From Syntrophaceae bacterium UBA2280 (GTDB taxonomy: Bacteria > Desulfobacterota > Syntrophia > Syntrophales > Smithellaceae), in contig DDWS01000001.1 of the NCBI GenBank assembly GCA_002347685.1, positions 18,641-82,640 on the forward strand: a stretch of 64,000 nucleotides of DNA. The letters run 5' to 3'. The translations under genes were made by a program, and so were the position numbers. How positions within the stretch are numbered: the stretch's first letter is position 1; the number at the start of each line of letters is the position of its first letter. Shown in pieces: positions 1 through 64,000 of this stretch. Below the pieces are notes generated by a model. The model worked only from the letters and a program-made list of their open reading frames with translations. It ran no database searches and was not told the DNA's origin.

Positions 1-713
1 TCAAGGGCAAAGCGCGGATCACTTTCAACAGCCTTTTTCACCGCATCAAAGGCATCGGGACTGCGCAGTTTGAAAATCAGCGAGGAATAAACCGGCCGGC
101 GGAAAGCCTGCATGACCTGATCGACATCCCCCCAGATCTCCGAACCAAACCCCGTGTTGCCCGCATCAAAAATGCCGACGACTGTCCAGGTGCGCGCGCC
201 CCAGCTCAAGGTCTGCTGCAACCCCACGCCCTGGAAGCGCTTCGCGATGCTGTTGCCGACAATGACCTCCGACGAACCCATCCGCAGCATACGGCCCGCC
301 ACCAGCTTCACCTGGGGACGCAGTGGCAGGGATTCGGCCCCAATCCCGCGCACCAGAACATTGGAATGACTGGAGGCCTGCTTTTCACCTCTTTTTTTAA
401 GAGCGATGAGCACGACCGATTCCCTGGCCAGCATCGGCTGCCCGCGGTTACCGGCAGCCACCTGGGGCAGCATCTCGACGATCGAGGCGGAGTTGCGCTC
501 AATGCTGCTCATCACTTCGGAAGAGGACCCCTTGCGAACCACCACTACGTTATGGGGCGAACCGGTTTCCACCAGCGTTTTTTGCAGGCCTGCGGCCATC
601 ATGAGCACAGCGGCAAAAACAAACACCACCAATGCCATACCGGCTACCGTTAAAATCGTGGTCAGGCGGCGCTTCCAGAGATTGCGAAAACTGTAGGACA
701 CAGGCACCGTCAT
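1..713 (-). CDS. ABC transporter permease, MacB/FtsX type (only the N-terminal part lies in the window)
   Basis: Absent from the ORF track because it leaves the window. Reverse translation from the ATG at 711-713 gives MTVPVSYSFRNLWKRRLTTILTVAGMALVVFVFAAVLMMAAGL..., an N-terminal TM helix plus periplasmic domain. ATGA start/stop overlap with the upstream permease gene. Confidence 0.75.
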   Translation of the reverse strand, partial: MTVPVSYSFRNLWKRRLTTILTVAGMALVVFVFAAVLMMAAGLQKTLVETGSPHNVVVVRKGSSSEVMSSIERNSASIVEMLPQVAAGNRGQPMLARESVVLIALKKRGEKQASSHSNVLVRGIGAESLPLRPQVKLVAGRMLRMGSSEVIVGNSIAKRFQGVGLQQTLSWGARTWTVVGIFDAGNTGFGSEIWGDVDQVMQAFRRPVYSSLIFKLRSPDAFDAVKKAVESDPRFAL

Positions 714-1870
714 CAGCCGATCCTCCTTAGCCCGTCGGCAATGCGGATCCGAATTGCGTAACGGGCAGGAATAACCGCCGCGAGAAATGCGATGATAAGC
801 GCGGCGGCCACATCCAGATAAATCGTTTCGGCGGAAACCAGAAAAACGGGGAAATACGTCGCCAGCTTTTTCCCGAAGATGCCGGCTGCGGGAAAGGTCA
901 GGAGGATCCCGATGAGGCAACCGGTAAGCGAGATGACCACAGCTTCCCCGAAAATCAGAATGGAGATGTCCTTCGCGCCGAATCCCAGCGTTTTCATGAT
1001 CGCATAATCGCCGGTGCGTTCGCGCGTGGTCATGGCCATCGTATTGGCCACCACCGCCATAATGATGAAGATGACGATAAACGACACCATCTGAATGGCG
1101 GCGACAATCGCCTCGCTCATGGCGATGAATCCCAGATTGAAGGCTTTTTCCGTTTCCGTAAGCGTTTCGGCCAGCGAGTTTTTGAAAGCCTTATCGATGG
1201 CCATTGCCGTATCGGCGGCAATATCCGGCCGCGTCACACCGACCATATAAAAACCGGCCTGATCGGCATAGCCCGGCGCCGCTTTTTTCACCGCTTCATT
1301 GAGATACGTCCAGTGAAAGAAAAACTGTGTTTCGTCGATCGTCTGGTCGCGGCCTGTATAAATCGCCCTGAGGACGAAATCCCAGTCCCCGGGATAGATG
1401 GTCCCCCGGAGCGTAATTGTATCACCGATGACCCAGCCGTACTTCTGTGCAAGCTTCCGGCCCGCCACCGCGCCCTTGCGGTCGGTCAAAAAAGCTTTTT
1501 TTTCCTGTTCGTCCAAAACAAATTCAGAGTAGAGGTCAAAGTAGGTACGGGGATCCACGCAGAAATTCGGAAAGAAGTTTTTTTCATCAATATAAATGCC
1601 GCCAAACCAATTGCCCCAGGAAACCATCCTGACACCGTCCACCTGCCGTATTTTTTCCGCGTAGGAAATGGGCAGCGTGAAGATGATGGAGATGGCGTTG
1701 CGCGTAACCAGGCGCGTGGTGGATGCCGATTCCACGCTCGCATAAAAGGAGCTGACAACCGTTCGTAAAAGACCGAAGGCGAGAATAGCCACCGCAATGC
1801 CCAAGATGGTGAGCGCACTGCGCAGCTTGCTGTGGAAAGCATTTCTAAAGAGGATTTTCAGAAGCATCAT
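713..1870 (-). CDS. ABC transporter permease, MacB/FtsX type
   Basis: Track ORF 713..1924 with an FtsX-like C-terminal TM bundle (RERTGDYAIMKTLGFGAKDI). I prefer the ATGATG start at 1870, preceded by AAGGGG. The longer GTG start would overlap the ATPase gene by 80 nt. Confidence 0.8.
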   Translation of the reverse strand: MMLLKILFRNAFHSKLRSALTILGIAVAILAFGLLRTVVSSFYASVESASTTRLVTRNAISIIFTLPISYAEKIRQVDGVRMVSWGNWFGGIYIDEKNFFPNFCVDPRTYFDLYSEFVLDEQEKKAFLTDRKGAVAGRKLAQKYGWVIGDTITLRGTIYPGDWDFVLRAIYTGRDQTIDETQFFFHWTYLNEAVKKAAPGYADQAGFYMVGVTRPDIAADTAMAIDKAFKNSLAETLTETEKAFNLGFIAMSEAIVAAIQMVSFIVIFIIMAVVANTMAMTTRERTGDYAIMKTLGFGAKDISILIFGEAVVISLTGCLIGILLTFPAAGIFGKKLATYFPVFLVSAETIYLDVAAALIIAFLAAVIPARYAIRIRIADGLRRIG

Positions 1871-2552
1871 CGTTGAGATACCCCTTATCCAGATGCCTAA
1901 GCGAATGCGCACGTGCTGCGGCACGAGGATCGTGCGTGACCATGATAATTGTTTTGCCCATATCCTGATTGAGACGCTCCATCATCGAGAGGATTTCTTC
2001 GGCGGAGACGCGGTCGAGATCGCCTGTCGGTTCGTCGGCCACCAGGATCGTCGGGTCCGTGACAATGGCGCGGGCGATGGCCACGCGCTGTTGTTCGCCG
2101 CCGGACATTTCGCCGGGATAATGGTCCATCCGGTGACTCAAGCCCACCATCGACAAAGCTGTTTCGGCGTGTTCGCGGCGGGCTTTCTTGGACAGCGACG
2201 TCAGATGCAGCGGCAGCTCGACGTTTTCCAAGGCCTTGAGCACCGGGATCAGATTATAGAACTGAAAGATGAAGCCCACGGAATTGGCCCGCCATGCGGC
2301 CAGTTCGGTTTCGGATAAATTCGTGATGTCGACATCGCCTACGAGGATGATGCCTTCGTCGGCCTTGTCAATGCCCGCGATCAGATTCAGAAGCGTTGTC
2401 TTTCCGGAACCGGAAGGCCCCATCAGTGCCAGGAACTCGCCTTCGGCAATGTCGAAGGTGATATCATAGAGCACGGGAACCACCAGGTTTTCCCGGTGAT
2501 AACACTTGTAAAGATGCTTGATTTCGACAATCGGCTTTCTTTTTTCAGTCAT
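1845..2552 (-). CDS. ABC transporter ATP-binding protein (MacB/LolD-like)
   Basis: Walker A GPSGSGKT, signature SGGEQQR, Walker B ILVADEPT. First gene of a three-gene minus-strand operon. Confidence 0.92.
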   Translation of the reverse strand: MTEKRKPIVEIKHLYKCYHRENLVVPVLYDITFDIAEGEFLALMGPSGSGKTTLLNLIAGIDKADEGIILVGDVDITNLSETELAAWRANSVGFIFQFYNLIPVLKALENVELPLHLTSLSKKARREHAETALSMVGLSHRMDHYPGEMSGGEQQRVAIARAIVTDPTILVADEPTGDLDRVSAEEILSMMERLNQDMGKTIIMVTHDPRAAARAHSLRHLDKGYLNDDASENPL

Positions 2553-2694
2553 AGTTCGCGTATTGAAGACGTTTCACCGCTCAACGGACAGCCAGTGACG
2601 CGGGCAATTACCCGGATGATTTAAAAAAACAGTAAAGCAAATCAACCGGCAAGTCAATATGGATTCATCCTCTACGGGCGGACAAAATTATTTC

Positions 2695-2746
2695 TTGACA
2701 TCCTCCTTAAACTATTTAACTATTCGGTTAAACTGTTCGGTTAAAT
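2695..2746 (+). promoter_or_regulatory. Candidate promoter and TetR operator region upstream of the TetR-HlyD-ABC operon
   Basis: TTGACA at 2695-2700. Downstream palindrome TTAAC-N6-GTTAA (2716-2731) and direct repeat TTCGGTTAAA x2 (2723-2732, 2735-2744). Confidence 0.35.
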
Positions 2747-2808
2747 CAGAAATCCGACAGGCCCTTTGCGGCATGGACTAAAAAAACGGTCAGTATCGGG
2801 GAGAAACA

Positions 2809-3456
2809 TTGAAAAAGAGGAACACACATCCGGACAAACCCGATAATACAGCGGACAAGATTCTGAAGGCGGCACGTGCCGTGTTTGCTCAAAACGGCTA
2901 CAGCGGGACGCATATGGATGAAATCGCGCGCCGGGCGGGTGTCAACAAGGCCACGCTATACTACCAGATCGGCGACAAAGACACGCTTTATGCCAACGTC
3001 ATCCATCAGGTTTTAGGCAATATCGCACAGGGTATTGCCGAAACCGTGGCACAAGCGGAAAAACCGGAAGACAAGCTCCAGGCTTACATCAACTGCCTTG
3101 TGGCCGCCGTCGATAAAAACCCGGAAATGCCTTCGATCATGATGCGGGAAGTGGCCGCGGACGGCGCACATCTGCCGCAGGTTGTCGCCCATGACATTGC
3201 TTCGGTCCTGAGCGTTCTGATCAATGTCCTCGACGACGGCAGAAAGAAAGGGGTATTTACGGACACCACGCCTTTTCTGGTTCATTCCATGATCATGGGA
3301 ACGATTCTTTTTTATAAGAAGGTCTCTCCGATCAAAGACAGGCAGGCGTTTATCCCCGCTTCCCTGATAGCCAGGGACAGGAAACTCAAAGGGGATCTGG
3401 CCGTTGAGGTGGGGAAACTGGTTTTGAAGGCCATTGACAAGGAGCGATCATCTTGA
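2809..3456 (+). CDS. TetR/AcrR family transcriptional regulator
   Basis: N-terminal HTH ILKAARAVFAQNGYSGTHMDEIARRAGVNKATLYYQIGDKDTLY. TTG start with GGGGAGA upstream. Precedes an exporter operon, as in the cecR/ybhGFSR arrangement. Confidence 0.9.
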   Translation: MKKRNTHPDKPDNTADKILKAARAVFAQNGYSGTHMDEIARRAGVNKATLYYQIGDKDTLYANVIHQVLGNIAQGIAETVAQAEKPEDKLQAYINCLVAAVDKNPEMPSIMMREVAADGAHLPQVVAHDIASVLSVLINVLDDGRKKGVFTDTTPFLVHSMIMGTILFYKKVSPIKDRQAFIPASLIARDRKLKGDLAVEVGKLVLKAIDKERSS

Positions 3457-4466
3457 AGAAGAAAATCATCATTGTTGCCTTTGCAGTCCTGTTTGTGACA
3501 GTGGGTCTGTTTGTGTATTTCGGTCAGCATAAGCGAAACGGAAACGACCTGTTTTATTCCGGCACCATCGAAACCACACAGGCGAAGCTGTCCTTTCAGA
3601 TTCCGGGACGCGTCGCCACGGTGCATGTTCAGGAAGGCCAGGCTGTGGAGAAAAATCAGGTCGTCGCGTCACTCGACGGGGCGGAATTCGAAGCGCGCCT
3701 TGCACAGGCCCGGGCCAATTTTGAGCGCTCAAGGAAAGTGAAACTGCAGGCCGAGGCTACCTACTCGGTGATGCAAAAAACCCTGCCCGCGGAGGTAGAC
3801 CGCGCCCGGGCGGGACTGAAAAGTGCGCGCGATGTACTTGCCGACGCGCAAAGAAATTACCGCCGCTTTGAAGACCTTTTCGGCCAGGGCGTGGTAACGG
3901 AAAAGGAACGCGACACTTTGAGACTCCAATACGAAGTCGCACAGTCGCGTCTGGCCGAAAGCGAATCGCTTCTAAACCTCGCAAAGGGCAATCTCAGCCG
4001 TCTGGAGGCGGCCAGGCAGGATATCGCGGCGGCCGAGGCGCAGATTGATGTCGCAAAGGCCTCGGTTCAGCAATCAGAAATTCAGCTTGCCTACAGTGAA
4101 CTGATATCGCCGCAACAGGGTATCGTTACCAGCCGTAACATCGAACCGGGTGAGACGGTCAATGCCGGCCGCGAAGTCCTGACGATTTCGGACCTTTCGC
4201 GCGTGGATCTGAAAATCTACGTGGAGCAGACACAGATCGGCAGGATCCGGGCCGGACAATCCGCCCGGGTCAGTATCGACACGTTCCCGGACAGATTTTT
4301 TGAAGGCACGATTTCCTTTATCTCACCCGAAGGGGAATTCACACCGAAAATTATCCAGACGCAAAAAGAAAGGGTCAAGCTGGTCTATCTGGTCAAAGTG
4401 TCCATCCCCAATCCCGGCTTTGAACTGAAAGCCGGAATGCCCGCGGACGCGCGGCTGACCGAGTAA
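3453..4466 (+). CDS. HlyD-family membrane fusion / periplasmic adaptor protein
   Basis: N-terminal TM helix, long coiled-coil region and beta-barrel C-terminus. Start overlaps the TetR stop (TTGA). Confidence 0.85.
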   Translation: MKKKIIIVAFAVLFVTVGLFVYFGQHKRNGNDLFYSGTIETTQAKLSFQIPGRVATVHVQEGQAVEKNQVVASLDGAEFEARLAQARANFERSRKVKLQAEATYSVMQKTLPAEVDRARAGLKSARDVLADAQRNYRRFEDLFGQGVVTEKERDTLRLQYEVAQSRLAESESLLNLAKGNLSRLEAARQDIAAAEAQIDVAKASVQQSEIQLAYSELISPQQGIVTSRNIEPGETVNAGREVLTISDLSRVDLKIYVEQTQIGRIRAGQSARVSIDTFPDRFFEGTISFISPEGEFTPKIIQTQKERVKLVYLVKVSIPNPGFELKAGMPADARLTE

Positions 4467-4477
4467 CGGAGGTTCCC

Positions 4478-5251
4478 ATGACGGCCGCGCAGCAAGACAT
4501 TCCGCCGCAGGTCCGTGTCCAGAATGTTTCCCTGTTTTTCAAACAGGTGAAAGCGTTGAGCGATGTTTCTTTTGACGTGACCCGCGGCTGTATCTTTGGA
4601 CTGATCGGTTCCGACGGCGCCGGGAAATCCAGCATGCTGCGCCTGATGGCCGGCATGCTTAAGCCGTCGACAGGCGACATCTTCATCGAAGGGCTGCACA
4701 ATGTCCGCCAGCGCAAACAAATCAAACCCCTCATCGGTTATATGCCGCAGCGCTTCGGGCTGTATAGGGATTTGACGGTCGAGGAGAATATCGACTTCTT
4801 CATGGATGTTTTCGGTATTGCCCGCACCGAAAGGAAAAAACGCAAGGAAAAATACCTGGGGTTTTCCAACCTCCTGCCTTTTGTGAACCGTCCCGCGGGG
4901 AACCTCTCCGGCGGCATGAAGCAAAAGCTGGGGCTGGCCTGCGTATTGTCGCATGAGCCGAAGCTGCTGATTCTGGATGAGCCGACCAACGGGGTCGATC
5001 CGGTATCGCGCGGTGAGTTCTGGGAGATTCTGACGCAGATGCGGCAAGAAGGCATGACGCTGATCGTCTCTACCGCTTATCTGGATGAGGGCGAGAAATG
5101 CGACAGGCTGGCATTGATGCATGGGGGCGTCATCCTCCAGACAGCATCACCGGCAGTCATGAAAACGGGCCACGCGACGCTGGAGGCCGCGTTGATCGCG
5201 CGGATTCAAGAGGTGGACAGGGAGCTTGCCGATGACACATTCAGCCTCTGA
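4478..5251 (+). CDS. ABC transporter ATP-binding protein
   Basis: Walker A GSDGAGKS, signature LSGGMKQK, Walker B LLILDEPT. Confidence 0.92.
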   Translation: MTAAQQDIPPQVRVQNVSLFFKQVKALSDVSFDVTRGCIFGLIGSDGAGKSSMLRLMAGMLKPSTGDIFIEGLHNVRQRKQIKPLIGYMPQRFGLYRDLTVEENIDFFMDVFGIARTERKKRKEKYLGFSNLLPFVNRPAGNLSGGMKQKLGLACVLSHEPKLLILDEPTNGVDPVSRGEFWEILTQMRQEGMTLIVSTAYLDEGEKCDRLALMHGGVILQTASPAVMKTGHATLEAALIARIQEVDRELADDTFSL

Positions 5252-5987
5252 CGCCATTTCCGTGCAGGATCTGGAAAAAAAATTCGGCGATTTCGTCGCG
5301 GTCAACAAAATATCCTTCCGCGTTCTCAAGGGCGAAATTTTCGGGTTTCTGGGCGCGAACGGATCCGGAAAATCCACGACCATCCGGATGTTGTGCGGTA
5401 TTTTATCGCCCACCTCCGGAACAGCCAATGTGGCCGGCTATGATATTGTTTCCCGGCCCGAGGAGGTCAAGCACGCCATCGGGTACATGTCGCAGAAGTT
5501 TTCTCTGTATGAAGATTTAACCCCTTATGAAAACATCCGTTTTTACCTGGGTGTGTACAGTGTCCCTAAAAACAAGTGGCCGGACCGCATGGACTGGGTG
5601 TTAAATCTCACGCGGCTTAGCGATGTCAGAAACCGCATCACGGGCGAACTGCCGCCGGGTTGGCGCCAGCGCCTCGCGCTGGGCTGCGCGCTTTTGCATG
5701 AACCGCAGATACTTTTTCTCGACGAACCGACGTCCGGCGTCGATCCCATCACCCGGGGGCATTTTTGGGCATTCATCCGCCGGATCGCCGCCGACGGCAT
5801 CACCGTGTTTGTCACCACACACTACATGGATGAAGCGCGTTTCTGCGAACGCATCGTGATGATTAACGCGGGCAACATCGTCGCGTCCGGGACACCCTTT
5901 GAAATTATCGCCGCCGCCTGCCCCGAAAAACCGGACGCCGACCTCAACGACGCGTTTATCAAACTGATGGCAAGGGGCGCGCCATGA
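5226..5987 (+). CDS. ABC transporter ATP-binding protein (second ATPase)
   Basis: Walker A GANGSGKS, Walker B ILFLDEPTSGVD. Together with the previous gene it corresponds to a split two-domain YbhF-type ATPase. Confidence 0.9.
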   Translation: MPMTHSASDAISVQDLEKKFGDFVAVNKISFRVLKGEIFGFLGANGSGKSTTIRMLCGILSPTSGTANVAGYDIVSRPEEVKHAIGYMSQKFSLYEDLTPYENIRFYLGVYSVPKNKWPDRMDWVLNLTRLSDVRNRITGELPPGWRQRLALGCALLHEPQILFLDEPTSGVDPITRGHFWAFIRRIAADGITVFVTTHYMDEARFCERIVMINAGNIVASGTPFEIIAAACPEKPDADLNDAFIKLMARGAP

Positions 5988-7117
5988 ACCCGAAGCGTCT
6001 TTCAGCCGTCATCCGCAAGGAATTCTACCATATTATCCGCGACTATCGCAGCCTCTCTTTGGCCTTTGCCATTCCTCTTTTTCTGATCATCATGTTCGGC
6101 TACGCGCTGAGCCTGGATGTGGACCACGTCCGGACCGTTGTCGTTGACTACGACCGCTCACCTTCAAGCAGGGATTTTATCGAAAAGCTTTCCGCATCCG
6201 CGTATTTCGATCTGCTGGCGATCCTGGATTCCACCGATTCGGTCAATGAGTGGCTCGATGGCGACCGCGCGTCTGTGGCCGTCATCATCGCCCCCGGCTT
6301 TGCCGCAAACATCGGGGCTGAACGCGAGGCCATTGTGCAGATACTCGTTGACGGCAGCGATCCCGTTTTCGCAGGTGCCGTCCGCAGCTATCTCACGGCG
6401 TTTACCGAACACTACAACGCGCGTCTCCTTTTTAACTTTCTCAACCGCCAGGGTCTCGAAGCGATCCATCCACCCGTGGAAGGTCGGATTCGCATCTGGT
6501 TTAATGAAGATCTGGAAAGCCGCAATTTTATCATTCCGGGCATTATCGCCATCATTATCATGATTGTGGGCGCGATGCTCACATCGCTCGTCATCGCCAG
6601 AGAATATGAAGAGGGCACGATGGAAACGATCAAATCCATGCCGATCACCTCAGGCGAGATTCTTTTAGGCAAAGCCATCCCCTATTTCTTCATCGCGTTT
6701 GCCGACGTTCTGCTTGCCATGCTGCTGGGACAGGCGCTCTTCGGCGTGGTTATGAAAGGCAATTTCTGGCTGATGCTGGCCGGAACCTCCCTTTACCTGA
6801 TTTGCGCGCTTTCCCTGGGGCTGCTGATCTCCACCATCACCAAATCTCAGCTGATGGCCAACCAGGGGGCACTGCTGTTTACCTACCTGCCTTCGATGCT
6901 GCTTTCCAACTTTGTTTTTCCGATCGTCAATATGCCGCAGGTGCTCCAGTGGATCACGTATGCCGTTCCGGCGCGCTACTACATTGACATTCTCGTGGGC
7001 GTCTACCTTCGCGACACGGGACTGGCCTATCTTTGGCCGAGCCTCGCCGTTCTGGCCGGCATGGGCGCGTTTCTGACTGCCGTAAACTACCTGCTGCTCA
7101 GGAGGGAAGGCCTGTGA
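5984..7117 (+). CDS. ABC-2 type transporter permease
   Basis: N-terminal TM, large periplasmic loop and C-terminal multi-TM ABC-2 domain. ATGA overlap with the upstream gene. Confidence 0.88.
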   Translation: MNPKRLSAVIRKEFYHIIRDYRSLSLAFAIPLFLIIMFGYALSLDVDHVRTVVVDYDRSPSSRDFIEKLSASAYFDLLAILDSTDSVNEWLDGDRASVAVIIAPGFAANIGAEREAIVQILVDGSDPVFAGAVRSYLTAFTEHYNARLLFNFLNRQGLEAIHPPVEGRIRIWFNEDLESRNFIIPGIIAIIIMIVGAMLTSLVIAREYEEGTMETIKSMPITSGEILLGKAIPYFFIAFADVLLAMLLGQALFGVVMKGNFWLMLAGTSLYLICALSLGLLISTITKSQLMANQGALLFTYLPSMLLSNFVFPIVNMPQVLQWITYAVPARYYIDILVGVYLRDTGLAYLWPSLAVLAGMGAFLTAVNYLLLRREGL

Positions 7118-8235
7118 ACCTTTTGAGAATCCGCGAACTCGTGCGCAAGGAATTTCTCCAGTTGTTTCGGGACCGCCAAAACCGCGCCATGCTGATCGTC
7201 GCGCCGCTGATTCAGATGCTGGTGTTCGGCTATGTCGTCAACTACGACATCAGCCACATCCGGGTGGCGCTCGCGGATCATTCCCACACCGTGGAGAGCC
7301 GCGCACTGGCAGATACATTCACCGGCAGTAACATTTTCGAAATAACACATCGCGTCACCGATGAGCGTGCACTGGACGATCTGCTGCTGCGGGGCAGAAT
7401 CGATATGGCCATTAAGATCAATCCGGATTTCGCGCCAAGGATTCGCGAGGGAAAGACTGCTTCCATCCTGATTCTCGCGGACGGCTCGATGAGCAATATG
7501 GCATCCATGCGGATGGCCTACACAGCCAGCGTTATTGATACATTCAACCGGCGGATGCTTCGCGAGCTCTACCCGATGGAGATGAGCTACGGCCGGATCG
7601 ACGCGCGGATACGCACCTGGTACAACCCCAATATTGAAAGCCGTTATTTCTTTGTGCCGGGCATCGCGGCGTTCGTCATCATGCTGATTTCACTGCAACT
7701 GACGTCGATTGCCGTGATTCGTGAAAAAGAGGCGGGCACGATGGAACAGCTTCTGGTCACGCCGGTAAGGCCCTACGAAATGATTCTGGGGAAAACGATC
7801 CCCTATATCATCATCTCTCTGGTTCAGCTGACGGCTGTGATCATCGTCGCGATTTACTGGTTTGACATTCCACTGGCCGGAAGCATCCCTTTACTTTTTT
7901 TCACCGCCTGCCTGTTTCTGCTGAGCACCCTGGGCATCGGCCTTTTTATCTCGACGATCTCCTCCACTCAGCAGCAGGCCATGATGGCCATGTTTTTCTT
8001 TATGCTGCCGTTTTTTATGCTCAGCGGCTTTGTTTTTCCCATCTCCAATATGCCGCCGGTCATTCAATGGTTGACGTATCTCAATCCGCTGAGGTACTTT
8101 CTCGTCATTGTCCGGGGTGTCTTTCTCAAGGGCGTCGGTTTTGAGATGCTTTGGCCCCAGATCCTTGCGCTGACCGTTTTGGGAGGCATCGTCTTTGCCG
8201 GAGCAATTGCCCGCTTTAAAAAACGCCTGGATTAG
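7114..8235 (+). CDS. ABC-2 type transporter permease (paralog)
   Basis: Track ORF 7033..8235. The GTG at 7114 overlaps the upstream stop (GTGA) and gives VNLLRIRELVRKEF..., parallel to the N-terminus of the previous permease. Confidence 0.85.
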   Translation: MNLLRIRELVRKEFLQLFRDRQNRAMLIVAPLIQMLVFGYVVNYDISHIRVALADHSHTVESRALADTFTGSNIFEITHRVTDERALDDLLLRGRIDMAIKINPDFAPRIREGKTASILILADGSMSNMASMRMAYTASVIDTFNRRMLRELYPMEMSYGRIDARIRTWYNPNIESRYFFVPGIAAFVIMLISLQLTSIAVIREKEAGTMEQLLVTPVRPYEMILGKTIPYIIISLVQLTAVIIVAIYWFDIPLAGSIPLLFFTACLFLLSTLGIGLFISTISSTQQQAMMAMFFFMLPFFMLSGFVFPISNMPPVIQWLTYLNPLRYFLVIVRGVFLKGVGFEMLWPQILALTVLGGIVFAGAIARFKKRLD

Positions 8236-8289
8236 TATAAGTAAGGCTATGGGCTATGGGATATCGACCGGAGGCTGAAGGGGACTGAG

Positions 8290-9297
8290 ATGCTCAGGGT
8301 GATTGAGGACGAAAAACTGATCAGGAAATACGCCGGGCGGTTTGTTAAAAGCTTAAAGCGCCTGTCGGATGAAAAGATCCGGGTGAAACTGGGGCACCAG
8401 GGAGCAAGTTTTCAGGCCGGGGTTTTATGGTCAAAGAAACTGGGCATCTGGTTTTTTTCGCAAACGGTGAAAAATGTCCGCTATGCCAACGCCTTCGGCA
8501 TCGGCAAACCCCTGGAGGGAAGCCACCTGCCGATTACCGCCGAAATCAACTTCCCCGCAGGCGGCATTGACCGCAGAACCGGCGGGGCGTTTGCCCGCGA
8601 TCACCTGGACAACGTTTTTGCCGTTCACCGCGGCGTGATCGGCGGCGGAAGGAAGGGCATCGGCAAATCGTTTTTTGAGGAAAACCATCGAGGTGTCTGG
8701 TCGGAAATGGAAGACGCCGGCGTCATCAGCCGGGTTGCCGTCATCGGCGCGCTGACCTCCAGCCGCTTTCCCTTGCAGGCTGCCTTGTTTATCCGAAAAA
8801 TCGAGCAGTTGAAAGCCACTGTCGAAAGATCCTCACAAACCCGTTTCGATTTCCCTCAAACTGCCTTTCGGGAGGATCTTCTGGGCAGCCCCCCTCCTCC
8901 CGAGGCGGATGATTTATCCGCCCTGTGCGAGCGGGACCTGGTTGTTTGCCACCTGGCCTCGCTTCTGGCGCGCTGGAAATTTAAAGCGGGCAACGACATT
9001 CATCATGATCTTTTCATCATGGATGCATCCGAAAATAAAATGACTCATGTTTTCGCCGTTTCTGCCGATGGAAAAGAACAAAGCACGCTGGCGGCGGCGG
9101 GAAAACTTCTGTTACAGACGGCAAACACCCATGGAAAGCCTTCTGCCTTCCTGGTCGTCCCGGAGAATGCCGTCAACCGCATCACTCAGGATCTCGAAAA
9201 ACTGGCTGTCTGCACAATTGGTTTCCGGCTGGAGGAAGACAGAATCATTTTCCCGGATTTAGGGAAAATCAGGCTTGACCTAAATACACAGTTATGA
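8290..9297 (+). CDS. Hypothetical protein (335 aa), no family recognised
   Basis: Long ORF with core-like composition. No motif I can assign. Confidence 0.6.
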   Translation: MLRVIEDEKLIRKYAGRFVKSLKRLSDEKIRVKLGHQGASFQAGVLWSKKLGIWFFSQTVKNVRYANAFGIGKPLEGSHLPITAEINFPAGGIDRRTGGAFARDHLDNVFAVHRGVIGGGRKGIGKSFFEENHRGVWSEMEDAGVISRVAVIGALTSSRFPLQAALFIRKIEQLKATVERSSQTRFDFPQTAFREDLLGSPPPPEADDLSALCERDLVVCHLASLLARWKFKAGNDIHHDLFIMDASENKMTHVFAVSADGKEQSTLAAAGKLLLQTANTHGKPSAFLVVPENAVNRITQDLEKLAVCTIGFRLEEDRIIFPDLGKIRLDLNTQL

Positions 9298-9372
9298 AAA
9301 TATGACGAAAGACGTGAAACGGCCGGGTGACATCAAAGCAACTCATTTTCCGACACCGTCGAGGAATGAACC

Positions 9373-9726
9373 ATGATCGAAGAAAGAAGAAAAAGAACGA
9401 GAGTCCCTGTAGGTTTTGAGCTGACGGTGGTTGTTCAAGGCATGGAAATCAAGGTTCAGACGATCAACCTCAGTCTGACAGGCGTCAGTTTCTTCAGTGA
9501 CCATGCGTTTTTAGTTCAGGAGCCGTGCGAAGTGCATTTGAATCTACATCAGGATGTCAACCTGACCATTGAGGGCAGGGTCCTGCGTTCCTCCGGAAAT
9601 GAAATTATTGTTTCTTTTGTGTCGATGGATGAGGAATCCTTTTATCATCTCAAAAGGCTCATGCAGTTCAACGCGGCAAACCCCGATCAGATCGAAAAAG
9701 AAATCAATGACCCTGCTTTTTCATAA
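9373..9726 (+). CDS. PilZ domain protein (c-di-GMP receptor)
   Basis: RRKRTR (RxxxR) near the N-terminus and NLSLTG (D/NxSxxG) motif. Confidence 0.8.
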   Translation: MIEERRKRTRVPVGFELTVVVQGMEIKVQTINLSLTGVSFFSDHAFLVQEPCEVHLNLHQDVNLTIEGRVLRSSGNEIIVSFVSMDEESFYHLKRLMQFNAANPDQIEKEINDPAFS

Positions 9727-9795
9727 ATCACAGCGCCAGCAGCGCAGGGGGTTTCGACACAATCAGGCGCTAATCGAACATCACGACCAGGGAGT

Positions 9796-10098
9796 TTGAG
9801 TATGCCAAAATTTTCCGTCAATCAACTTGAGCCGGGCATGAAACTGGCTAAACCCGTTATGGCGAAAAACGGCATGGTCATGCTCGGGGAAGGCACGGAG
9901 CTTACGGAAATCTGGATTGAAAGAATTCAGGATATGGACATTCATACCGTCTTTATTGACGGCCCTACCGTTCAGACCCTGTCTATGGAAGAGGCGCTGT
10001 CCGCACTCGACGAGCGGTTCGCCCTGGTGGAAGACAAACCCTATATGAAGAATATCAAAAAAATTGTCAAACAGCATATTGAAGGCCTCTATGAGTAA
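9796..10098 (+). CDS. Small conserved protein resembling the N-terminal domain of HD-GYP proteins (DUF3391-like)
   Basis: LEPGMKLAKPVMAKNGMVMLGEGTELTE...IHTVFIDGP pattern. Translationally coupled to the HDOD gene. Confidence 0.55.
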   Translation: MSMPKFSVNQLEPGMKLAKPVMAKNGMVMLGEGTELTEIWIERIQDMDIHTVFIDGPTVQTLSMEEALSALDERFALVEDKPYMKNIKKIVKQHIEGLYE

Positions 10099-10924
10099 TA
10101 TTGACCCCAAAGTGCTTCGCCATCGAGTGGAAAGCATCAACACGCTGCCGACAGTGCCCTCCGTGTTGAAGCGCCTGTCCGCCGTGATTGAAAAACCACG
10201 GATCACCATTGTAGAAATCAGTGCGTTTATCTCCAATGATCCGGCCCTGACCACCAAAGTCCTGAAAATGGTCAATTCCGCAATTTACGGATTCCCCGGA
10301 CGCATTGCCTCCGTTTCTCATGCGACCATGCTTTTGGGACTCAATGTCATCAAGGGCCTGCTGCTCGGCGTGTCCGTTTTTGAGCTGATGCAGAAAACCA
10401 TGAGCGGCCTGTATGAGCATTCGCTGGCCTGCGCGATCGCGTCGCGCGTCATCGCCCAGAAAAAGGGAATGAAGGAACCGGAGGAAGTCTCCGTGGCCGG
10501 ACTGCTCCATGATATCGGCAAGGTCATTCTGACGTTGGAGTTCGCGAAAGAATATGAAGCCGCCATGGGCGAGGCGCAGGAAAAACGGATATCCATCTTT
10601 GAGGCGGAAAAAAATCAGTTTAATGCCACGCACGCGGATGTCGGAAGCTGGCTTGCCGAAAAATGGCGTTTTCCGCGCAACCTGGTCGAAGTCATCGAAT
10701 TCCATCACCGCCCCGCGTTGGCTAAAAACGCGCCGATGGAGGCGGCCATTGTGCACATGGCTGATCTGCTCGCACGGGCAAGGGGTTTCGGTTTTGCCGG
10801 AGAAAACTTTGTCCCCGAAATCAACCCCATGGCCTTTGAGCTGCTCAAGCTGTCCGATCAGGATATCCAAGACGTGCTGCAGGAGATGGAAGACAATATG
10901 GAATCCGCAGAAGACCTCTCCTGA
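10091..10924 (+). CDS. HDOD domain signalling protein
   Basis: LPTVPSVLKRLSAVIEKP...ISNDPALTTKVLKMVNSAIYGFPGRIASVSHATMLLGLN and HDIGK. The ATG at 10091 overlaps the upstream stop by 8 nt. Confidence 0.85.
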   Translation: MSNIDPKVLRHRVESINTLPTVPSVLKRLSAVIEKPRITIVEISAFISNDPALTTKVLKMVNSAIYGFPGRIASVSHATMLLGLNVIKGLLLGVSVFELMQKTMSGLYEHSLACAIASRVIAQKKGMKEPEEVSVAGLLHDIGKVILTLEFAKEYEAAMGEAQEKRISIFEAEKNQFNATHADVGSWLAEKWRFPRNLVEVIEFHHRPALAKNAPMEAAIVHMADLLARARGFGFAGENFVPEINPMAFELLKLSDQDIQDVLQEMEDNMESAEDLS

Positions 10925-10951
10925 CCTTGAAAGAAAGTAACCATTGCCGAT

Positions 10952-11884
10952 ATGAAAACCGTCGTAGTCGTCTGTCAGGATATTGTCCTAAATAACGCAA
11001 TCAACCGCAGCCTGAAAGATATCTATCAGGTGGCCGCTTTCAACAGCATGCCGGCCGCGCTGGACTACATCTACAACGCCATTCCCAACCTGATCGTGAT
11101 GAATATCCCTGACGATGATCGGATGTGCATCAATATTTTAAACGATTTAAAATCCGATCCGATGTTCCACCCTCTGCCGGTTTTAGCCATACTGCCGGAA
11201 GATTTCGAAATTAACGACTGGAAGAATCTCCTGGTGGAGGATTATATCCGCCGGGCCGATTTTGAGACGGATTTCGCCGCCCGCGTCCACCTGTGCGTGC
11301 TGCGTTCCGAACGCAACGTGGAAATCAATCCCCTGACAAGGCTTCCGGGCAATATTTCCATCAACCGTGAAATACAGGAGCGTATCGACGCCAAAAACGA
11401 GTTCGCGTTCGGCTATGCCGATCTTGATTACTTCAAGCCGTTCAATGACCGTTATGGTTTCAGTCGAGGGGATGAGGTCATCAAGATGACCGCAAGGATT
11501 ATCCTGGGTGTGGTCAAAAGCCAGCAGCCGCAGTGCAGCTTTGTCGGTCATATCGGCGGCGATGATTTTGTGTTTATCATCGACATGGCGCTGGTGGAGG
11601 AAGCGGCCCAGGACATCATCAAGGCCTTTGACAGCCTGATCACCGGCATGTATGATCCCGTCGATATAAAACAGGGGTTCATCAAATCATTCGACCGCAA
11701 GGGAAACGCGTCGCAATTCCCGGTCATGAGCATTTCCATCGGTGTCACGGAAACACGCAGCCGCGCTTTCACCCACTACGGGGAAATCACCGAAATTGCA
11801 TCCGAAATGAAAAAGTTCGCCAAAACATTCACCGGAAGTTGCTTCAAAACGGATAAACGGCAAAACGGTTCAGCGGCAAAATAA
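10952..11884 (+). CDS. Receiver-like domain plus GGDEF domain protein (diguanylate cyclase family, GGDDF variant)
   Basis: N-terminal CheY-like fold. C-terminal RLPGN...YADLDYFKPFNDRYGFSRGDEVI...GHIGGDDFVFI. Confidence 0.8.
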   Translation: MKTVVVVCQDIVLNNAINRSLKDIYQVAAFNSMPAALDYIYNAIPNLIVMNIPDDDRMCINILNDLKSDPMFHPLPVLAILPEDFEINDWKNLLVEDYIRRADFETDFAARVHLCVLRSERNVEINPLTRLPGNISINREIQERIDAKNEFAFGYADLDYFKPFNDRYGFSRGDEVIKMTARIILGVVKSQQPQCSFVGHIGGDDFVFIIDMALVEEAAQDIIKAFDSLITGMYDPVDIKQGFIKSFDRKGNASQFPVMSISIGVTETRSRAFTHYGEITEIASEMKKFAKTFTGSCFKTDKRQNGSAAK

Positions 11885-12054
11885 TTCAAAACCCTTAAGC
11901 GAATCCTTGATCAACAAAGCATCTTGACCGGGCTCTTTCTTTCGCTTTATCACCCGCATCAATGGTGACGGCTTTTTCCCCTTGACTTGGATACTTTGGC
12001 AATGCAAAAATGTTTTTATCCAAAAGCAACTATCGGAAAAGAGGAAACGGACGG

Positions 12055-12486
12055 ATGGACGATATGCTCGCAATGGGGAAACAGATTCTGGCCATGCAGC
12101 CCTTCAGCGTTCTTCTCGGCGCGGAGTTGACGGATTTTTCCGAAAAGACAGCCGAGCTGAGGGTGCCCATCCGGAAGGATTTGATGCAGCAGCATGGCTT
12201 CCTGCATGGCGGTGTCGTCAGTTATGCGGCGGATAACGCGTTGACTTACGCAGGCGGCGGCGCGCTGAAATCAGCCGTGCTGACGTCGGAATTCAAGATT
12301 AACTATGTGAGGCCGGCCCTGGGCGAATACATCGTCGCCCGCGCGAAGGTGGTCTATGCGGGAAAAACGCAGGCAGTATGCCGCTGCGACGTCTTTACAA
12401 TCAAAGATGCCGAGGAACGTCTCTGCGCCACAGCCCAGGGGACCATCACAAAAATCGGCAAGTCCGGGATAAACGGCATGGACTGA
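12055..12486 (+). CDS. PaaI-family hotdog-fold thioesterase
   Basis: MQPFSVLLGAEL...HGFLHGGVVSYAADNALTYAGG. ATG at 12055 has GAGGAA 8 nt upstream (track ORF starts at 12010). Confidence 0.8.
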   Translation: MDDMLAMGKQILAMQPFSVLLGAELTDFSEKTAELRVPIRKDLMQQHGFLHGGVVSYAADNALTYAGGGALKSAVLTSEFKINYVRPALGEYIVARAKVVYAGKTQAVCRCDVFTIKDAEERLCATAQGTITKIGKSGINGMD

Positions 12487-12529
12487 TCCCCGGCGGGTAA
12501 AGTTTTGATCCATCTGAAGGAAAATAATA

Positions 12530-13525
12530 ATGGCCGATACGATACAACTCTCGGAGCTGGACGATAGCGTCATGAAGCACGCCGCGGATGACTTTGTGGC
12601 TCTCCGGGCACGAAGCTCCGTCGACGAGGCACTCGCCTGCATCCGATCCTCTCCGACGCAAAGTACGATTCTCTATTTTTATGTCGTGGATGACGATGAC
12701 CGTCTGATCGGCGTTGTCCAGACCCGCCGGCTGCTGACGTCTGCACTGGAAGAAACCGTGGAATCGATTATGACAAAAAGCATCGTTACCATTCCCGACA
12801 ACGCGAATCTGATGGAGGCGATGGAATTTTTTATTCTCTACAAGTTTCTGGCCTTTCCCGTCGTCGATCGCGACCACAGAATCCTGGGCGTGATCGACAT
12901 CAATGTCTTTACCCAGGAAATGCTGGATATGGAAGAGCGCGAACAGGTGCACAGCATTTTCGACACGCTGGGCGTGAGCATCTCCGAGATGAAGGACCGC
13001 TCCCCTTGGAGCGTCTTTCGCAGCCGGTTCCCCTGGCTTCTGGCCACCATCATCAGCGGCACGGTCTGCGCGCTTTTGGTCGGCCTGTTTCAGGCAACGC
13101 TGGCGCAAAGCCTGATTCTGGCTTTTTTTCTGACACTGGTTTTGGGCCTGGGGGAAAGCGTGTCCATGCAGGCCATGGCGATCACCGTTCATCTCATGCA
13201 TCACCAGAGCTCATCGGCCGTCTGGTATCTGTCGACCCTGAAACGCGAGATGCTGCGCGTTTTTCTTCTGGCGATCGCCTGCGCCGGCATCGTCGGCTTG
13301 ATCGCCATTTTGTGGAAAGGGGACCTGCGCGCGGGTGCGGTGATCGCAGGCGGGATTTTCGGATCACTGATGGCGGCATGTTTTCTCGGCGTCAGCGTCC
13401 CGGCGTTTTTTCACCGCCTGCGCCTCGATGTCCGCGTCGCATCCGGTCCTTTAACGCTGGCACTTGCGGATATCTGCACCGTGGTTGTCTATTTTTCACT
13501 GGCCGCGTTCATTCTGGGCCGTTAG
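12530..13525 (+). CDS. CBS-pair plus MgtE-type membrane domain divalent cation transporter (short MgtE-like)
   Basis: CBS-like repeats (VVDDDDRLIGVV, FPVVDRDHRILGVIDI) followed by a five-helix MgtE-type TM domain. Confidence 0.75.
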   Translation: MADTIQLSELDDSVMKHAADDFVALRARSSVDEALACIRSSPTQSTILYFYVVDDDDRLIGVVQTRRLLTSALEETVESIMTKSIVTIPDNANLMEAMEFFILYKFLAFPVVDRDHRILGVIDINVFTQEMLDMEEREQVHSIFDTLGVSISEMKDRSPWSVFRSRFPWLLATIISGTVCALLVGLFQATLAQSLILAFFLTLVLGLGESVSMQAMAITVHLMHHQSSSAVWYLSTLKREMLRVFLLAIACAGIVGLIAILWKGDLRAGAVIAGGIFGSLMAACFLGVSVPAFFHRLRLDVRVASGPLTLALADICTVVVYFSLAAFILGR

Positions 13526-13537
13526 CCGAAAGATACG

Positions 13538-13572
13538 TAAAAAAAGGCCGATGCGTTGCATCGGCTTTTTCT
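13538..13572. terminator. Bidirectional rho-independent terminator between the convergent mgtE-like gene and ilvD
   Basis: A-run, GCCGATGC-GTT-GCATCGGC perfect 8-bp stem (13547-13565), then T-run. Confidence 0.8.
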
Positions 13573-13578
13573 TTCTCA

Positions 13579-15240
13579 TCAGTCTTTGAACACAGCGCCG
13601 GTGGAAGCCGACGTCACCATTTTTGCGTAGCGCGCCAGGTAGCCGCTGGTAATGGCAGGCTTTCGCGGCTTGAGGGATTTGCGGCGCAAGTCGAGCTCCG
13701 CGTTGCTGATTTTCAGGTTCAGCGTCTTTTTCGGAATATCAATGGCAATCATGTCGCCTTCTTTGACCAGCGCGATGGGTCCGCCCTCAGCCGCTTCCGG
13801 CGAAATATGCCCGATGGCCGCACCCTGCGTGCCGCCGCTGAAACGTCCGTCAGTCAGAAGCGCGACGGATTTATCCAACCCCATGCCGACAATGGCCGAG
13901 GTGGGCGAGAGCATCTCACGCATGCCCGGACCTCCCTTGGGGCCTTCGTAGCGGATCACCACAATATCCCCGCCTTTGATTTTGCCGCCCAGAATTGCGG
14001 CGATGGCGTCGTCTTCGCGGTCAAACACCCTGGCCTTGCCCTCGTTGACCTGCATGGCCGGGGCGACCGCCGACTGCTTGACCACCGCCCCGTCCGGCGC
14101 GAGATTGCCGCGTAAAACGGCAATGCCGCCCTGCTTCGAGTAGGGATTGGTCAGCGGCCGGATGACATCGTCATTCAACACGCGGGCCGTCTTTAAATTG
14201 GCCCCCACGGTTTTCCCCGATACGGTCATGGCCTTTTCATCGATCACACCCAGTTTGCTGATCACTTTCATCACCGCCTGAATGCCGCCTGCGGCATCGA
14301 GGTCTTCGATATGGTGGTGCCCTGCGGGACTGAGCTTGCAGATATTGGCGGTCTGCCCGCTGATTTTATTGAACAGCTCAAGGTCGAGTTTGATGCCGGC
14401 TTCATGAGCAATGGCCGGAATGTGCAAAACGGTATTGGTGGAACAGCCCAGCGCCATGTCCACGGCAATGGCGTTTTTAAAAGCGGCAAGCGTTGCGATG
14501 TCCCGGGGCTTCACGTTCTTTTTGAGCAGATCCATGATTTTCATGCCTGCGTGTTTGGCCAGACGATGACGGGCCGCAAGCACCGCCGGAATGGTGCCAT
14601 GCCCGGGCAGCCCCAGGCCGAGGGCTTCGGTGACGCAGTTCATGGAGTTGGCCGTGAACATGCCGGAACACGAGCCGCAGCCGGGGCAGGCGCAGTCTTC
14701 GAGTTCCTTCAATCCCGCGGCGCTCATCTTTTTGGCCTTCACCGCACCAACGCCTTCAAATACCGAAATGAGGTCAACCGGCCTGTCTTTAATTTTTCCG
14801 GCCAGCATCGGGCCGCCGCTGATGAAAATGGACGGAATGTTGATTCTGAGCGCCGCCATCAGCATGCCGGGAACAATCTTGTCGCAATTGGTCACAAAAA
14901 CCAGCGCATCAAACGGATGCGCCGTCGCCATGATTTCGATCGAATCCGCAATCAACTCGCGGCTGGCGAGCGAATATTTCATACCCGCATGCCCCATCGC
15001 GATGCCGTCACACACACCGATGACCGGAAATTCCACAGGCGTTCCTCCGGCCATGCGGATGCCCGCTTTCACATCCTGTGCAATCAGATCCAGATGGATA
15101 TGCCCGGGGATAATTTCATTGGCGGAATTCACAACACCGATCAGCGGACGCGCAATTTCTTCATCCGTATAGCCCATCGCCTTGAAGAGCGAGCGGTGCG
15201 GCGCGCGCTCTAAGCCTTTTTTCATGAGATCACTTCTCAT
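13579..15240 (-). CDS. ilvD: Dihydroxy-acid dehydratase
   Basis: 553 aa with a full-length IlvD/Edd pattern ([36 protein letters not shown]). Confidence 0.95.
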
Positions 15241-15294
15241 TGTTTTTCTCCCTATGCGCGGGGGAACGGTCTAAACCGTTCCCCGCGACGTGCG

Positions 15295-16347
15295 CTATTT
15301 CTTTCTTTCCGGCCTCAAGGCCCGAACCGCCATGCCCGCCTGCCACAATTCGGATTCACGCATTTCCTTGAGTTCCTCGTTGAGCTTTTCCTTGTAGTCC
15401 GGCGCGCTGTTGACACGAAGCACCACTTCGGTCTCCTTGCCGGTGGCAACGGAATTATACAGTTCGGCAAATACCGGCTCCACCGCCTTGCGGAATTTAT
15501 GACGCCAGTCGAGCGCGCCGCGCTGCGCGGTGGCGGAACAGTTGGCGTACATCCAGTCCATCCCGTTTTCGCCCACCAGACGGATCAGGCTCTGGGTCAG
15601 CTCTTCCACGGTCTCATTGAACGCTTCGCTGGGGGTGTGGCCGTGACGGCGGAGCTCCGCGTACTGCGCCTCCATCATGCCGGCCAGCGCTCCCATCAGC
15701 ACGCCGCGTTCGCCCGTCAGATCGCTGTAGACTTCCATCTGGAACGTCGTCGGGAAAAGGAAGCCCGAACCGATGGCGATGCCCAAAGCCAGGGTGCGCT
15801 CCATCGCGCGTCCCGTTGCGTCCTGGTGCACGGCGAAACTGGAGTTGATCCCGCTGCCGTCAACGAAATTACGCCGCACGCTGGTCCCGGAACCCTTGGG
15901 TGCAACCAGGATCACATCGACAAAGTCCGGCGGAATGACGCCGGTCTGATCTTTATAAACAATGGAAAACCCGTGAGAAAAATACAGCGCATCGCCTTTT
16001 TTCAGATGCGGTTTGACTTTCGGCCACAGGATCATCTGCGCCGCATCGGAGACCAGATACTGAATGATGGTGGCTTTCTCAACGGCTTCCTCAATCGGGA
16101 AAAGCGTTTCACCGGGCACCCAGCCGTCGGCAATCGCCTTATCCCAGTAGGACTTGTCTTCCGGAGACTGCCCGATGATGACACTGACACCATTGTCTTT
16201 CATATTAAACGCCTGCGCGGGCCCCTGGACGCCGTAGCCCAGCACTGCAATCACTTCCTTTTTCAAGACCTCCTGCGCCTTTTTAACCGGAAACTCCTCC
16301 GCGGTCACGACATCTTCCACCACACCGCCAAAATTAATTTTCGCCAT
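15295..16347 (-). CDS. ilvC: Ketol-acid reductoisomerase
   Basis: N-terminal Rossmann motif GYGVQGPAQAFNMKDNG. Class I KARI length. Confidence 0.95.
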   Translation of the reverse strand: MAKINFGGVVEDVVTAEEFPVKKAQEVLKKEVIAVLGYGVQGPAQAFNMKDNGVSVIIGQSPEDKSYWDKAIADGWVPGETLFPIEEAVEKATIIQYLVSDAAQMILWPKVKPHLKKGDALYFSHGFSIVYKDQTGVIPPDFVDVILVAPKGSGTSVRRNFVDGSGINSSFAVHQDATGRAMERTLALGIAIGSGFLFPTTFQMEVYSDLTGERGVLMGALAGMMEAQYAELRRHGHTPSEAFNETVEELTQSLIRLVGENGMDWMYANCSATAQRGALDWRHKFRKAVEPVFAELYNSVATGKETEVVLRVNSAPDYKEKLNEELKEMRESELWQAGMAVRALRPERKK

Positions 16348-16401
16348 AAAACCCCCTGTTCTTCCTAATGAAATAAGTTATTGTTTGGTCATGCCCATTA
16401 A

Positions 16402-16887
16402 TTAATCATCCAATTTCAGCGCGACCAGTCCGGTTCGCGTGATATCGGTCATACCCAGCGGCTCGAGTCGCGCCAAAGCGAAATCAATTTGAGTCTGATC
16501 CCCCGTAATCTCAATGATGACATACGTATCGCCGGACACTATGATTTTCCATTTGTTTGTGTCAATCGCTATTTTTACCGCTTCCGTATTCTGCGCGTTC
16601 AGATTCAGCCGGACGAGCACCATCTCCCGATGAATGGATTCGACATTGGTCAAGTCATCCACCGAGATCACATCAACGAGCCTCTGGAGCTGATTTTCTA
16701 TTCTCGTAATGGTCGCCTGCGCGCCGGCGGTGGTCATGACGATCTTCGAGATGTCCTTTTGCGTGGTGGTATTCACGCAAAGACTGTCGATGTTGTAGCC
16801 CTTTCCGCCAAGCGTTCCGGCGATCCTGGCGAGCACGTCGGGCTTGTTATAGACCAGAATTGAAATAATATGATTTTTTCTTTCCAT
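16402..16887 (-). CDS. ilvN: Acetolactate synthase small (regulatory) subunit
   Basis: ACT domain ISILVYNKPDVLARIAGTLGGKGYNIDSL. ATG at 16887 has better SD spacing than the track start at 16902. Confidence 0.9.
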   Translation of the reverse strand: MERKNHIISILVYNKPDVLARIAGTLGGKGYNIDSLCVNTTTQKDISKIVMTTAGAQATITRIENQLQRLVDVISVDDLTNVESIHREMVLVRLNLNAQNTEAVKIAIDTNKWKIIVSGDTYVIIEITGDQTQIDFALARLEPLGMTDITRTGLVALKLDD

Positions 16888-16912
16888 GCTGTTTAACCTC
16901 ATCCCCTTATCT

Positions 16913-18616
16913 TTAATTGATCATTTCCCTTGACCCCAGCGTCATCTGACTGATCGATTCTCCCGGACGCACCATGGGATAGACGCATTCCTCGCGCGCT
17001 ACGCGGAAATCCATCAGCACCGGGCGGTTGACGGCCAACCCCTGCTTTAACACCGCTTCCACTTCATCGGGTTTTGTCGCGCGCAGTCCGACCACGCCGA
17101 AAGCCTCCGCGAGTTTCACGAAATCCGGCGCGTACGTCATGTCGGTATGAGAATACCGCTTTTCGTAGAACAATTCCTGCCACTGACGCACCATTCCCAA
17201 AAAACCGTTGTTGAGCAGAACCACTTTCACGGCAATGTTATACTGAGCGGCGGTAGCCAGCTCCTGGATATTCATCTGAATGCTGCCGTCGCCCGCAATG
17301 TCCACCACGTGCTTGTCGGGAAAAGCGCATTTGACGCCGATGGCCGCAGGCAGACCGAAACCCATGGTTCCCAGACCGCCGGATGAAATAAAGGAATTGG
17401 GACGGTCAAATCCGAAAAACTGCGCCGTCCACATCTGGTTCTGGCCGACTTCCGTCGTGATCAGGGCATCACCTTCGGTGAGCCTGTGCAGCGTTTCGAT
17501 CACATATTGCGGCTTGATGACTTCGCTGCTTGGGCAGTAAGTCAGGGGAACTTTTTCACGCCAGTCGGCAATTTCGGAAAGCCAAACGCCGCGCGAGGCC
17601 TGATCGGGCGCGTAGTGATGTTCTTCCAGGTAATGCAGGATATCCCTGAGCGTGGCTTTCGTGTCTCCGATAATCGGCAGATCGACAGTGACATTCTTAT
17701 TGATGGACGAAGGATCGATGTCAATATGGACAATCTTCGCATTGGGTGCAAAGGTTTCAATGGTACCGGTCACGCGGTCGTCAAAACGCACACCCACGGC
17801 CAGCATAAAATCGCAGTGACTGACCGCCATATTCGCGTAATAGGTACCGTGCATGCCGAGCATGCCGAGCCACAGCGGATCACTGGCGGGAAACGATCCC
17901 AGCCCCATGAGCGTGCCGGTCACGGGCATCTGGTATTGCCGGGCCAGGCGGGTCAATTCATCGGCCGCTTTGCCGAGGATGACACCGCCACCGGTCATGA
18001 TCATGGGTCTTTTGGCCGCATTGAGCATGTCGAGGACATTGGCCATTTTCTTGGGCGCCGGCTTGTACGCCACTTCGTGATTGCGGGATTTCACGCAGGC
18101 CGGATCGTAATCCGTTTCCATGGCCATCACGTTTTTGGGAAGGTCCACCAGCACCGGCCCCGGCCTGCCGGACCGCGCAATATGAAACGCCTCCTTGATC
18201 GTTGAGGCAAGGTCTTCAATGTCGCGAACCAGAAAATTATGCTTGGTGCAGGGGCGCGTGATGCCGGTGATGTCGCATTCCTGAAACGCGTCATTACCGA
18301 TCAGGCCGGTGGGCACCTGCCCGGTAAAAACCACCAGCGGAATCGAATCCATGTTGGCCGTGGCAATGCCGGTGACGGTATTGGTGGCGCCGGGACCGGA
18401 TGTCACCAGGCAGACGCCGACCCTCCCGGTCGCCCGGGCGTATCCGTCGGCGGCATGGACCGCGCCTTGTTCATGACGGACTAAGATATGATGAAAATTG
18501 CTTTTGAAGAACTGATCGTAGATATCCAGAACGGTTCCCCCCGGATACCCGAAGATAATATCCACTTTTTCTTCTTTGAGCGCTTCGAGAAATATTTGTG
18601 TGCCTTTTAGCTTCAT
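16913..18616 (-). CDS. ilvB: Acetolactate synthase large subunit
   Basis: 567 aa with TPP-binding motif GDGSIQMNIQELATAAQYNIAVKVVLLNNG. GGAGGG SD upstream. Confidence 0.95.
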   Translation of the reverse strand: MKLKGTQIFLEALKEEKVDIIFGYPGGTVLDIYDQFFKSNFHHILVRHEQGAVHAADGYARATGRVGVCLVTSGPGATNTVTGIATANMDSIPLVVFTGQVPTGLIGNDAFQECDITGITRPCTKHNFLVRDIEDLASTIKEAFHIARSGRPGPVLVDLPKNVMAMETDYDPACVKSRNHEVAYKPAPKKMANVLDMLNAAKRPMIMTGGGVILGKAADELTRLARQYQMPVTGTLMGLGSFPASDPLWLGMLGMHGTYYANMAVSHCDFMLAVGVRFDDRVTGTIETFAPNAKIVHIDIDPSSINKNVTVDLPIIGDTKATLRDILHYLEEHHYAPDQASRGVWLSEIADWREKVPLTYCPSSEVIKPQYVIETLHRLTEGDALITTEVGQNQMWTAQFFGFDRPNSFISSGGLGTMGFGLPAAIGVKCAFPDKHVVDIAGDGSIQMNIQELATAAQYNIAVKVVLLNNGFLGMVRQWQELFYEKRYSHTDMTYAPDFVKLAEAFGVVGLRATKPDEVEAVLKQGLAVNRPVLMDFRVAREECVYPMVRPGESISQMTLGSREMIN

Positions 18617-18666
18617 AGACTGTTGATCCCTCCGTCGGATGATCTGCGTTCATCTGGGTTAAAACT

Positions 18667-18702
18667 AAAAAAGCCGCCAGTTTCTTTTGGGAAAAAGCGG
18701 CT
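18667..18702 (-). terminator. Second, weaker hairpin plus U-run in the ilvB leader
   Basis: Minus strand AGCCGC...GCGGCT stem followed by UUUUUU. Lies between the main attenuator and the ilvB SD. Confidence 0.35.
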
Positions 18703-18712
18703 TTGCTTCCAC

Positions 18713-18746
18713 AAAACAAAGCCGCGGGCTTTTCGGGGCCCGCGGC
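18713..18746 (-). terminator. ilv attenuator terminator
   Basis: Minus strand GCCGCGGGC-CCCGAAAA-GCCCGCGGC (9-bp GC stem) followed by UUUGUUUU. Starts 15 nt after the leader peptide stop. Confidence 0.8.
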
Positions 18747-18761
18747 TGATATCTCTAACTC

Positions 18762-18872
18762 TTAAAGATACCGGGCGGCAGACCCCATGCGTACGACTAC
18801 TACGACGAGTAATCTAACGATGGCCGGTATCCCGATGCTGCCGCTGTCAAAATCTTTAAGAAACATCTTCAT
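18762..18872 (-). CDS. ilv leader peptide (36 aa) rich in branched-chain codons
   Basis: Not in the track (under 60 aa). ATG at 18872 reads MKMFLKDFDSGSIGIPAIVRLLVVVVVRMGSAARYL*, with a run I-V-R-L-L-V-V-V-V-V just upstream of the attenuator hairpin. Confidence 0.75.
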   Translation of the reverse strand: MKMFLKDFDSGSIGIPAIVRLLVVVVVRMGSAARYL

Positions 18873-18893
18873 TTCCTGAATGAATTTGAACTT

Positions 18894-18922
18894 CTTTTAG
18901 CGAAAAAAATATAACTTGTCAA
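18894..18922 (-). promoter_or_regulatory. Sigma70-type promoter of the ilv leader/ilvBNCD operon
   Basis: Minus strand TTGACA (18922-18917), 17-nt spacer, TAAAAG (18899-18894). Confidence 0.55.
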
Positions 18923-18944
18923 GTGTCTTTTACGGCCGCATTGC

Positions 18945-20969
18945 TCACCGGAACAAGTCCTCTTTATCTTCAAATGAATATTCCGTTCTCTCCTGCGGCA
19001 GGGCGTTTTCCCGGAAACATTCATAGATGGTCCCCTTGGCGGATGGACTGGCCATCATGCCTGTTATCGGATCCACCTTGACAAACACAATGCCTTCCGG
19101 CGTCGGAAAAGCTTCTACAGGCTTATTCTGCATGGCCTGTTCCATAAAATACAGCCAGATGGGGGCCGCCGCCCGACCACCGACTTCATGCTTGCCCAAA
19201 GAGGCCTCCTGATCAAACCCTACCCAGACACCGGCGATCAGAGAAGGCGTAAAGCCGATAAACCAGGCGTCGCGGATGTCGTTGGTGGTTCCGGTCTTAC
19301 CGGCCACCGGCCGCCCGATGCTTTTAACACGGCGGCCCGTTCCGCTTTCAACCACGTCGCGCAATAGATAGGACGTCATAAACGCGATGCGCGGATCAAT
19401 GACCTGCTCAGACTGCGGCCTGCTTTCTTCAAAGACGTTTCCGGTTCGATCGACAATTTTCCGGATGAAATACGGCGTGACTTTTTTGCCCTGATTGGCC
19501 AAAACGCCGTAAGCGCGCACCAGCTCCTGAAGCGTGACGCCGGAGGCGCCGAGCGCCAGGGAAAGATTTCTCGCCTGCGGCGAGGCAATGCCCATATTCA
19601 TCGCGTAGGACACGGCGTAATCTATACCTATTTCCTGAAGGATTTTAATGGTGACAATATTGCGGGACTGAACCAGCGCGGTTCTCATGGTGATCGGCCC
19701 CAGAAATTTTTCATCGAAATTTTTGGGTTTCCACAGACCGTCGTCCTGTGTTGGATCTTCAAAAACAAGGGGGGAATCCACAAAACGGGTGGACGGATTC
19801 ATGCCCTTGTCAAATGCCGCAGTATAAATCAGCGGTTTAAACGCGGAACCCGGCTGCCTTCTGGACTGTGTCGTCCGGTTGAACTCGCTTTTGCCGAAAT
19901 CGCGGCCGCCGACCATGGCGCGTATCGCACCGCTCTTAACATCCATCGCGTACAGCGCGCCCTGTACCAGACCCGCGTCAAGCTCGTTTCTTTCCTCCAT
20001 TTCGGAAAGCCCTCTTTCCACGGCATCGCGCGCCGCGGTCTGAGCGGCTAAATTCAACGTCGTGTATATGGTCAGTCCTTCCTTATAGAGAACATCCGCG
20101 CCGTATTTCTCCTGCACATACCGGCGGACATGCTCGACAAAATAAGCGGCAACCTTGTCCCTGGGCTTCATCGGCCTCAAAACCAAAGGCGCGGCCACGG
20201 CGGCCGCCATCTGTTCTTGCGTAATATCGCCGTCCTCCATCATCCGCGTGAGAACGTAAACCTGCCTTTCTTTCGCACGATCGAAGTAAAGGTAAGGAGA
20301 ATATGAGCTGGGGGCTTTGGGAAGTCCCGCCAGCAGTGCGGCTTCAGGCAGATTGATTTCCCGGGCGCTCTTGCCGAAGTAAGCGATCGCGGCGGATTCC
20401 ACACCGTAGGTGCCGTGCCCCAGATAAATCTGATTGAGGTACAGGTTGAGGATCTCTTCTTTGGTCAGGTACTTATCGATTCTATAGGAAAGGATCGCCT
20501 CTTTAAACTTCCTTAAGTACTTTCTTTCCGGCGAAAGATACATCATCTTGGCAACCTGCTGGGTAATCGTGCTGCCGCCCTGAACGATTCTCCCCGCCTC
20601 CATGTTTTTAAACAGCGCGCGGAAAATGCTCTTCATGTCAAATCCCTTGTGCTGATAAAAGCGGGAGTCCTCCGACGCGATAAAAGCCTGCGATAAAACC
20701 TTCGGGGTATCTTTGATGTCGATCAGCTTTCTATCTTCCAGAAAAAATTCGTCAATGAGTTCATCATTTTCATCGAGAACCTGAGACGCAATACTGGGGC
20801 GGTAGTCCTTGAGGGTGTCAATGCCCGGAAGATCCATCGTCAGCGCATAGTAGGCCACGGTGCCGCCCACGGTGACCAGCAGAATCAGGAATACCAGCCC
20901 GAATAAAAAAGCCAGCAGCTTATGCTGTTTGATTGAAGATCCTTCGTTTTTAGTGTTATTTTTCGCCAT
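18945..20969 (-). CDS. mrcA: Penicillin-binding protein 1A (bifunctional transglycosylase/transpeptidase)
   Basis: EDSRFYQHKGFD (GT51), SAFKP (SxxK), KTGTTND. Confidence 0.92.
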   Translation of the reverse strand: MAKNNTKNEGSSIKQHKLLAFLFGLVFLILLVTVGGTVAYYALTMDLPGIDTLKDYRPSIASQVLDENDELIDEFFLEDRKLIDIKDTPKVLSQAFIASEDSRFYQHKGFDMKSIFRALFKNMEAGRIVQGGSTITQQVAKMMYLSPERKYLRKFKEAILSYRIDKYLTKEEILNLYLNQIYLGHGTYGVESAAIAYFGKSAREINLPEAALLAGLPKAPSSYSPYLYFDRAKERQVYVLTRMMEDGDITQEQMAAAVAAPLVLRPMKPRDKVAAYFVEHVRRYVQEKYGADVLYKEGLTIYTTLNLAAQTAARDAVERGLSEMEERNELDAGLVQGALYAMDVKSGAIRAMVGGRDFGKSEFNRTTQSRRQPGSAFKPLIYTAAFDKGMNPSTRFVDSPLVFEDPTQDDGLWKPKNFDEKFLGPITMRTALVQSRNIVTIKILQEIGIDYAVSYAMNMGIASPQARNLSLALGASGVTLQELVRAYGVLANQGKKVTPYFIRKIVDRTGNVFEESRPQSEQVIDPRIAFMTSYLLRDVVESGTGRRVKSIGRPVAGKTGTTNDIRDAWFIGFTPSLIAGVWVGFDQEASLGKHEVGGRAAAPIWLYFMEQAMQNKPVEAFPTPEGIVFVKVDPITGMMASPSAKGTIYECFRENALPQERTEYSFEDKEDLFR

Positions 20970-20980
20970 ATCATTACCCG

Positions 20981-21778
20981 TTATTCTTCAGGTTGGTTTT
21001 CAGAAGGTTTTTTCTTTTTACCGACAAATCTCGCAATGACTATACTCACTTCGTACAAAAACATCAAGGGGATCGCCATCAGGATCTGACTTAAGGCGTC
21101 CGGTGAGGGTGTCAGGATCGCCGCAGCGATAAAAATCATCAAAATGGCGTATTTGCGCTGCTTAGACAGCATCCGGGCATTCACAATCCCGAGCTTCGCC
21201 AGAAAGAACATCAGAATCGGAAGCTGGAAGGAGATACCGAAGCCGAGAAGAAATCGGATAAACAGCGACAGATAATCGGCAAAGGAAATCATCGCCTGCA
21301 GGTGCAAGTTATTAAAGCTGACAAAAAATCCGAAGGCGGGAGGCAGGACGACAAAATACCCGAACAGGATCCCGCCGACAAAAAGGACTGTGGAGGATAT
21401 CACAAAGGGGAAGACATACTTCTTTTCCGTTGGCAGAAGTGCCGGGGATATGAATTTCCATAACTGATAGAAAATAAACGGGCTGGTTAAAATCAGCGAA
21501 GCGAAAAAAGAGATTTTCATGAATGTGAACAGCGGCTGCGTCAGACCTGTGAAAATGAGATAGTCCCGATTTTCAGGCAAAGCGTCCATTAATGGAATCG
21601 TGATAATTGTAAAAAAAAAGTCCCGGAAAAACCAGCAGCCGAGAAAACCGATTCCTACCGCGATGAGCGAACGGGTGAGACGCTTGCGCAGCTCGATCAA
21701 ATGTTCAGTCAGAGACATCTTGTTTTCTTCTTCGGTTTCCATCATGGGCGGTTGGGTGCGAAAAGAGTTTCTGGTCAA
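20981..21778 (-). CDS. tatC: Twin-arginine translocase subunit TatC
   Basis: LTEHLIELRKRL N-terminus and six TM helices. 4-nt overlap with the upstream tatA/B-family gene. Confidence 0.92.
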   Translation of the reverse strand: MTRNSFRTQPPMMETEEENKMSLTEHLIELRKRLTRSLIAVGIGFLGCWFFRDFFFTIITIPLMDALPENRDYLIFTGLTQPLFTFMKISFFASLILTSPFIFYQLWKFISPALLPTEKKYVFPFVISSTVLFVGGILFGYFVVLPPAFGFFVSFNNLHLQAMISFADYLSLFIRFLLGFGISFQLPILMFFLAKLGIVNARMLSKQRKYAILMIFIAAAILTPSPDALSQILMAIPLMFLYEVSIVIARFVGKKKKPSENQPEE

Positions 21779-22053
21779 TGGTTGTCGGAGGCGTCGTCTC
21801 TGGTATCCTTTTGAGGCTCGTCTCCGTTGTTTTTCTTAATTAAAAGCGAATCTTTCAATCCGTCATCCTTCTGTGGCACGTCGTCTTCCTTAAACGCACC
21901 TTTGATATCATCGGTGACGCCGTCCGTCGCTTTACGGAACTCGCTGAACCCTTTGCCGAGTGATTTAGCCAGATCGGGCAGCTTCTTCGGCCCGACGATG
22001 AGCAGCGCAATCACCGCGATAATAATGAGTTCCTGCATTCCAATACCAAACAT
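21775..22053 (-). CDS. tatB: Twin-arginine translocase TatA/TatB-family protein (TatB-like by position and length)
   Basis: MFGIGMQELIIIAVIALLIVGPKKLPDLAKSLGKGFSEFRKA, 92 aa with an acidic tail. Confidence 0.85.
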   Translation of the reverse strand: MFGIGMQELIIIAVIALLIVGPKKLPDLAKSLGKGFSEFRKATDGVTDDIKGAFKEDDVPQKDDGLKDSLLIKKNNGDEPQKDTRDDASDNH

Positions 22054-22121
22054 CGAATCGCTTCTCCTTTGATCTGAGCTTAACCTATATATTGATTGAC
22101 GCTTTTGTCAATGTTTTTCGC

Positions 22122-22150
22122 TTGACACCACCATCCGTTCTTTCTATACT
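22122..22150 (+). promoter_or_regulatory. Sigma70-type promoter of the enoyl-CoA hydratase gene
   Basis: TTGACA (22122-22127), 17 nt, TATACT (22145-22150). Flanked by palindromes ATTGAC-N6-GTCAAT (22095-22112) and TGAATGTATTCA (22170-22181). Confidence 0.6.
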
Positions 22151-22225
22151 CGCGACCATTAGAAATGAGTGAATGTATTCATCAAAAGCATCATAAAAAA
22201 ATATAGAATTTAAGGAGGAATAAAA

Positions 22226-23008
22226 ATGGCTTTCAGTTACGAGAAATTAACAGTGGAACAAGACGGCATGGTCGTTGTGGCCGCGATCAATCATCCACCC
22301 GCAAACTCCATGGGGCAGGGTGTTTTGAGAGACCTGGACGATCTCCTGAATAAATGCGAAAAAGACGACTCCGTGCGGGTGATCATCATTACCGGCTCCG
22401 GTTCAAAATTATTTTCCGCAGGCGCCGACATTACCGAATTTGCCAATCTCCAGGCCGGCAACGTTCCGGAATATGACGGCAACAAGATTTATTTCAAAAT
22501 CGAAAACTATCCCAAGGTCATCATCGCGGCGATGCAGGGCGGGGCATACGGCGGCGGCCTGGAACTGGCCTGCTGCTGTCATTTGAGAATCATGGCGGAG
22601 GAAGCAACCCTGGGCCTTCCCGAAGTCAAATTGGGTTTGAATCCCGGCTGGGGCGGAACCCAGCGCCTGCCTCGCTTTATCGGCAAAACCAAGGCACTGG
22701 AGCTGATGCTGACAGGCGATTTCATGCCGGCCAAAGACGCTCTGGCGCTGGGCCTTCTGAACAAAGTCGTTCCCGCCGCCGAAGTCCTGGAAGCAGCCAA
22801 AAAGCTGGGTAAGAAACTGGCAAACGGCGCGCCGGTCGCTCAGCGTGAAATCATGAAAGCAGTCCGTCTGGGTCTGGAAACCAACCTCTATGACGGCGTC
22901 ACCAAAATCGAGTTTGAAGCCAGCAAAGCATTGCAATTTACGGAAGACTTCAAAGAAGGCGCCAAGGCCTTTTTGGAGAAAAGAGCACCGAATTTCAAAG
23001 GCCGTTAA
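22226..23008 (+). CDS. Enoyl-CoA hydratase/isomerase (crotonase family)
   Basis: 260 aa with FSAGADI and GGAYGGGLELACCCH motifs. AGGAGG SD. Confidence 0.9.
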   Translation: MAFSYEKLTVEQDGMVVVAAINHPPANSMGQGVLRDLDDLLNKCEKDDSVRVIIITGSGSKLFSAGADITEFANLQAGNVPEYDGNKIYFKIENYPKVIIAAMQGGAYGGGLELACCCHLRIMAEEATLGLPEVKLGLNPGWGGTQRLPRFIGKTKALELMLTGDFMPAKDALALGLLNKVVPAAEVLEAAKKLGKKLANGAPVAQREIMKAVRLGLETNLYDGVTKIEFEASKALQFTEDFKEGAKAFLEKRAPNFKGR

Positions 23009-23043
23009 TTCCCGTCCGGACGGCTTGTATGTAACCTGCCAAA

Positions 23044-23075
23044 ATGGCGGCTCGATATTGAGCCGCCATTTTTAT
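23044..23075. terminator. Bidirectional rho-independent terminator
   Basis: AAAA-ATGGCGGCTC-GATATT-GAGCCGCCAT-TTTTATT between convergent genes. Confidence 0.8.
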
Positions 23076-23117
23076 TCTTTTGTCGCTGATGGATGAAATA
23101 GCGGGCGATTTTCTCAT

Positions 23118-23663
23118 TCACTCCATGTATGCCGCCATCGTTGCCGGCAAGGGGATGTCGCTGATGTGTCTGCCGTAATGAGCATGCATTATGATTTTCC
23201 CGGCGCTTACGGTGAACACGGCAGGAAGTTGTGTTTCCCTGCCTTCAAACTTGCCGTGCCTGAAACCCTGACGGACCGATTTGACGGCCGCAACCAGGCC
23301 TGCCGGATGAAGATATTTCAAAATGCCGCCGGACTCCACCGAATACATCCGGAAGATATTTCCCTGAGGGTCACAAACAACAAAAAAAGGCCAGTCTCTC
23401 TCCTTCGCGGCTGAGGCAACCGTTGCGGGCGCGCTTTGCAGGAAAACAAAAACCCCGGTTTCCTTTTGAGTGAACAACCCGATCTCTCGCTTGAGACGCG
23501 CCATCTCCATCTGACAAACCGGACAACCCAGATAGCGCAGAAACACCAGAATCGCCGGATTATTTCCGGCAGTTTCATAAAAGCTATGCCGTGATGACCA
23601 CGGCGTCTGGAAGAAAAAATCAGGCGCCTTATCCCCTGCTTGCATTTTTTTATGACTCAGCAT
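23118..23663 (-). CDS. AhpC/TSA-type redoxin (thioredoxin fold, CPVC)
   Basis: GDKAPDF...AILVFLRYLGCPVCQ. Confidence 0.8.
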   Translation of the reverse strand: MLSHKKMQAGDKAPDFFFQTPWSSRHSFYETAGNNPAILVFLRYLGCPVCQMEMARLKREIGLFTQKETGVFVFLQSAPATVASAAKERDWPFFVVCDPQGNIFRMYSVESGGILKYLHPAGLVAAVKSVRQGFRHGKFEGRETQLPAVFTVSAGKIIMHAHYGRHISDIPLPATMAAYME

Positions 23664-23768
23664 AGATTGCCCCTCATTTTAAAAATGTGTGATCCTTCAC
23701 AAAATAGTTTGCATACGGCGCAGAAGTCCCGGCTTCGGCGAATCGTGCAAAAAGGATATTTTGCAATG

Positions 23769-24503
23769 CTATAGCCTTTCATAGATCCGCCCAGGCACGG
23801 CCTTCAGCAGCCAGGCGATGACACGCCAGCGTCTCGTGACATAGGCGCAAGACCGCTTTCGCTTTATCGCGTGATAGATTTGCGCGGCCGCCTTGTCCGC
23901 CGGCGCAGCCCAAAATATGCCCTCTCCTTTAGCCATGTCCGTTTTGACAAAGCCGGGTTTTATATCTGTCACTGTGATCGGCAGCCCCAGTCCTGCAATC
24001 TTCTGCCTTAACCCTTCCATGTAATTGGATTCAAAAGCCTTTGATGCATTGTACGCCGGTGACTCCCTGCCCCCCCGCAGTGCGGCGATCGATGAAATGC
24101 CGACGAGATGTCCGGAACCTTTTTCAATAAAGTGGTGAATGGCGACATTGGCCAGCGCGGCAAAGCCTATGACATTCGTCTGGATGGTTTTATGCTCCAG
24201 ATCCCAGTCGAAACGATCGTTAACGTCACCTGTGCCGGCGCTGATGATGATCAGATCCACGCCCCCCATTGTCTTTATGAAATTTGCCAGGACCCCCATC
24301 GCTGCTTCGGTATCTGTCACATCGATTCCCTCGACAAAAACCTCACCTTTGATTTCGTCACGCAGCTCGTGGAGCAAATCCGTCCTTCTGGCCATGACGC
24401 CGACAACATATCCGTTTCCGGCCAGTATCCCGGCCAACTCACGACCGATTCCGGAACTTGCTCCAATCACAATGGCTTTGGGCATCATCTTCCTCATCCT
24501 CAA
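23769..24503 (-). CDS. Short-chain dehydrogenase/reductase (SDR)
   Basis: GASSGIGRELA cofactor motif and YNASKAF catalytic motif. Confidence 0.88.
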   Translation of the reverse strand: MRMRKMMPKAIVIGASSGIGRELAGILAGNGYVVGVMARRTDLLHELRDEIKGEVFVEGIDVTDTEAAMGVLANFIKTMGGVDLIIISAGTGDVNDRFDWDLEHKTIQTNVIGFAALANVAIHHFIEKGSGHLVGISSIAALRGGRESPAYNASKAFESNYMEGLRQKIAGLGLPITVTDIKPGFVKTDMAKGEGIFWAAPADKAAAQIYHAIKRKRSCAYVTRRWRVIAWLLKAVPGRIYERL

Positions 24504-25324
24504 AAATCAAAAGGTTTTTCGGCATTCGTGCTTCGCACTCCACCTTCAAATTGAGCCTGCCTGAACACTTCCTGCATCTGCTCATGAATCCGTCCGTTGG
24601 AAGCCAGAAGGCCGGGGGAATCCAAACACCATTTTGAGCCTGTCATGTCCGAAATAACGCCGCCGGCTTCCTCCACCAGCAGACAGCCCGCCGCCGTGTC
24701 CCAGGGTTTGAGTCTAAGTTCCCAAAAACCGTCAAATCGTCCGGCGGCCAGATACGCCAGATCCAGCGCCGCGGCACCGGCGCGTCTGATGGCCTGAACC
24801 TTCGTGGCCATCGCATTGAAGTAGTTGAGGTTGTTGTCCCGGCTCACCCGGATGTCATAAGGAAATCCTGTGGCCAGAAGGCTGCCCGAAAGATCACCTG
24901 TAACCGAGACTTGTAACTTCCTGCCGTTGAGGGACGCGCCACCGGAACGCACGGCGCAAAACATGTCATCCCGGGTGGGATCGTAAATGACGCCCAGGAT
25001 GACGGTTCCATCTTTTTCCAGCGCGATGGAAACACAAAAAAAGGGAAAGCCATGCGCGTAGTTCGTCGTTCCGTCCAGAGGGTCGATGATCCAGCGCGTC
25101 CGGGCATGCTCATTTTTTGCCGCCGATTCTTCGGAAACGATTCCATGATCGGGATATTGGCGACTGATCGCGTCAATGATCAGTTCCTCCGACATCCTGT
25201 CGGCTTCAGTGACCAGATCGACGGCGCCCTTGTATTGAATGTGATGATGACAGTTCAATCTTTCCATCAGCAGCACGCCCGCTTTGCGGGCAAGATTTTC
25301 GGCAAACTCTTTCAATTCCGACAT
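24500..25324 (-). CDS. Inositol monophosphatase family protein (SuhB-like)
   Basis: WIIDPLDGTTNYAHG and WDTAAG motifs. Confidence 0.9.
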   Translation of the reverse strand: MSELKEFAENLARKAGVLLMERLNCHHHIQYKGAVDLVTEADRMSEELIIDAISRQYPDHGIVSEESAAKNEHARTRWIIDPLDGTTNYAHGFPFFCVSIALEKDGTVILGVIYDPTRDDMFCAVRSGGASLNGRKLQVSVTGDLSGSLLATGFPYDIRVSRDNNLNYFNAMATKVQAIRRAGAAALDLAYLAAGRFDGFWELRLKPWDTAAGCLLVEEAGGVISDMTGSKWCLDSPGLLASNGRIHEQMQEVFRQAQFEGGVRSTNAEKPFDF

Positions 25325-25460
25325 GATTGTTCATCTCCTCCGGTAAATCGATGAACCTTTTTAATCACAACCTTGTGAAAAAAGGTAGCCCCATCTTAAA
25401 CTTGCACTGCCCTGAATTAAATGTTAAGCAACAGAAAAATGGTTAATATGTGATGGGTTA

Positions 25461-26315
25461 ATGACGGCAGAGCAAAGCATGGAAGCAGGCGGAGTCGACT
25501 TGAAGGCGGCGCGGGAAAATGCGGGTCTGACGCTGAAGGATATGTTTGAGCGCACCCGGATCAGCGTGGTCAATCTTGAGGCGATTGAAAACGGCGACTT
25601 TCATTTGCTGCCCGTTCCCATTTACACAAGAAATTTCATCAAGACCTACGCGGAGGCGCTGAACATCGACGGCGCCCTGATTCTGAAGAGCTACGAAGAC
25701 TACCTCCATTCGCTGCGGATCCGGGAAAAAGAAGCGATACAGAAAGACGCGAAGGAGAAAGAAACCATACTTTCCCGGGTGGCCCCCTATCGATCCTATC
25801 TGTGGGTCGCGGGTTTTGTCATCACGTTCGCAGCGATTGCCCTGTTCGTTTCGATTTACTACAACCCCGAACCGGATCTGCTGCAAACCGGCTCGCAAAT
25901 AGCATCAGAGGCAGGAGAAAGTCAGACACCGTCAGAAGAGGCAACCCCGTCCCAAGCCGATGACGCAACCGATGTTCAGCTTCCTGCCCCGGACGCGGCG
26001 GATGCGTCCGTTGACCCGGCAGCTTCGAAAGCAGCCAGCCCGCCGGAAATGACGGTTGATGCCGCGGCCGGCGACGATATGTCGACTCTGATCATCACCG
26101 CGGTCGAGGAAACATGGATCCGCATTGCGGCGGATCAGCAGCCCCCCTTCGAGGCGCTGCTGCAGCCGGGAGAAATCATTTCACGCAAAGCGTCAAAATT
26201 TCAAATGGACATCGGCAACGCGGGCGGCATAAAAATTTCGTTTCAAGGAAAGATGATCGAGAATCTGGGCCAGTCAGGGCAAGTCATCCGCTTGCGCCTG
26301 CCGTCAATACAATAA
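25461..26315 (+). CDS. RodZ-like cytoskeleton protein (HTH, TM, DUF4115-like C-terminus)
   Basis: LKAARENAGLTLKDMFERTRISVVNLEAIENGDFHLLPVPIYTRNFIKTYAEAL, then a TM helix, a low-complexity linker and a C-terminal beta domain. Confidence 0.8.
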   Translation: MTAEQSMEAGGVDLKAARENAGLTLKDMFERTRISVVNLEAIENGDFHLLPVPIYTRNFIKTYAEALNIDGALILKSYEDYLHSLRIREKEAIQKDAKEKETILSRVAPYRSYLWVAGFVITFAAIALFVSIYYNPEPDLLQTGSQIASEAGESQTPSEEATPSQADDATDVQLPAPDAADASVDPAASKAASPPEMTVDAAAGDDMSTLIITAVEETWIRIAADQQPPFEALLQPGEIISRKASKFQMDIGNAGGIKISFQGKMIENLGQSGQVIRLRLPSIQ

Positions 26316-26336
26316 AACAAAAAAAGAGGGTGAATT

Positions 26337-26522
26337 ATGTTTGGAAGTTTAGGAATGCCGGAATTACTGATTATCCTGGTCATCATTGTCATTATTTTCG
26401 GTGTCGGAAAACTGCCGGAAATCGGCTCCGCCATCGGCAAGGGTATTAAAAATTTCAAGAAATCCGTCAATGAAAATGAGGACACCGGCAATACACCGAC
26501 GAAAAAAGAGCAGGATAAATAG
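26337..26522 (+). CDS. tatA: Twin-arginine translocase subunit TatA/E
   Basis: MFGSLGMPELLIILVIIVIIFGVGKLPEIGSAIGKGIKNFKKS, 61 aa. Confidence 0.9.
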   Translation: MFGSLGMPELLIILVIIVIIFGVGKLPEIGSAIGKGIKNFKKSVNENEDTGNTPTKKEQDK

Positions 26523-26538
26523 ACTGACCGGAAATAAT

Positions 26539-26580
26539 AAACAAAGGCCCGACAGAATCTAATCTGCCGAGCCTTTGTTT
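26539..26580 (+). terminator. Terminator-like hairpin after tatA
   Basis: AAACAAAGGC...GCCTTTGTTT 10-bp stem. It is the last GC-normal sequence before the island. Confidence 0.5.
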
Positions 26581-26591
26581 ACAAAATTCAT

Positions 26592-26611
26592 CTAGGTAAA
26601 CGTCAAAATGG
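26592..26611. repeat. Left flanking direct repeat of the island (attL core candidate)
   Basis: CTAGGTAAACGTCAAAATGG matches 17 of 20 positions of 55792-55811. On the minus strand it retains CCA TTT TGA, a copy of the last two ssb codons plus stop. Confidence 0.7.
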
Positions 26612-26911
26612 TTATGTATACCTGAAAATTGTAAACAGACCTTTATGGCTTTAATTTTATTAATAAAAGTAGAAAAAAATTATAAGCCATAATAATATTT
26701 GTTAATTAGTAGCTTCAAAATTCGATTTTTAAGCTATTTAGTTTACATTTCTGAATACGAAGTATTGCGAGTTTTTTCCCCTTACCCAACGATGTTGTTT
26801 GTGTAAGAAGCAAATGATTTGTCCGGTTCTGTAGCACATAAACTGTCCGGTTGTTAAGTTGCCTCTATGGAGGTGACGGATGAGACGGACGGAGATACTA
26901 AGATTCGGAAG

Positions 26912-27040
26912 ATGCGATTTGAGGAGATGTATTCAGGATGGCGTGAAGGTCGGCTGAGCGGCGCTAGTTTGGGGGGTTGCCCCCGGACGTTTCGTCGTCA
27001 GAAGAATCGGGCTGGATGGGCTAAACGATAAGCGACTGAC
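26912..27040 (+). pseudogene. Remnant of an IS transposase N-terminus (HTH region), frameshifted
   Basis: MRFEEMYSGWREGRLSGASLGGCPRTFRRQ..., then in another frame GLDGLNDKRL. This resembles the N-terminal HTH of rve-type IS transposases. No catalytic domain follows. Confidence 0.45.
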
Positions 27041-27310
27041 AACAATCAGAAAACGGGCAAAGTTCGTGACCGTGGCATAGATCCGGTGGACTGTGCCAAT
27101 CGCATATTCCTTTTCCAGGGCCGTTATGAAGGAATTCGAGAATGCCCTGTCCCAGGAGGACACGGAAGGGATATTAGCATGCCGGCTGAAGGCGAGGAGC
27201 TTGTGGACATCATAGGTCTTCGCCCTGGCGGTGTGAGGAGACTCGATGCCGATGACCTCTTTGTAGAGATAGAAAGACATCCAGTCCTGCAGATCGCCGG
27301 GGTCCGGCAT
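27041..27310 (-). pseudogene. Fragment resembling the N-terminal core-binding (SAM-like) domain of a tyrosine recombinase
   Basis: Track ORF 26933..27310 contains SPHTARAKTYDVHKLLAFSRH...IGTVHRIYATVTNFARFL with no catalytic domain. Its last part is merely antisense to the transposase remnant. Confidence 0.4.
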
Positions 27311-27411
27311 GGACAGGGGAGAAGTAGGACCGGTTGGAGCAGCACTAAAGAACAGGGGCTTGTCTTTGCCGTGGAGCTTTTTAAACAGGAATCTGGCTGT
27401 CTGTTTTTATT

Positions 27412-27870
27412 TCAAGGTATCACAAGCCGTTCGTCATAGGAAAAATCTTCGGTACTGACTATGGTAATGTTTTTCATGTTGGCATGGACCGTATTAATCA
27501 CGAAGTTGAATTCGTGTGGTACGAGAGTAGATGGAACCTGAATAACCATATTGCCAGACTTAAAGAGATCAGCGCCGATAGATTGCACCTCCGGCGGAAA
27601 CGGATATTCGTCCCAGTATTCGGGCAGAGCAGAAAGACTGACAACGAACGGCTTTATGGTTGCTGGTATATCAATAGTTATGAGTTTAAGCCTGCCAGGC
27701 GTGAATTCTCGGGAAATATGGACATAGAACTCCAGTGCTGCGAGTGCCCGATTTTGAGCAGCATAAAGCGACGGTACTCCAGCGGGAATCCATCGGCTAC
27801 CATAAAGTCGGTTTCCTTCTCCGGAAAGGTCATTTGCAAATTGGACTCGTGTGATTCGATAGACGAGCAT
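27412..27870 (-). CDS. RES-domain toxin
   Basis: LVYRITR...GEGNRLYGSRW...ALAALEFYVH pattern, 152 aa. Starts 2 nt after the DUF2384 antitoxin gene. Confidence 0.8.
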   Translation of the reverse strand: MLVYRITRVQFANDLSGEGNRLYGSRWIPAGVPSLYAAQNRALAALEFYVHISREFTPGRLKLITIDIPATIKPFVVSLSALPEYWDEYPFPPEVQSIGADLFKSGNMVIQVPSTLVPHEFNFVINTVHANMKNITIVSTEDFSYDERLVIP

Positions 27871-27872
27871 AT

Positions 27873-28301
27873 TTATGAAACAAGCCCATGTTCAATGCGA
27901 CCGAGTTCATTCATAACAAGATCTATTCCGAGATTGAAGGGAATAATATCAACAGGAGCACGCCAGCCCAAGGCAACAGAAGGTGATTGGAGCCAACCAA
28001 TAGCCTTAACGTCGTCATCAAAAACCTCCAGAGCACGTTCTTTGAGCGTGGCAATGCGCATGATGCGTTCCGAAATGGTCGGGCTTAGTTTTTTACGGGT
28101 GTCGGCCTTGTACCGCTCAAGCGTTTTAGGACTGACACCGAGAATGCGCGCCATTTGAGCGGGCTTAATATCAAGACTTTTTTCAAGCGTAGCAATAGAC
28201 CTTGCCCCTATACCCCCTTGGAGGATATCAAGAAGATCATAAGGGGAATGTGTCGGCTTGTCCCCTAGATCTAGCATTTTCATTACGTTTGCGATACCCA
28301 T
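27873..28301 (-). CDS. Xre/MbcA/ParS-type antitoxin (HTH plus DUF2384)
   Basis: ARILGVSPKTLERY HTH and C-terminal AIGWLQSPSVALGWRAPVDII...NELGRIEHGLVS. Confidence 0.85.
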   Translation of the reverse strand: MGIANVMKMLDLGDKPTHSPYDLLDILQGGIGARSIATLEKSLDIKPAQMARILGVSPKTLERYKADTRKKLSPTISERIMRIATLKERALEVFDDDVKAIGWLQSPSVALGWRAPVDIIPFNLGIDLVMNELGRIEHGLVS

Positions 28302-28322
28302 GATGCGTTTTCCTTTCTCTTA

Positions 28323-28367
28323 ATAGTCATTTGACTACATGATATAGACAAATGACTATTTTGTCAA
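28323..28367 (-). promoter_or_regulatory. Promoter with palindromic operator of the Xre-RES operon
   Basis: Minus strand TTGACA (28367-28362), 17 nt, TATCAT (28344-28339). Perfect 11-bp inverted repeat ATAGTCATTTG / CAAATGACTAT (28323-28333, 28349-28359) overlaps it. Confidence 0.65.
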
Positions 28368-28631
28368 GGGACTTTACCACAACGATGTCGTTTGTTGAAG
28401 TAAAGCCGTTCACATGCTACTTTATTTCGATGGACACTTCGAATAGATAGATTTTTTTAGTCGGTTAATTCATCCTCAGCACGGGTCAATAAAGTATCTG
28501 TGTATTTTTTTCCGTTACTGCAACATACATAGACGATTACCTGCCATTTATGTGGCTACAATTAATAACGACCCGTATTGGTACTATGTCAAGACCATAT
28601 AATGGACCATATCATGATCTGTCCCGACTTA

Positions 28632-28691
28632 TATTTAACCTGACAAACATTGTCCATTAATTCTCATCCTTAGCTATCTTCTTTCATCTAC
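28632..28691. repeat. 60-bp direct repeat, copy 1
   Basis: TATTTAACCTGACAAACATTGTCCATTAATTCTCATCCTTAGCTATCTTCTTTCATCTAC differs from 30316-30374 by 3 mismatches and 1 indel. Confidence 0.9.
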
Positions 28692-28739
28692 AAACAAGTG
28701 ATTGTGAATATTCCGGCTGTTGATGATTACTGTTTGAAG

Positions 28740-28813
28740 GCGCAACGTGGAGCTCACACTGGTGTCTATGGAGCGCAGTGGAATAGCCATCAAGTGCAGT
28801 GGGTTCGTTGGAC
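28740..28813 (-). other. Candidate attC-like recombination site downstream of the caspase-like gene
   Basis: Minus strand GTCCAAC (a perfect RYYYAAC) lies 11 nt after the stop, and GTTGCGC lies at the far end. The arms between them form an imperfect inverted repeat with bulges. Weaker than the 36-42 kb sites. Confidence 0.4.
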
Positions 28814-28824
28814 GACAGCCTCAC

Positions 28825-29799
28825 CTATATTCGATTCTTCGCTACCAATCTCCGGTAGTGCTCTCCCAGGGCTGTAAGTCTGCAAGACTTGCCCTCCATG
28901 GCAGCGTTCCACATGTGTGTGGCACCAACTGGAACGAGTAGGTTCAGGCGGTTGTAGCGTTGCAACACCCCAAAAATGCGCGTATTTTCAGGGATTGGTA
29001 TCGGCATTCCTGGGTCTCGACCTTTCATCTCAGGCTCATAAGTGGGATCAAGGCTATACTCAAAGCCAGGATCGGGAAAAAACTCGGCTAATCGGCGTAA
29101 ATCAGAAATATCTATCGGAGGGGATGACTTTCGCAACGAAACGAACTGTTTGACGTTAGTCTTAAATACTGGTCGCTGCTCCCATGCACCTAAGGATTGA
29201 TCAATGTGCGCGTATACGCTTCCTGGAGTAATGTCTCCGGTAAGGTTAGCCGCACTTCCACTCAGCGCATCCACAAAGAGAGAGGTAAATACCCCCCGCC
29301 CGTTTTCTTCCGTTGCATATTGATCTTTTGTAGATGCGGTTAGAACAGTGAGGCCCTCTGATAAAGTGGCCAACTGGTCGCTGGTTGATGGCGTACCTGC
29401 GATACCCGAGTGACAGCTGTCTAATACGATGACTTTGTTTTTTGCTGGCGAAGCGTTCGCGCAATTCAGAATCTCAGAAAGAGATACTCCTTCATCACCG
29501 CGTTTCGAGTCTGTCGCAAGTAGATAGCCTCCAGACGCTTCAATATGGCCATGACCTGCGAAGTAAAACAAGGCGATATTTGCGTCGGTTTTGAAAAGCT
29601 CCTCAATTCGATCTTTTAGCTCACTGCGATCTACTCGGTCACTCGGACCAGTGCCGGTGAGTAATCGACAATCGAAGTTTACCGCGCCACCATCGTGCCG
29701 TTCAAGAATTGCCTTAACAGCATGAGCATCATCAACACATCCGAATAGTGGGCTACCGTGTGCGTAATAGTTAATGCCAACAATAAGTGCTATTCGCAT
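28825..29799 (-). CDS. Caspase-like (peptidase C14) protease with an uncharacterised C-terminal domain of about 130 aa
   Basis: Catalytic dyad context FYFAGHGH and [10 protein letters not shown]. 324 aa. 18-nt gap after the TIR-like gene. Confidence 0.85.
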
Positions 29800-29817
29800 A
29801 ATAGTTACCTTCCTGTG

Positions 29818-30189
29818 CTAGAGACTATCAATAAATTTCTCGATTGCGGGCCATGTCCATACAACGGTATTTACACCGGATAGATTTGCTCGGTCATCTG
29901 TGTATGCCCATATGCCGAGAATCTTCTTTTTCTCTTCTCGCGCGCAGGCAATCTCCCATTTCTGACCACTTGAGGTAAAGGAGTTCTTACTTACAAGGGC
30001 GATGACACCATCCGAGCGAAGGATCCGCGTGCGAACTCGATCCTTCCAGTTAGAATCGTATGGCTCCTTCACTGACATATCGACGTACTCAAACGGTGAG
30101 TTCGTGTTTAGAGATTGGCCCTTGAGGAAGTCTCTTTGTCTCTCATCTTCGATAGCGAACGCCACAAAAATCACTTTCTTGTCTGCCAT
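29818..30189 (-). CDS. TIR-like domain protein (DUF1863/ThsB-like)
   Basis: KKVIFVAFAIEDERQRDFL...SDGVIALVSKNSFTSSGQKWEIACA...KILGIW. ATG at 30189 is preceded by GGAGAGG (track start 30210 is a GTG inside that SD). Confidence 0.75.
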   Translation of the reverse strand: MADKKVIFVAFAIEDERQRDFLKGQSLNTNSPFEYVDMSVKEPYDSNWKDRVRTRILRSDGVIALVSKNSFTSSGQKWEIACAREEKKKILGIWAYTDDRANLSGVNTVVWTWPAIEKFIDSL

Positions 30190-30315
30190 TTTCCTCTCCT
30201 TTTTATACACAGTTATTTTTTACAGCACTTCCGAGCAAGTTCGCGCCAATTTCGAGAAGCCGAACACCTTGTCATTCGTGAAGTCGAGTGGTGTCATATC
30301 GGCAATTGCCACTTC

Positions 30316-30374
30316 TATTTAACCTGACAGACATTGTCCATTATTCTCATCCTTAGCTATCTTCTTTCACCTAC
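30316..30374. repeat. 60-bp direct repeat, copy 2
   Basis: See 28632-28691. Lies about 125 nt upstream of the TIR-like gene start. Confidence 0.9.
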
Positions 30375-30548
30375 CTATACGCAGCATAATCCGATTTTTA
30401 TATTGATATTGTTATGTTACGTTGTTTTTTAATCATAATTCTAAATCTGTCAAGTTAATTTTATTCCCAGCCACGACTTGTACGGAGTCGGCTGCAGCAA
30501 TTTGTTTCGGCCTGTTCCGCGATCATCCATGGCCCTTCCTATACGCCA

Positions 30549-31637
30549 CTATTCCGGTTGCTGCTGTGGTTGACTTTCTGACCGTTCCATCAGCTTCCTT
30601 TCTGCCTCCGTTTGTTCTTCGTGCCACTTTGACCACTGTGCGTCTTCGTCTTTCAGTAGGTCTGCACTAACTGTTCTCGGTCTCAGACTTGCCATGTTCG
30701 CATCGGGTTTTGCCGCAAAGATAAATCTATGGGCGTGCTCGGCGATGCAGCGTCGTATTATTTCTGCCTGCTCTGAGCTAAACTGTGTTCCACGTTGCGG
30801 CGGTCGTGATCCAACTTGCGTATAAAGGAGGTGGGTTGGACTGATCGGCATGAATATTTCTGTTCCTTTACTTCCCCAACCACCACCGAAATCGTATTTG
30901 CTATGATTGTGAAAATTCAGGCGGACTACGGGATCATCGCTCGTAAACCATTCAGTTCCTTTCGGCGGAGCCATGATTGTCCACCGATGCTGCTGCAGAA
31001 CTTCGGCGGTTTTGGTAAGGAGATGCTTAATGCTAAAAAGCCACAAAGCGCGTCCGACAATGCTCTCCGCTTTTATCGTTCCGAACTCCTGGCCTCGTTG
31101 AATCTCGGTAGTAACACGTATTGGGAAATAGTTTGCCTGAGGAAATGGCGCAATGCGAATTTCTTCTCCACAAGCCTTCATGGACTCCAATTTCTCGACA
31201 GACTTCTCCAAAGTCATTTGAAAGAAGCCCGGGAAAGACTCATACCAACGCCGGAGAAACTCCACCAGTCTTGCTGGAGTTCTCACGTCCTGAGCGGATA
31301 GAAAACGTATCAAGACCCGCCAGTCGGATGGCTGGAGGCGACTGTCTGAAATAACCTTTTGCAGAACCTCTGCGGCAGGCGTCTCGTATTCACGGTCGAA
31401 CCATTTCTCTATCTCGTCAGTTGCGCCTCCCACTGCCAATCTCGTGTATAGATGTGCGTGATAGGCAACTCCTCGAATTGATTTCTCGTTCCATAGAGGT
31501 ACCTTCCCGTGCGAAACAAGCACACGATATAAACACACACGCCCGGGAGAGGATTCCCAAGCTTTAAGGTATTCACAGGGAACGTAGTGGTTGTCATGAT
31601 GAAAATCTGCTTGGGTCAAGAACGCCTCCGAGATCAA
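30549..31637 (-). CDS. DUF4238-like protein (362 aa)
   Basis: N-terminal HHDNHYVPCEYLKAW resembles the HYVPxFYL signature. Later LSAQDVRTP and WFTSDDPV...EIFMPISPTHLL also fit. Confidence 0.6.
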   Translation of the reverse strand: MISEAFLTQADFHHDNHYVPCEYLKAWESSPGRVCLYRVLVSHGKVPLWNEKSIRGVAYHAHLYTRLAVGGATDEIEKWFDREYETPAAEVLQKVISDSRLQPSDWRVLIRFLSAQDVRTPARLVEFLRRWYESFPGFFQMTLEKSVEKLESMKACGEEIRIAPFPQANYFPIRVTTEIQRGQEFGTIKAESIVGRALWLFSIKHLLTKTAEVLQQHRWTIMAPPKGTEWFTSDDPVVRLNFHNHSKYDFGGGWGSKGTEIFMPISPTHLLYTQVGSRPPQRGTQFSSEQAEIIRRCIAEHAHRFIFAAKPDANMASLRPRTVSADLLKDEDAQWSKWHEEQTEAERKLMERSESQPQQQPE

Positions 31638-31662
31638 GTAATGCCTTGACGATTATGTATGG

Positions 31663-31726
31663 GCCGAACAGTAAAGCTCAACCGGTGCGCGCCACGTGCA
31701 CGCAATCGGCTATAGCGAGGTTAGCA
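31663..31726 (-). other. Candidate attC-like site downstream of the 406-aa gene
   Basis: Plus strand GCCGAAC...GTTAGCA flanks imperfect inverted arms GCTCAACCGGTGCGC / GCACGCAATCGGCTATAGC with bulged bases. 64 bp. Confidence 0.5.
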
Positions 31727-31811
31727 GTTTTTTGCCGTTACTTAATATCGATCCCATATGCTTCAACAAAATCGACTATCATTTGTTTTTATTCTCTTTT
31801 GAATTCATTGT

Positions 31812-33032
31812 TCAATAATCTGTATCTAAGCATTTATTTAAAATGTGCCTCATGCACTCGGCACTTACATGCTTACAATTTATTGTTAATTGATCTGAAA
31901 CTTTATCAAATCTTTTAGTCCCATATATTATTCCAAGAGGTCGCCAATAATATTCAAGTTTATTTTGATGCACACACGTTCTGTCCGAACAATCGTCGTG
32001 TTTGGATGACTTTTTGATTAGTTTATTATCAATAGATTCAATCTTCATAGATGATTTATTAAATTTAATTAGGGCATTATGAGTTAATTTATTATCAAAT
32101 GGTAATTTATCGCATAAGAATTCTGCGAAGTCATTTTCAATTATTTTCTGGGATGTGATATATTCATCGAGCATTTTATGATCTTTAAGCTTCCGAACTA
32201 TCTCTTTGTGCTTTTGAATAATGTTAATAAATTCTTCATCGTAAATGTTATCCGGTAGTGAAATATGCCAGTTCAACCCCCCTTTACAGTAATAACGAAA
32301 ATCATCTAAATATTCAGCCGCCTTGATTGGGTCTGTTTCTAATGCAATACTTTTTAGAATAAAACAAACATTCTCAATTTCTGTCAATGCTTTAGCTGCA
32401 TTTTTTTTAGTTACATAAAACCCTTCTGGTACTTCACCCCAGTAATTATCTATCGGTATATTAAATTCTGGAAGCATATCATCATGTGAGACTTCAGAGG
32501 AGAATAAGTTCCAGTTGAGAAATTCTCTGTTTTTTGCAAAATCAGCTTTTATAAGCTGTGTCTCAATTTTATCCAGGGTCTCTCGCCGGGATGTAACCTT
32601 AAATTTATCAGTCTTTATCATTTTCCCTGGCATATAGAACTTTTCGTTTCCGTTATGAATAACTTTTTCACAATTGTCATCTATTTCAGTAGATGTTAAA
32701 AAATACATTAAGGGATTTTCTTCACTTCCTGTATGAACAATTAAAAAAAATTCATCTCTAGGTAGTCCTTGTTTATCAATGACATATTCGCAGTGTATAT
32801 AATGTGAGGTGCTACTTGTTTCAATAAATTTAGCCTGAACAACTCCTAATTTAGGTGCATTCCTGTCCAATATGTTCCTGTTTGTCAGCCTCCTTTGGAT
32901 AATAAAGTCAGCCCCATGAATATCGATAGACCTTTCTAATATCCAGAAACGATCCATTAAAAACGATCTGGTTCTGGCTTCTCCTATCGCTCCATTTTGA
33001 GCAATCTTGATCCAAGCTAGTTTTTTTTCCAT
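31812..33032 (-). CDS. Hypothetical protein with an N-terminal PD-(D/E)xK-like (DUF4365-like) nuclease domain
   Basis: GAIGEARTRSFLMDRFWILERSIDIHGADFIIQ...LGVVQAKF. Very AT-rich 406-aa ORF. Confidence 0.5.
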   Translation of the reverse strand: MEKKLAWIKIAQNGAIGEARTRSFLMDRFWILERSIDIHGADFIIQRRLTNRNILDRNAPKLGVVQAKFIETSSTSHYIHCEYVIDKQGLPRDEFFLIVHTGSEENPLMYFLTSTEIDDNCEKVIHNGNEKFYMPGKMIKTDKFKVTSRRETLDKIETQLIKADFAKNREFLNWNLFSSEVSHDDMLPEFNIPIDNYWGEVPEGFYVTKKNAAKALTEIENVCFILKSIALETDPIKAAEYLDDFRYYCKGGLNWHISLPDNIYDEEFINIIQKHKEIVRKLKDHKMLDEYITSQKIIENDFAEFLCDKLPFDNKLTHNALIKFNKSSMKIESIDNKLIKKSSKHDDCSDRTCVHQNKLEYYWRPLGIIYGTKRFDKVSDQLTINCKHVSAECMRHILNKCLDTDY

Positions 33033-33110
33033 AATACAATTCAGAAATATAAATTTGATTTATCCATTAAACATTGAGCAATATCGTGGTGTTTACGTAA
33101 ATCAAAGCGG

Positions 33111-33353
33111 TTAGCTATTATCTTCGCGCCAATCATAGTTGGCTTTGATTTTCAATATCCCCTTCAATCCTGCCTGCAACGGCTCGGGGTCAAGGGCGTC
33201 AAGTGTGTCATAATATAACTGGTCCTTCCATCGTATCGTCTCGAGCTCATCCCGCAAAAGCGCCTCTCGCCCGGCCTCGTGCTTTGCCTTGAGGCCGGCC
33301 ACCAACTCTCTGGCTCTCTTTTTGTCCTGCTCTGAGATTTTCTCAATCAACAA
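33111..33353 (-). CDS. Hypothetical 80-aa protein occupying the toxin position after a DUF2384 gene
   Basis: Starts 17 nt after the DUF2384-like gene. No RES motif. Charged and helical. Confidence 0.5.
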   Translation of the reverse strand: MLIEKISEQDKKRARELVAGLKAKHEAGREALLRDELETIRWKDQLYYDTLDALDPEPLQAGLKGILKIKANYDWREDNS

Positions 33354-33370
33354 TTATCCACTCACTCTAA

Positions 33371-33766
33371 CTAACGTATCACACCGTGCTCGATCTGGCC
33401 CAACTCATTGAGTACGGCTTCTACTCCACCCGGCTTTAACAGCCACTCCCGGCGGGTGCAATATAGGTCGGGGATCCAAGTGTTAAGATAGGAATCCACT
33501 GCACGCTCAGCCTCAAATACATCCATGGCCCTCTTTTGAATAACAACATGTCTTGCTAGCTGTCGCTTCAGTAATTTTAGCCGGTCCGCAGCACGACTGC
33601 CCCGGGCAGGTCCGAGGGCCTGCTCAATCCGTTCAAGCTTGATAGTCGCAGAGCGGATTGTTTCCGCCATAGTCAGACGATGGTCAGCAGCTTTTTGAAA
33701 AAAGAGATACGTCCGGTGCAAATCTATGTCCGCCTTCTCCAATATTTTTTTACGTTTAGGATCCAT
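33371..33766 (-). CDS. DUF2384-like (MbcA/ParS antitoxin C-terminal domain) protein
   Basis: The C-terminus AVDSYLNTWIPDLYCTRREWLLKPGGVEAVLNELGQIEHGVIR parallels the C-terminus of the 27873-28301 antitoxin. Confidence 0.65.
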   Translation of the reverse strand: MDPKRKKILEKADIDLHRTYLFFQKAADHRLTMAETIRSATIKLERIEQALGPARGSRAADRLKLLKRQLARHVVIQKRAMDVFEAERAVDSYLNTWIPDLYCTRREWLLKPGGVEAVLNELGQIEHGVIR

Positions 33767-33863
33767 GTTGAATACAATAGCCTAAATAGCAAAAAAAGGA
33801 AACTCCCAGATTCACGGACGCTAAGTTCAGTAAGCTAATCAGGCTAATCAAACTAATGGGCGG

Positions 33864-34223
33864 TCACACTTCCACCACGTTGATTAGCAAAATCATTTTT
33901 TTGATCACGTCTTCCAATGTTTCTTTTGGTGCCGCTGAAATATATTTTGCCTGCCTTTTCTCCCACTCCATACTTTTGATCTGATCGGAAAGAATGACAC
34001 CGTCTATTTTATTTTTTACGGTGATTCTGACTTCAAACGGATAACCGTTCATTTTTGATGTTATGGGGCAACAAAGAGCCAGGCCAGCTTTCGCATTATA
34101 CTCTTTTGGTGAAACAACAATTGCGGGGCGATGTCCAGATGGCTCATGCCCGCTTTGAGGGTTAAAAGATAGCCAGATAACATCACCTCGCGCGGGGATA
34201 TATTTACCAGATTTCTTTTCCAA
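33864..34223 (-). CDS. mazF: MazF/PemK-family endoribonuclease toxin
   Basis: GDVIWLSFNPQSGHEPSGHRPAIVVSPKEYN...CPITSK. TTG start overlaps the mazE remnant. Confidence 0.85.
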   Translation of the reverse strand: MEKKSGKYIPARGDVIWLSFNPQSGHEPSGHRPAIVVSPKEYNAKAGLALCCPITSKMNGYPFEVRITVKNKIDGVILSDQIKSMEWEKRQAKYISAAPKETLEDVIKKMILLINVVEV

Positions 34224-34392
34224 CAGGCCCTTCGCTCAATTCTTCTTTATGAATATTTTCATCGTTGATTTGTTCCAACAAATCACTTAATTTTAAGCTG
34301 ATTTTCTTCGGCACGATGACAATTTTATCTTTCTCATTAATCAAATCAACAACCGAACCCTGCTGAAGACCTCACGCGATTTTGCTAATCAT
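34204..34392 (-). pseudogene. mazE-like antitoxin remnant (N-terminally truncated, in-frame TGA)
   Basis: The frame reads MISKIA*GLQQGSVVDLINEKDKIVIVPKK...EGPVGKEIW*. This is the C-terminal two-thirds of an AbrB/MazE-type antitoxin. Its ATG overlaps the Fic stop, codon 7 is TGA, and the N-terminal beta-hairpin is absent. Confidence 0.6.
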
Positions 34393-35594
34393 ATTCTCGT
34401 CGCGGGATATAAATCTGGAAAAAACCAACCAGCGGCATGAACAGGGAACCCCATTCGGACATTCCCCTTGGGGGAATCTGCTACCAGCAGTCCCTCGTCG
34501 ATCAATTGGCCCAAAAGATTTCTTCCCGTGCGTTCCTTTAAACCAGATGCGGTTATAGCCAAACCCCTTGGGATCTCACCCTTCATCAGCACCTCCTGTA
34601 TCATCGGTGCAGCTTCTAATCTTAAAGCGTATTTCCCGATAGGATTGGGGATTAAACCAGCGTCGCGAAACTCAATATATTTTCTCACTCGTTCAACCAA
34701 CTCATCCAATTGCAGCAACCCGGCCATATATTCAGCTTGATCGAGGCATACCTCCAAGAAGAAGCGACAAAATACCATCAAACCATCATTGGACAGATTC
34801 CCTCTACCATCTAAATCATTTTTTCTAGCCACGTCAGCACCAGCCAGCCTTGACTTGTAATCGGTGCTTCTGCGTGCCAACCCACGGCTAACAGACCACA
34901 GCCCAAAACCTTTGACTGGTATCTGATGAAGGTATGCCTCCGTGAAAAGTCGCGCTACGCGACCATTGCCGTCCAAAAACGGATGTATCCACATCAATCG
35001 ATGGTGGGCAGCCGCTGCAGCAACGAGCTTTAAAGCGCCATGATGAATACCCGGCGCATAAGCATCACTGAACCGATCCAAAAGAATTTGTACGGAATCA
35101 TGATCCGGCGGGCGATGACGTCCAACAATGACAGGCTCGTTTCGCAACATTCCAGGAATAACCTGGCTTTCCCTTCCGGTTTTTTCGTCTTTTACAATCC
35201 GGAATCCTTCGGGCAGTTGGCGATAAAATTCCCGATGTAAAAAACAAAGAAATTCGCTTCCAGTGATATTTAATTCCGGGGACTCCCTCAACCTCGTCTC
35301 CATGCAATCCTGCACGAGGACGTGGGCTACGCTTTCCATCTGAAGATCGCGTTTTGCAGGTTCCGAGTCATACTCTTCCTGCATAGCACGGACAATATCG
35401 TAAGGATGTATGTTATGGCCCTCAATGAGATTCGAATAATAACTGTTGATAATCCGAAGGAATATCTTTAGAGATTCAATGGTAATGTCATGCTGACGCC
35501 CGGCAATAGTCGCCGATCTCTGGATAACCTCTAGAGCAATATGCTGAAGCTCTTCCGCCCGCTCGGGCATCAATGGTGTGATTCGCTGCTGCAT
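34389..35594 (-). CDS. Fic/DOC family protein (probable AMPylase)
   Basis: Fic motif HPFLDGNGRVARL. 401 aa. Confidence 0.9.
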   Translation of the reverse strand: MQQRITPLMPERAEELQHIALEVIQRSATIAGRQHDITIESLKIFLRIINSYYSNLIEGHNIHPYDIVRAMQEEYDSEPAKRDLQMESVAHVLVQDCMETRLRESPELNITGSEFLCFLHREFYRQLPEGFRIVKDEKTGRESQVIPGMLRNEPVIVGRHRPPDHDSVQILLDRFSDAYAPGIHHGALKLVAAAAAHHRLMWIHPFLDGNGRVARLFTEAYLHQIPVKGFGLWSVSRGLARRSTDYKSRLAGADVARKNDLDGRGNLSNDGLMVFCRFFLEVCLDQAEYMAGLLQLDELVERVRKYIEFRDAGLIPNPIGKYALRLEAAPMIQEVLMKGEIPRGLAITASGLKERTGRNLLGQLIDEGLLVADSPKGNVRMGFPVHAAGWFFPDLYPATRI

Positions 35595-35662
35595 CTAGTC
35601 CGCCATATTAATATCATTTTTTGCCGATTTACATTTATTACAATTCATTAATAATTTGAGTA

Positions 35663-35950
35663 TCATACTATCACAAATACAGTTGATGCGTTATGATTAT
35701 TGCCGATTATTTTGCCGATCCCTACACCAGTCAGAATATTCCGAAAAAAGGAAGCAACTCTTAGTGAACACACCACGGTATCCTTGTTTTCCAGGGCGAC
35801 TTTCGATTTACGCCAGGCGTCGTTGGTAAGGGTAAGCAGGGCGACCTGATCCCCATTGCTGTCGATCACAGCAAAACAAACCTCGCCGGTGTCCGCCATC
35901 TGGTATAATCGCTTACGGACATACCAGAAGGCGAGGGTTTCAAGGCTCAT
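35663..35950 (-). CDS. Hypothetical protein, possibly a gene fragment
   Basis: 95-aa ORF. The reading frame stays open upstream of the ATG, so it may be a fragment. VCFAVIDSNGDQVALLTL weakly recalls GlcG-like proteins. Confidence 0.3.
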   Translation of the reverse strand: MSLETLAFWYVRKRLYQMADTGEVCFAVIDSNGDQVALLTLTNDAWRKSKVALENKDTVVCSLRVASFFRNILTGVGIGKIIGNNHNASTVFVIV

Positions 35951-36285
35951 GACCGTTTGCTCCCGGTACTTGGCCAGGGCATCCCGGCACGCAAAATACG
36001 CCTCCTGACGGCCCCCTGATGCTCTATTATTTCTTGGTTCAATTTAATTTAATATTTCATTCATCAAAATCCGTTAATGCCGCAATTAAAAGTAAAAAAA
36101 TAATATCTTAAAGATTGATGTTTTTAAGCGCATCTTATTGACGATTCTTCGGTTGATGTTTTGTGAAATAAGGATAGAGGGAAGAGTGGCGAATGTCAAA
36201 ATAACAAGGCGGCTCGTCCGTTTGCATCTACAAGTCAGCACCCATGGTGGATGAAATATTTTACTGATTTGCAATTGTAATAACG

Positions 36286-36446
36286 AGTCTGTAGAATAAC
36301 TCCAAAATAAGATATTCTTGCTATTTTTAGGGGTCTTTTTACCCCTCATCATCGCCAGATCGTCGCTTGTGGAGCATTCTCAGAAATTGATTTTTTAAGC
36401 ATCGTTCCCTGAATGCTGCTTCCTGACTTATTCTACAAGCTCAACG
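36286..36446. mobile_element. 161-bp MITE-like element with 15-bp terminal inverted repeats, copy a
   Basis: Ends are GAGTCTGTAGAATAA ... TTATTCTACAAGCTC, flanked by AACG on both sides. About 10 differences from copies b and c. Confidence 0.8.
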
Positions 36447-36607
36447 AGTCTGTAGAATAACTCCAAAATAAAATATTCTTGCTATTTTTAGGGGTCTTTT
36501 TACCCCTCATCATCGCCAGATCGTCGCTTGTGGGGCATTCTCCGAAGTCGTTTTTTTAAGCATCGTGTCCTGAATACCGCTTCCTGACTTATTCTACAAG
36601 CTCAACG
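36447..36607. mobile_element. 161-bp MITE-like element, copy b (tandem to copy a)
   Basis: By eye identical to copy c at 38685-38845. Directly abuts copy a and shares the AACG junction. Confidence 0.8.
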
Positions 36608-36665
36608 TAAAAATCAGCGGGAGCGTAGCGATCGGCTGGATTGCCTTTGTTATGCATTCATTGTC

Positions 36666-37649
36666 TTACCCGAATTTACCGCCCAAATACGTATAATTGT
36701 CCACATAGTTCTCTATTACTTTATGACCTTTGTCCAACTCGGCCTGAATAAATTCTTTAGACTGCCTCGGATGAAGTACGTTCTCCCTTGTAAGCTGCGG
36801 TGCCCGGAAATTGTCATTGCCGACGACTTGCTCCCGGCGGACTGCGTCAAAAGTATAATCGAGACCAGGCCATTCGAGTTCACTCTTGAAACCCTCTGCA
36901 AGCAGGACAGTAAAACGGTAGATGCCAAAGAGCGACACATAACCTACAAGAAGCCCCCGGTTCCTGTTAAGCGCGACGTGAATTTTATGAATAGGTCGAA
37001 CATGGTCTGTCATGAATCCAGTATGGGCAAAATTGGCACAGGCAAGAGCAGGCTTGTCAGATGCCTTTATGTATTTCCGAACCGCTTCGAACGCCGCTGA
37101 GAATATGACACTCTCAGGAAGTTTTATACACGTAAAGCCATATGCGATTTTTGAGACTGCTCTGCGCAGCAATGCATTGTCTATCATCATTACGCGTTCA
37201 GCTTCGGTCGGACCTTGGTGCACGTCCTGAAAGGTCTTCATGTCGCCTGGTACCTCATAGCGCCTCTGAATAGATGTACATATTTTCTTCAGTTCTTGCT
37301 CGGAGCGAGCTGTGACGTCCGCAAAATCAAGTTTCTTCCCGTCTTTGGAAACCACCTTGACCACTGGGTTCTTTCGCTTCATACTCTTTCCATCAAGGAG
37401 AAGCGTGGTTCCGGATTTCAATTCTTTGACTTCATAGGGCTGCGCCTTACTCCGCTCCCTCTTAATATTAAGCAGCGTACCGATCCACCCAAACTGCTTC
37501 GATATCTCATCGTCTATGCTGTCCCCAAAGGCTTCGTTGCACACCTTGCAGTACAGTTTTGCCTTCAACCTACCCCCAATTGCTTGTGGGATTATGTGTT
37601 CCACCGTCAGCGATCGTGGTTCAGTACAGACAAAGCAGTGAGTTTTCAT
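36666..37649 (-). CDS. HNH endonuclease domain protein (cassette-encoded)
   Basis: CFVCTEPRSLTVEHIIPQAIGGRLKAKLYCKVCNEAFG (CxxC...EH...CxxCN). 327 aa. The stop lies just upstream of the attC. Confidence 0.7.
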   Translation of the reverse strand: MKTHCFVCTEPRSLTVEHIIPQAIGGRLKAKLYCKVCNEAFGDSIDDEISKQFGWIGTLLNIKRERSKAQPYEVKELKSGTTLLLDGKSMKRKNPVVKVVSKDGKKLDFADVTARSEQELKKICTSIQRRYEVPGDMKTFQDVHQGPTEAERVMMIDNALLRRAVSKIAYGFTCIKLPESVIFSAAFEAVRKYIKASDKPALACANFAHTGFMTDHVRPIHKIHVALNRNRGLLVGYVSLFGIYRFTVLLAEGFKSELEWPGLDYTFDAVRREQVVGNDNFRAPQLTRENVLHPRQSKEFIQAELDKGHKVIENYVDNYTYLGGKFG

Positions 37650-37665
37650 TAGTTTGTTGTTCCAT

Positions 37666-37731
37666 GCATAACAACATGCTCACCGGCGTGGCGCGCTGTT
37701 CAGCCACGTCCGGTGCAGCTATTCGTTATGC
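37666..37731 (-). other. attC site
   Basis: GCATAAC...GTTATGC with imperfect inverted arms ACATGCTCACCGGCGTGGC / GCCACGTCCGGTGCAGCTAT. Starts 2 nt after the stop of 37734..38111. Confidence 0.8.
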
Positions 37732-37733
37732 AG

Positions 37734-38111
37734 CTACGTTTTGACCCTGGTGTTGTATTTACATTTCGGGCATTCATGAGTCGCGTTCATTATCTCTACA
37801 AAATCAGTCGGCACAGGTCTCATATAGAATGGTCTACCAACTGTCGAACAGTTGGGGCAGGTTGGGACTCCAGAGGGTCCGGTCGCTGTTGCCGAAAGCT
37901 CCTGAATCCGGTGCTCCAGGCTCCTAATCTTGTCTTTTAGCTCCTGTCGCTCCTCCCGTAGTGCTATGTTTGCTTCATGCAGTGCGGCCTGCTCCGACTG
38001 AAGTGTTAAGGCAAGATTTTGAACTTCACGAAGTTCGGCGGCAACTTTCCTATCAGCGATGCTTGTTGATAATTGCGTCACAAGGTCAACCAAATCTTTG
38101 ATGGTCCCCAC
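37734..38111 (-). CDS. Coiled-coil protein with a C-terminal zinc ribbon (second gene of a two-gene cassette)
   Basis: Heptad-rich N-terminus, then CPNC...CPKC. Starts 15 nt after the upstream gene. Confidence 0.6.
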   Translation of the reverse strand: MGTIKDLVDLVTQLSTSIADRKVAAELREVQNLALTLQSEQAALHEANIALREERQELKDKIRSLEHRIQELSATATGPSGVPTCPNCSTVGRPFYMRPVPTDFVEIMNATHECPKCKYNTRVKT

Positions 38112-38126
38112 CTACGGCCTCCTTTC

Positions 38127-38663
38127 TCATCCCTCAAGTTCATGCCTAAAGTCTGTCTTGATTCTGTCAAGCAATTCGTTGCGCGTATTCGTGTTACCCT
38201 TGAGCTCAGCAACGTAGCGATGCAAAGCGTCGTTAACCTCATCTGCCAAATACTTTGGGTTGATAGAAAGGCATCTTGAAACAATGACAACCGTCTCGGG
38301 CTGATCAAGTGCGAATTGTCCTCCATTTTTGATACGGCCTTCGTGAACCAAGCCATTTCTGAATTCATCATAGAACCGGTGAGCAATGTCGTTGCTGGCA
38401 AAGCTTTGCAGTTGGGCCTTTACCCATGAACGGAATCGGTCGCCCACGCCAGTAGACAGGTGCAACCGTGCAAGGGCATCGATGCAACTCACTAACAGAA
38501 GTCCGCAGGCGAAGGCATGGCCGTTTCTTATCATTGCAGCGGCGGGCTCCAAGTAGAAGCCTTTCATTCGTTTCTCAAACTGCTCTGGCAGTATCTGGCC
38601 GGAAAGGTCCAGCTCTGCGAACTTGATACCCGGAGCAAAATAGAGGATGTCAGCAATTCTCAT
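38127..38663 (-). CDS. Hypothetical protein with an Rx4H (HEPN-like) motif
   Basis: FRNGLVHEG (R-N-x3-H). ATG at 38663 is preceded by GGAAGGA (track GTG start 38675 lies inside the attC core). Confidence 0.55.
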   Translation of the reverse strand: MRIADILYFAPGIKFAELDLSGQILPEQFEKRMKGFYLEPAAAMIRNGHAFACGLLLVSCIDALARLHLSTGVGDRFRSWVKAQLQSFASNDIAHRFYDEFRNGLVHEGRIKNGGQFALDQPETVVIVSRCLSINPKYLADEVNDALHRYVAELKGNTNTRNELLDRIKTDFRHELEG

Positions 38664-38676
38664 TTTTCCTTCCACT

Positions 38677-38901
38677 GCATAACGAGTCTGTAGAATAACT
38701 CCAAAATAAAATATTCTTGCTATTTTTAGGGGTCTTTTTACCCCTCATCATCGCCAGATCGTCGCTTGTGGGGCATTCTCCGAAGTCGTTTTTTTAAGCA
38801 TCGTGTCCTGAATACCGCTTCCTGACTTATTCTACAAGCTCAACGTAAAAATCAGCGGGAGCCTGATTTTTAGGCGATCCGCTGGATTGATTTTGTTATG
38901 C
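38677..38901 (-). other. attC site of the 389-aa cassette, interrupted by one 161-bp element
   Basis: GCATAACG | insert | TAAAAATCAGCGGGAGCCTGATTTTTAGGCGATCCGCTGGATTGATTTTGTTATGC. The stop codon of 38896..40065 lies inside the distal core. Confidence 0.75.
38685..38845. mobile_element. 161-bp MITE-like element, copy c
   Basis: Same ends, same orientation and same insertion point (after ATAACG) as at 36286. Confidence 0.8.
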
Positions 38902-40065
38902 GTGTTCTAATATTTTTTCAATTTCTTCCTTTAATGATCCAATAACATCTGAATGGCTTTCCATATGAAAACCGATAATGCAGACGGCGTCGTGTTTGGT
39001 GTGTTCGCGACTGTCTGGCAACCTCAAAATGTCGTAACCCATAATGTGGCCGTTCAAGTTATTACAATAATTAACAGCCCTAATGGTTGCCAACTCCTCT
39101 TTAGTTGGAGCAAACATTCTTGACGGAGGCGTAAAGATGGCTTCAAAACAAGGAGCGACCACTTCCCTGATAAAATTATCGACATCCTTGAGATTAATAT
39201 TGTTCTTTGGCTTATAAAAAACACTCAAGATAATTGGACCATAAAGAGCGCTAAATAATGGATATTGCTTTTTAAAAGCAGATAGTTTCTTTGTAATTAC
39301 TTCTTTCTGGGAAACGATTTCCTCTGTGTTTCTTGGAATGGTTACGCTTACGCGAATAGGATATTTCAAAACAGTCATCAGAATGTCTACGAACGAAGTG
39401 CCTCTACGTTTGTATTTGTTGTGATTATAAAGCAAGTCCAAGTAAAAAGGTTGCACTTCATTGATTCTTAGAATGTCTTGTTGTCTTTGATACATTTCAA
39501 TCTTATACCCAAGTGAGTTAACGGGATAGTTAATCGGTTCAGTGAGGTCAACGTCTCTTTCCCGCTCTCGGCCGGCAACACGGTTTTCGTCTTTAAGTCT
39601 TTTAAAAATGTTAGCGTATTCAAGAACTGCGTTAAAACTCTCTATAAGAATATGCGCACCAGCGGACTGCATTTCTATGTTTTGACGAACGGAGAGAAAG
39701 GATACCTGCGAGTCATCATAGTATGGCAGGCGTGATCTTATCGCCCCGTCATTTTCTCGTGGGTCTTGTTGATTGCGGTTTACATGCATTAAATCCAACA
39801 TATTTTTAGACGCATTGACAACTGTCGGAGGACTGTTGTCGTTGTAGCAGTAGAGAATTCGCAGATAAACGTTACTTGTAAATGCTTTTCTTCCTAAATT
39901 TATAAAGCGTTGGTTGAGATCTCTCTTAACAATATTTCTCTTTTTTTGGCTCATACCTTGCTTCGACTTCACTTTGCCATCAATAGAGAAAAGAATTTGT
40001 CTTCTCTGCAACTGGCGGAATTTATGTTTTAAGAAATCCAAGGATTCAAGGTAGTCATTAAACAT
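38896..40065 (-). CDS. Hypothetical protein (389 aa), cassette-encoded, no family recognised
   Basis: AT-rich ORF that fills the space between two attC sites. Confidence 0.6.
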   Translation of the reverse strand: MFNDYLESLDFLKHKFRQLQRRQILFSIDGKVKSKQGMSQKKRNIVKRDLNQRFINLGRKAFTSNVYLRILYCYNDNSPPTVVNASKNMLDLMHVNRNQQDPRENDGAIRSRLPYYDDSQVSFLSVRQNIEMQSAGAHILIESFNAVLEYANIFKRLKDENRVAGRERERDVDLTEPINYPVNSLGYKIEMYQRQQDILRINEVQPFYLDLLYNHNKYKRRGTSFVDILMTVLKYPIRVSVTIPRNTEEIVSQKEVITKKLSAFKKQYPLFSALYGPIILSVFYKPKNNINLKDVDNFIREVVAPCFEAIFTPPSRMFAPTKEELATIRAVNYCNNLNGHIMGYDILRLPDSREHTKHDAVCIIGFHMESHSDVIGSLKEEIEKILEHA

Positions 40066-40084
40066 ATGTCATTAATCTCAATGT

Positions 40085-40141
40085 GTATAACGACGAAATC
40101 AGCGGGGAGCGTAGCGAGTCCGCTGTATTGCCTGGTTATGC
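40085..40141 (-). other. attC site
   Basis: GTATAACGACGAAATCAGCGGGGAGCGTAGCGAGTCCGCTGTATTGCCTGGTTATGC. ATAAC/GTTAT cores, CAGCGG/CCGCTG inner stem, unpaired spacer bases. Confidence 0.85.
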
Positions 40142-40145
40142 ATTT

Positions 40146-40739
40146 TCACGTGTCCCTGTTTAAACGATACCACATAATATCATCATATTGCGTTGGAATA
40201 ATATCATTATTGAATTCATTATTTATTTCCGTCTTAATTAAACATTGTAGCTTGTCGTACAATTTTTGGTCGATTTGTTCGACACTCTTTGCTTGAATAA
40301 TCTCATCGGGGAATTTAATTTTAAGGTGATTCAATATCGGATTGTCGATTGCTGTGTTCATGAATGGTAAAATAACTACTGCCGTTTCACTGTCCGGTAG
40401 ACTTGAATAGTAGACGTAAACTTTCAATACGACATCAAGTAATTTGGCTGCGTGTCCATAAAGCGCATATCCGGATTCTTTAATTATTCTATTATCTCTT
40501 TCCTTCTGTGCTGTTTTAATATTCTTTGTGAACCATATGCAAAAATTGCCATGCAACCTTTTGAATTCTTCTTCAGTTCTTATCTCTTTGAGTTTCTGAA
40601 ATTCTTCATATAGTTTCTTTCCGATTATCGGTTTTGTACCTTTTTCAAAGAGTCGGATCATGGCTGTAAATGTCAAACCCATGTCTATAACACTCTTCTG
40701 TTTTATTTCGGAGGCGATCACTATATTCGCTGACTTCAT
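40146..40739 (-). CDS. Hypothetical protein (197 aa), cassette-encoded
   Basis: AT-rich ORF bounded by attC sites on both sides. Confidence 0.6.
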   Translation of the reverse strand: MKSANIVIASEIKQKSVIDMGLTFTAMIRLFEKGTKPIIGKKLYEEFQKLKEIRTEEEFKRLHGNFCIWFTKNIKTAQKERDNRIIKESGYALYGHAAKLLDVVLKVYVYYSSLPDSETAVVILPFMNTAIDNPILNHLKIKFPDEIIQAKSVEQIDQKLYDKLQCLIKTEINNEFNNDIIPTQYDDIMWYRLNRDT

Positions 40740-40753
40740 ATTATTTCATTCCT

Positions 40754-40809
40754 GCATAACGGCGAAATCACCCGGAACGTAGCGATCGGGTGTATTGCTT
40801 TTGTTAGGC
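40754..40809 (-). other. attC site
   Basis: GCATAACGGCGAAATCACCCGGAACGTAGCGATCGGGTGTATTGCTTTTGTTAGGC. The stop codon of 40804..41586 lies inside the distal core. Confidence 0.85.
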
Positions 40810-41586
40810 TTTTTCATGCCAATGACTGAGAAATAAGTGGCCAAATTCCGATACGGCCATTCCATCGGTCAATAACTGAGGATGGAGGATCAAAGGTCTC
40901 GGTGGTGAATCTTCTTTAAAAGCGTGCAAAAAGGTGAAATTCGGACTGCCAAGCGCATCTTGCTCGGTCCACACCTGCTCCAAACGTTCCCAGTTACTGT
41001 TTTTTATGCATTCGGTCTTCTCCGCCTCTAGTTCATTGAAGCGTCGTCCTTCTTCCGGCACAAATTCTGCTGGAGGTATATACGGCGGAATCCGATGCGC
41101 AAGTGCATCTCTATAGGACTTTGCGTAGGACTTGTGCCACTCAGTTGTCAGTGGTGAAGTCAAATAGTTACGCAGCTGTTCTGGCAAGTGGTCGCGGGTT
41201 GCATCGATGAAGAGCCCAACCCGACGGCGATCTCCTATTATCGATTCCAGATTGTGGCGGAGCACATACGCCCAAGCCCAGTTATCGTATAGTCCATAAA
41301 GGTTTATTAAGAAAGCGTGCAAGTTGATTTGTACGTCAGTTAAAGTGTTCCTGTCAAGTGGACGTGTTGTGCTTGGGGGAAACAGAGTGAACACGTTCTC
41401 AATACTGCGCCGAATGACTCCAACGCGCCGGCCTGCCCCATGCAGCAAGTGCTCACGCGCGCGCGATGCAGGATCGAGTAGTTGCCCTTCGAGAACGATC
41501 TTTAATTGCAAGTCGTTCAACATGGCGAGTACTTCAACGCATTGCGATTCTAGTGTCTCAAGTGCTTCAGCGTAAAAGAACATCAT
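40804..41586 (-). CDS. Hypothetical protein (260 aa) with an Rx4H (HEPN-like) motif, cassette-encoded
   Basis: YRDALAHRIP (R-x4-H). Higher GC than neighbouring cassettes. Confidence 0.55.
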   Translation of the reverse strand: MMFFYAEALETLESQCVEVLAMLNDLQLKIVLEGQLLDPASRAREHLLHGAGRRVGVIRRSIENVFTLFPPSTTRPLDRNTLTDVQINLHAFLINLYGLYDNWAWAYVLRHNLESIIGDRRRVGLFIDATRDHLPEQLRNYLTSPLTTEWHKSYAKSYRDALAHRIPPYIPPAEFVPEEGRRFNELEAEKTECIKNSNWERLEQVWTEQDALGSPNFTFLHAFKEDSPPRPLILHPQLLTDGMAVSEFGHLFLSHWHEKA

Positions 41587-41603
41587 GCCTCGATGCCGTC
41601 ATG

Positions 41604-41659
41604 GCCTAACGACGAAATCACCCGGAGCGTAGCGATCGGGTGGATTGATTTTGTTATGT
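41604..41659 (-). other. attC site
   Basis: GCCTAACGACGAAATCACCCGGAGCGTAGCGATCGGGTGGATTGATTTTGTTATGT, near-identical to 40754-40809. Confidence 0.85.
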
Positions 41660-41667
41660 TAATATAA

Positions 41668-42294
41668 TTATTTCATTATTTCAAAGACCGCTTTCCAGAA
41701 TTGAATCACTTCAGGAAAATATTCATTTAACGTTAATTGGCAATAATATGATCCTCTTGCTAAAGCTTGGTCTCTATTTTGGATATCAAGGTATGGTATT
41801 AACTCGACTTCATCTTTAGTAATTGGTAACTCAAATCTGGCAACAATTTTATTAGTGACAAGTAGGAATTCTATGTTTGATATTTTATTTTTAAGCTCAT
41901 TTCTAAATTTCCTTATATGAAAGATATATGTAATGTTTATCTTCAAGAAGATTAGAATTGGCAAATTATATTTATCATAATGGCCCTTCATTAATGCTTT
42001 GGCGAATGGTAGAAAACTTTTATTTGTATTATTCTTGGTCGCTTTGTTTATATAGAAGAGTAGAGAATCTAAAAGCTCTCTGCTGTTAAACAATAATTCC
42101 CTGAAACAGGAAATTAACTCTTTGTCATTTCCATGCCCCTTTATGAACAGCGTTGTATATTTGTCCACTTTATCTTTTACTTCGCTGTTTTTGGCTAGTG
42201 CTATTTTTGTAAAACGTCCATTGGCATATCCAAGCTGTTCAAAGCGCAATATGTGATCATCCTTGAATAATTCTGGCATGCCAAATTGGACCAT
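41668..42294 (-). CDS. Hypothetical protein (208 aa), first cassette of the array
   Basis: Very AT-rich ORF. On the minus strand it is preceded by GTTATGT (42319-42313) and followed by an attC. Confidence 0.6.
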   Translation of the reverse strand: MVQFGMPELFKDDHILRFEQLGYANGRFTKIALAKNSEVKDKVDKYTTLFIKGHGNDKELISCFRELLFNSRELLDSLLFYINKATKNNTNKSFLPFAKALMKGHYDKYNLPILIFLKINITYIFHIRKFRNELKNKISNIEFLLVTNKIVARFELPITKDEVELIPYLDIQNRDQALARGSYYCQLTLNEYFPEVIQFWKAVFEIMK

Positions 42295-42312
42295 CTTATT
42301 TTCTCTCTATCC

Positions 42313-42319
42313 ACATAAC
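42313..42319 (-). other. Orphan GTTATGT core at the head of the cassette array (attI-like junction or truncated attC)
   Basis: Minus strand GTTATGT lies 18 nt upstream of the ATG of the first cassette. I found no partner ATAAC core within 150 nt upstream. Confidence 0.35.
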
Positions 42320-42431
42320 AATTAATCTACCGTGTTTGGTTTTTCCGAAAAATCGATATTTTTATACTCCGATCGAAAAAGAAAGGAAAGCGAAAAAATG
42401 CTTAAAAAACAACGAACATTGAAAAGCTGCA

Positions 42432-42504
42432 TTTGGCATTTCACGATAATAAGGACCAAAAGCCAAATTGGGTATTTTATGGGAAAAGTGTCCAACCTGT
42501 AGAA
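42432..42504. repeat. About 73-bp repeat A, containing inverted motif TTTGGC-N15-GGACCAAA
   Basis: The 29-bp core TTTGGCATTTCACGATAATAAGGACCAAA matches 49772-49800 at 25 of 29 positions. A second block, GGAAAAGTGTCCAA, matches GGAAAATTTGTCCA. Confidence 0.7.
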
Positions 42505-42944
42505 TTCCGACATTAATGAATACTGCATGAAAGGGGATCAGCTCTGAAGAATTGGCGACCGCTCTGTCACAAGAAATTTTCCGGCGTGGTTACATGAATT
42601 GTATCACCGTCGGAACCTTCGTGACGGTTCCGGTTACGGGTGCGGATTAGGGCGCCCACAGCGGGTGTGTGTGGCAGAATTGCCGACGCTGATACAAATA
42701 TAAACAAAATAGCCGTGATACGCGATAAATTATTCCGCATGGATAAAAAGGTTTTCGCCTCCTCTTTTTCGCTTCCGGCCGCTCCATGTTTATAGATAGA
42801 GACGGTTCGGTATCTGTCTTTTACATGTACCGCGTTATCTCCAACATGCTCACCAACCTTTTTCAAGTGAATAATATTCAACCGCGATTAACCGTTTGTT
42901 ATTGTACCGGAGCGGATGACATGATGGTGGCAGATAGAAAAGTC

Positions 42945-44135
42945 CTATTTGCAAGCAACAATTAAAGAGGAAAGCGGCTGATGAAAACCCCCGTCATCCG
43001 TACGCAGCAAGGTATTATAGAGAACACGGCTCAGCATTGACTGTGGACGATCATAATTGCGCCGATAAGTCTTTACATTCCAGTTATTGGCAATTGCTTG
43101 TTCTAGCTGCCTTTCAATGTTTCCTACAACCGTCTTCGCTGCATGGTCTTTCGTTGAACGATTTCTTATATAAAATGCGGCAGCGTCTTTGGCCGCCCGC
43201 CAAGAGAAGTTGTAAACTTGGCCTACAGAGAATGTTTCTAACGCCTTCGAAATAATTAACTGTGTCTTTTTGCCATGACTGTATTGCAGATTATGCGCTG
43301 CCAAAACTCGGCTTAAATAGCTTAAACACTCTATCCTTGAGACCTCCTGGCACAGCGAAACAACCTCATTGTAATTGTTCTTAATAAGCGCTTGTGATCT
43401 TACAAAATCATCGAGTGCCTCATAGAATGACGCCAAGCTGGAGAATGTGCTCCCCATTGGAACACACCATTTTACTTGATGCATATTAAATGAAAAATTC
43501 CCATCTTCACTTATGGTTATTGCTTCCATGTTGGATTCAGGATCTATGGCAATAAGCTTAGCATCAAACAGTTCTTCGATAATCTTTAAATCGTAATTAA
43601 TGTCAGGTGACAGCAAATCCGTTTTGTTCGTCGAATATTCGTTGATATGTGTCATGCTTTCATCGCCACAAAATTTTATTAAAGCCAGTAAGAATATCGA
43701 AAGACGTGCACCTAGTTTATCAATGGCAACAGGATTTTTAAGTCGTCGCTGGTAAGTTGAATTAACAAAATTTATTTTTGCTAATAACATTGAGTGACTC
43801 TCATCTTTTATGCATTCGTTACACGTCCACGAACAGCTAGTAGGCAATGATGGTAAGCTTGTTCTTGATTCCAGCAAACGTCGTTTGCTACATCTCGCAC
43901 AAATAATATTATTTGAATAAGCCCTGCAGTGCTTTCTGACTATCTTTAGTATCTCATTATTAGATAACCCAGCCTCTTTGGCGATTTCAGCGACTGTCTT
44001 TTCAAACTTACCGCTATTGTTAAGCCGCCAGTAGCTATAACAAACATCCGAATACATACACTCGTCTTCATTAAGTATTACATTAATAGACATGATTTCC
44101 ATTGAATCAGCTCCGAATAAATCCTGTTCAACCAT
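42945..44135 (-). CDS. Hypothetical protein (396 aa) with a Cys-rich segment, no family recognised
   Basis: CARCSKRR...CSWTCNEC. Divergent from the Xre-type regulator gene. Confidence 0.6.
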   Translation of the reverse strand: MVEQDLFGADSMEIMSINVILNEDECMYSDVCYSYWRLNNSGKFEKTVAEIAKEAGLSNNEILKIVRKHCRAYSNNIICARCSKRRLLESRTSLPSLPTSCSWTCNECIKDESHSMLLAKINFVNSTYQRRLKNPVAIDKLGARLSIFLLALIKFCGDESMTHINEYSTNKTDLLSPDINYDLKIIEELFDAKLIAIDPESNMEAITISEDGNFSFNMHQVKWCVPMGSTFSSLASFYEALDDFVRSQALIKNNYNEVVSLCQEVSRIECLSYLSRVLAAHNLQYSHGKKTQLIISKALETFSVGQVYNFSWRAAKDAAAFYIRNRSTKDHAAKTVVGNIERQLEQAIANNWNVKTYRRNYDRPQSMLSRVLYNTLLRTDDGGFHQPLSSLIVACK

Positions 44136-44160
44136 TAATTACAACCAATACACGTAATTA
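44136..44160. promoter_or_regulatory. Palindromic operator candidate in the divergent intergenic region
   Basis: TAATTAC-N11-GTAATTA immediately upstream of the 396-aa gene start. Confidence 0.4.
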
Positions 44161-44242
44161 GTCAATTTAATTCTATGCATTGGACTGTGTTTTACGCCCC
44201 TGAAATCTGGCAAAAGGTAGAGTAACTTAAGGGGGGGTGATA

Positions 44243-44566
44243 ATGGAGCTGAAAAAGATGATAGGTGCTCGCATAGCGGAAACAAGGGCGTGCAAGGGTA
44301 TGACCCAAGAGAAGTTGGCGGCTAAGATGGGGATCAGTAGCAAATATCTCAGCAGCATAGAACGTGGCAAAGAAAATCCCACCCTTGACACCCTTATAAA
44401 TCTTGCCCAATCCCTTGGAATCGAATTAGCAGAAATGTTTACTCTTATTGAAGTGGAAGACCCTGCTCTGAAGAAGAAAGCATTAGCTGCCCTGTTAAAC
44501 GAGGCAAGTTCGGAACAGATCAAGCTAGCGTTAAGAATCTTGTCAATGATAATACGACAAAGATAG
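44243..44566 (+). CDS. Xre-family HTH transcriptional regulator
   Basis: MTQEKLAAKMGISSKYLSSIERGKENPTLDTLINLAQSLG. ATG at 44243 follows a G-rich SD. Confidence 0.85.
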   Translation: MELKKMIGARIAETRACKGMTQEKLAAKMGISSKYLSSIERGKENPTLDTLINLAQSLGIELAEMFTLIEVEDPALKKKALAALLNEASSEQIKLALRILSMIIRQR

Positions 44567-44842
44567 TGGACAAACATAAATGAGTTGCTGCTACGGTGCT
44601 TTAATAGGGATTCACTTTTCAAACTGCGACAGATTATAAATTGATGGGATTTTTTAGTCTAATACGTTCAGGGAAAGCAATCGATATTGTTGCTGTAAAA
44701 TGAGGTCGCGGATTAGTGATATTGCAAGCAGTTCTCATCTTCACTCATTTCCGCAGGCATAAACTCCCCACCAGCAGAGATATTTCTGAGCTGCCGGCAA
44801 ATTGCACACTTATCCCCACGAATGCTTCGGCCATCCAGATCA

Positions 44843-47437
44843 TCAATAATCCCTCGCCAAGGTTCCACTAAAGAGACTCGCCGCATCTCTGGCAACTGTA
44901 ATAGCCTTGCGCACCTCGTCGCTCTTCAAATCAAGCACGCGCAGCTTTCCTAATGCCTCTGCAACAGACTCAATACGTCGATATGTGCTACCGTGTGTCT
45001 CAGCATATAAGGCAAGCCCCTGTAGTTTTGGCAGGGCATCTGCAAGGTGGAGACTATGCGGGTCAACAATGTCCGCTACCACCATTCCATCAGCCTGTGA
45101 CGCAAAGAATATGAAATCTGGTCGAATGATGCCATATCTGTCGCCAGAAACATAAGCAATTCCCAGTGAAGATTGTCCCGGCTGTTGCGGGTTGCGATAC
45201 CAGAAGATGAAGCCCTCACGCTTCATCTCGGTTTCGAGAACCTTTTCTTCCCAATTATTCAGTGCCGTCGGGTAAGTGCCCTGCGTGTCGCAGAGCAAAT
45301 GGCTTAGGTAGGTCGGCAACGCCTTCTCAACGTTGTTTTCACGGACCTTAGTCAGCTCGAATCGGGCCTCCGGTTTTACCAAATCGACATCTTGGGGTTC
45401 GGTACTCATTTCAATGATCTGGCGGTAAGACTCCTGCCGGTCATGCGAAAGAGATTTAATGGCAGCTTTGTATGTTTGCAGCCATTTCCTAGCCAACTTA
45501 TCAGCCTCGGCATCAAAGTAGGGCTGTAGTTCACTCACTAAACCAAGAGCTGCCACGGAAACGCGACCTTCGATAAGAGCCTCTTCAAATTCATCTGCAT
45601 CTTCAGGGTCTGCCATCCGATAAGCGAGAGCATCGACATAGGTGCGTGAAATATCTGGGCTAAAGATTCGTGCCGCACGCCGGTATGCATCATCAATAAC
45701 CGCCATGTCAGCGGCTTCCCAGAACTCATCAAAGCTCATGGATTTGCCTTTTATGTCAGCCAATACCGTCTTTCCATCTACGGTCAACACGTCCTTGCGC
45801 TTGGCTTCAATCTTTTCTGTTTCATTCTCCCGAAGCTTATCCAGCACGGCATGCATGGCTGCATGCGCCTGCCTACCTGCACCCGGCAGAATGTCGTCCG
45901 CGGCCAGCTCATGCGCCAGCGCTGTCAAGCGTTTTGCCGGTTTCGCTGCGCGGTGTGGGCGGGTCTGCGACGGCAGCGATTCGAACTTATCCCACACCGC
46001 ATCCGTAGTTTGCGGATGGGGTTTCATCTCCACCGGGTTGATAAGCACACGTCCCGGCGGTGGCGGCGCAGTGTCATCCCCCCTCATCAAAGCATCTACG
46101 ACTTCGCTAACTGTTTTTGTATTAAACTTAGGCAGCAAACAGTCCACCGCGTTAAGACGGTCATTACCGGGGATGCGCCGTGCCAACGGAGAACGCACCA
46201 TCCGCCCTATCAACTGCGTGATATGGGTACGGTCCGTCGCGGCGCGGAAAGAAATCATCACTTCAGCACGCGGACAATCCCAGCCCGTGCTGATGGCGTC
46301 TTTAGCAATCAGAATACGCACCCAGGTCGATTCCTGAACGCGCTCAGGCTCTATGTACGGAACATAACGGTTTCCGAAATGCTGAGTGGTGTGATCACCA
46401 AATACGTGCGCCACACTGCCACTCGGCAAATCCGACCATTGCCGATAAATGGTGTCCAATGCACGACCGATATCGTTCGGATCTGGTGTATTGGGAACCT
46501 GTAATACCATTAGCGGAATGACGGGGCGGGCCTCCTCCTGCTGGTTCGCGTACTCAGTCCATGCATCAGTCGATGTCTTCAGCTTATCTGTGGCTCGACG
46601 CACAAGCACGGTATCGAAATCCCCGATTTCATCCGGCATATCCAGAATGATCGTGTCCTTAATCAAGCCAGATTCCTGCACTTTCGCCGAATCCACCACT
46701 ACATCGGGCAAAATGATTCGCTGTTGTGCACCTTCCATCGCCTTTTTGAATCGTTCCACGGTTGCCGATATACCCCACACCACAGGAATACCTGGTACGC
46801 CAAAGGCGCCGTTAATCAGCCGTTGTACGATGGTGCTTTTCGCATTCACGCTTGCTGCATTGGGGTTGCCCATGCCGCGATGTGCCTCATCAAGCACTAA
46901 GTAGAGCGTCAGTTCCGGATCTTCAATGGTATTAAGAATAGTGTCCCAGATGGTATAAGAGCGCATATCAGGACGGGTTTCTGGAATTATTATGCCAAAC
47001 TTGGCTTCCATCTCGTCTAAGTCATGGCCACGCACCAACAAGCTGTTCTTGCTCAGCTTTTGCGTATTCAGAAAATAGATCTTACCGGCTTCAAACTTGG
47101 ATCGGTTAAAGGTGTTCTCTACCACTACCATGTCGGTGTGCTGAATACGATCACTGGCTTCCATCAATCGAAAGCGCGTCTGTTCATTCAAAGACGGGTC
47201 ATCACTAAACCAGATCACCACTGCGCCGGGATCTGCGTCAAAATCATATTCGTCATCACCATGAAACAGAGCCTCAAAGGCAGCAGCGGCCATTACTGTC
47301 TTGCCCGCGCCGGTAACGGCTGTTAACGAAAATGCATGCTTATCGGCATCTTCACGCCACCTTTTGCGAGCCTTCTTAAGATTGGTCAACGCATCGCGCA
47401 CTGCATCGGTCTGGTAGTCCTTCAGTGTAAATTTCAT
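44843..47437 (-). CDS. res: Type III restriction enzyme, Res subunit (SF2 helicase-nuclease)
   Basis: Motif I TGAGKT, motif II LVLDEAHRG. 864 aa. Immediately downstream of the mod gene. Confidence 0.88.
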   Translation of the reverse strand: MKFTLKDYQTDAVRDALTNLKKARKRWREDADKHAFSLTAVTGAGKTVMAAAAFEALFHGDDEYDFDADPGAVVIWFSDDPSLNEQTRFRLMEASDRIQHTDMVVVENTFNRSKFEAGKIYFLNTQKLSKNSLLVRGHDLDEMEAKFGIIIPETRPDMRSYTIWDTILNTIEDPELTLYLVLDEAHRGMGNPNAASVNAKSTIVQRLINGAFGVPGIPVVWGISATVERFKKAMEGAQQRIILPDVVVDSAKVQESGLIKDTIILDMPDEIGDFDTVLVRRATDKLKTSTDAWTEYANQQEEARPVIPLMVLQVPNTPDPNDIGRALDTIYRQWSDLPSGSVAHVFGDHTTQHFGNRYVPYIEPERVQESTWVRILIAKDAISTGWDCPRAEVMISFRAATDRTHITQLIGRMVRSPLARRIPGNDRLNAVDCLLPKFNTKTVSEVVDALMRGDDTAPPPPGRVLINPVEMKPHPQTTDAVWDKFESLPSQTRPHRAAKPAKRLTALAHELAADDILPGAGRQAHAAMHAVLDKLRENETEKIEAKRKDVLTVDGKTVLADIKGKSMSFDEFWEAADMAVIDDAYRRAARIFSPDISRTYVDALAYRMADPEDADEFEEALIEGRVSVAALGLVSELQPYFDAEADKLARKWLQTYKAAIKSLSHDRQESYRQIIEMSTEPQDVDLVKPEARFELTKVRENNVEKALPTYLSHLLCDTQGTYPTALNNWEEKVLETEMKREGFIFWYRNPQQPGQSSLGIAYVSGDRYGIIRPDFIFFASQADGMVVADIVDPHSLHLADALPKLQGLALYAETHGSTYRRIESVAEALGKLRVLDLKSDEVRKAITVARDAASLFSGTLARDY

Positions 47438-47452
47438 TCCTTGTTCCCCTGC

Positions 47453-49579
47453 TTATTCTCCATTGGTGAAACTGAAATTGGTAAGGTATGATTCATACAA
47501 ACGTATCGGCTCCACCCCACTGGGCAGGCGGCGGGCAATGGCCTGAAAGCGGCGGTCGTCATCGGTCACGATGTAGGCCACCTGTAAGTCCCTGGCCTGA
47601 TTAATGGCCTTTATAAATGGCGTGACAGCATCGACCTCCACCAACAAACCGTAAGCCTCTACCACAGCCCAGCCAGCGGCGGGCAGCTTGTCAATACACT
47701 GACCACGACTCCCTGCCCGCAGCCAAAGCATCGAAGCAATGCGTTCGAAGGCGCGGTTATGGTTGACGGAAACCGGCGTTTCGTAGGTCAGGGTGAAAAA
47801 CTCAGCGTTTTCTTCGAAACCCTCAGCCATCGGGAATTCATCGGTGAACTTGTAATCGCCCTTGATTGGCATGCCATCCGGCGTTTTGCCCGTAATTGCG
47901 GCAGCAACGCGTGGCTTCGTGATGTAGTCGCAGATGCCCCACTTCTCCCAGTCCTCATCGCCGGGGCGCAGACCCTGCTTGCGCAGTTCCTTTTGTTCAT
48001 CAGCAGCCACTTCGTTGTTGGTTACAGAGATGCACTGGCGGCGGCCACCGTCTTGATGATTGAGGCGCATCAGGGCATGGGCGGTAGTCCCAGAGCCGGA
48101 GAAAAAATCAAGGATGACGGCATTTGGCTTGTTTGCAACAAAGAAGCGCAGCGCGTCTTCAACGGCATAGAGTGATTTAGGGAATGGGAAGTTGCGACTT
48201 AGCAAAAATTTTGCTAAAAGCCGACTGCCATATTGGGTCGAATCATGAGCAGAGACTTTCCATTGCGTTCCTGGTATGGCCGTAACAACACTAGGATCGT
48301 TCTCTTCAACTAACAGAGAGCCATTAGGCGCGCAACCCATCTCTTTGAATTCCCCAGACTGAATTTTCTCATACTCTCCCGGTTTGAGAATATAGACCGT
48401 GAACCCTTTTTTTAGGCTTCCTCCAATACTGACCCGGCCCTCCTGCATCCTTTCTTTGAACGTCTCCGGAGACCACTGCCAGTTACCTTCTGACTTATCT
48501 TGCCGAATAGGTAAAATTGCAGTCAGACCAGGAATTTCTGGCGCTGAGCTGACACCTGGCTCAAGTGTGTCACCGACTTTCGCAACTATGTTGTTCTTAG
48601 GGTCAACATAGATTGGGTAGAAGCAGCCAGGCGAGTGACTCCTCTCAGCGTTAGTTCCCGAGCGTCTCAGCAAATCCCAACGAATCTTGCCGGTGTGTGT
48701 ACGCCCCTTCCCCGAAACCCATTCCCGATCAAGCCGCAATTTCGTGGGCGCAGCCTCGCCAATCATAACGAAGAACAAATACTCATCGCTTCTTCCGAAA
48801 CCACCGACTCTCGCTACCGCCGCTGGGTTGATCAAGGCACTTACCATCTGAATTCTGGCTTCAGGGAACGTCTGTTCCAGCAATAATCCAAGCCGCAGAT
48901 ATTCCTTCTCGTCGATAGTCACAATCAGTACCGAATTCGACGGATTCAGCAGTTCTCGCGCAACTAGCAATCGCCGCTCCATCATCGCGAGCCACTTGCT
49001 GTGCCGATAGAGGTCATCACCCTCGACGTAATCATTGTTGTATTTCCAATCCTTCGCCCCCGAGTTGTAAGGCGGGTCGATGTATATGGCATCCACCTTA
49101 CCACGATGTGTAAAGGTCAGAGCCTTCAATACGTGGTAGTTCTCGCCGTTTATGACAGTATGGAAGGGTTTGTCACCACCACGCCTCACGTTGCCTGTGC
49201 TGACCAAGCCAGGGTAGATGGTGTCGCGAAACTCGGACACCACAACTAGGTCATCGAGCGCCACGGTTTGAGTTTCCGGCTCTGCGGCATCCAATAGTTC
49301 AAGTTCAGCAAACCTGGTCGCCCCTTCTTTGCGAATGGCCTTCACCAGCCAAAGGCGCGGATCTCCTTTTTTGGTCGAGCCTCGTGCTGGCAATACCCGA
49401 ACTTTAGCGCCTTTGCGAATAGACCGCAGCGGCAGCTCCACCGCTTCCGGGCGATGACGTTCAAAATTCAGGCCGAAAGGCAGACGTGCCGACAGCACCT
49501 TAAATTCCCTATCGAGGTCTGCCCCTAGTTGTGAATCTTTGGCTTTCGCTTTGGCAATCAAGTCAGTTAATCGTGACAC
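47453..49579 (-). CDS. mod: Type III R-M DNA methyltransferase, Mod subunit
   Basis: IYIDPPYNSG (motif IV) precedes DFFSGSGTTAHA (motif I), the beta-class order. 708 aa. Confidence 0.88.
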   Translation of the reverse strand: MSRLTDLIAKAKAKDSQLGADLDREFKVLSARLPFGLNFERHRPEAVELPLRSIRKGAKVRVLPARGSTKKGDPRLWLVKAIRKEGATRFAELELLDAAEPETQTVALDDLVVVSEFRDTIYPGLVSTGNVRRGGDKPFHTVINGENYHVLKALTFTHRGKVDAIYIDPPYNSGAKDWKYNNDYVEGDDLYRHSKWLAMMERRLLVARELLNPSNSVLIVTIDEKEYLRLGLLLEQTFPEARIQMVSALINPAAVARVGGFGRSDEYLFFVMIGEAAPTKLRLDREWVSGKGRTHTGKIRWDLLRRSGTNAERSHSPGCFYPIYVDPKNNIVAKVGDTLEPGVSSAPEIPGLTAILPIRQDKSEGNWQWSPETFKERMQEGRVSIGGSLKKGFTVYILKPGEYEKIQSGEFKEMGCAPNGSLLVEENDPSVVTAIPGTQWKVSAHDSTQYGSRLLAKFLLSRNFPFPKSLYAVEDALRFFVANKPNAVILDFFSGSGTTAHALMRLNHQDGGRRQCISVTNNEVAADEQKELRKQGLRPGDEDWEKWGICDYITKPRVAAAITGKTPDGMPIKGDYKFTDEFPMAEGFEENAEFFTLTYETPVSVNHNRAFERIASMLWLRAGSRGQCIDKLPAAGWAVVEAYGLLVEVDAVTPFIKAINQARDLQVAYIVTDDDRRFQAIARRLPSGVEPIRLYESYLTNFSFTNGE

Positions 49580-49771
49580 ACAGGCTCCGTTTTCGTTAAT
49601 GAGCGGCGCGTTACCGCAGAATTTTTACTGTTGTGCCCACCGCTTTGGGATGGTTAATCTTCTTTGTCCATTATCTTCGTAATAGCAAGATGCTCTTGCA
49701 TCTTTTTAAACGATTTGATGCAGAAAGAAAAGTGGAAATCCTTTTAAAACCAGATTAATTTAAAAACAGGT

Positions 49772-49846
49772 TTTGGCTTTTCGCAACAATAAGGACCAAA
49801 GAAGAAGAAGGAAGTTTTTTCTGGAAAATTTGTCCAGTGTAAAGAA
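49772..49846. repeat. About 75-bp repeat B (partner of 42432-42504)
   Basis: TTTGGCTTTTCGCAACAATAAGGACCAAA ... GGAAAATTTGTCCAGTGTAAAGAA, in the same orientation and block spacing as repeat A. Confidence 0.7.
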
Positions 49847-50147
49847 ATCTGGTATGGCCTACAACTGATTCTAATGAAATAGCAAAGCTGAAATCCTCAG
49901 TGGTATAAAGCCTTATAAAGCTCAATAAACTAACAGCGTGCTAAAAAGAGAGTTTGCGTGGGTCTATCGCCGAACGCCTTACGGAACCAGATTCCAGACA
50001 GGCAACTACAGCATCACAATTCTGCATGACTAATTTAATCAATTGGCGAGACGGAATATTGTGATGACCTTACCCCGTGATAATCTGGAAAATGTGTATG
50101 CGAAAACATTCTCATCGTTGATTTCCCAGAAGTCCTCTTGCGGCCAT

Positions 50148-50594
50148 CTAATTCGAATCAAGCTTTTTGCGCAAAATGGTCTGCCCGCGGTTAACATCAG
50201 GTAGAGGCTGACTCAGTAATTCGTAGTCGAAGCCATGAGCAGACGCATTGAAAGCCCATATGGTGAATTGTTCTAATAGGCGTTGATTTTCCGACTCTAA
50301 TCGTCTGTTTTCCGCCTCGAACCGTTCGATACGCTGTCGCGCGATCTGTACCTCTGGTGACGAGGTAGGTCCGATCTGGCCGCCATCCCTCAATAGATTT
50401 TTCTTTGTAAGGAAATACGCATTGCGGATTCTTTCGTGCTTGAAGAGTGCTTGCCGTGTATAGCGGCCATAAATGCGAACCGCAATCTCATCAATCAGCA
50501 GATTCCACGTAAGCTTGGTAGACCAACCATCGAGGATTTCAACTATCCGCTTGATATCAACGTCTGATAAATTTTTAGCTCGCCTGTGCATCAT
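50148..50594 (-). CDS. Small helical protein, fourth gene of the recombinase operon (GinD/TnpC-like by position)
   Basis: Coiled-coil RQRIERFEAENRRLESENQRLLEQ. The ATG at 50594 overlaps the end of the upstream recombinase gene. Confidence 0.6.
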   Translation of the reverse strand: MMHRRAKNLSDVDIKRIVEILDGWSTKLTWNLLIDEIAVRIYGRYTRQALFKHERIRNAYFLTKKNLLRDGGQIGPTSSPEVQIARQRIERFEAENRRLESENQRLLEQFTIWAFNASAHGFDYELLSQPLPDVNRGQTILRKKLDSN

Positions 50595-52608
50595 CAGCCT
50601 CCATTGTTTCAATAGCATCTTGAGTTTTATATAATTTTAATGACTCGTTCAAAAGCTTTGCACTCTTTGGTGGAGTCAATTGTATGACAGAACCAACAGG
50701 GACTTTAGGATCATCCATAATCGAGACCACTTGCTGCAACCGCTCCAATGTTGAGCGGTGATGCTCAAACCATCTGTCGCTACCGGCATATCCTTCGCCT
50801 ACTTTTTTTTCGGCACGTTCCGTAAGCTCTCTGGCTTCTGCTAGCCCTTTTCTCAATCGTTCAGCTTTCTCTTCGTCACCCTTTAAAAATACCAACTCGC
50901 CGCAATGTATGCAATCCCTGAAAATCTGGCAAGGTGACATTGTGTAATCATGCAGACAATAGCCAAGGTCTGTCGTATGCGCTGTAGGCGCTACAAGACG
51001 AGAGAATTCATCACGCGGGATTAAAATTCCTTTCGAAATTTCTGCCAGAGAGCCGAGAGGGCCGAAAAACTGGCTGTCGTCTCCTATGGCATCCCGTATT
51101 TTCATGAGCATCTGTTCAGCAGTTTCATGATCATAAGCTGCATTCTGGCGAACGTCCTGGCGGCCCGACCACTTTGCGATGTCAAGCTGACTCAAACCAC
51201 CCATTTGCGCCAGAGTATTGAGATAGTGCCGAAACTGATGTGTGGTAATTCTTATAGGAGTACCATCCGGTTCACAAAAACCTGCGCGCGAATAAATTGA
51301 TGATTTTCCTTGGGCAGATTGGCTACCGAGACCATTATTAATTTGATTGATGCTTATTGGTTCAATCATACAATTGTATGTCGCTTTGCTTTCGTCAATT
51401 TCATTTTTTCGGCAAATAAGCAAAGCCTCGCTATATTTGAGTCCCGTTTCAGCCTCCAAGATAGGAAACCTCCTTGGTAGCATGCTAAGTACGGCATTTT
51501 GGACATCTGCGAATTTCACCTGTTTTGATATATTCCTTTTGATTTTATGATCTGAACACCAATGGCTAGCGGAACTAATCCTTTTCATACCAATTACAGC
51601 TGCAACTTCAGTCAGGGATAGCCATTCCTGACCACGAAGATATTCCCTATCCTCTGAGAGATATATGCGTCCCGGATTAATCTCATACCAAATGGCTATA
51701 CGCCGGGCCTCTGCTGTTATTTTTTTTATCCTGCTAATCGCTTCCTTTACGACGCTGGCCCAGGAAGGCAGGATCCATTTGACCGTGGGATTTGCAGCCT
51801 TTGCTGGCCACCACCGGAGGCCATAAGCATCAGCTTCGCCGTTTTCCCGTTTCAAGTCGACCTCACAATTCTCCGGCAACGTGAGGACTTCGCTTATACG
51901 GTCGGGGCATGAGATTAGAATTACCGCCACAGACGCGACTATCACATCCACTGGCTCCACAGCCAAAAGAAAAACCTTGGGCAGCGATTCCAGCGCGGCC
52001 TCTGACGGCAACTTAGATTGCCTTCGCTTGTCAAATTCTTTGCCAACCCGATCAGTGTCACAAGGCCGTTTCAAAAAATTTCGCCACGGAAAAGGCCGGA
52101 TAGTAAGCCTGTTCGCGATTAGGAATTGGGAAAGAAATTGAAGATGACCGCCAACACGATATGCAACGACACCACTATATTTTTCGCGGACCATTTGTGA
52201 AGCCTTGTTTAGCACAAAGGAATCAATTTCGACAGGATCGGGAAAAACCGAATTTGAAGATAGCGCGTCACATACCGCTCTAAGGGCGACTAAACGTTTC
52301 TTGTAGTCGACAATTGGGTGAATTCCGTGCAGGTATCGCATATAAGACTTTGCAAAAATCAAGAACTTTTCAGGCATTGCTGTAGGGAATCTGTCGTTTA
52401 CAGTTTTTAACGTGCTGAATACTATCCCATGCCGGACGTTTCCATGTCCTTTTATACCGATATAATCGGTTATATCCCAAGTGTTGGAATCAAATGGGAG
52501 GTCGGATCCAAAGACGGTCAATTCGTTCCGACATAGGGCAATAAACCCTTGCATATTGCACTCGGCATCAAGCTCAGCACGTGGCTTAAAATAAATAATG
52601 TCAGCCAT
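50575..52608 (-). CDS. Tyrosine recombinase, large (677 aa; GinC/TnpB-like position)
   Basis: C-terminal catalytic region HQFRHYLNT...RQDVRQNAAYDH. Overlaps both neighbouring genes. Confidence 0.8.
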   Translation of the reverse strand: MADIIYFKPRAELDAECNMQGFIALCRNELTVFGSDLPFDSNTWDITDYIGIKGHGNVRHGIVFSTLKTVNDRFPTAMPEKFLIFAKSYMRYLHGIHPIVDYKKRLVALRAVCDALSSNSVFPDPVEIDSFVLNKASQMVREKYSGVVAYRVGGHLQFLSQFLIANRLTIRPFPWRNFLKRPCDTDRVGKEFDKRRQSKLPSEAALESLPKVFLLAVEPVDVIVASVAVILISCPDRISEVLTLPENCEVDLKRENGEADAYGLRWWPAKAANPTVKWILPSWASVVKEAISRIKKITAEARRIAIWYEINPGRIYLSEDREYLRGQEWLSLTEVAAVIGMKRISSASHWCSDHKIKRNISKQVKFADVQNAVLSMLPRRFPILEAETGLKYSEALLICRKNEIDESKATYNCMIEPISINQINNGLGSQSAQGKSSIYSRAGFCEPDGTPIRITTHQFRHYLNTLAQMGGLSQLDIAKWSGRQDVRQNAAYDHETAEQMLMKIRDAIGDDSQFFGPLGSLAEISKGILIPRDEFSRLVAPTAHTTDLGYCLHDYTMSPCQIFRDCIHCGELVFLKGDEEKAERLRKGLAEARELTERAEKKVGEGYAGSDRWFEHHRSTLERLQQVVSIMDDPKVPVGSVIQLTPPKSAKLLNESLKLYKTQDAIETMEADDAQAS

Positions 52609-54154
52609 TAAAACCCCTGATATCGCGAATGAGTTGGCACTGTCTTACAACCTCCGCAACTGCCAAAATCGTTCGGTCGCAAATCGAAGCAACGCGCAAG
52701 TCAGAGGACACCAGCAGCCGTTCGCGTTCGTTAATCAGATAATCCAACACCGCGCCGTGAGGACCGTCAAGCCATGGCCGAAAACCTCTGCACTGGTAGC
52801 AGGCAATAGGTGCCGACAAACCGCAGAAACCATTATTATCACAATTGCCCATCGGCTTCATCAAAGGGTCAAAGCGCGGATCACACACTCTACAAGCGGG
52901 ATCTCCTGCATAAGCGGCTTCGGTTTCATCTTTAATAATGACACCGGCAAATGCTGCTGCAAGTGGCGCCAACTGAAGTGCCACAGCGCGATCGATTCTC
53001 TCTATAATCTCCGGCATGGCTTGAACATAGACGCTGACATTTTGAGTATCTGTGTGATCCAAAAGTTCGGCAATTATTAACTCACCGTGGCCTTCAACAG
53101 CGGCCCTGGTGCCAACGCTTCGTCGAAAGCGATACGCGTTCACATTAAGAGGCTTTCCGGTGCGCTCCGACCTTACTTCCAGTCTTCCCACAATTTCTGA
53201 TAAAGCACGTGAAAGAGATCGACTTGTTTGATGATACTCAAAACCATTAGGCACTTTTTCGCGTATTCCTTTTGTTGGGAACAAGGGAGCTTGGCCTGGA
53301 TCTTCCAGTCTCAGCATAAAGCTCTCTTGCACTTCCGATGCATGCCGCAGGAGATTTTCACCGAGCTTCGCAATCAAAAGACGATTTTTAAACTCTGACC
53401 TTGGAAGACTGTGCCGCAGCTTGGCACGGGGAACACGAATTGAATAGACCGTCATCCCGTTCTTTGTTTCTCCCGACTTCACGTCGCAAACTTTGAGAAG
53501 AGCATACTGTACCGGACGCAGTCCTAGTGCGAGAAAAAGCGAAACCAAAACATATTCGCCAAGATTAATGACCTCGTCCTTGAAAGCTGTTTCCAATGAA
53601 AATAGAATCGCCTGATTCTCAAGATCAGTGTAGGGACCATTCACCGGATCCATTGTCAAAACCGCCTCGCCCTTTTTATTACCTGTAAGTCGGAGTTGCT
53701 TGAGAATGGCTATTGCACCGTCTTCTATTCCCAAATACCTCATTTCATGCCATTTTTTCATTAAACCAGATATACTGCCTAGATAGTAATGATCCCTTTT
53801 TTTTAATGTTGCATAGTAATTAATTATTTGATGCGGAGAAATCGATGAAACAATCATTCCTGATTCTGAGACGGTGAAGCTTAAAAATTTTTTTAAATAA
53901 AAATACAGATTATCCAAGTAACCCAACGATTTATTCTGCGCGTACCAAACGAAAACTTTCTTGGCTGCCAATTTCATTTCCGGAGTTATTGGCAATTTTC
54001 CGAAATCAAGCTTTACAGTATTCGAACTTTCATGACAATTCCAGATATCCAATCTCGGATCAAATTCCGCGCCACCTCGGGTACTGACTATTGACGGCAA
54101 GGTTAAATCACAGATTTTTGATGATTCGCGGCGCAAAGCCAAACTATTTATCAT
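52601..54154 (-). CDS. Tyrosine recombinase (517 aa; second of the trio)
   Basis: GLRPVQYALLKVCDV, AYRFRRSVGTRAA and LLDHTDTQNVSVYVQ. Confidence 0.75.
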   Translation of the reverse strand: MINSLALRRESSKICDLTLPSIVSTRGGAEFDPRLDIWNCHESSNTVKLDFGKLPITPEMKLAAKKVFVWYAQNKSLGYLDNLYFYLKKFLSFTVSESGMIVSSISPHQIINYYATLKKRDHYYLGSISGLMKKWHEMRYLGIEDGAIAILKQLRLTGNKKGEAVLTMDPVNGPYTDLENQAILFSLETAFKDEVINLGEYVLVSLFLALGLRPVQYALLKVCDVKSGETKNGMTVYSIRVPRAKLRHSLPRSEFKNRLLIAKLGENLLRHASEVQESFMLRLEDPGQAPLFPTKGIREKVPNGFEYHQTSRSLSRALSEIVGRLEVRSERTGKPLNVNAYRFRRSVGTRAAVEGHGELIIAELLDHTDTQNVSVYVQAMPEIIERIDRAVALQLAPLAAAFAGVIIKDETEAAYAGDPACRVCDPRFDPLMKPMGNCDNNGFCGLSAPIACYQCRGFRPWLDGPHGAVLDYLINERERLLVSSDLRVASICDRTILAVAEVVRQCQLIRDIRGFNG

Positions 54155-55415
54155 GTTCCACTCCCATCATCTTTGTCTGCATTTCGAGGGACACGGCGTT
54201 TGCTTTTTCACGGATGTGGCGCTTAGTGTACGTAGCTGCTGTCTGCGATGTCGAACACCAGCCCATGATATATGCACGAGTCTTCTTTTCCGTCTCTTCC
54301 GATTCCTTATGTTTGTCCATTTCTTCCGAAAATCGATCATTCCATGTGTGCCGAAGGATGTGGGGGTATACCTTAGGTAATTCCGGACATTTCATGCTGA
54401 GAATTCTAAAAATCTTGTTCAATGATGAAATAGACAGAGGAGCACCAGAATCTGTGGAAACAAAAAGGAAATCATGCTTTTTTGCGCCGAGAAATGCTGC
54501 CCGATGACGCAGGATGTAAGTTTCAATCATATCCCTCAACCCAGAGGAAAACGAGATTTTACGTGCTTTGGTTTTGGTATTCGGTTGATTATGGCGTGGA
54601 TCCTTGGGATCATCGGCACGCCTTACGATAATAACTGTATTTCCCCGAAAGTCGATATTAGGAATCCTGATACCCAGCAATTCCCCCCTGCGCAAACCAA
54701 GGTAATATAGCATATTTACGATCAGAACGTTTCGATGCTTCGAATGTTCCTCCTTCCACGGATTATTCTTCGAACTCGAATCAACTACCTGTAGTAATAT
54801 TCCCCGGCTTTCCGAATCCAACCCTTCTCGATCGCCAAGGGATCCCCGAGAGCATTCAGGGATTCTAACGTTAATAGCCTCTATCATCATCTGGCGCGCC
54901 GCATAGAGAGAATCGTAATGGCTGCTTTGTTTATTTTGTCGCGATAATTGCACCAGTGAAAACCAGGAAAGAAAGTCGCGGATAGCACGAAGTCGGTTAG
55001 CCGCCGTCGCCGGCAAAACATCCTGCATCCTCTTTGGACGCGGTCTCGCTCTATACTTCTCACAAGCCATAACTTTCAACGGCAACACCTTGGCACCATT
55101 AACGTGCCGACATGGCATCTCAGCCATTGGCAGTCGGCAAAAACATATCAATGACTCTATCTCAACCAACGTCAGCAGCTCTCCATGTCGCCCTCTTTCG
55201 CGAATATTTATGTCACGCAAGTCAAGCCACAGGTAAAGAATCATTATACCCCGCAAAGAACTTTCAATCGTGTTCGTTGCAAGATTGCTCATTCGTAATT
55301 GTGTGAGGGAATAGACAGTAGGTTCAAATAATGGTATCCTCTTTGAATCCAAAAGCATCGGCAGGCGCTCCCCTGACCGCAACACAACCATTTTGATACG
55401 ATATTGATGTTCCAT
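54144..55415 (-). CDS. Tyrosine recombinase (423 aa; first of the trio)
   Basis: GLRRGELLGIRIPNIDF (Arg), HILRHTW (H-x-x-R), AATYTKRH (Tyr). Confidence 0.85.
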   Translation of the reverse strand: MEHQYRIKMVVLRSGERLPMLLDSKRIPLFEPTVYSLTQLRMSNLATNTIESSLRGIMILYLWLDLRDINIRERGRHGELLTLVEIESLICFCRLPMAEMPCRHVNGAKVLPLKVMACEKYRARPRPKRMQDVLPATAANRLRAIRDFLSWFSLVQLSRQNKQSSHYDSLYAARQMMIEAINVRIPECSRGSLGDREGLDSESRGILLQVVDSSSKNNPWKEEHSKHRNVLIVNMLYYLGLRRGELLGIRIPNIDFRGNTVIIVRRADDPKDPRHNQPNTKTKARKISFSSGLRDMIETYILRHRAAFLGAKKHDFLFVSTDSGAPLSISSLNKIFRILSMKCPELPKVYPHILRHTWNDRFSEEMDKHKESEETEKKTRAYIMGWCSTSQTAATYTKRHIREKANAVSLEMQTKMMGVEHDK

Positions 55416-55503
55416 GTCTTTATATACCTTTCACGTGCCATCTGTATGTACTGGCCAGTCTTGCGATAATGTTTTCCTCAAATGTTCATTTTCAAAAAAG
55501 TCT

Positions 55504-55546
55504 AAAAAAAAGGACGCAAGATAGCACTAAGTGCTATTTGGCGTCC
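55504..55546 (-). terminator. Strong hairpin plus U-run on the minus strand, upstream of the recombinase operon
   Basis: GGACGC-AAG-ATAGCAC-TAA-GTGCTAT-TTG-GCGTCC, followed on the minus strand by eight T. It may insulate the operon from ssb read-through. Confidence 0.6.
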
Positions 55547-55791
55547 TCCTTAAATAGTCCACAAATCTTATATAGCCGAGTTCTTCTCCTCTCAATTTAT
55601 GAGAGAACCCTCAACTTTTGGAACATATTAACACAGATATTAATTGTTAACAATAAAAATTTTAAATCAATAGTTTACAAATTATTTTTGGTATTCATTA
55701 GGCGGCTAACAACGACACATATTTCAAACATGTAAACAATAAAAAACCTTGAAAGATTAAAATTATTCAGGCTTTTGTTAACAAAATGCTC

Positions 55792-55811
55792 CTAGGTACA
55801 TTTCAAAATGG
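55792..55811. repeat. Right flanking direct repeat of the island, overlapping the ssb stop codon
   Basis: CTAGGTACATTTCAAAATGG matches 26592-26611 at 17 of 20 positions. It covers the last two ssb codons, the stop and 11 nt beyond. Confidence 0.7.
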
Positions 55812-56213
55812 AACATCCTCTGCGGGCGCATCGCCGGGAATGTACCCGGTGCCGGAAGCTGCCTCGTCAGATTTGTTTTGTCCTTTTGAATCCAGCATCT
55901 GCATGTTATTGGCGACAATTTCCGTTGTATAACGTTTGACGCCCTCCTTGTCATCCCAGGCACGGGTTTGAATGCGCCCTTCAATATAAATCAGTTTCCC
56001 CTTCACCAGATAGTTGCCGCATATTTCGGCCAGCTTTCCGAACGTCACAATCCGGTGCCATTCCGTTTTCTGGACTTTTTCTCCGTTCTTATCTTTCCAC
56101 GTTTCATCAGTGGCCATATTAAAGTTGGTCACCATGGTTCCGTCAGGTGTGTAACGGACTTCCGGATCCTTGCCCAACCTGCCAACCAAGATCGCCTTGT
56201 TGATCATTTTCAT
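55803..56213 (-). CDS. ssb: Single-stranded DNA-binding protein
   Basis: [24 protein letters not shown] fold, a Gly/Ala/Asp-rich tail and a C-terminal DVPF tip. Start at 56213 or 56207 (track start 56267 is a TTG). Confidence 0.92.
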
Positions 56214-56371
56214 CCCCCCCGTAAAATAAAGTCCGGCGATCATACATAACAAAGGCTGTGGTGGCAAACAGTATTTTCAGGCCCGCCGGAGACAGGGTGG
56301 ATATTGACAATGTGACTTGACTATTTACCGAAAAAAATATATCGGGATTGTCTTTAGAAAAGCGGGGAAAT

Positions 56372-57853
56372 ATGGAAGACAATGACCTGTTAAAGGTCCG
56401 GCTGGAAAAAATCGCGGCCCTGAAAGCCGCCGGGGTAAATTTATACCCCAACGACGTCAAACCACGGCATACCACGGCGGATATTACGTCCCGCTTTGGA
56501 GACACCGGCGGTGATGCGCTTGCGGCGTTGACCGATACGTTCTCTATTGCCGGTCGTCTGATGGCTGTGCGAAATTTCGGCAAGGCGGCCTTTGTGAAAA
56601 TTCAGGACCGCAAAGGGCGGATGCAGTGTTATGTCGCCAAAAACATCCTGAGCGATGAAGACTTTTCCCTGTTTAAGAAACTCGACATCGGCGATGTCGT
56701 TTATGTTTCCGGAAAGCTTTTTCGTACCAAAACCGATGAACTGACAATTGAAACCAATGCGCTCCGACTCGTGGCCAAATCAATTCACCCGCTTCCGGAA
56801 AAGTGGCACGGCCTGACGGACATCGAAACCCGGTACCGCCAGCGGCATCTGGATTTAATCTCCAATGAGAACGTGAAGGATATTTTTTACCGGCGCAGCC
56901 TGATCATTAAACTCATGCGGCAGTTTATGGACCGGAACGATTTTCTTGAAGTGGAAACACCCATGATGCAGTCACGTGCCGGTGGTGCCGTAGCCCGTCC
57001 GTTCAAGACTCATCATAACGCGCTGGATCAGGACCTCTACCTCAGGATCGCCCCGGAGCTTTATTTAAAGCGTCTGGTCACCGGAGGGATGGAAAGGGTC
57101 TATGAAATCAACCGGAACTTCCGGAATGAAGGGATTTCCACCTTCCACAATCCAGAGTTCACGATGATGGAATTTTACCAAAGTTATGCAACTTACGAAG
57201 ACTTAATGTCCTTCACGGAAGAACTCTTCGTGTTCATTGCAAAAAATCTGTTCGACGGACACAAATTCACCTATCAGGGAACCGAAATCGATCTCGCACC
57301 GCCCTGGCGCCGCCTCCCGGTCAGGGACGCGCTCATTGAAATTGCCGGCATGACTCCGCAGGATCTGGACGATCACGAAAAAACCATGGCGTTTGCAAAA
57401 AGAGTCGGCTGTGACATCAAACCCTCCGATCCTCCGGGGAAGATTCACATGGCCATTTTTGACGAAACGGTGGAAAAGACGCTCATTCAACCCACTTTTG
57501 TCACGGATTATCCTGTGGCCGTGTCGCCTCTGTCACGCCGGTCCGACACCAACCCGGACCTGGTGGATCGCTTCGAACTCTATATTTGCGGCCGGGAAAT
57601 CGCCAACGCCTTTTCCGAATTAAACGACCCCGCTGATCAGCGCGAGCGTTTTATCCAGCAGCTCAAAGAAAGAGAAGCGGGCGATGACGAGGCTCACGAA
57701 ATGGATGAAGACTACATCCGCGCACTGGAATACGGCATGCCGCCCACGGCCGGTGAAGGAATCGGCATCGACCGGTTGGTCATGCTGTTTACCGATTCCG
57801 CCTCCATTCGCGACGTCATTTTATTTCCGCTGCTTCGAACCAGGCAGGAATGA
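56372..57853 (+). CDS. lysS: Lysine--tRNA ligase (class II)
   Basis: OB-fold N-domain and class II motifs (FRNEGISTFHNPEFTMMEFY, GIGIDRLVM). ATG at 56372 with SD (track TTG start at 56348). Confidence 0.95.
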   Translation: MEDNDLLKVRLEKIAALKAAGVNLYPNDVKPRHTTADITSRFGDTGGDALAALTDTFSIAGRLMAVRNFGKAAFVKIQDRKGRMQCYVAKNILSDEDFSLFKKLDIGDVVYVSGKLFRTKTDELTIETNALRLVAKSIHPLPEKWHGLTDIETRYRQRHLDLISNENVKDIFYRRSLIIKLMRQFMDRNDFLEVETPMMQSRAGGAVARPFKTHHNALDQDLYLRIAPELYLKRLVTGGMERVYEINRNFRNEGISTFHNPEFTMMEFYQSYATYEDLMSFTEELFVFIAKNLFDGHKFTYQGTEIDLAPPWRRLPVRDALIEIAGMTPQDLDDHEKTMAFAKRVGCDIKPSDPPGKIHMAIFDETVEKTLIQPTFVTDYPVAVSPLSRRSDTNPDLVDRFELYICGREIANAFSELNDPADQRERFIQQLKEREAGDDEAHEMDEDYIRALEYGMPPTAGEGIGIDRLVMLFTDSASIRDVILFPLLRTRQE

Positions 57854-57915
57854 TCCGGAAGCAATTCGCAAACCATCGCACCCCGGGCACATGTGCCCGA
57901 ACAAGGATGATTTGA

Positions 57916-59202
57916 ATGTCCTACGAGTTTTTTATCAGCAAACGGTACATGAGAGCAAAACGCAAACAGGTTTTTGTCTCCATCATTACCCTAATGTCCA
58001 TCCTCGGCATCACACTGGGCGTAGCCGCGCTCATCATTGTACTGGCCGTGATGAACGGCTTTGAGGAGGACCTGCGCACAAAAATCCTGGGCATGCGGTC
58101 ACACATCGAAGTCACGACAGACATGACCGGTCCGATGAAAAATTACCAAAATGTCCGTGAACAGATTGAACAAATCCCGGGTGTGGTGGCCACCACGCCC
58201 TTTATTTACACACAGGCGATGATGCGAAGCGGATCGGGCGTTACCGGCCTCATCATCCGCGGCCTGGATACCCAAAGCGCACTGAAGGTGTTCAACCTGG
58301 GGAAAATCCGCGAGGGCGCACTGGAGCACATAAACGGCCTGCCTCCGGACATTCAAAAAAAGTCTGCGGATGATCACGCAGGACTCGACGGCATGATGAT
58401 CGGCAGGGAAATGGCCCGCAACCTAGGCATTTCGCTTTACGACTCCATTACAATCATCTCGGCTTCCGGCGGCATTGCCACCCCCATGGGTATGGTTCCC
58501 CGCATGCAACAATTCCTGGTTGTCGGCATCTTTGAATCCGGCTTTTATGAATACGATTCATCGCTGGCTTTTATTTCTCTCGCTGCCAGTCAAAAATTCA
58601 CTCAGATGGGCGACGCGGTTACCGGGATCGACATCGTCGTCAACGATATCTATAAGGCGGACGTCATCAGCCGCAAAATACAAAGCCAGCTGGGCTTCCC
58701 GTTCTGGACACGCGACTGGATGCAGATGAATAAAAACCTGTTTTCGGCCCTGAAGCTGGAGAAGGTTGTCATGTTCATTATTCTGAGCCTGATTGTTCTG
58801 GTTGCCGCATTCAACATCATTTCCGCGCTCATCATGACCGTCATGGAAAAAAACAAGGATATCGCGATTCTAAAAACCATGGGCGCCACCTCCGCGTCGA
58901 TCATGAAAGTTTTTATTTATCAGGGGCTGATTGTCGGTATGATCGGAACCTTTTTCGGCTGCGCAGGCGGTCTGGCCGTCGCTTTGAATTTACAAAAAAT
59001 CACGCTTTTCGTGGAAAAAATCTTTAACTTTCAAATTTTACCCGGTGATGTCTACTACTTAAGCGAGCTGCCCTCCAAGGTCAATTACTCGGATGTCGGC
59101 ATCATTGTGCTGGGAACACTAGTCATTTGTTTCCTGTCGACCATCTATCCGTCGCTGAGAGCATCCAAACTGGATCCGGCGGAAACACTCCGATATGAAT
59201 AA
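57916..59202 (+). CDS. Lipoprotein-releasing system permease (LolC/LolE family)
   Basis: MacB-like periplasmic domain plus FtsX domain. Followed by lolD. Confidence 0.88.
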   Translation: MSYEFFISKRYMRAKRKQVFVSIITLMSILGITLGVAALIIVLAVMNGFEEDLRTKILGMRSHIEVTTDMTGPMKNYQNVREQIEQIPGVVATTPFIYTQAMMRSGSGVTGLIIRGLDTQSALKVFNLGKIREGALEHINGLPPDIQKKSADDHAGLDGMMIGREMARNLGISLYDSITIISASGGIATPMGMVPRMQQFLVVGIFESGFYEYDSSLAFISLAASQKFTQMGDAVTGIDIVVNDIYKADVISRKIQSQLGFPFWTRDWMQMNKNLFSALKLEKVVMFIILSLIVLVAAFNIISALIMTVMEKNKDIAILKTMGATSASIMKVFIYQGLIVGMIGTFFGCAGGLAVALNLQKITLFVEKIFNFQILPGDVYYLSELPSKVNYSDVGIIVLGTLVICFLSTIYPSLRASKLDPAETLRYE

Positions 59203-59221
59203 GGATTGCAAATAGGAAGCC

Positions 59222-59893
59222 ATGATCGTACTGGACAATTTATCCAAAACGTTTATAAAAGACGGAAATCGCATCGAGGTTCTCAAAAACCTGAACCTCG
59301 AGATCAAGAAGGGAGAATCGGTGGCGATTCTCGGTGTTTCCGGAGCAGGCAAAAGCACACTCATTCATATTCTGGGAACGCTGGATCATCCGACATCCGG
59401 GAGGTTTTCAATCAACGGACAGAACATCTTTGAGTGGAAAGAGGAGGAAATCTCCCGTTTCCGCAATACGCACATCGGTTTTATTTTTCAGTTCAACAAT
59501 CTGCTATTGGAATTCAACGCACTGGAAAATACGATGATGCCCGCCCTGATATCCGGACTGCCGAAAAAACAGGCCGCTCAAAGGGCACGGGAACTGCTGG
59601 AGGACGTGGGCCTGGAGCACCGGCTGAATCACAAACCCGGAGAGCTCTCCGGTGGAGAGCAGCAGCGCGTGGCCATCGCCCGCGCCTTGATCATGGAACC
59701 GGATATTCTGCTGGCGGACGAACCGACGGGAAACCTTGACACGGAAACGGGAAAAAAGATAGAAGACATCCTGGTGAACCTGAATGCAACAAAAACGATC
59801 ACGCTGGTTGTGGTAACCCATAATCAAATGCTGGCGGAAAGGATGAGCCGCAGAATCGGTCTGCGCGACGGGATAATACATGATTTTAACTAA
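59222..59893 (+). CDS. lolD: Lipoprotein-releasing system ATP-binding protein
   Basis: [36 protein letters not shown]. Confidence 0.9.
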
Positions 59894-62534
59894 ACATTCG
59901 CTACGTGCCCTGATTATCATTCTCGGGGTGGTTCTCGGCTTTACAGGCGGGGTGGCCGAAGCGCAGACGGTCAAAAAGATCAGTGTGCTGCCTTTCGAGG
60001 TTCATAGCAGAGATGACAGTGCAAATCTCCAGGAATCCCTCTTCCTTCAGCTCACCGCTGAACTCAAAAAAGAGAGGCAACTCGATTGGGTCGATCCCGG
60101 GCCTTATCGCCTGAGCAAAACGCCGGCCGATCACAGCCAGGCAATTGCGGCGGGAAAAACGCTGGGCGCAGACTATGTCTTGACCGGATTTGTGACCCAG
60201 TTCGGTGAAACCATCAATATTGACGCACGCCTGACCGATGTTGCGTCCGGAACCGAACTTCTACCCATCTCCGTCTCAGGAAAAGCCGCAGTAGGCATTG
60301 GAGAACTGGCGGCACAGCTGAGGGTGGCGATCCTGAGCCGCACCGGACTGGTGCACACCATAGCCCGGGTGGACATCGCCGGCAACCTTAAAATCGGCGC
60401 GGCCGCCATTACCGAACAGATCAAAAGCAGGCCCGGCAGAATCTTCAGCGAAGCGGACGTGACCGCTGATATCCGGACGATCTTTAAAATGGGATTTTTT
60501 CTGGATGTGGCTGCATCGGTGTCCACAGAGGCTGCGGGAAAAGTCATCACCTTCACCGTGCAGGAAAAGGGTTTGGTTTCGGAAATACGCATCATCGGCA
60601 ACAAGGCATTGAGCAAGGACGACATTCTCGATGCCATGACGGTGAAAACCCGCCAAAGCGTCCATCCGGAGCAGCTCAAAGCGGATATTCAGAAAATCAA
60701 AGCCCTCTATGACACCAAGGGTTATTATAATGCCGAAATCCGGGAAAAAATCGAACCGGACGGCGAAAAGGATTCCCGGGTGGTTCTGGAAATCAGGGAG
60801 AACGACCGGGTATACATCCGATCCATCACCTTTGAAGGCATCGAGGCCTACTCGAACAAAGAACTGGTCAACATGATGAGCACCAGCGAACGGACACTGC
60901 TGGGTTTCATTACCGACACCGGCGTGCTGCAACGCGACCAGCTCAGGCAGGACGTTCAGAAAATCAACGCTTTTTACTTCAACAACGGATTCATCAACGC
61001 GCAAATCGGAGAACCACAGGTCACCTATGACGCCAAAGGTATCTACATCCGGATTCCCGTCCGGGAAGGCAAAAGATTCAAAGTCGACAAGATCGGCATC
61101 TCCGGAGATGATCTGAAAATAACGCGGACGGAATTGCTGAATAAGCTTAAAACCAAATCCGGCAATCACTACGACCGCGAAGCCATCATGAAGGATATGG
61201 AGCTTTTGACCCAGACCGCCCAGGACGAAGGCTACGCCAATGTCGACATCAATCCGCGCATCCTCACGCGGGAACAAGAGCAACTCGTCGACGTCGATTT
61301 CCAGATTCGCAAGGGACAGCCGATTCACATCTCGCGTATCGGCATTTCCGGCAATACCATCACGCGCGACAAGGTGATCCGCCGTCAGCTGTCCATCGTT
61401 GAAGGCGATTTGTATTCCAGCACAAAACTGAAAAACAGCTATGAGCGATTAAACCAGCTGCGCTATTTCGAGGAAATTGACATTCAGACCGAAAAGGCGA
61501 CAGATGACAAAATGGATGTCAATATTCGCGTCAAAGAGAAAAACACGGGCATGTTTATGGTTGGCGCAGGATACAGCGCCGTCGACCAGGCGATCATTAT
61601 GGCCCAGGTCGTCCAGCAGAACTTCCTCGGTTACGGACAAATCCTGAGCCTGAAGGCTTCTTTGGGTTCCAAGACCAACAATTACGAGCTGTCCTTCACC
61701 GAACCGGCGCTTTTTGATCTGGCGCTGTGGTCCAAAGCGGACATCTGGAAATATAAGAAGGAATACGATTCCTATACGCTCGACACCCGCGGCGGCGGGC
61801 TGACTTTGGGCTACCCGCTGGTGGAGAGAATTACCGCCTATGCCGGCTACCGTTTGAGCATCGACAACATCCAGGATATCAATCAGCTGACAGCGACACA
61901 ATACATCAAGGATCAGGCCGGCGAACGGACGATAAGCTCTCTCACATTCACCCTGATGCGCGACACGACCAACGATGCCATGTTCCCCTCGAAGGGCAGC
62001 AAGGCCAGCCTGTCCGTTCAGCAGGCGGGCGGACCACTGGGGGGCAACTCTCATTTTACAAAATACATCACCCACGCCGCCGCGTACTATCCCCTGTTTT
62101 GGGACGTGGTCTTCTGCGCGAAGGGCAGGCTCGGCTTCCTTCAGAACAATGACGATGATGATTCGAAGATTCCCATCTACGAGCGGTTTGTTCTGGGCGG
62201 CATCACCTCACTGCGCGGTCTGCGATATGTCGGCCCCACCAATCCCGGTACGAGCGACGTGATCGGCGGCACGCGGATGCTGAATTTCTCTCTGGAGCTG
62301 GTTTTTCCCTTTATCCGGGACGCGGGCATGAAAGGCGTTGTCTTTTATGACGCGGGCAATTCCTGGAACAGCGGCATTCATCTCAACGATCTGAGACAAA
62401 CCGCCGGGGTCGGCCTGCGATGGTATTCGCCCATCGGACCGCTGCGCCTGGAGTACGGCTGGGTGCTGGATCGCGGAAATCTTCAAGACGACGCAACCGG
62501 ACGGTGGGAATTTACCATCGGCATGTTTATGTAA
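59880..62534 (+). CDS. bamA: Outer membrane protein assembly factor BamA with an extra N-terminal domain
   Basis: POTRA repeats from about residue 163 and a C-terminal 16-strand barrel ending ...WEFTIGMFM. 884 aa. Confidence 0.9.
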   Translation: MILTKHSLRALIIILGVVLGFTGGVAEAQTVKKISVLPFEVHSRDDSANLQESLFLQLTAELKKERQLDWVDPGPYRLSKTPADHSQAIAAGKTLGADYVLTGFVTQFGETINIDARLTDVASGTELLPISVSGKAAVGIGELAAQLRVAILSRTGLVHTIARVDIAGNLKIGAAAITEQIKSRPGRIFSEADVTADIRTIFKMGFFLDVAASVSTEAAGKVITFTVQEKGLVSEIRIIGNKALSKDDILDAMTVKTRQSVHPEQLKADIQKIKALYDTKGYYNAEIREKIEPDGEKDSRVVLEIRENDRVYIRSITFEGIEAYSNKELVNMMSTSERTLLGFITDTGVLQRDQLRQDVQKINAFYFNNGFINAQIGEPQVTYDAKGIYIRIPVREGKRFKVDKIGISGDDLKITRTELLNKLKTKSGNHYDREAIMKDMELLTQTAQDEGYANVDINPRILTREQEQLVDVDFQIRKGQPIHISRIGISGNTITRDKVIRRQLSIVEGDLYSSTKLKNSYERLNQLRYFEEIDIQTEKATDDKMDVNIRVKEKNTGMFMVGAGYSAVDQAIIMAQVVQQNFLGYGQILSLKASLGSKTNNYELSFTEPALFDLALWSKADIWKYKKEYDSYTLDTRGGGLTLGYPLVERITAYAGYRLSIDNIQDINQLTATQYIKDQAGERTISSLTFTLMRDTTNDAMFPSKGSKASLSVQQAGGPLGGNSHFTKYITHAAAYYPLFWDVVFCAKGRLGFLQNNDDDDSKIPIYERFVLGGITSLRGLRYVGPTNPGTSDVIGGTRMLNFSLELVFPFIRDAGMKGVVFYDAGNSWNSGIHLNDLRQTAGVGLRWYSPIGPLRLEYGWVLDRGNLQDDATGRWEFTIGMFM

Positions 62535-62595
62535 TGCAGGGATGAAGCAACCCTTCATCGAACGGATTCACAAAACCAATAAAAGGAGACATGAA

Positions 62596-63126
62596 ATGAA
62601 GAAGAATATCGGTTTGATCGCAGGATGTATCCTGCTTGTGCTTGCGTACAGCAGCGTATCTTTCGCCCAGGATAAAATCGGGTTTATCAACGTCCGTGAA
62701 ATTATCAGCAATTCGGCCGCCGGCAAAAAAGCCGCGGATGAATTCAAAAAAATCGCCGACAAGAAGCAGGCTGAAATCACCGCGGCGGAAAAAGAGCTCC
62801 AGACCCTGAAAGATGATCTCGAAAAGAAAAGCTCAATTATGACGGCGCAGGCCCGCAGGGAAAAGGAAACGGATTACCAGAAGAAAGTACGCGACTACCA
62901 GTTGCTCGTCAATGACGCGCGCGAGGATTTGGGAAAACGCGACCAGGAAATGTTCGAAAAACTCATTCCGGAGATCTGGAAGGCGGTGGCTGTCGTCGCG
63001 GAAAAAGAAAAGCTTACCTTAGTGATCGATATCGCCACCCTGCCGGTTCCCTACTATGATAAAACCAGGGAAATCAGCAAAAAAGTCATCGAGGAATTCA
63101 ACAAGCTCTCAAGCGCCAAGAAATAG
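62596..63126 (+). CDS. skp: Periplasmic chaperone Skp/OmpH
   Basis: Signal peptide MKKNIGLIAGCILLVLAYSSVSFA, then a coiled-coil rich in K/E/Q. AAGGAG lies 7 nt upstream of the ATG at 62596. Confidence 0.88.
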   Translation: MKKNIGLIAGCILLVLAYSSVSFAQDKIGFINVREIISNSAAGKKAADEFKKIADKKQAEITAAEKELQTLKDDLEKKSSIMTAQARREKETDYQKKVRDYQLLVNDAREDLGKRDQEMFEKLIPEIWKAVAVVAEKEKLTLVIDIATLPVPYYDKTREISKKVIEEFNKLSSAKK

Positions 63127-63139
63127 CGGACCGGCCGCG

Positions 63140-64000
63140 ATGAAAAAAAGTCTTCAGGAAATAGCCGCCCTCATCGGCGGCCAGGTGATCGGAAACCCGG
63201 ACGCGACCGTCCGGGATATCCGCCCCGTTGAGGAGGCGGGCGATGGCGATCTGACGTTCATCGCCAATAAGCGTTACGCGAAGCTGCTTAAAACCACCTC
63301 CGCGACTGCCATTCTCGCACCGCCGGGAACGGAGGCAACAGGGAAAAATCTCATCCTCTGCGGGGATCCCCATGCCGCTTTCGGGAAACTGCTGGGAATG
63401 TTTTACCCCCTGGATCACGGCGCTTCCGGCATCAGCCCGGAGGCATATATCGAGCAGGGCGCGCTGGTTTCCGATCAGGCGACCCTGTTCCCGCGGTGCG
63501 TGATCAGCCGCGGCGCGCGCATCGACCGGGGCGCGGTGATTTATCCCGGCGTGTTTATCGGCCAAAACGCCGTCATCGGCGAAGATTCCGTCCTCTACGC
63601 GAACGTGAGTGTTTACCAGCGCTGCGTGATCGGCAAAAGGGTCATCGTACACGCAGGCGCGGTCATCGGCGCGGACGGCTTCGGCTTTGCCGCACCCGGC
63701 GTATCCAATCTCAAGATTCCACAGGTCGGCATCGTCCAGATTGACGACGATGTGGAAATCGGCGCCAACACCACGGTGGATCGCGCGACCATGGGAAAAA
63801 CCCGGATCGGGCGCAATGTCAAAATCGACAACCTCGTTCAGATCGCGCACAATGTCGTCATCGGAGAAAACTCGGCGATTGCCGCGCAGGCGGGCATTTC
63901 CGGCTCCACCCGGCTGGGCGTAAGCGTCATGGTGGGTGGACAGACCGGCATGGTCGGCCATCTGACCATCGGAGACCATGTGAGAGTCGCCGCCGCATCC
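63140..64000 (+). CDS. lpxD: UDP-3-O-acylglucosamine N-acyltransferase (C-terminus lies beyond the window)
   Basis: Not in the track because there is no stop in the window. MKKSLQEIAALIGGQVIGNPDATVRDIRPVEEAGDGDLTFIANKRY, then hexapeptide repeats. bamA-skp-lpxD synteny. Confidence 0.9.
   Translation, partial: MKKSLQEIAALIGGQVIGNPDATVRDIRPVEEAGDGDLTFIANKRYAKLLKTTSATAILAPPGTEATGKNLILCGDPHAAFGKLLGMFYPLDHGASGISPEAYIEQGALVSDQATLFPRCVISRGARIDRGAVIYPGVFIGQNAVIGEDSVLYANVSVYQRCVIGKRVIVHAGAVIGADGFGFAAPGVSNLKIPQVGIVQIDDDVEIGANTTVDRATMGKTRIGRNVKIDNLVQIAHNVVIGENSAIAAQAGISGSTRLGVSVMVGGQTGMVGHLTIGDHVRVAAAS

Follow-up and report, generated by a model that had tools for sequence, protein, structure and literature searches.

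What is the patchwork, comparatively AT-rich stretch of about 29 kb that lies between tatA and ssb in the Smithellaceae genome of Syntrophaceae bacterium UBA2280, and how could it enter at ssb and leave the protein unchanged? We analysed 64,000 nt of contig DDWS01000001.1 around this locus (the window). A preliminary description of the same DNA had read the stretch as a GInt, with three tyrosine recombinases and a small gene at one end, cargo, and a short AT-rich gene-free tail, inserted into the 3' end of ssb between imperfect direct repeats. The island is real and cleanly bounded. The alignment to relatives that had been proposed as a check finds tatA, a single repeat copy and ssb contiguous in three metagenome contigs (L002, L003 and L004; 99.0% identical to both flanks along about 4 kb each), and the alignments of these contigs to the window stop at the repeats, at 26611 and 55771. 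The breaks define an island of 29,200 bp (26612-55811) with a GC content of 44.9% (flanks, 53.4% and 52.6%); this segment is present or absent between chromosomes that are otherwise 99% identical. The features at its boundaries are as follows.

26337-26522: tatA
26603-26611, minus strand: second copy of the 9-bp core, far-end junction; empty-site contigs cease aligning at 26611
55803-55811, minus strand: crossover core CCATTTTGA, ssb-proximal junction; the same at either junction and in the empty site
55803-56207, minus strand: ssb, the target gene, intact and ending ..EDVPF-stop (TIGR00621, E 2.7e-50)

The direct repeats are the 20-mers first described, CTAGGTAAACGTCAAAATGG at 26592-26611 and CTAGGTACATTTCAAAATGG at 55792-55811, matching at 17 of 20 positions; they are the sole two matches at three or fewer mismatches within the 64 kb, with none in 100 shuffles. 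Read on the minus strand, the right-hand copy covers the end of ssb (..GTT CCA TTT TGA, Val-Pro-Phe-stop) and the left copy retains CCA TTT TGA (Pro-Phe-stop), close behind the tatA terminator, the hairpin of which (26538-26581) ends 10 nt ahead of it. The extent given to the repeat did not stand: the repeat is longer (33 of 41 positions identical, 26571-26611 versus 55771-55811) and composite, and the part outside the core is a likeness of the conserved arm of the element to a 75-nt element-like arm that is present in the empty site. Because the empty site has the left-copy variant throughout, the crossover is confined to the last 9 bp, and the crossover core is these 9 bp only (TCAAAATGG, Pro-Phe-stop). 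The core CCATTTTGA occurs as a single copy in the empty site and once at each end of the island, and immediately on one side of it the sequence diverges at each junction. A scan for further repeat or core copies found no internal junction in the window, so this is one element rather than two in tandem.

Occupied and empty contigs encode an identical 134-aa SSB, and ssb therefore stays intact despite the insertion, as had been predicted. The empty alleles may be ancestral instead of excision products. The island itself is 100% identical across at least four samples (SRR1313259, SRR1313261, JGI 3300040971 and ERZ27315057), which indicates that it is young. The empty attB junction carries GTAAACGTCAAAATGGAACATCC and the predicted attP junction carries CCTAGGTACATTTCAAAATGGTTATGTATACCTG; two scans of metagenome contigs, one with this attP junction and one with the far end, were empty, in a collection that lacks the element itself and is uninformative on excision. 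The suggestion that ssb was an undocumented target proved wrong: the ssb 3' end is the preferred target of GInts, with 6 of 11 analysed GInts located there (Bardaji et al. 2017, PMC5385486), and the published repeats of ssb GInts are of like kind (CCGTTCTAAT/CCGTTTTGAAT, CCGTTTTTAATT and GTGCCGTTCT; PMC5385486). We also considered, and rejected, an island targeting a tRNA gene; scans for tRNA genes and Rfam families found none in the window.

The three recombinases and the small gene at the ssb-proximal end form a ginA-ginB-ginC-ginD operon on the strand of ssb, in which neighbours overlap by 8-17 nt. In 80 related loci, the four are likewise colinear.

54144-55415, minus strand: ginA, canonical tyrosine recombinase, 423 aa (PF00589, E 2e-15)
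52601-54154, minus strand: ginB, second recombinase (517 aa; Cys/His cluster at the C terminus), full-length match to NCBIfam NF041502 at 535 bits
50575-52608, minus strand: ginC, large divergent recombinase-like protein, 677 aa (no Pfam match; matches DSM4166 GinC fragments)
50148-50591, minus strand: ginD, small helical protein, 147 aa (by position and size; no family match)

Both GinA and GinB have the RHR(H/W)Y set of catalytic residues. R223, K262, H333, R336, W367 and Y377 of GinA are invariant in 12 homologues (404-aa numbering, from a start at 55358), and the invariant residues of GinB are R213, K245, R344, H367 and Y376. The ginA start at 55415 is backed by N-terminal likeness to other loci, and the PDB matches of GinA are XerA, Tn1549 Int and XerD. 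Published descriptions of GinC have it without the first Arg (Bardaji et al. 2017) or without the whole RHRY motif (Idola et al. 2023). The protein encoded here, which has 1086 homologues, shows, in this lineage, invariant R237 (PDRISE), H457xxR460, W480 and Y492 and also has a Cys/His cluster, and the printed DSM4166 GinC fragment also shows HAFRH...SVYNH. A comparison of its predicted structure using Foldseek returned tyrosine recombinases as all of the top 10 matches, although weak ones (E about 1e-2; model pLDDT 62); a GinC profile found no match among PDB sequences. We regard the conserved residues as a candidate active site, on a model of that pLDDT. Homologues of GinD (209, of 137-168 aa) invariably follow ginC. 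Its model has four short helices and a long helix at 79-118 (pLDDT 73), without a meaningful PDB or structural match or a family match, and DUF6262 matches are sub-threshold in 18 of 20 homologues. By position, size and its all-helical model it is a candidate counterpart of the GinD of GInts, which is small with a predicted helical, HLH-type C terminus.

The relationship to the Gin families, until then only supposed, is borne out by the Pseudomonas stutzeri DSM4166 proteins: fragments of GinA, GinB and GinC each match only their positional counterpart. These references are fragments taken from a supplementary figure, and the E-values come from a five-sequence database: GinA, 30% identity over 216 aa (E 2e-20); GinB, 35% over 85 aa (E 3e-7); and GinC, 27% over 104 aa (E 4e-7) and 41% over 64 aa (E 4e-13) for its two fragments.

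Relatives of the operon share its location. Among gin-family loci of other species with room to look, ssb lies directly upstream in 50 of 60, and all of these ssb genes end ..PF-stop. The nearest relatives are mostly betaproteobacterial (proteins 57-67% identical). On plasmids, an ssb that likewise ends in Pro-Phe-stop is directly upstream in all four loci examined, three of them on plasmids typed as conjugative, which suggests a route of spread for an element without transfer genes and a reason why the universally conserved Pro-Phe-stop suits as a target; the relatives on Escherichia coli and P. aeruginosa plasmids carry Avs4 and a type ISP restriction–modification (R–M) system as cargo. Tandem pairs occur behind ssb (L014/L016 and L050), and a tandem pair shows an attP-like junction between its copies. 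The tandem of Tepidimonas fonticaldi may be genuine or may reflect an assembly that passed through a circular molecule. A second Smithellaceae GInt was also observed (L098), in a flank that stops short of its far end. As for the present host, its LysS is 90% identical to that of a Smithellaceae MAG.

Both ends of the island, and the DNA just outside its far end, carry short boxes; those of the ssb-proximal arm were read from the sequence.

55416-55802, minus strand: ssb-proximal non-coding arm, 31.5% GC; layout in register with 51 arms of other species
55794-55797: ACCT box (AGGT on the plus strand), ssb-proximal arm
55775-55782: GTTAACAA box, ssb-proximal arm
55731-55739: TTGTTTACA box, ssb-proximal arm
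55673-55679 and 55644-55653: further boxes, ssb-proximal arm
55503-55547: strong hairpin with T8 and a 1-nt loop, ssb-proximal arm
26612-26932, no strand: gene-free far end, 321 nt, 33% GC
26612-26623: inner box TTATGTATACCT, far end
26630-26637: outer box TGTAAACA, far end
26643-26661 and 26674-26692: inverted repeat, far end
26528-26602, minus strand: element-like arm outside the island, with an ACCT box, a GTAAACAA box, the terminator hairpin 26538-26581 and a T-run (arm PWM)

A position weight matrix (PWM) built from arms of other species gives the ssb-proximal arm 19.6 bits, where the highest background score is 13.3. This arm also holds a weak hairpin with a T-run. Compared with relatives, the arm hairpin of the window is degenerate (-6.9 kcal/mol versus -9 to -26), and about 230 extra nt separate the arm from ginA relative to most of them; these features could impair the element. 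A simple terminator scan called none in the arm of the window, the hairpin at 55503-55547 having been missed through the loop rule of the scan. The plus-strand open reading frame at 55469-55735 lies within this non-coding arm and was discarded as spurious. The far end is the AT-rich, gene-free tail originally described, with the repeats at 26643-26692 and the TGTAAAC/GTTTACA motifs. Its form, ..CATAA abutting the core and a TGTTTAC-type box lying 20-27 nt further in, is also found in L016 and L017; L046, L054 and L050 have the same CATAA-core ending with variant TATTGAC/TATTTAC boxes.

The element-like arm outside the island (26528-26602) is present in the empty site too, where it makes up the entire spacer between ssb and tatA. 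Scored with a PWM from 48 arms of other species it reaches 25.5 bits, more than any of 69,074 background positions; in related Smithellaceae whose sites are empty, the equivalent flanks have scores of -26 and -15.5. On this sequence likeness, the 75-nt arm is apparently the relic of an earlier GInt, and its presence in an 'empty' site hints that one site has been occupied repeatedly.

The founding GInt paper could not find a conserved architecture of the attachment site. We tentatively propose, as a possibility that falls a little short of probable, that ssb GInts have one: a Pro-Phe-stop core, symmetric inner AGGTA/TACCT boxes, outer TGTTTACA/TGTAAACA boxes about 20 nt off and an ssb-side terminator that replaces that of the host, together with, at this locus, the 75-nt arm of a former GInt in the empty site, domesticated as a shared ssb/tatA terminator and serving as a near-perfect half-site for newcomers. 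If true, genomes would hold a readable record of past GInt occupancy, and the life cycle of GInts would include accretion in tandem and subsequent decay. The signature of about 50 arms (boxes and terminator) would also be usable for finding GInt ends automatically and for designing binding-site experiments.

Between the gin operon (50148-55415) and the 321-nt tail lies the cargo (26933-50147).

47453-49579, minus strand: mod of a Type III R–M system (PADLOC MTase_III, E 2e-299; Pfam N6_N4_Mtase)
44843-47437, minus strand: res of the Type III R–M system (PADLOC REase_III; Pfam ResIII)
44243-44566, plus strand: XRE-type HTH gene, divergent, preceding the AT-rich block
38896-44566, no strand: AT-rich block of seven minus-strand open reading frames without a family match, together with the divergent HTH gene
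36666-37649, minus strand: HNH protein
34389-35594, minus strand: Fic/SoFic protein
33864-34223, minus strand: MazF toxin
33371-33766, minus strand: Xre-like antitoxin
31812-33032, minus strand: unknown 406-aa protein
30549-31637, minus strand: DUF4238 protein
29818-30210, minus strand: TIR/ThsB-like protein
28825-29799, minus strand: caspase-like protein
27873-28301, minus strand: Xre antitoxin
27412-27870, minus strand: RES toxin

The open reading frames of the AT-rich block match nothing in Pfam, NCBIfam, PADLOC or PHROGs. A plus-strand frame at 27484-28158 overlaps the Pfam-supported RES and Xre genes and was set aside as spurious. With its Type III R–M, Fic, MazF, RES–Xre, TIR plus caspase and DUF4238 genes, the cargo would serve defence and addiction, favouring retention of the island. 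Defence cargo in GInts has been reported previously (Hochhauser et al. 2023).

GInts are described as carrying 2.5-70 kb of cargo between imperfect direct repeats of about 10-17 nt, and as excising through a circular intermediate that needs all four gin genes (Bardaji et al. 2017, PMC5385486). Here the operon, the cargo, the short AT-rich end, the imperfect direct repeats, an empty allele and an intact ssb are all present, in line with the original reading, and taken as a whole the island is very probably a GInt integrated site-specifically at the Pro-Phe-stop core of ssb. A circular form (far end, core, proximal arm) would recombine with the ssb core by means of the Gin recombinases, GinA and GinB contributing full sets of catalytic residues, GinC acting as a large divergent paralogue and GinD as a small helical accessory protein. 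The boxes symmetric about the core (AGGTA/TACCT at about 5 nt, TGTTTACA/TGTAAACA at about 20 nt) are the likely recombinase binding sites. The element would supply its own version of the last codons and stop, to which members of the family add an intrinsic terminator; because it carries the codons and stop, SSB and its essential C-terminal tip would be unchanged. No transfer genes are found on the element, and it probably spreads between cells on other vehicles, for example conjugative plasmids, the ssb genes of which also serve as targets.

An island that came as a GInt could by now be a fixed, immobile remnant, the polymorphism recording one past integration in a lineage that coexists with never-occupied strains. 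The degenerate arm hairpin and the roughly 230 nt inserted between the arm and ginA are consistent with this, as are the low excision frequencies reported for GInts (Bardaji et al.), the GInts that leave no empty site (Idola et al.) and the failure to find a circular junction in metagenome scans, although the collection lacks the element and that search is uninformative. We nevertheless consider this account unlikely: none of the four gin genes is truncated and their catalytic residues are conserved, both junctions are intact, and the identity of the island across samples marks it as young. It is far less probable that the empty alleles arose by RecA-type homologous deletion between 41-nt, 80%-identical direct repeats. 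The repeats are indeed direct and extend to 33 of 41 positions, but the empty site has the left-copy variant at all eight mismatches, so that the exchange fell within the last 9 bp, too short for homologous recombination; moreover, the Pro-Phe-stop core bounds islands in dozens of unrelated hosts without such similarity in the flanks. Least credible is a RIT element, a Tn554-family transposon or a strand-biased circularizing element (SE), all of which combine two or three tyrosine recombinases, with a small fourth or third protein in Tn554 and SEs, but differ in recombinase number, ends, gene order or host from a 29-kb cargo-bearing island with direct repeats, an A-B-C-D order of 423/517/677/147 aa, specific similarity to GinA, GinB and GinC, and no staphylococcal match (tblastn of GinC against plasmids).

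For a GInt at ssb, then, the type of element, the preference for ssb and the defence cargo are already published, and the island as such adds little. Two refinements are new: the 9-bp core within a composite repeat, and a family-wide arm of boxes with a self-supplied terminator. The occupied and empty alleles also provide a clean natural pair.

[quoted passage not shown] Tn554 (TnpA, TnpB and TnpC) resembles it in site-specific insertion by tyrosine recombinases with a small third protein, which the literature regards as the counterpart of GinD; however, Tn554 has two recombinases, inserts without duplicating its target and is found in Staphylococcus and Enterococcus, whereas the island has three and duplicates its 9-bp core. 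GinC had no staphylococcal or enterococcal match by tblastn against 72,556 plasmids, and this search did not bring out the link to Tn554 that had been suggested. SEs have the order intA-tfp-intB-srap, a 6-bp footprint and exclusively gammaproteobacterial hosts; going by that description, the island differs in its host and in having the large divergent paralogue third, not second. As in integrative elements that accumulate in tandem, the family includes tandem pairs behind ssb and an element-type arm lies past the far end of the island, but here the second element is down to about 75 nt.

The closest parallels are GInts. Like the Tn6571-family/GInt defence carriers of E. coli (Hochhauser et al. 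2023), the island has three integrases and a short gene followed by anti-phage systems, although with a different set (Type III R–M, SoFic, TIR plus caspase, DUF4238, MazF, RES–Xre and an unannotated 5-kb block). It shares four-gene order and tripartite layout with the characterised GInts (P. stutzeri DSM4166; GinA, GinB and GinC fragments 27-41% identical), the cargo of which is toxin biosynthesis or metal transport, unlike that found here. As in the ssb GInts of Bardaji et al. 2017 (Ralstonia solanacearum PSI07, Shewanella baltica BA175, Opitutus terrae PB90-1, P. syringae UMAF0158 and AZ84488), which span 10-76 kb and often carry R–M or addiction modules (PMC5385486), ginABCD adjoins ssb, the insertion overlaps the last codons and stop with SSB unchanged, and the imperfect repeats contain CCNTTYTRR. 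The Smithellaceae (Syntrophales) are absent as hosts both from that study and from the RefSeq survey of Idola et al., and this island extends the known host range of GInts to these syntrophic members of the Desulfobacterota.

Two 20-nt direct repeats, 17 of 20 positions identical, stand at 26592–26611 and 55792–55811, where the preliminary description had placed them. A repeat search allowing up to three mismatches returned these two sites only in the 64 kb, compared with 0 in 100 shuffles. Read on the minus strand, the right copy is indeed the Val-Pro-Phe-stop end of ssb, and the left copy retains CCA TTT TGA. The GC content of the island is 44.9%, against 53.4% and 52.6% in the flanks, with blocks down to 32.5%, and scans of the window found no tRNA genes or Rfam families.

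Features of the island and its flanks (window positions)
26337–26522: tatA, just left of the left repeat copy
26538–26581: tatA hairpin, just left of the left repeat copy
28825–30210: cargo, caspase-like peptidase C14 gene and adjoining short TIR/ThsB-like gene
38896–44566: cargo, AT-rich block of seven ORFs and the XRE gene that precedes them; GC 38–43%
50575–52608: ginC, 677 aa
55803–56207, minus strand: ssb (TIGR00621, E 2.7e-50)

An exact look-up of the SSB protein led to contigs from other samples. Three of these (L002, L003 and L004) have ssb and tatA in convergent orientation with an 80-nt spacer between them and no island, which is the empty site by which the preliminary description had proposed to check the insertion; recombinase genes are present in two others (L001 and L005). 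Identity between the empty contigs and the window is 99.0% across about 4 kb of either flank, and the alignments end at 26611 and 55771. In the multiple alignment, the empty site follows the left junction through GTCAAAATGG and then continues into ssb; the right copy owes its three mismatches to the element. The breakpoints and this alignment therefore set the island at 26612–55811 (29,200 bp), to within the 9-bp core TCAAAATGG that the two ends share. It is 100% identical to the window in contigs of at least four samples.

By the definition of Bardaji et al. (PMC5385486), a GInt combines a ginABCD operon and cargo with a short AT-rich 3′ end, lies between imperfect repeats and excises as a circle. 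The GinA, GinB and GinC fragments of P. stutzeri DSM4166, printed in a supplementary figure of that paper, served as reference, and each matches its positional counterpart only: GinA with 30% identity over 216 aa, GinB with 35% over 85 aa, and GinC with 27% over 104 aa and 41% over 64 aa. At the level of sequence, these matches support the proposed identity of the island as a GInt. The suggestion that ssb is an undocumented target did not hold: 6 of the 11 GInts in the founding paper, from diverse phyla, lie at the end of ssb and leave the protein unaltered (PMC5385486), so the target is documented and in fact the preferred one. Published ssb-GInt repeats include CCGTTCTAAT/CCGTTTTGAAT (PMC5385486), and GInts (Tn6571 family) have already been described as carriers of defence systems (Hochhauser et al., PMC10121019).

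The four end genes overlap by 8–17 nt and share the orientation of ssb. GinA (423 aa) is a canonical tyrosine recombinase (PF00589; PDB matches XerA, Tn1549 Int and XerD), the R, K, HxxR, W and Y of which are invariant among 12 homologues. GinB (517 aa) has a full-length match to NCBIfam NF041502 (535 bits) and retains Arg, Lys, Arg, His and Tyr, together with a Cys/His cluster. GinC, for which a Pfam search gave no match, has 1086 homologues (1,893 representatives at the 50% clustering level), the alignment of which shows the invariant motifs PDRISE, HQFRH, KWSGR and AYDH and a Cys/His cluster; this cluster is C-terminal and similar to that of GinB. R237, H457xxR460, W480 and Y492 are invariant in this lineage. 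The structural model of GinC is weak (pLDDT 62), but all ten of its top PDB matches are tyrosine recombinases. Papers disagree on its catalytic motif, with RHRY described as absent (Idola et al.) or as missing the first Arg alone (Bardaji et al., PMC5385486). The putative GinD (147 aa) is helical and had no informative match in family or structure searches.

The cargo includes Type III mod and res, an HNH protein, a Fic protein (SoFic), MazF with an adjoining Xre-like gene, a DUF4238 protein and a RES-Xre pair; it showed no genes for phage structural proteins, conjugation or replication. The pairing of the caspase-like and TIR/ThsB-like genes, neither of which was placed in a named system, is suggestive of a defence module. 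Seven co-oriented ORFs (396, 104, 68, 208, 260, 197 and 389 aa), preceded by a divergent XRE-type HTH gene, had no match in Pfam, NCBIfam, PADLOC or PHROGs, and lie amid defence genes; they are a candidate uncharacterized system. By the far end, a short plus-strand frame (26911–27030) reads MRFEEMYSGWREGRLSGASLGGCPRTFRR, which we take to resemble the HTH N terminus of some IS transposases. A 125-aa ORF overlaps it on the minus strand (26933–27310) with only a faint SAM-like integrase match; NCBIfam had no match for either, and the region 26911–27310 may be decayed sequence.

Scanning one genome per species with the GinC alignment yielded 80 loci, mostly in Beta-, Gamma- and Alphaproteobacteria; one comes from a Deltaproteobacteria MAG, and a few come from MAG contigs that carry the labels of other phyla. 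The four gin genes are colinear wherever contigs allow. The contig leaves room upstream at 60 loci, and at 50 of these an ssb ending in PF-stop directly precedes ginA; the others are tandem second copies or follow other genes with core-like ends, for example CCATGCTAA, AACTTTTAG and CCTTCTGA. GinC matches 114 records of a plasmid collection. In all four plasmids examined with upstream sequence (L090, L091, L095 and L096; NZ_CP083369.1, NZ_CP122931.1, CP008790.1 and NZ_CP061074.2), the ssb before ginA is the plasmid's own, with the element relative directly behind it. Three of these are typed as conjugative (MOBF, IncF/IncN and IncC types) and pPAD8 as non-mobilizable; the cargo includes a type ISP R-M system or Avs4. 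Plasmid-borne ssb sites may offer a way to spread for an element that lacks transfer genes.

As for the host, its LysS shares 90% identity with a protein from a Smithellaceae MAG and 80–84% with proteins from other Smithellaceae, Smithella and "Deltaproteobacteria". The lysS-ssb-tatA synteny is kept in related genomes, two of which have empty sites (L086 and L089). In Deltaproteobacteria bacterium HGW-6, a related Smithellaceae genome (PHAT01000005.1; L087, L088 and L098), the same place behind ssb is taken by a second, different GInt; its GinD is 70% identical, and its cargo includes a 1666-aa NACHT/AAA ATPase and HipA-like and Xre genes.

The founding paper found no common end features (PMC5385486). 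We aligned 51 ssb-proximal arms in register from the ssb stop codon, and the layout is the same in each: ACCT follows after 5 nt and GTAAACAA about 11 nt later, with a T-run hairpin and then TTGTTTACA beyond. In 50 of the 51 a stable stem-loop (−9 to −26 kcal/mol) with its T-run stands at a constant distance from the ssb stop within the first ~85 nt (L006–L085; for example, L007 6944–7030); its stem sequences are all different, and inverted GTAAACA/TGTTTAC boxes bracket it. It behaves as a conserved, putative intrinsic terminator supplied to ssb. In the window's own arm the boxes are present and the hairpin is weak (−6.9), with a strong hairpin and T8 250 nt further on. Far ends close in CATAA before the core, with a TGTTTAC-type box 20–27 nt inside (window, L016 and L017) or TATTGAC/TATTTAC variants of it (L046, L054 and L050). 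An attP rebuilt from these ends would thus have rough symmetry about the core, and exactly this arrangement is seen at the junction of two identical tandem copies in Tepidimonas. The contig concerned, from Tepidimonas fonticaldi (L014 and L016; NZ_VJOO01000006.1, 58982–102696), has a perfect head-to-tail duplication of a 21.7-kb GInt behind ssb, 100% identical over 14,952 nt, with an attP-equivalent inter-copy junction; the duplication may be genuine, or the assembly may have run through a circular form.

The empty site itself resembles an arm. In the 32 nt before the core, left and right sequences share 24 matches, a value reached by 6 of 200,000 random 32-mer pairs. An arm PWM derived from 48 arms found in other species gave 25.5 bits for the empty-site flank of this species, 19.6 bits for the window's own arm and at most 13.3 bits over 69,074 background positions. 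In related Smithellaceae the empty-site flanks, which lack an arm-like spacer, scored −26 and −15.5 bits, and four host flanks lying outside the far ends of other elements scored −40 to −7 bits. Thus the 80-nt ssb-tatA spacer resembles the opening 75 nt of a GInt together with its terminator: the ACCT box, GTAAACAA box, terminator hairpin and T-run (window 26528–26602; L002 3939–4013) are in register with the arm consensus. In the simplest reading, this spacer would be a relic of an earlier GInt, and the putative relic arm now looks like a terminator common to ssb and tatA. An intact equivalent of relic arm plus island is found in Paraburkholderia elongata (L050 15220–15560), where two different GInts (34–41% protein identity to each other's class) stand in tandem behind one ssb, joined as CCCATAA, CCTTTTTAA and arm.

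Follow-up and report, generated by a model that had tools for sequence, protein, structure and literature searches.

The gene pair studied here, a TIR gene followed by a caspase-like gene on the minus strand (Table 1), is very probably a plain ortholog of the type IV Thoeris system of Pseudomonas sp. 1-7, now carried as a fossil integron cassette in a defence island. Coordinates refer to the window, which is the whole 64,000-nt stretch of DNA that was analysed. Type IV Thoeris was already described in 2024-2025; the pair is one further environmental copy and is detectable with standard tools. The published detection rule asks for a TIR gene on the same strand as a caspase-like gene and separated from it by no more than one gene (Rousset et al., 10.1101/2024.10.24.620036), and the two genes of the window lie 18 nt apart on one strand, forming a single operon. 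The pair, its motifs and the 18-nt gap had been reported in an initial annotation, and all were recovered at the same positions. The catalytic Glu79 of the TIR protein lies within SGQKWEIACA (codon 29953-29955), and the codons for His83 and Cys129 of the effector are 29551-29553 and 29413-29415, respectively.

Table 1. Features of the TIR-caspase locus, in window coordinates.
Feature	Coordinates	Strand	Basis or remark
Downstream copy of the 65-nt direct repeat	28627..28691	minus	repeat search and local alignment
Decayed attC (pseudo-attC) of the TIR-caspase cassette	28740..28813	minus	homology to L016/L014 attC
Caspase-like ORF, 324 aa	28825-29799	minus	FAGHGH with His83, LDSCHSG with Cys129
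Effector C-terminal domain, residues 206-324 plus stop codon	28825..29184	minus	
Peptidase_C14 protease domain, residues 1-205 of effector	29185..29799	minus	
Intergenic spacer, 18 nt	29800..29817	minus	contains ribosome-binding-site-like GGAAGG; read from sequence
thsB-type TIR gene, 123 aa	29818..30189	minus	ATG at 30189, stop 29818-29820
25-codon ORF	30220..30297	minus	nested in a 30-codon GTG ORF; overlaps relic junction and leader
Probable relic 5' cassette junction (R' of preceding attC)	30244..30265	minus	
Upstream copy of the 65-nt direct repeat	30311..30374	minus	repeat search and local alignment
Left arm AATTAACTTGACAGA of ~144-nt attC-like inverted repeat	30446..30460	minus	pairs with 30331-30317

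Both proteins were compared with profile libraries. Against Pfam, the TIR protein matched ThsB_TIR (PF08937; E=5.7e-8, 33.5 bits, cutoff 21.2) and, under the cutoff of 28, TIR_2 (PF13676; 25.5 bits), and the 324-aa protein matched Peptidase_C14 (PF00656; E=7.5e-17, 62.2 bits, cutoff 21.4). The PADLOC profiles ThsB (E=1.5e-6) and “caspase” (E=4.9e-21) were also matched, so that both libraries returned the ThsB-type TIR and the caspase that had been called in the initial annotation. NCBIfam holds no specific model for the pair, the sole match being to caspase_w_EACC1 and sub-threshold. Sequence searches of the PDB gave nothing for the TIR protein and only a weak metacaspase-4 match for the caspase.

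Orthology was assessed by alignment to the founding proteins. The window TIR is identical to PsTIR (Rousset et al., Table S2) at 88 of 123 positions (72%) without gaps (E=9e-68), with SSGQKWEI aligned and Glu79 matched, and by this comparison it falls in the PsTIR clade. Placement within the ThsB/PF08937 superfamily, as proposed earlier, is thus upheld both by a score above the Pfam cutoff and by the alignment of Glu79 with PsTIR. Glu79 is invariant in all 66 aligned TIRs that adjoin related caspases. The description of the pair as unusually small does not stand: PsTIR is likewise 123 aa long, and a length of exactly 324 aa is shared by nearly all close homologs of the caspase.

The His/Cys dyad of the effector was found intact, as had been noted; all of 60 diverse caspase representatives have His83, and at least 90% of them have Cys129. 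An AF2 model of the effector (pLDDT 96.1, pTM 0.92) was compared with the PDB using Foldseek, and matches to MALT1 paracaspase, caspase-11, CED-3 and metacaspases were obtained at E=1.6e-12 to 1e-9, the top match (E=1.6e-12) being MALT1, an arginine-specific paracaspase. The effector is likely the equivalent of PsCaspase, as part of the ortholog reading. The basis for this is the shared architecture, the residue numbering (Cys129 is numbered as in the published PsCaspase C129A mutant), the first nine residues (MRKALVVGI in the window, MRIALIVGI in PsCaspase) and shared genomes: caspase homologs 56-61% identical occur in Rhodopseudomonas BAL398 (matched as a strain) and Sphingomonas paucimobilis (matched as a species), both of which are listed in Table S1 of Rousset et al. 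An upstream TIR gene is adjacent in 72 of 86 related loci, and in almost every related locus the two genes are 5-30 nt apart. This pairing, the 72% identity to PsTIR, the positions of Glu79 and Cys129 and the MALT1-like fold together bear out the original reading of the pair as type IV Thoeris.

The C-terminal domain of the effector, for which the initial annotation had recognized no motif and had suggested a sensor role, could be aligned end to end in 475 clusters built at 50% identity, which match the effector over its full length (E<1e-30). Residues Q208, R209, P210, R223, F241, E255, C306, T309, G312 and Y315 are conserved. When modeled alone with AF2, the domain folded confidently (pLDDT 90.7), and it is conserved family-wide. 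No known domain was matched in Pfam and fold searches, the fold matches being only weak and non-significant (winged-helix MarR/PadR, E 0.08-0.4). The domain is presumed to be a putative signal-binding and dimerization domain. Note that the sensor idea is the same as one already published, in which the C-terminal domain would bind N7-cADPR (hypothesized in Rousset et al., bioRxiv 10.1101/2024.10.24.620036). One possibility is that it constitutes a winged-helix-derived N7-cADPR receptor, a new class of cADPR-isomer sensor, and the conserved residues suggest mutation targets for the proposed signal-binding domain.

For the ortholog, the literature reports production of N7-cADPR, promiscuous arginine-specific proteolysis, an abortive-infection-like phenotype and a loss of defence in the E79Q and C129A mutants; the phage capsid is reported to be a determinant of sensing (PMC13243611). 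The mechanism as a whole was established for that system, and we infer it for the window pair. Phage infection would be sensed by the bare 123-aa TIR protein, which would convert NAD+ to N7-cADPR, a cyclic ADP-ribose isomer, in a Glu79-dependent manner. N7-cADPR would then switch on the 324-aa protease (His83/Cys129), presumably via the C-terminal domain in a dimer. Many cellular proteins, including EF-Tu, would be cut after arginine, and the infected cell would stop growing or die prior to the release of phage progeny.

It is very unlikely that the pair is instead a functional variant with a TIR product or protease specificity other than those of the Pseudomonas system. TIR partners of nearly identical caspases can be swapped, as at loci L038, L039, L044, L070 and L074, where the caspases are 69-77% identical to that of the window and the TIRs only ~30%, and EcTIR of E. 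coli 328, which is another type of TIR, is still functional with the same caspase family. However, the metabolites of the unrelated EcTIR activate PsCaspase, which points to one signal shared by divergent TIRs. Membership of the window TIR in the PsTIR clade (gapless alignment) and the strong family-wide conservation of the C-terminal domain also argue for the same chemistry as in Pseudomonas.

The cassette was traced by its recombination sites. Exactly 11 nt past the TAG stop of the caspase gene lies GTCCAAC (28813-28807), which matches RYYYAAC and is the R'' box of an attC site that aligns over its full length with the attC sites behind the orthologous cassettes of loci L016 and L014. The R' box at the other end, GTTGCGC (28746-28740), deviates from GTTRRRY at position 5. 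Folding was assessed by comparing constrained single-sequence folds with shuffles. The window attC gave -6.7 kcal/mol (z +0.1) and no bulged hairpin; the L016 and L014 sites folded into bulged hairpins of the canonical type (z -2.6 to -3.1), the aadA1 attC gave z -5.0, and sites of orthologous cassettes overall ranged from z -2.6 to -5.0. RNAalifold applied to six attC sites returned no structure, the right arms having been mis-aligned by MAFFT. Of 82 loci, at least 11 carry a canonical attC behind the caspase gene, a figure that is a hand-checked combination, the automatic fold count containing both false positives and false negatives. Our own attC scanner, which aligns 22-nt arms, has low power, missed known sites and gave counts near those of shuffled sequence.

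In canonical relatives the cassette starts at G|TTGGGC or G|TTAGGC and a 41-64-nt leader precedes the ATG. Candidates for the corresponding junction in the window are GTTCGGC (30265-30259) and ATTGGCG (30250-30244), 54-69 nt ahead of the TIR ATG. MAFFT aligned the window segment ATTGGCGCGAAC with GTTGGGCGGAAA of loci L006, L007, L014 and L016 at modest similarity, and the segment is probably a remnant of the 5' cassette junction. The window copy is read as a fossil cassette, with the attC hairpin and both junctions decayed.

The initial annotation had proposed a mobile cassette flanked by direct repeats. The type of element was named correctly, GTCCAAC being the R'' box of a genuine attC, and the repeats are real and lie on both sides of the pair (64 and 65 nt long, 61 identical positions in 65 columns, one 1-nt indel; blastn E=3e-21); the hairpin has nevertheless decayed, and both repeats fall beyond the ends of the cassette. 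A stronger version, in which the pair is still an active, mobilizable cassette with the 65-nt repeats as its recombination ends, is unlikely. It would account for the R'' core 11 nt past the stop, for the ending of each repeat in GTTAAAT (a GTTRRRY match), for the presence of real attC sites 6 kb away and for the bona fide integron cassettes formed by orthologs. However, the cassette's own attC ends 48 nt short of the downstream repeat, its R' is off consensus and it no longer folds (z about 0). When a single 180-nt attC was assumed from GTCCAAC (28813) to GTTAAAT (28633), the ends did not pair on folding (z -0.12), and this candidate was rejected. The downstream repeat lacks a left arm, and no pairing appeared when 28628-28822 or 28632-28745 was folded. 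The repeats are absent from all 80 related loci searched, as is the 133-nt leader (30190-30322), and neither occurs in the metagenome collection except for one 24-nt chance match to the repeat, in an unrelated coding region. No integron integrase (IntI) was found within the window, past which the contig continues; the recombinases at 50575-55415 matched generic Xer-type and “integrase_1” models.

We therefore keep to the fossil cassette and regard the 65-nt repeat as local to its contig. The downstream copy is a partial duplicate, as it is without a left-arm partner. The 3' end of the upstream copy, GTCTGTCAGGTTAAAT (30332-30317), forms the right arm of an inverted repeat 15 nt in length, in which 13 Watson-Crick pairs and one G-T pair of 15 are formed between the left arm (Table 1) and 30331-30317; the score is 18, and shuffled sequence gives 1-6 such matches per strand. 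The resulting ~144-nt attC-like inverted repeat would be the site after the DUF4238 gene. The 25-codon ORF that had been left unexplained does exist between the upstream repeat and the TIR gene. It is probably spurious and not a gene, because it is absent from the 80 related loci and spans the relic junction and leader. At locus L003, homology to the window begins only a few nucleotides ahead of the TIR ATG.

The defence island measures ~28 kb, is low in GC and has a recombinase trio on one side and core genes on the other. As the initial annotation had it, the pair sits among RES-Xre, MazF, Fic and R-M genes; in full, the surrounding genes encode RES, Xre, MazF/PemK, Fic, DUF4238 and a type III R-M system. 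Intact attC sites follow one another at 36.6-41.7 kb, and the pair lies ~6 kb beyond this run. The window contains no tRNA genes, so none could mark an insertion site. A 125-aa N-terminal fragment of an integrase was observed at 26933-27310. This fragment and the 423-aa recombinase at 54144-55415 were considered as a duplicated island end and rejected, the two being unrelated proteins.

That the genes are a silent, decaying remnant without a defence role we consider highly improbable, and less probable than either alternative above. The flanking recombination sites have decayed, a promoter scan found no sigma-70-like promoter ahead of the TIR gene, an integron Pc promoter is lacking in a fossil cassette, and the island holds other remnants, such as the integrase fragment. 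Both ORFs are nevertheless full length with every conserved and catalytic residue intact, copies in unrelated genomes show 88-95% protein identity, and an independent sequencing run yielded an identical copy on assembly. Values of dN/dS were 0.02-0.08 for the pair (0.02-0.03 for the TIR), with synonymous sites saturated, and they indicate that the pair is under strong purifying selection. An intact defence operon in a fossil cassette thus remains the preferred reading. Such cassettes decay in place and become ordinary defence-island genes.

The family is widespread: a relative is encoded in 519 species genomes, the pair is found in hundreds of genomes from many phyla, and the TIR-caspase cassette itself recurs in bacterial phyla, in candidate-phyla-radiation (CPR) genomes, in one archaeal MAG and in aadA1 arrays on E. 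coli plasmids. On the E. coli plasmid NZ_CP041112 the order is estX, aadA1, attC(aadA1), TIR and a truncated caspase gene; GTTAGGC closes the aadA1 attC, and the ATG of the TIR gene lies 41 nt on. At the DNA level, this cassette shares 96.7% identity with a cassette of a Desulfuromonadaceae MAG. A near-identical cassette is thus present on plasmids of E. coli from pigs, chickens and humans and in an environmental Desulfuromonadaceae genome, and these loci directly identify the integron cassette as a frequent carrier of type IV Thoeris. We give about even chances to a broader proposal: that type IV Thoeris travels largely as one conserved cassette (G|TTGGGC or G|TTAGGC, a ~60-nt leader, TIR, caspase and an attC with a GCCCAAC-type R''), common to many phyla, the CPR, the archaeal MAG and the E. 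coli aadA1 arrays, that “Tragantia” is the same system, and that the window copy is one of many fossilized insertions.

Among known systems, the closest is the Pseudomonas sp. 1-7 pair of PsTIR and PsCaspase (Rousset et al., 10.1101/2024.10.24.620036, Science 2025), with the same gene order and tight spacing, a 123-aa TIR with Glu79 aligned, the same Cys129 position, the same extra C-terminal domain and a location in a defence island. There is no difference of kind. The window copy is known from sequence, carries integron attC remains and belongs to an organism that has not been cultured (JGI metagenome 3300040971, contig Ga0242423_000243). “Tragantia” (brc22/brc23 of the BRiCs; Kieffer et al., bioRxiv 10.1101/2024.07.02.601719, Science 2025) likewise consists of two genes in one cassette, a ThsB homolog followed by a ~300-aa ORF, and is located in mobile integrons, as are TIR-caspase cassettes. 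Its Marinobacter homolog has a pseudo-attC in which the AAC/GTT box was lost by one mutation (Kieffer et al., 10.1101/2024.07.02.601719); at our Marinobacter locus (L065) the expected AAC of R'' reads AAA, which is the same feature. “Tragantia” likely belongs to the same family as the TIR-caspase cassettes, although its second protein (Deva), compared here by description, is membrane-protein-like according to its authors and not a caspase.

Type I/II Thoeris (SIR2-SLOG or Macro-TM effector) shares the ThsB-type TIR, an ADP-ribose-derived signal made on infection and a cell-killing effector. In contrast, the window effector is a caspase-like protease and not an NADase or pore, it has no SLOG/Macro sensor domain, and the published type IV signal is N7-cADPR rather than 3'cADPR or His-ADPR. 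MALT1, the metacaspases and the PCaspase of type III-B CRISPR have the caspase-hemoglobinase fold and His/Cys dyad of the window effector, and they cut behind basic residues, in line with what is reported of PsCaspase, but their identity to it is only 14-18% and their C-terminal domain is different. Their activation would also differ, depending on scaffold dimerization or proteolytic processing, whereas type IV Thoeris would be activated by a small-molecule signal.

Profile searches placed both proteins in the families that the initial annotation had proposed for them. The small protein matched Pfam ThsB_TIR at E=5.7e-8, which is over the gathering score, and the PADLOC check that had been suggested returned ThsB models for this protein and a "caspase" match (E=4.9e-21) for its 324-aa neighbor. 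Peptidase_C14 (Pfam) covered residues 1-212 of the latter (E=7.5e-17). The catalytic residues first picked out from the sequence correspond to Glu79 of the TIR protein and to His83 and Cys129 of the caspase-like protein. The window lies within the 122-kb JGI metagenome contig Ga0242423_000243.

In the founding type IV Thoeris pair, PsTIR and PsCaspase of Pseudomonas sp. 1-7, defence is abolished by mutation E79Q of PsTIR or C129A of PsCaspase (Rousset et al., bioRxiv 10.1101/2024.10.24.620036). The PsTIR reference was obtained by translating the cloned sequence in Table S2 of that paper. This protein, also 123 aa, shares 72% identity with the TIR of the window (88/123, gapless, E=9e-68), and the segment SSGQKWEI, which holds Glu79, is aligned between the two. 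PsCaspase was compared over its first nine residues alone (MRKALVVGI versus MRIALIVGI in the window). The caspase was assigned because of five other observations: its catalytic Cys is numbered as in the published mutant; among 60 representatives that are only 35-57% identical to it, His83 never varies and Cys129 is at least 90% conserved; its AlphaFold2 model is confident (pLDDT 96.1, pTM 0.92); the top PDB structure matches of this model are MALT1 paracaspase, caspase-11/-4, CED-3 and metacaspases (E 1.6e-12 to 1e-9); and plasmids found in Rhodopseudomonas sp. BAL398 and in Sphingomonas paucimobilis encode homologs 56-61% identical, Table S1 of Rousset et al. naming this strain and this species among the carriers of type IV Thoeris. 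With orthology to PsTIR, this evidence makes the pair an orthodox family member, and the type IV Thoeris reading is thus very probably correct.

If the mechanism of the orthologs is carried over, the TIR protein would sense phage infection and then make N7-cADPR, this signal would switch on the caspase-like protease, and the activated protease would cut cell proteins after arginine, aborting the infection. Caspase residues 206-324 are conserved family-wide, at positions that include Q208, R209, P210, R223, F241, E255, C306, T309, G312 and Y315. Modeled by itself, this C-terminal domain was predicted with confidence (pLDDT 90.7). No significant structural neighbor was found in the PDB, and the top sub-significant matches (E 0.08-0.4) were nearly all winged-helix MarR/PadR regulators. 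The model is compatible with, but not proof of, a dimerising module that binds a small ligand, and likewise the published hypothesis that this domain binds N7-cADPR.

Positions of the Thoeris pair and of neighboring features in the window
Feature	Position	Strand	Remarks
TIR ORF, 123 aa	ATG at 30189, stop at 29818	minus	sequence read
Caspase-like ORF, 324 aa	29799-28825	minus	18 nt after TIR ORF
25-codon ORF	30297-30220	minus	sequence read
65-nt direct repeat, upstream copy	30311-30374	minus	61 identical positions with downstream copy
65-nt direct repeat, downstream copy	28627-28691	minus	61 identical positions with upstream copy
Near-consensus sigma-70 promoter	28339-28367	minus	TTGACA, 17 nt, TATCAT; 11/12 positions; upstream of Xre-RES operon
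131-aa protein	33371-33766	minus	adjoins MazF gene
attC array	36282-41700	minus	
Second 65-nt direct-repeat pair	42396-42460 and 49736-49800		72% identical, intergenic
Type III R-M system	44843-49579	minus	
Three tandem recombinase-like genes	50575-55415	minus	high-coordinate island end, adjoining ssb

Database matches to the caspase number more than 7,700; identity is 83-100% among the best 120, nearly all of which are exactly 324 aa long. Full-length matches at E<1e-30 were obtained for 475 clusters (50% identity), and relatives are encoded in 519 species-representative genomes, the best 80 of which include members of many bacterial phyla and CPR lineages as well as one archaeal MAG. The pair had been described as unusually small, which is wrong; lengths of 123 aa and 324 aa are normal for this family. 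A homologous TIR gene lies directly upstream of the caspase in 72/86 loci, and Glu79 is invariant in all 66 upstream TIRs examined. When the window genes are compared with their nearest relatives, dN/dS is 0.02-0.08 and synonymous sites are near or at saturation, so that strong constraint, and not recent transfer alone, accounts for the high protein identity.

TIR partners vary among the related loci. In L038, L039, L044, L070 and L074, the caspase (gene at 2501-3472 or equivalent) is 69-77% identical to that of the window, the TIR, whose gene immediately precedes it, is just ~30% identical with Glu79 retained, and the sensor gene appears to have been swapped while the effector stayed constant. 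L052 has two TIR genes upstream of the caspase. In L018, L034, L035, L045, L064 and L073, a second, differing TIR-type gene (beginning, e.g., MKIFLSHQ or HDVFISYS) comes right after the caspase stop; some systems therefore flank the effector with TIR genes on both sides.

A mobile cassette had also been proposed, from an RYYYAAC core after the caspase stop and from flanking direct repeats. Canonical attC sites occur immediately after the caspase stop in many related loci (at least 11 of 82 in a hand-checked count). In constrained folds compared with shuffled controls, those of L008, L013, L014, L016, L017 and L019 gave z values of -2.6 to -5.0 and resemble the aadA1 attC (z -5.0). The window sequence from the RYYYAAC match, GTCCAAC (28813-28807, minus strand), to GTTGCGC (28740) aligns over its full length with the attC sites of L016 and L014. 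Its stem is mismatched (E -6.7 kcal/mol, z +0.1), and its far-end box, R', deviates from GTTRRRY. Canonical relatives start at G|TTGGGC or G|TTAGGC, and a leader of 41-64 nt separates this junction from the TIR ATG; the window has a degenerate match at this place, GTTCGGC at 30265-30259 or ATTGGCG at 30250-30244. On E. coli plasmid NZ_CP041112, the pair directly follows the aadA1 attC in an estX-aadA1 array. Its caspase is interrupted by a later insertion, and the E. coli copies of the caspase are truncated after residue 128. Over 809 nt, the DNA of this cassette (L004, 3944-4752) is 96.7% identical to that of a cassette in an environmental Desulfuromonadaceae MAG (L013, 2065-2873), a match that starts at the R' site and includes the leader. 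The sites behind the caspase in relatives, their homology to the window sequence and the plasmid array indicate that members of this family are often integron cassettes, the window copy being a putative fossil of one whose attC has decayed. Note also that the E. coli plasmids with estX-aadA1 and the TIR-caspase cassette come from pigs and chickens, and that a Thermomonas MAG (L062) carries, in the first 70 nt past the caspase stop, an attC nearly equal to that of aadA1 (GCATAACGATTCGTTCAAGCCGATGCCGCTTCGCGACACGGCTTAACTCAGGTGTTAGAC).

Both direct repeats are present, but they are not cassette ends; they lie outside, with 45 nt between the upstream copy and the relic junction and 48 nt between the pseudo-attC and the downstream copy. 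At its 3' end, the upstream repeat pairs with AATTAACTTGACAGA at 30460-30446 (14/15 pairs), which yields, with weak statistical support, an attC-like site of ~144 nt ending in GTTAAAT. Folding of the region around the downstream repeat gave no left-arm partner like AATTAACTTGACAGA, and this copy is regarded as a partial duplicate of the neighboring attC-like site. The repeat and the 133-nt leader are both absent from all 80 related loci, and a metagenome scan for the repeat returned nothing beyond one 24-nt chance match within coding sequence. The 25-codon ORF, previously left unexplained, does exist, but it spans the relic junction and the leader, lacks conservation and is therefore most likely spurious.

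The region at ~26.9-55.4 kb has GC below that of its flanks, has every gene on the minus strand and is typical of defence islands. Listed by falling coordinate, its contents are the recombinases, the type III R-M system, the attC array with an HNH gene, Fic, MazF, an Xre-like orphan, DUF4238, the Thoeris pair, Xre-RES, which has a strong promoter to itself, and an integrase N-terminal fragment. Core genes flank it: ssb, lysS and bamA at one end, a rodZ-like gene and tatA at the opposite end. Apart from the Xre-RES promoter, no strong promoter-like site lies near the pair; the promoter scan found none ahead of the TIR gene. The 131-aa protein weakly matches Xre/ParS-type RES antitoxins, has no RES toxin beside it and may be an orphan antitoxin or part of a mixed toxin-antitoxin pair. 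The second repeat pair brackets the genes of the type III R-M system together with two ORFs of unassigned function.

Clear attC sites are found on the minus strand at 36.6-41.7 kb. The array has at least six of one family, with GCATAAC, a central CGCTACGCTCC motif and GTTRRRY; between them are short genes, mostly of unassigned function, with one HNH endonuclease, and a 182-nt repeat occurs three times, each copy ending in an attC-like GTT. Integron integrase is absent from the 64-kb window, so this is, within the window, a cassette array without integrase. The recombinase-like genes encode a tyrosine recombinase of 423 aa, a protein of 517 aa that matches NCBIfam "integrase_1" (E=1.8e-160) and a third product, of 677 aa, for which no family match was obtained; they are arranged much like a "recombinase in trio" element.

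The system is already known, and its supposedly unusual features are family-normal or local debris. Integron-borne defence cassettes have also been published (Kieffer et al., bioRxiv 10.1101/2024.07.02.601719). Among these, the two-gene Tragantia cassettes consist of a ThsB gene and a ~300-aa ORF, with a pseudo-attC in Marinobacter, and in the Marinobacter locus L065 the AAC box is lost through a single base, as in that pseudo-attC. Set together by description, the Tragantia cassettes and the window pair probably belong to the same family.

Follow-up and report, generated by a model that had tools for sequence, protein, structure and literature searches.

The window, by which we mean the whole 64-kb stretch of DNA that was analysed, carries at positions 36278-42319 an integron-type array of six cassettes with seven ORFs, every one of them on the minus strand. 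The ORF of cassette 1 (41668..42294, 208 aa) has a GC content of 0.316 and that of cassette 2 (40804..41586, 260 aa, with its TAA stop within an R'' box) one of 0.489, and neither has a family match. Cassettes 3 (40146..40739, 197 aa) and 4 (38896..40065, 389 aa) follow at 0.345 and 0.383. An ORF search gave two reading frames in cassette 5 (37734..38675, GC 0.49), the first of 182 aa (38127-38675) and the second, coiled-coil-like, of 125 aa (37734-38111), while cassette 6 (36666..37649, 327 aa, GC 0.475) is predicted to encode an HNH_5 endonuclease domain (PF14279, 6.2e-13). Most of the cassette proteins belong to no known family, and the range in ORF GC from 0.316 to 0.49 agrees with the claim of an earlier note on this DNA that the cassettes differ sharply in composition. 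The upstream boundary of cassette 1 is a lone R'-type core (42313..42319, minus strand; ACATAAC on the plus strand, G/TTATGT on the cassette strand). It is not a site: it has no covariance-model match, and neither an attC body nor an attI was recognised beside it by sequence inspection or with the model.

The array is carried by a low-GC island of ~29 kb (about 26.4-55.7 kb of the window), at whose right edge three adjacent, overlapping recombinase-like genes (50575..55415, minus strand; 423, 517 and 677 aa) adjoin ssb/lysS. Two of the three match tyrosine-recombinase or integrase models (PF00589; NF041502, 534.9 bits), and the third reaches only 14.8 bits in a profile search. None of them matches TIGR02249 and none is an integron integrase, which upholds the earlier description of the array as island cargo beside a different recombinase set. 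A methylase/helicase pair in the island may be a restriction-modification module; other cargo includes toxin-antitoxin modules and a TIR-caspase pair.

Anatomy and identity of the attC sites

With the plus strand read as the recombining bottom strand, full attC geometry is found at 41604, 40754, 40085, 38677, 37666 and 36278 (sites F to A in that order, all serving minus-strand cassettes). All six demonstrably fit the published attC layout (PMC5027507), with an R' box RYYYAAC, a 5-nt UCS, a 3-bp L box, a 6-bp stem, a VTS and an R'' box GTTRRRY, and all six have an extrahelical base at 16/17 on the arm opposite the AAC and an unpaired T at 23/24. Site F (41604..41659, 79.9 bits as a training member of the covariance model described below) reads GCCTAAC-GACGA-AAT-CACCCG-[VTS]-T-CGGGTG-G-ATT-GATTTT-GTTATGT on this strand. 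Site E (40754..40809, 79.7 bits) folds to -9.3 kcal/mol on the bottom strand versus -6.4 kcal/mol on the top strand, and in site D (40085..40141, 68.5 bits) the first extrahelical base is at position 16 and the T at 23. Site B (37666..37731) differs from the others in sequence but not in geometry, with an L box GCT/AGC, a stem CACCGG/CCGGTG, an extrahelical C at 16 and a T at 23, as well as an extended stem and a 10-nt loop. In sites A and C, an inserted repeat of 322 bp and 161 bp, respectively, parts the R' box from the site body. The main body of site C (UCS, L box, stem, VTS and R'') lies at 38845..38901 and its original R' box, GCATAAC, at 38677..38683, displaced by the insert and now directly upstream of cassette 5; its geometry was examined with this box restored. 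The main body of site A (36607..36655) has one stem mismatch, and its original R' box at the end of the array is a degenerate TAATAAC (36278..36284), with 5/7 pairing of the R box.

Each site lies 3' of its cassette, 2-10 nt past the stop codon or overlapping it, as the earlier note had observed; at E and C, a TAA stop falls inside the R'' box. The form GCATAAC...GTTATGC that it gave for all sites is exact in B alone (1 match, against 0.00 expected in shuffles), with the other five being one- or two-base variants (GCCTAAC, GTATAAC, TAATAAC / GTTAGGC, GTTATGT), and a length of 56-66 bp does not hold for the two sites with inserts. The shared inner sequence that it described is real and extends to five sites (A, C, D, E and F). 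Such homogeneity is plausibly typical of sedentary chromosomal integrons, with no integrase here to tie it to. In five of the six sites, folding favours the bottom over the top strand, and there are compensatory changes among the 6-bp stems (CAGCGG/CCGCTG, CACCCG/CGGGTG and CACCGG/CCGGTG).

A covariance model was built from A, C, D, E and F; it is lineage-specific and circular for these five training sites, which score 62-80 bits. This model also recovered the untrained and sequence-unrelated site B (26.8 bits, E = 1e-3), and it gave no further significant match in the 64 kb. Two weaker sites had been suggested outside the array. The one at 28740-28813 scores 12.6 bits (E = 2.5) and by hand inspection has neither the canonical L box nor the canonical arrangement of extrahelical bases, and the one at 31663-31726 was not reported at E <= 10. 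There is no support for an array that once reached the TIR-caspase and nuclease genes.

A search of 33 other loci gave 45 matches of the same attC type, with 44 distinct sequences, spread over 17 of these loci. Among the 44, 90% of cells are paired and 10 of 16 pairs show double changes in an alignment that was itself fitted to the covariance model, and AAC/GTT is essentially invariant. Together with the geometry and the model, these compensatory changes bear out the reading of the locus as an integron-style array with six attC sites, on which IntI would presumably act. The sites could also be REP-like or terminator-like palindromes of the genome and the "cassettes" ordinary island genes: five sites are near-identical, as REPs are, the sites lie directly past stop codons, as terminators do, no integrase was found, and a consensus scan flags plus-strand terminator-like stems in A (36628-36644) and C (38875-38889). 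However, the coding strand has no T-run after the stems, the attC layout is exact down to the extrahelical bases and the invariant AAC/GTT, and B keeps this geometry despite its unrelated sequence. The 64 kb contain no further copies, and on other contigs the type occurs in cassette-like arrays only, instead of the genome-wide non-cassette contexts by which the earlier note would have recognised a REP-like element. These related arrays are dense and single-stranded, with up to 10 same-strand sites at cassette-like spacing, and one related site on the Desulforapulum plasmid pHRM2a follows lnu(F)/linG, a known integron resistance cassette. The IS lineage found at these sites also occurs in the attC of a complete integron. 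We consider it very improbable that the sites are such palindromes.

Elements inserted in two attC sites

The inserts in sites A and C consist of a 161-nt inverted-repeat element located just after the RYYYAAC box, with two copies at 36278 and one at 38677; in the window, all three copies with inverted-repeat ends are in attC sites. Copies 1 (36285..36445) and 2 (36446..36606) form a head-to-tail tandem sharing one AAC, and copy 3 (38684..38844), like them on the minus strand, has the terminal inverted repeats GAGTCTGTAGAATAAC / CTTATTCTACAAGCTC and boundaries with a 3-nt AAC(GTT) ambiguity. Repeat comparison showed that the 182-nt units (element plus ~18 nt of adjoining attC) of copies 2 and 3 are 100% identical, and the unit that spans copy 1 (36282-36463) has 86% identity to that of copy 2. 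The left end, GTTGAGC, rebuilds a GTTRRRY core: with the element end GCTCAAC, site C is complete (end at 38838-38844; model match 38838-38901, 62.6 bits), as is site A (end at 36600-36606; match 36600-36655, 71.3 bits). In three other assemblies that encode an identical cassette 4 protein, the contig breaks inside the element after cassette 4.

We identify the 161-nt element as a MITE, a non-autonomous derivative of an attC-targeting IS1182-family IS. More than 100 relatives were found in public genomes and metagenomes, and nearly all that were examined have the same attC position, the same orientation, and GTT at both flanks, which can be read equally as a 3-bp duplication or as a 161-nt insert carrying its own GTT. 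Thirteen relatives with 77-84% identity occupy this position in attC sites of the type seen here. The ends are conserved across lineages and the interiors unrelated. Elements of 1838-1868 bp with MITE ends encode a putative IS1182-family DDE transposase, an assignment that rests on a match to NF033551 (266 bits, 4 bits under the NCBIfam curated cut-off of 270), on Pfam domains (DDE_Tnp_1_6, 7.7e-28) and on tblastn matches to elements annotated ISSau3/IS1182 (~25% identity over 96% of the protein). The L129 IS, which sits in a window-type attC, agrees with the 161-nt class in its terminal 15-18 nt, and such an IS is a likely partner of the MITE, which shares only its ~20-nt ends with any full-length IS found; the window itself holds no full-length transposase-bearing partner. 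In Colwellia, 31 copies were collected by their inverted repeats alone, with flanks unconstrained, and 28 of them have GTT on both sides and 29 GTTGAGG at the left. Family relationships and insertion position are thus demonstrated across the relatives, in which filled and empty homologous junctions differ by exactly the element plus GTT. A further member of the family was found in L133, a complete integron whose divergent intI scores 436 bits to TIGR02249. We found no publication on an attC-specific IS1182 lineage, which may be undescribed.

In the explanation that we favour, this DDE lineage inserts in a fixed orientation at the cassette boundary, the GTT triplet of the R' core of attC, leaving GTT at both element ends. 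Because the left end reads GTTGAGC, a look-alike of GTTRRRY, the upstream attC stays structurally complete and the MITE becomes the 5' leader of the next cassette, where it might affect cassette expression, if at all. As the MITE has no transposase, it would need a full-length partner to move it in trans, its mobility being presumably transposase-mediated, and the fourth and terminal attC sites were later invaded by three copies. Strict orientation and discrimination between R' and R'' by the putative DDE transposase form a mechanism-level puzzle that counts against the MITE explanation.

The elements could instead be ORF-less integron cassettes moved by IntI. The 3-nt ambiguity lets their boundaries fall at G/TT, the integron crossover point, site A holds a tandem pair as cassette arrays do, and two related loci (L137 and L093) share an identical element and downstream cassette after differing upstream cassettes, although a MITE riding as the leader of the downstream cassette explains this equally well. 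Against such cassettes, the element does not carry an attC (no RYYYAAC partner by eye and no covariance-model site inside), and its two ends pair with one another over 16 nt as terminal inverted repeats. A DDE transposase is encoded by the full-length elements that share these ends, and conserved ends with unrelated interiors are the pattern of MITEs. We consider this origin very unlikely and retain the MITE explanation.

Integron integrase and the state of the array

No integron integrase of the TIGR02249 type was found in the window (which extends ~36 kb from the array towards lower coordinates and 21 kb towards higher ones) or in ~10 kb beyond each window end, the left flank being read from a related assembly. 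The array is therefore a CALIN, as the earlier note had proposed. Taken jointly with the MITE explanation, it is highly probable that 36278-42319 is a genuine integron-type array of six attC-ended cassettes without a local integron integrase. IntI-mediated recombination between attC sites would have assembled it, either in an ancestor or with the integrase acting in trans, and present-day reshuffling would occur only given a putative IntI encoded elsewhere in the genome.

Whether the array is a dead relic is a closer matter. It may have been carried into the island or cut from an integron platform, in a cell without an IntI acting on it, and its decay would show in the inserted MITEs and in the degenerate R' box of the terminal site. 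The absence of intI from the window and both flanks, the mismatched stem and TAATAAC box of the terminal site, and the lone core at 42313-42319 without a recognised attI are consistent with this. Yet all sites but one are structurally perfect, the two with inserts keep scores of 62-71 bits because the MITE end rebuilds the GTTRRRY core, and on a metagenome contig IntI could act in trans from the remaining genome. We give the relic, with these signs of decay, slightly less than an even chance.

Comparison with known systems

Cassette arrays with no integrase nearby, such as this one of six cassettes, are known and fairly common; what was not expected is that two attC sites hold small non-coding transposons from a cassette-boundary-specific IS lineage. 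The CALIN, a cluster of attC sites lacking an integron integrase, was reportedly defined by Cury et al. in 2016 for IntegronFinder. Like other CALINs, the array has two or more attC sites that share an orientation and each follow an ORF without a promoter, no intI nearby, and cassette proteins mostly without a known family. It differs in nothing essential, its particulars being the island with three adjacent recombinase-like genes and the two MITE-bearing sites. As in sedentary chromosomal integrons such as the Vibrio superintegron with its VCR repeats, the attC sites are homogeneous within the array (five of six) and their type recurs in many related contigs. Unlike those integrons, there are only six cassettes, a platform (intI, attI, Pc) was not identified, and the sites are short (56-66 nt), as in mobile integrons.

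Other mobile elements also target attC sites. The IS1111-attC group (ISKpn4, ISPst6, ISPa21/25) comprises seekRNA-guided IS with a DEDD transposase (PMC11187229). It resembles the present lineage in orientation-specific insertion at one attC end and in its spread through cassette arrays. Degenerate copies of this group at array termini are said to have been reported by Tetu and Holmes in 2008. The partner here has an IS1182-family DDE rather than a DEDD transposase, true terminal inverted repeats and GTT on each side instead of subterminal repeats without duplication, and abundant MITE derivatives, and no seekRNA-like region was recognised. Group IIC-attC introns (PMC3001079) are likewise mobile elements that have specialised in attC sites; they are ~2 kb retroelements with a ribozyme fold, and nothing similar is seen here, with no match in Rfam. 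IS1272 and other IS1182-family members have been reported to target stem-loops, and IS1272 to replace its target hairpin without duplication (PMC5678879). The present lineage has a transposase of the same family as IS1272 and likewise prefers targets that form hairpins, but it leaves the attC hairpin intact, inserting at the hairpin foot (the R' GTT) with GTT flanking both ends and a fixed orientation.

attC sites and cassettes of the array

Reading the sequence from 36000 to 42600, we found seven ORFs, all on the minus strand, that form six units, and every unit is followed toward lower coordinates by a short imperfect palindrome that starts with ..YAAC and ends with GTTR.. on the + strand. 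There is one site per cassette, directly behind a promoterless ORF and always in a single orientation, and the stop codon either lies 2-10 nt from the site or overlaps it; in two cassettes the TAA stop falls within the R'' box. With the + strand as the recombining bottom strand, the sites are positioned 3' of their ORFs, in agreement with the orientation of the genes. We refer to these sites as A (36278), B (37666), C (38677), D (40085), E (40754), and F (41604). The earlier note had assigned all of them the form GCATAAC...GTTATGC, which is exact only in site B (37666-37731; one match, with none expected in shuffled sequence). A repeat finder placed 36600, 40754, and 41604 in one group and the 3' halves of four sites in a separate one.

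According to the published description of the attC bottom strand (Nivina et al. 2016, PMC5027507), a site opens with an R' box (5'-RYYYAAC) and closes with an R'' box (GTTRRRY). Between them come 5-6 nt of unpaired spacer and an L box, then a stem of 6 bp that is bordered on the arm opposite AAC by two extrahelical bases, the first at position 16 and the second a conserved T at 23/24, and finally a variable terminal structure; the same paper reports more stable folding of the bottom strand than of the top strand. With the + strand taken as the bottom strand, this layout fits all six sites, and their proposed identity as attC sites is therefore upheld. AAC/GTT is present in 6/6, the R boxes pair at 5-7 of their 7 positions (counting G-T wobble as a pair), every site has a 5-nt spacer on its 5' arm and one of 5-6 nt on its 3' arm between the R and L boxes, and the L box is 3 bp long (AAT/ATT, or GCT/AGC in site B). 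The extrahelical bases predicted for these sites were also found: the first falls at position 16 or 17 and is a G in only three of the six sites (T or C in the rest), and a T lies at 23 or 24 in every site. All 6 bp of the stem are paired in five of the sites, the terminal site A having one mismatch, and the stem differs among sites in a compensatory manner (CAGCGG/CCGCTG, CACCCG/CGGGTG, CACCGG/CCGGTG). Folding with DNA parameters showed the + strand to be the more stable one in five of the six sites, as expected of a bottom strand, and the two strands to be equal in site B (-20.4 vs -20.7). The cassettes do contrast in GC content, as had been noted, with a range of 0.316-0.49. An HNH endonuclease is the sole cassette protein with a significant family match; the other six of the seven proteins had no significant Pfam or PADLOC family, and PADLOC recognized no known defence family among them.

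Rfam contains no attC family, and we used a lineage-specific covariance model as a substitute for the attC model of IntegronFinder. It was built from five similar sites (A, C, D, E, and F) and run unfiltered over the full 64 kb; site B was left out because MAFFT misaligned it against the other five, and it served as an independent test. The training sites scored 62-80 bits and the untrained site B 26.8 bits (E = 1e-3), and nothing else in the whole 64 kb was significant. We preferred this model to a generic scan for AAC...GTT boxes and hairpin energy, which returned 74 candidates and did not rank the real sites at the top, save for B. Two weaker sites had been taken as a hint that the array may once have reached the TIR-caspase and nuclease genes. 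We do not accept this extension, since the model gave 28740-28813 only 12.6 bits (E = 2.5) and did not report 31663-31726.

Applying the same model to 33 loci that had been fetched for other reasons, we obtained 45 matches representing 44 distinct sequences, in arrays that are confined to one strand and spaced as cassettes would be, including ten matches within one 12-kb contig (L049). In an alignment of the 44 distinct sites that was itself fitted to the model, standard pairs fill 90% of pair cells, compared to 82% in shuffles, both sides change in 10 of 16 pairs, the L-box/stem helix is 99% paired, and the AAC/GTT pairs are kept in 42-44 of the 44 rows. The middle R-box positions are mostly YRY (CAT), not YYY. 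One related site, which scores 31.8 bits and is 78% identical to site C, lies behind the lnu(F)/linG cassette of Desulforapulum autotrophicum plasmid pHRM2a. Clinical class 1 integrons carry the lnu(F)/linG gene as a cassette too. From these cassette-like arrays and the lnu(F) site, we conclude that the repeat is not a genome-wide REP-like element, the alternative that the earlier note had considered. The pHRM2a array (loci L030 and L152; 56.6-68.7 kb and 1-9 kb) is a one-strand gene array on a mobilizable plasmid, with an lnu(F) gene 99% identical to the reference gene, a TIR-domain gene, and one or more window-type attC sites. Its annotation has no adjacent integrase, which makes it look like another integrase-less array.

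Integrase search and the surrounding island

No integron integrase (IntI) emerged when the window was scanned for motifs in all six frames; the same scan finds the IntI of two comparison loci, L133 and L013, whose genes were confirmed against TIGR02249 with 436 and 457 bits, respectively. Three overlapping recombinase-like genes at 50575-55415 have no match to the integron-integrase family. Two of these ORFs match integrase models (PF00589, 2e-15; NF041502, 534.9 bits), and the third reaches only 14.8 bits, so that the set is at most a candidate for the trio of adjacent tyrosine recombinases of a GInt-type island. More than 8 kb separate the array from the nearest recombinase, which is not an IntI. 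Pfam annotation of called genes detected no integrase in the ~10-kb flanks beyond both window ends; the right flank (the next 10 kb of a 122,655-bp JGI metagenome contig on which the window spans 26605-90604) carries lipid A genes, and the left flank (~10 kb, read from a related assembly of another sample) carries an ABC transporter and BcrAD/HGD-D genes. With six attC sites and no integrase nearby, the array is a CALIN, a cluster of attC sites lacking an integron integrase, as had been proposed from the sequence. On the upstream side of the first cassette we saw a lone G|TTATGT core (42313-42319) and nothing more, and a consensus promoter scan gave matches no more numerous than in shuffled sequence. 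We know of no general model for attI sites. Lacking an intI, and with no attI recognized, the array is not a complete integron, and it is an ordinary instance of the already known CALIN type.

The GC content falls between ~26.4 and 55.8 kb, outlining a low-GC island of ~29 kb (~26400-55800, extent approximate) that lies between a RodZ-like gene and ssb. To its left are ilvD, ilvC, an acetolactate synthase-like TPP enzyme, a class A PBP, tatC, and the RodZ-like gene, and to its right ssb, lysS, lolCE-like genes, and bamA. The island holds RES-Xre, a TIR-caspase pair, DUF4238, MazF, Fic, the array, a DNA methylase with a ResIII helicase, and the three recombinase-like genes, and no tRNA was found within it. 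Given the GC drop and the genes that surround the array, a CALIN carried as island cargo is a fair description. The TIR (29818-30210) and caspase (28825-29799) genes are themselves bracketed by a ~65-nt direct repeat (28627-28691 and 30311-30374, 94-97% identical), as if they were a discrete module. As one more integrase-less cassette cluster, in an island with toxin-antitoxin, TIR-caspase, and possible restriction-modification genes, the array is useful for catalogues of cassette cargo and is unsurprising.

A 161-nt insert in sites A and C and its relatives

Sites A and C are real attC sites, but they are not contiguous: their 7-nt left boxes (TAATAAC and GCATAAC) lie 322 and 161 nt, respectively, from the rest of the site. 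A repeat finder reported a 182-nt repeat family at 36282, 36443, and 38681, and the inserted unit is 161 nt long (GAGTCTGTAGAATAAC...CTTATTCTACAAGCTCAAC), with a tandem pair in site A (36285-36445 and 36446-36606) and a single copy in site C (38684-38844). Without it, both sites equal the uninterrupted ones in length and layout. The unit is non-coding, and its ends are 16-nt inverted repeats. AAC occurs on either side of it, so the junction can be placed anywhere within three bases, the integron crossover included; the possibility that the insert is an ORF-less cassette was considered and set aside as a rival. Three independent assemblies with an identical 389-aa cassette gene all end within the insert, which marks it as a multi-copy repeat. 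The window contains neither a transposase nor additional copies, and we found no empty allele of sites A and C.

Two shorter stretches of the window resemble parts of the unit. At 42489-42503, ~170 nt upstream of the first cassette, GTCCAAC|CTGTAGAAT joins a perfect RYYYAAC box to 9 nt of the repeat core, and at 31672-31682, inside the rejected weak site 31663-31726, AAGCTCAAC is identical to the right terminus. Neither was recovered by blastn against all elements; the former could be a decayed insertion or chance, and the latter was treated as possible chance.

Relatives of the insert are numerous. Scanning GTDB genomes with the two repeat cores only, leaving the flanks unconstrained, we recovered 31 copies on 25 stretches, nearly all of them from Colwellia. 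GTTGAGG precedes 29 of these copies, GTT flanks both sides in 28, and each copy sits between an attC body and the next cassette. Colwellia marinimaniae MTCD1 accounts for 11 stretches with 13 copies (L005, L007-L009, L011, L012, L016, L018, L021, L024, and L026), and five of its contigs (L007, L011, L016, L018, and L026) have lengths of just 1.4-7 kb, as might result if the element had fragmented cassette arrays in assembly. A metagenome scan with the right end of the element returned more than 120 stretches, a lower bound. Among the matches listed, the elements fall into three length classes, 148-151 nt, 160-161 nt, and 1838-1868 bp, and 13 metagenome copies of the 160-161-nt class match the window copies with 77-84% identity along their entire length. 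All 13 occupy a window-type attC at the same position.

The 1838-1868-bp elements share the ends of the short ones, encode a protein of 508-512 aa, and sit in attC sites in the same manner (...GGGC GTT|GAGGTTGTAGAAT...ATTCTACAGGCTC|GTTAGTT). The transposase of one of them (L051) has DDE_Tnp_1_6 (PF13751, 7.7e-28) and DUF772 domains and scores 266 bits against the NCBIfam IS1182-family model NF033551, just below its cut-off of 270. Its close homologues are in Pseudoalteromonas replicons; among the matches listed, the next nearest is at 60% identity (Catenovulum), followed by matches at 29% or less, including elements annotated as ISSau3/IS1182 at ~25% identity. A further full-length element of 1838 bp (L129) encodes a transposase 43% identical to the others, and its terminal 15-18 nt are as in the 160-161-nt class. 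Because it shares these ends and sits in a window-type attC, it is the best candidate for an autonomous partner of the insert. In three filled/empty comparisons among relatives, the empty site reads GGC-GTT-ATGT and the filled site GGC-GTT-[element]-GTT-ATGT. At locus L133, a family member occupies an attC within a complete integron whose intI is divergent.

On plasmid pMEGA of Pseudoalteromonas translucida TAC125, a family copy lies in an attC-like site (L031, 6001-6160). The nearby tyrosine recombinase of this plasmid was rejected as an IntI, as it best matches XerC/XerD (142 and 137 bits, below curated cut-offs) and scores 69 bits against the integron-integrase model, compared to a cut-off of 265. 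In L051, identical full-length IS copies in direct orientation (1476-3333 and 4057-5914) bracket a two-gene unit (99 and 90 aa), a composite-transposon-like arrangement around a possible single cassette. By eye, the bracketed pair resembles Phd/YefM-YoeB antitoxin-toxin genes and may be such a system.

Other identities for the insert were weighed against this evidence. IS1111-attC elements are attC-specific and have a DEDD transposase with a seekRNA (PMC11187229), and their ends are subterminal repeats with 7-nt/3-nt terminal extensions. This extension rule could fit the ends of our insert, which would then be a MITE derived from that group, but end geometry alone is ambiguous, and the full-length partners encode a DDE transposase of the IS1182 type, not a DEDD (IS110/IS1111-type) enzyme. 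An IS200/IS605-type element or a group II intron was rejected because the insert has no such subterminal hairpins and no match to an Rfam intron or ribozyme. A structured RNA gene might be suggested by fold z-scores of -3.3 and -2.1, but these come mostly from the terminal repeat stem, and no Rfam family matched. In consensus scans for outward promoters or terminators, the cassette strand of the MITE (the window minus strand) had nothing above shuffle level, and the opposite strand had a weak terminator-like hairpin. From these sequence comparisons, we conclude that the 161-nt insert is a MITE and that the lineage to which it belongs is an IS1182-family one that targets attC sites.

Probable consequences for the cassettes and comparison with known attC-specific elements

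The anatomy of the cassettes and their sites suggests that they would be the product of IntI-catalyzed recombination of folded bottom strands at AA|C. With no local integrase, the array would change only through an IntI acting in trans. The MITEs were probably inserted after the array had formed, by a DDE transposase supplied in trans, with the GTT of the R' core as the likely target and in a fixed orientation. The GTT on both sides would fit a 3-bp target duplication; alternatively, the insert may bring its own GTT. In the covariance-model hits to sites A and C (36600-36655, 71 bits; 38838-38901, 63 bits), the MITE end GCTCAAC serves as the R' box, so the element starts with GTTGAGC on the cassette strand, which is a valid GTTRRRY box. 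The upstream attC is kept whole, and the element together with the displaced TTATGC becomes the leader of the next cassette. In two other loci (L137 3561-3720 and L093 899-1058, both in minus orientation), an identical MITE and downstream cassette are found behind different upstream cassettes, a pattern suggestive of a MITE that may move together with its downstream cassette.

We believe that these embedded MITEs outweigh the array in importance, as a DDE transposon lineage that appears specialized on the attC cassette boundary and heavily colonizes arrays merits specialist attention. For annotation, insertions of this kind split attC sites, which attC finders would miss or misplace; the earlier note's description of sites A and C is an example. 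An element end that rebuilds the recombination core could allow co-mobilization with cassettes by IntI, and the element could also alter the expression of the downstream cassette. A broader reading, which we hold tentatively and at slightly less than an even chance, is that the family is a third, independently evolved class of attC-specific elements, composed of a diversified clade of IS1182-family DDE insertion sequences (with transposases down to 43% identity) and their MITEs that insert in fixed orientation at the R' GTT, in hosts including Colwellia, Pseudoalteromonas, and the host of the window. In such a class, the GTTGAGS left end would mimic GTTRRRY, so that an invaded attC would stay usable by IntI and the element would travel as the leader of the downstream cassette. 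If true, this would be a transposon piggybacking on integron recombination.

A full-text literature search for IS1182 with attC and for attC targeting found no description of such a lineage, and we put the chance that an attC-specific IS1182 lineage is so far undescribed at roughly even. Besides the IS1111-attC group, the group IIC-attC introns are known attC-specific mobile elements (PMC3001079), and the window element is neither an IS1111-attC element nor one of these introns. The sole precedent that we found in the literature for the choice of a structured target by such a DDE enzyme is IS1272, another member of the IS1182 family, which is reported to target stem-loops and to replace the target hairpin (PMC5678879). 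The window element is a natural system in which to ask how DDE transposases recognize targets that are structured and variable in sequence; in contrast to IS1272, it leaves the attC hairpin in place.
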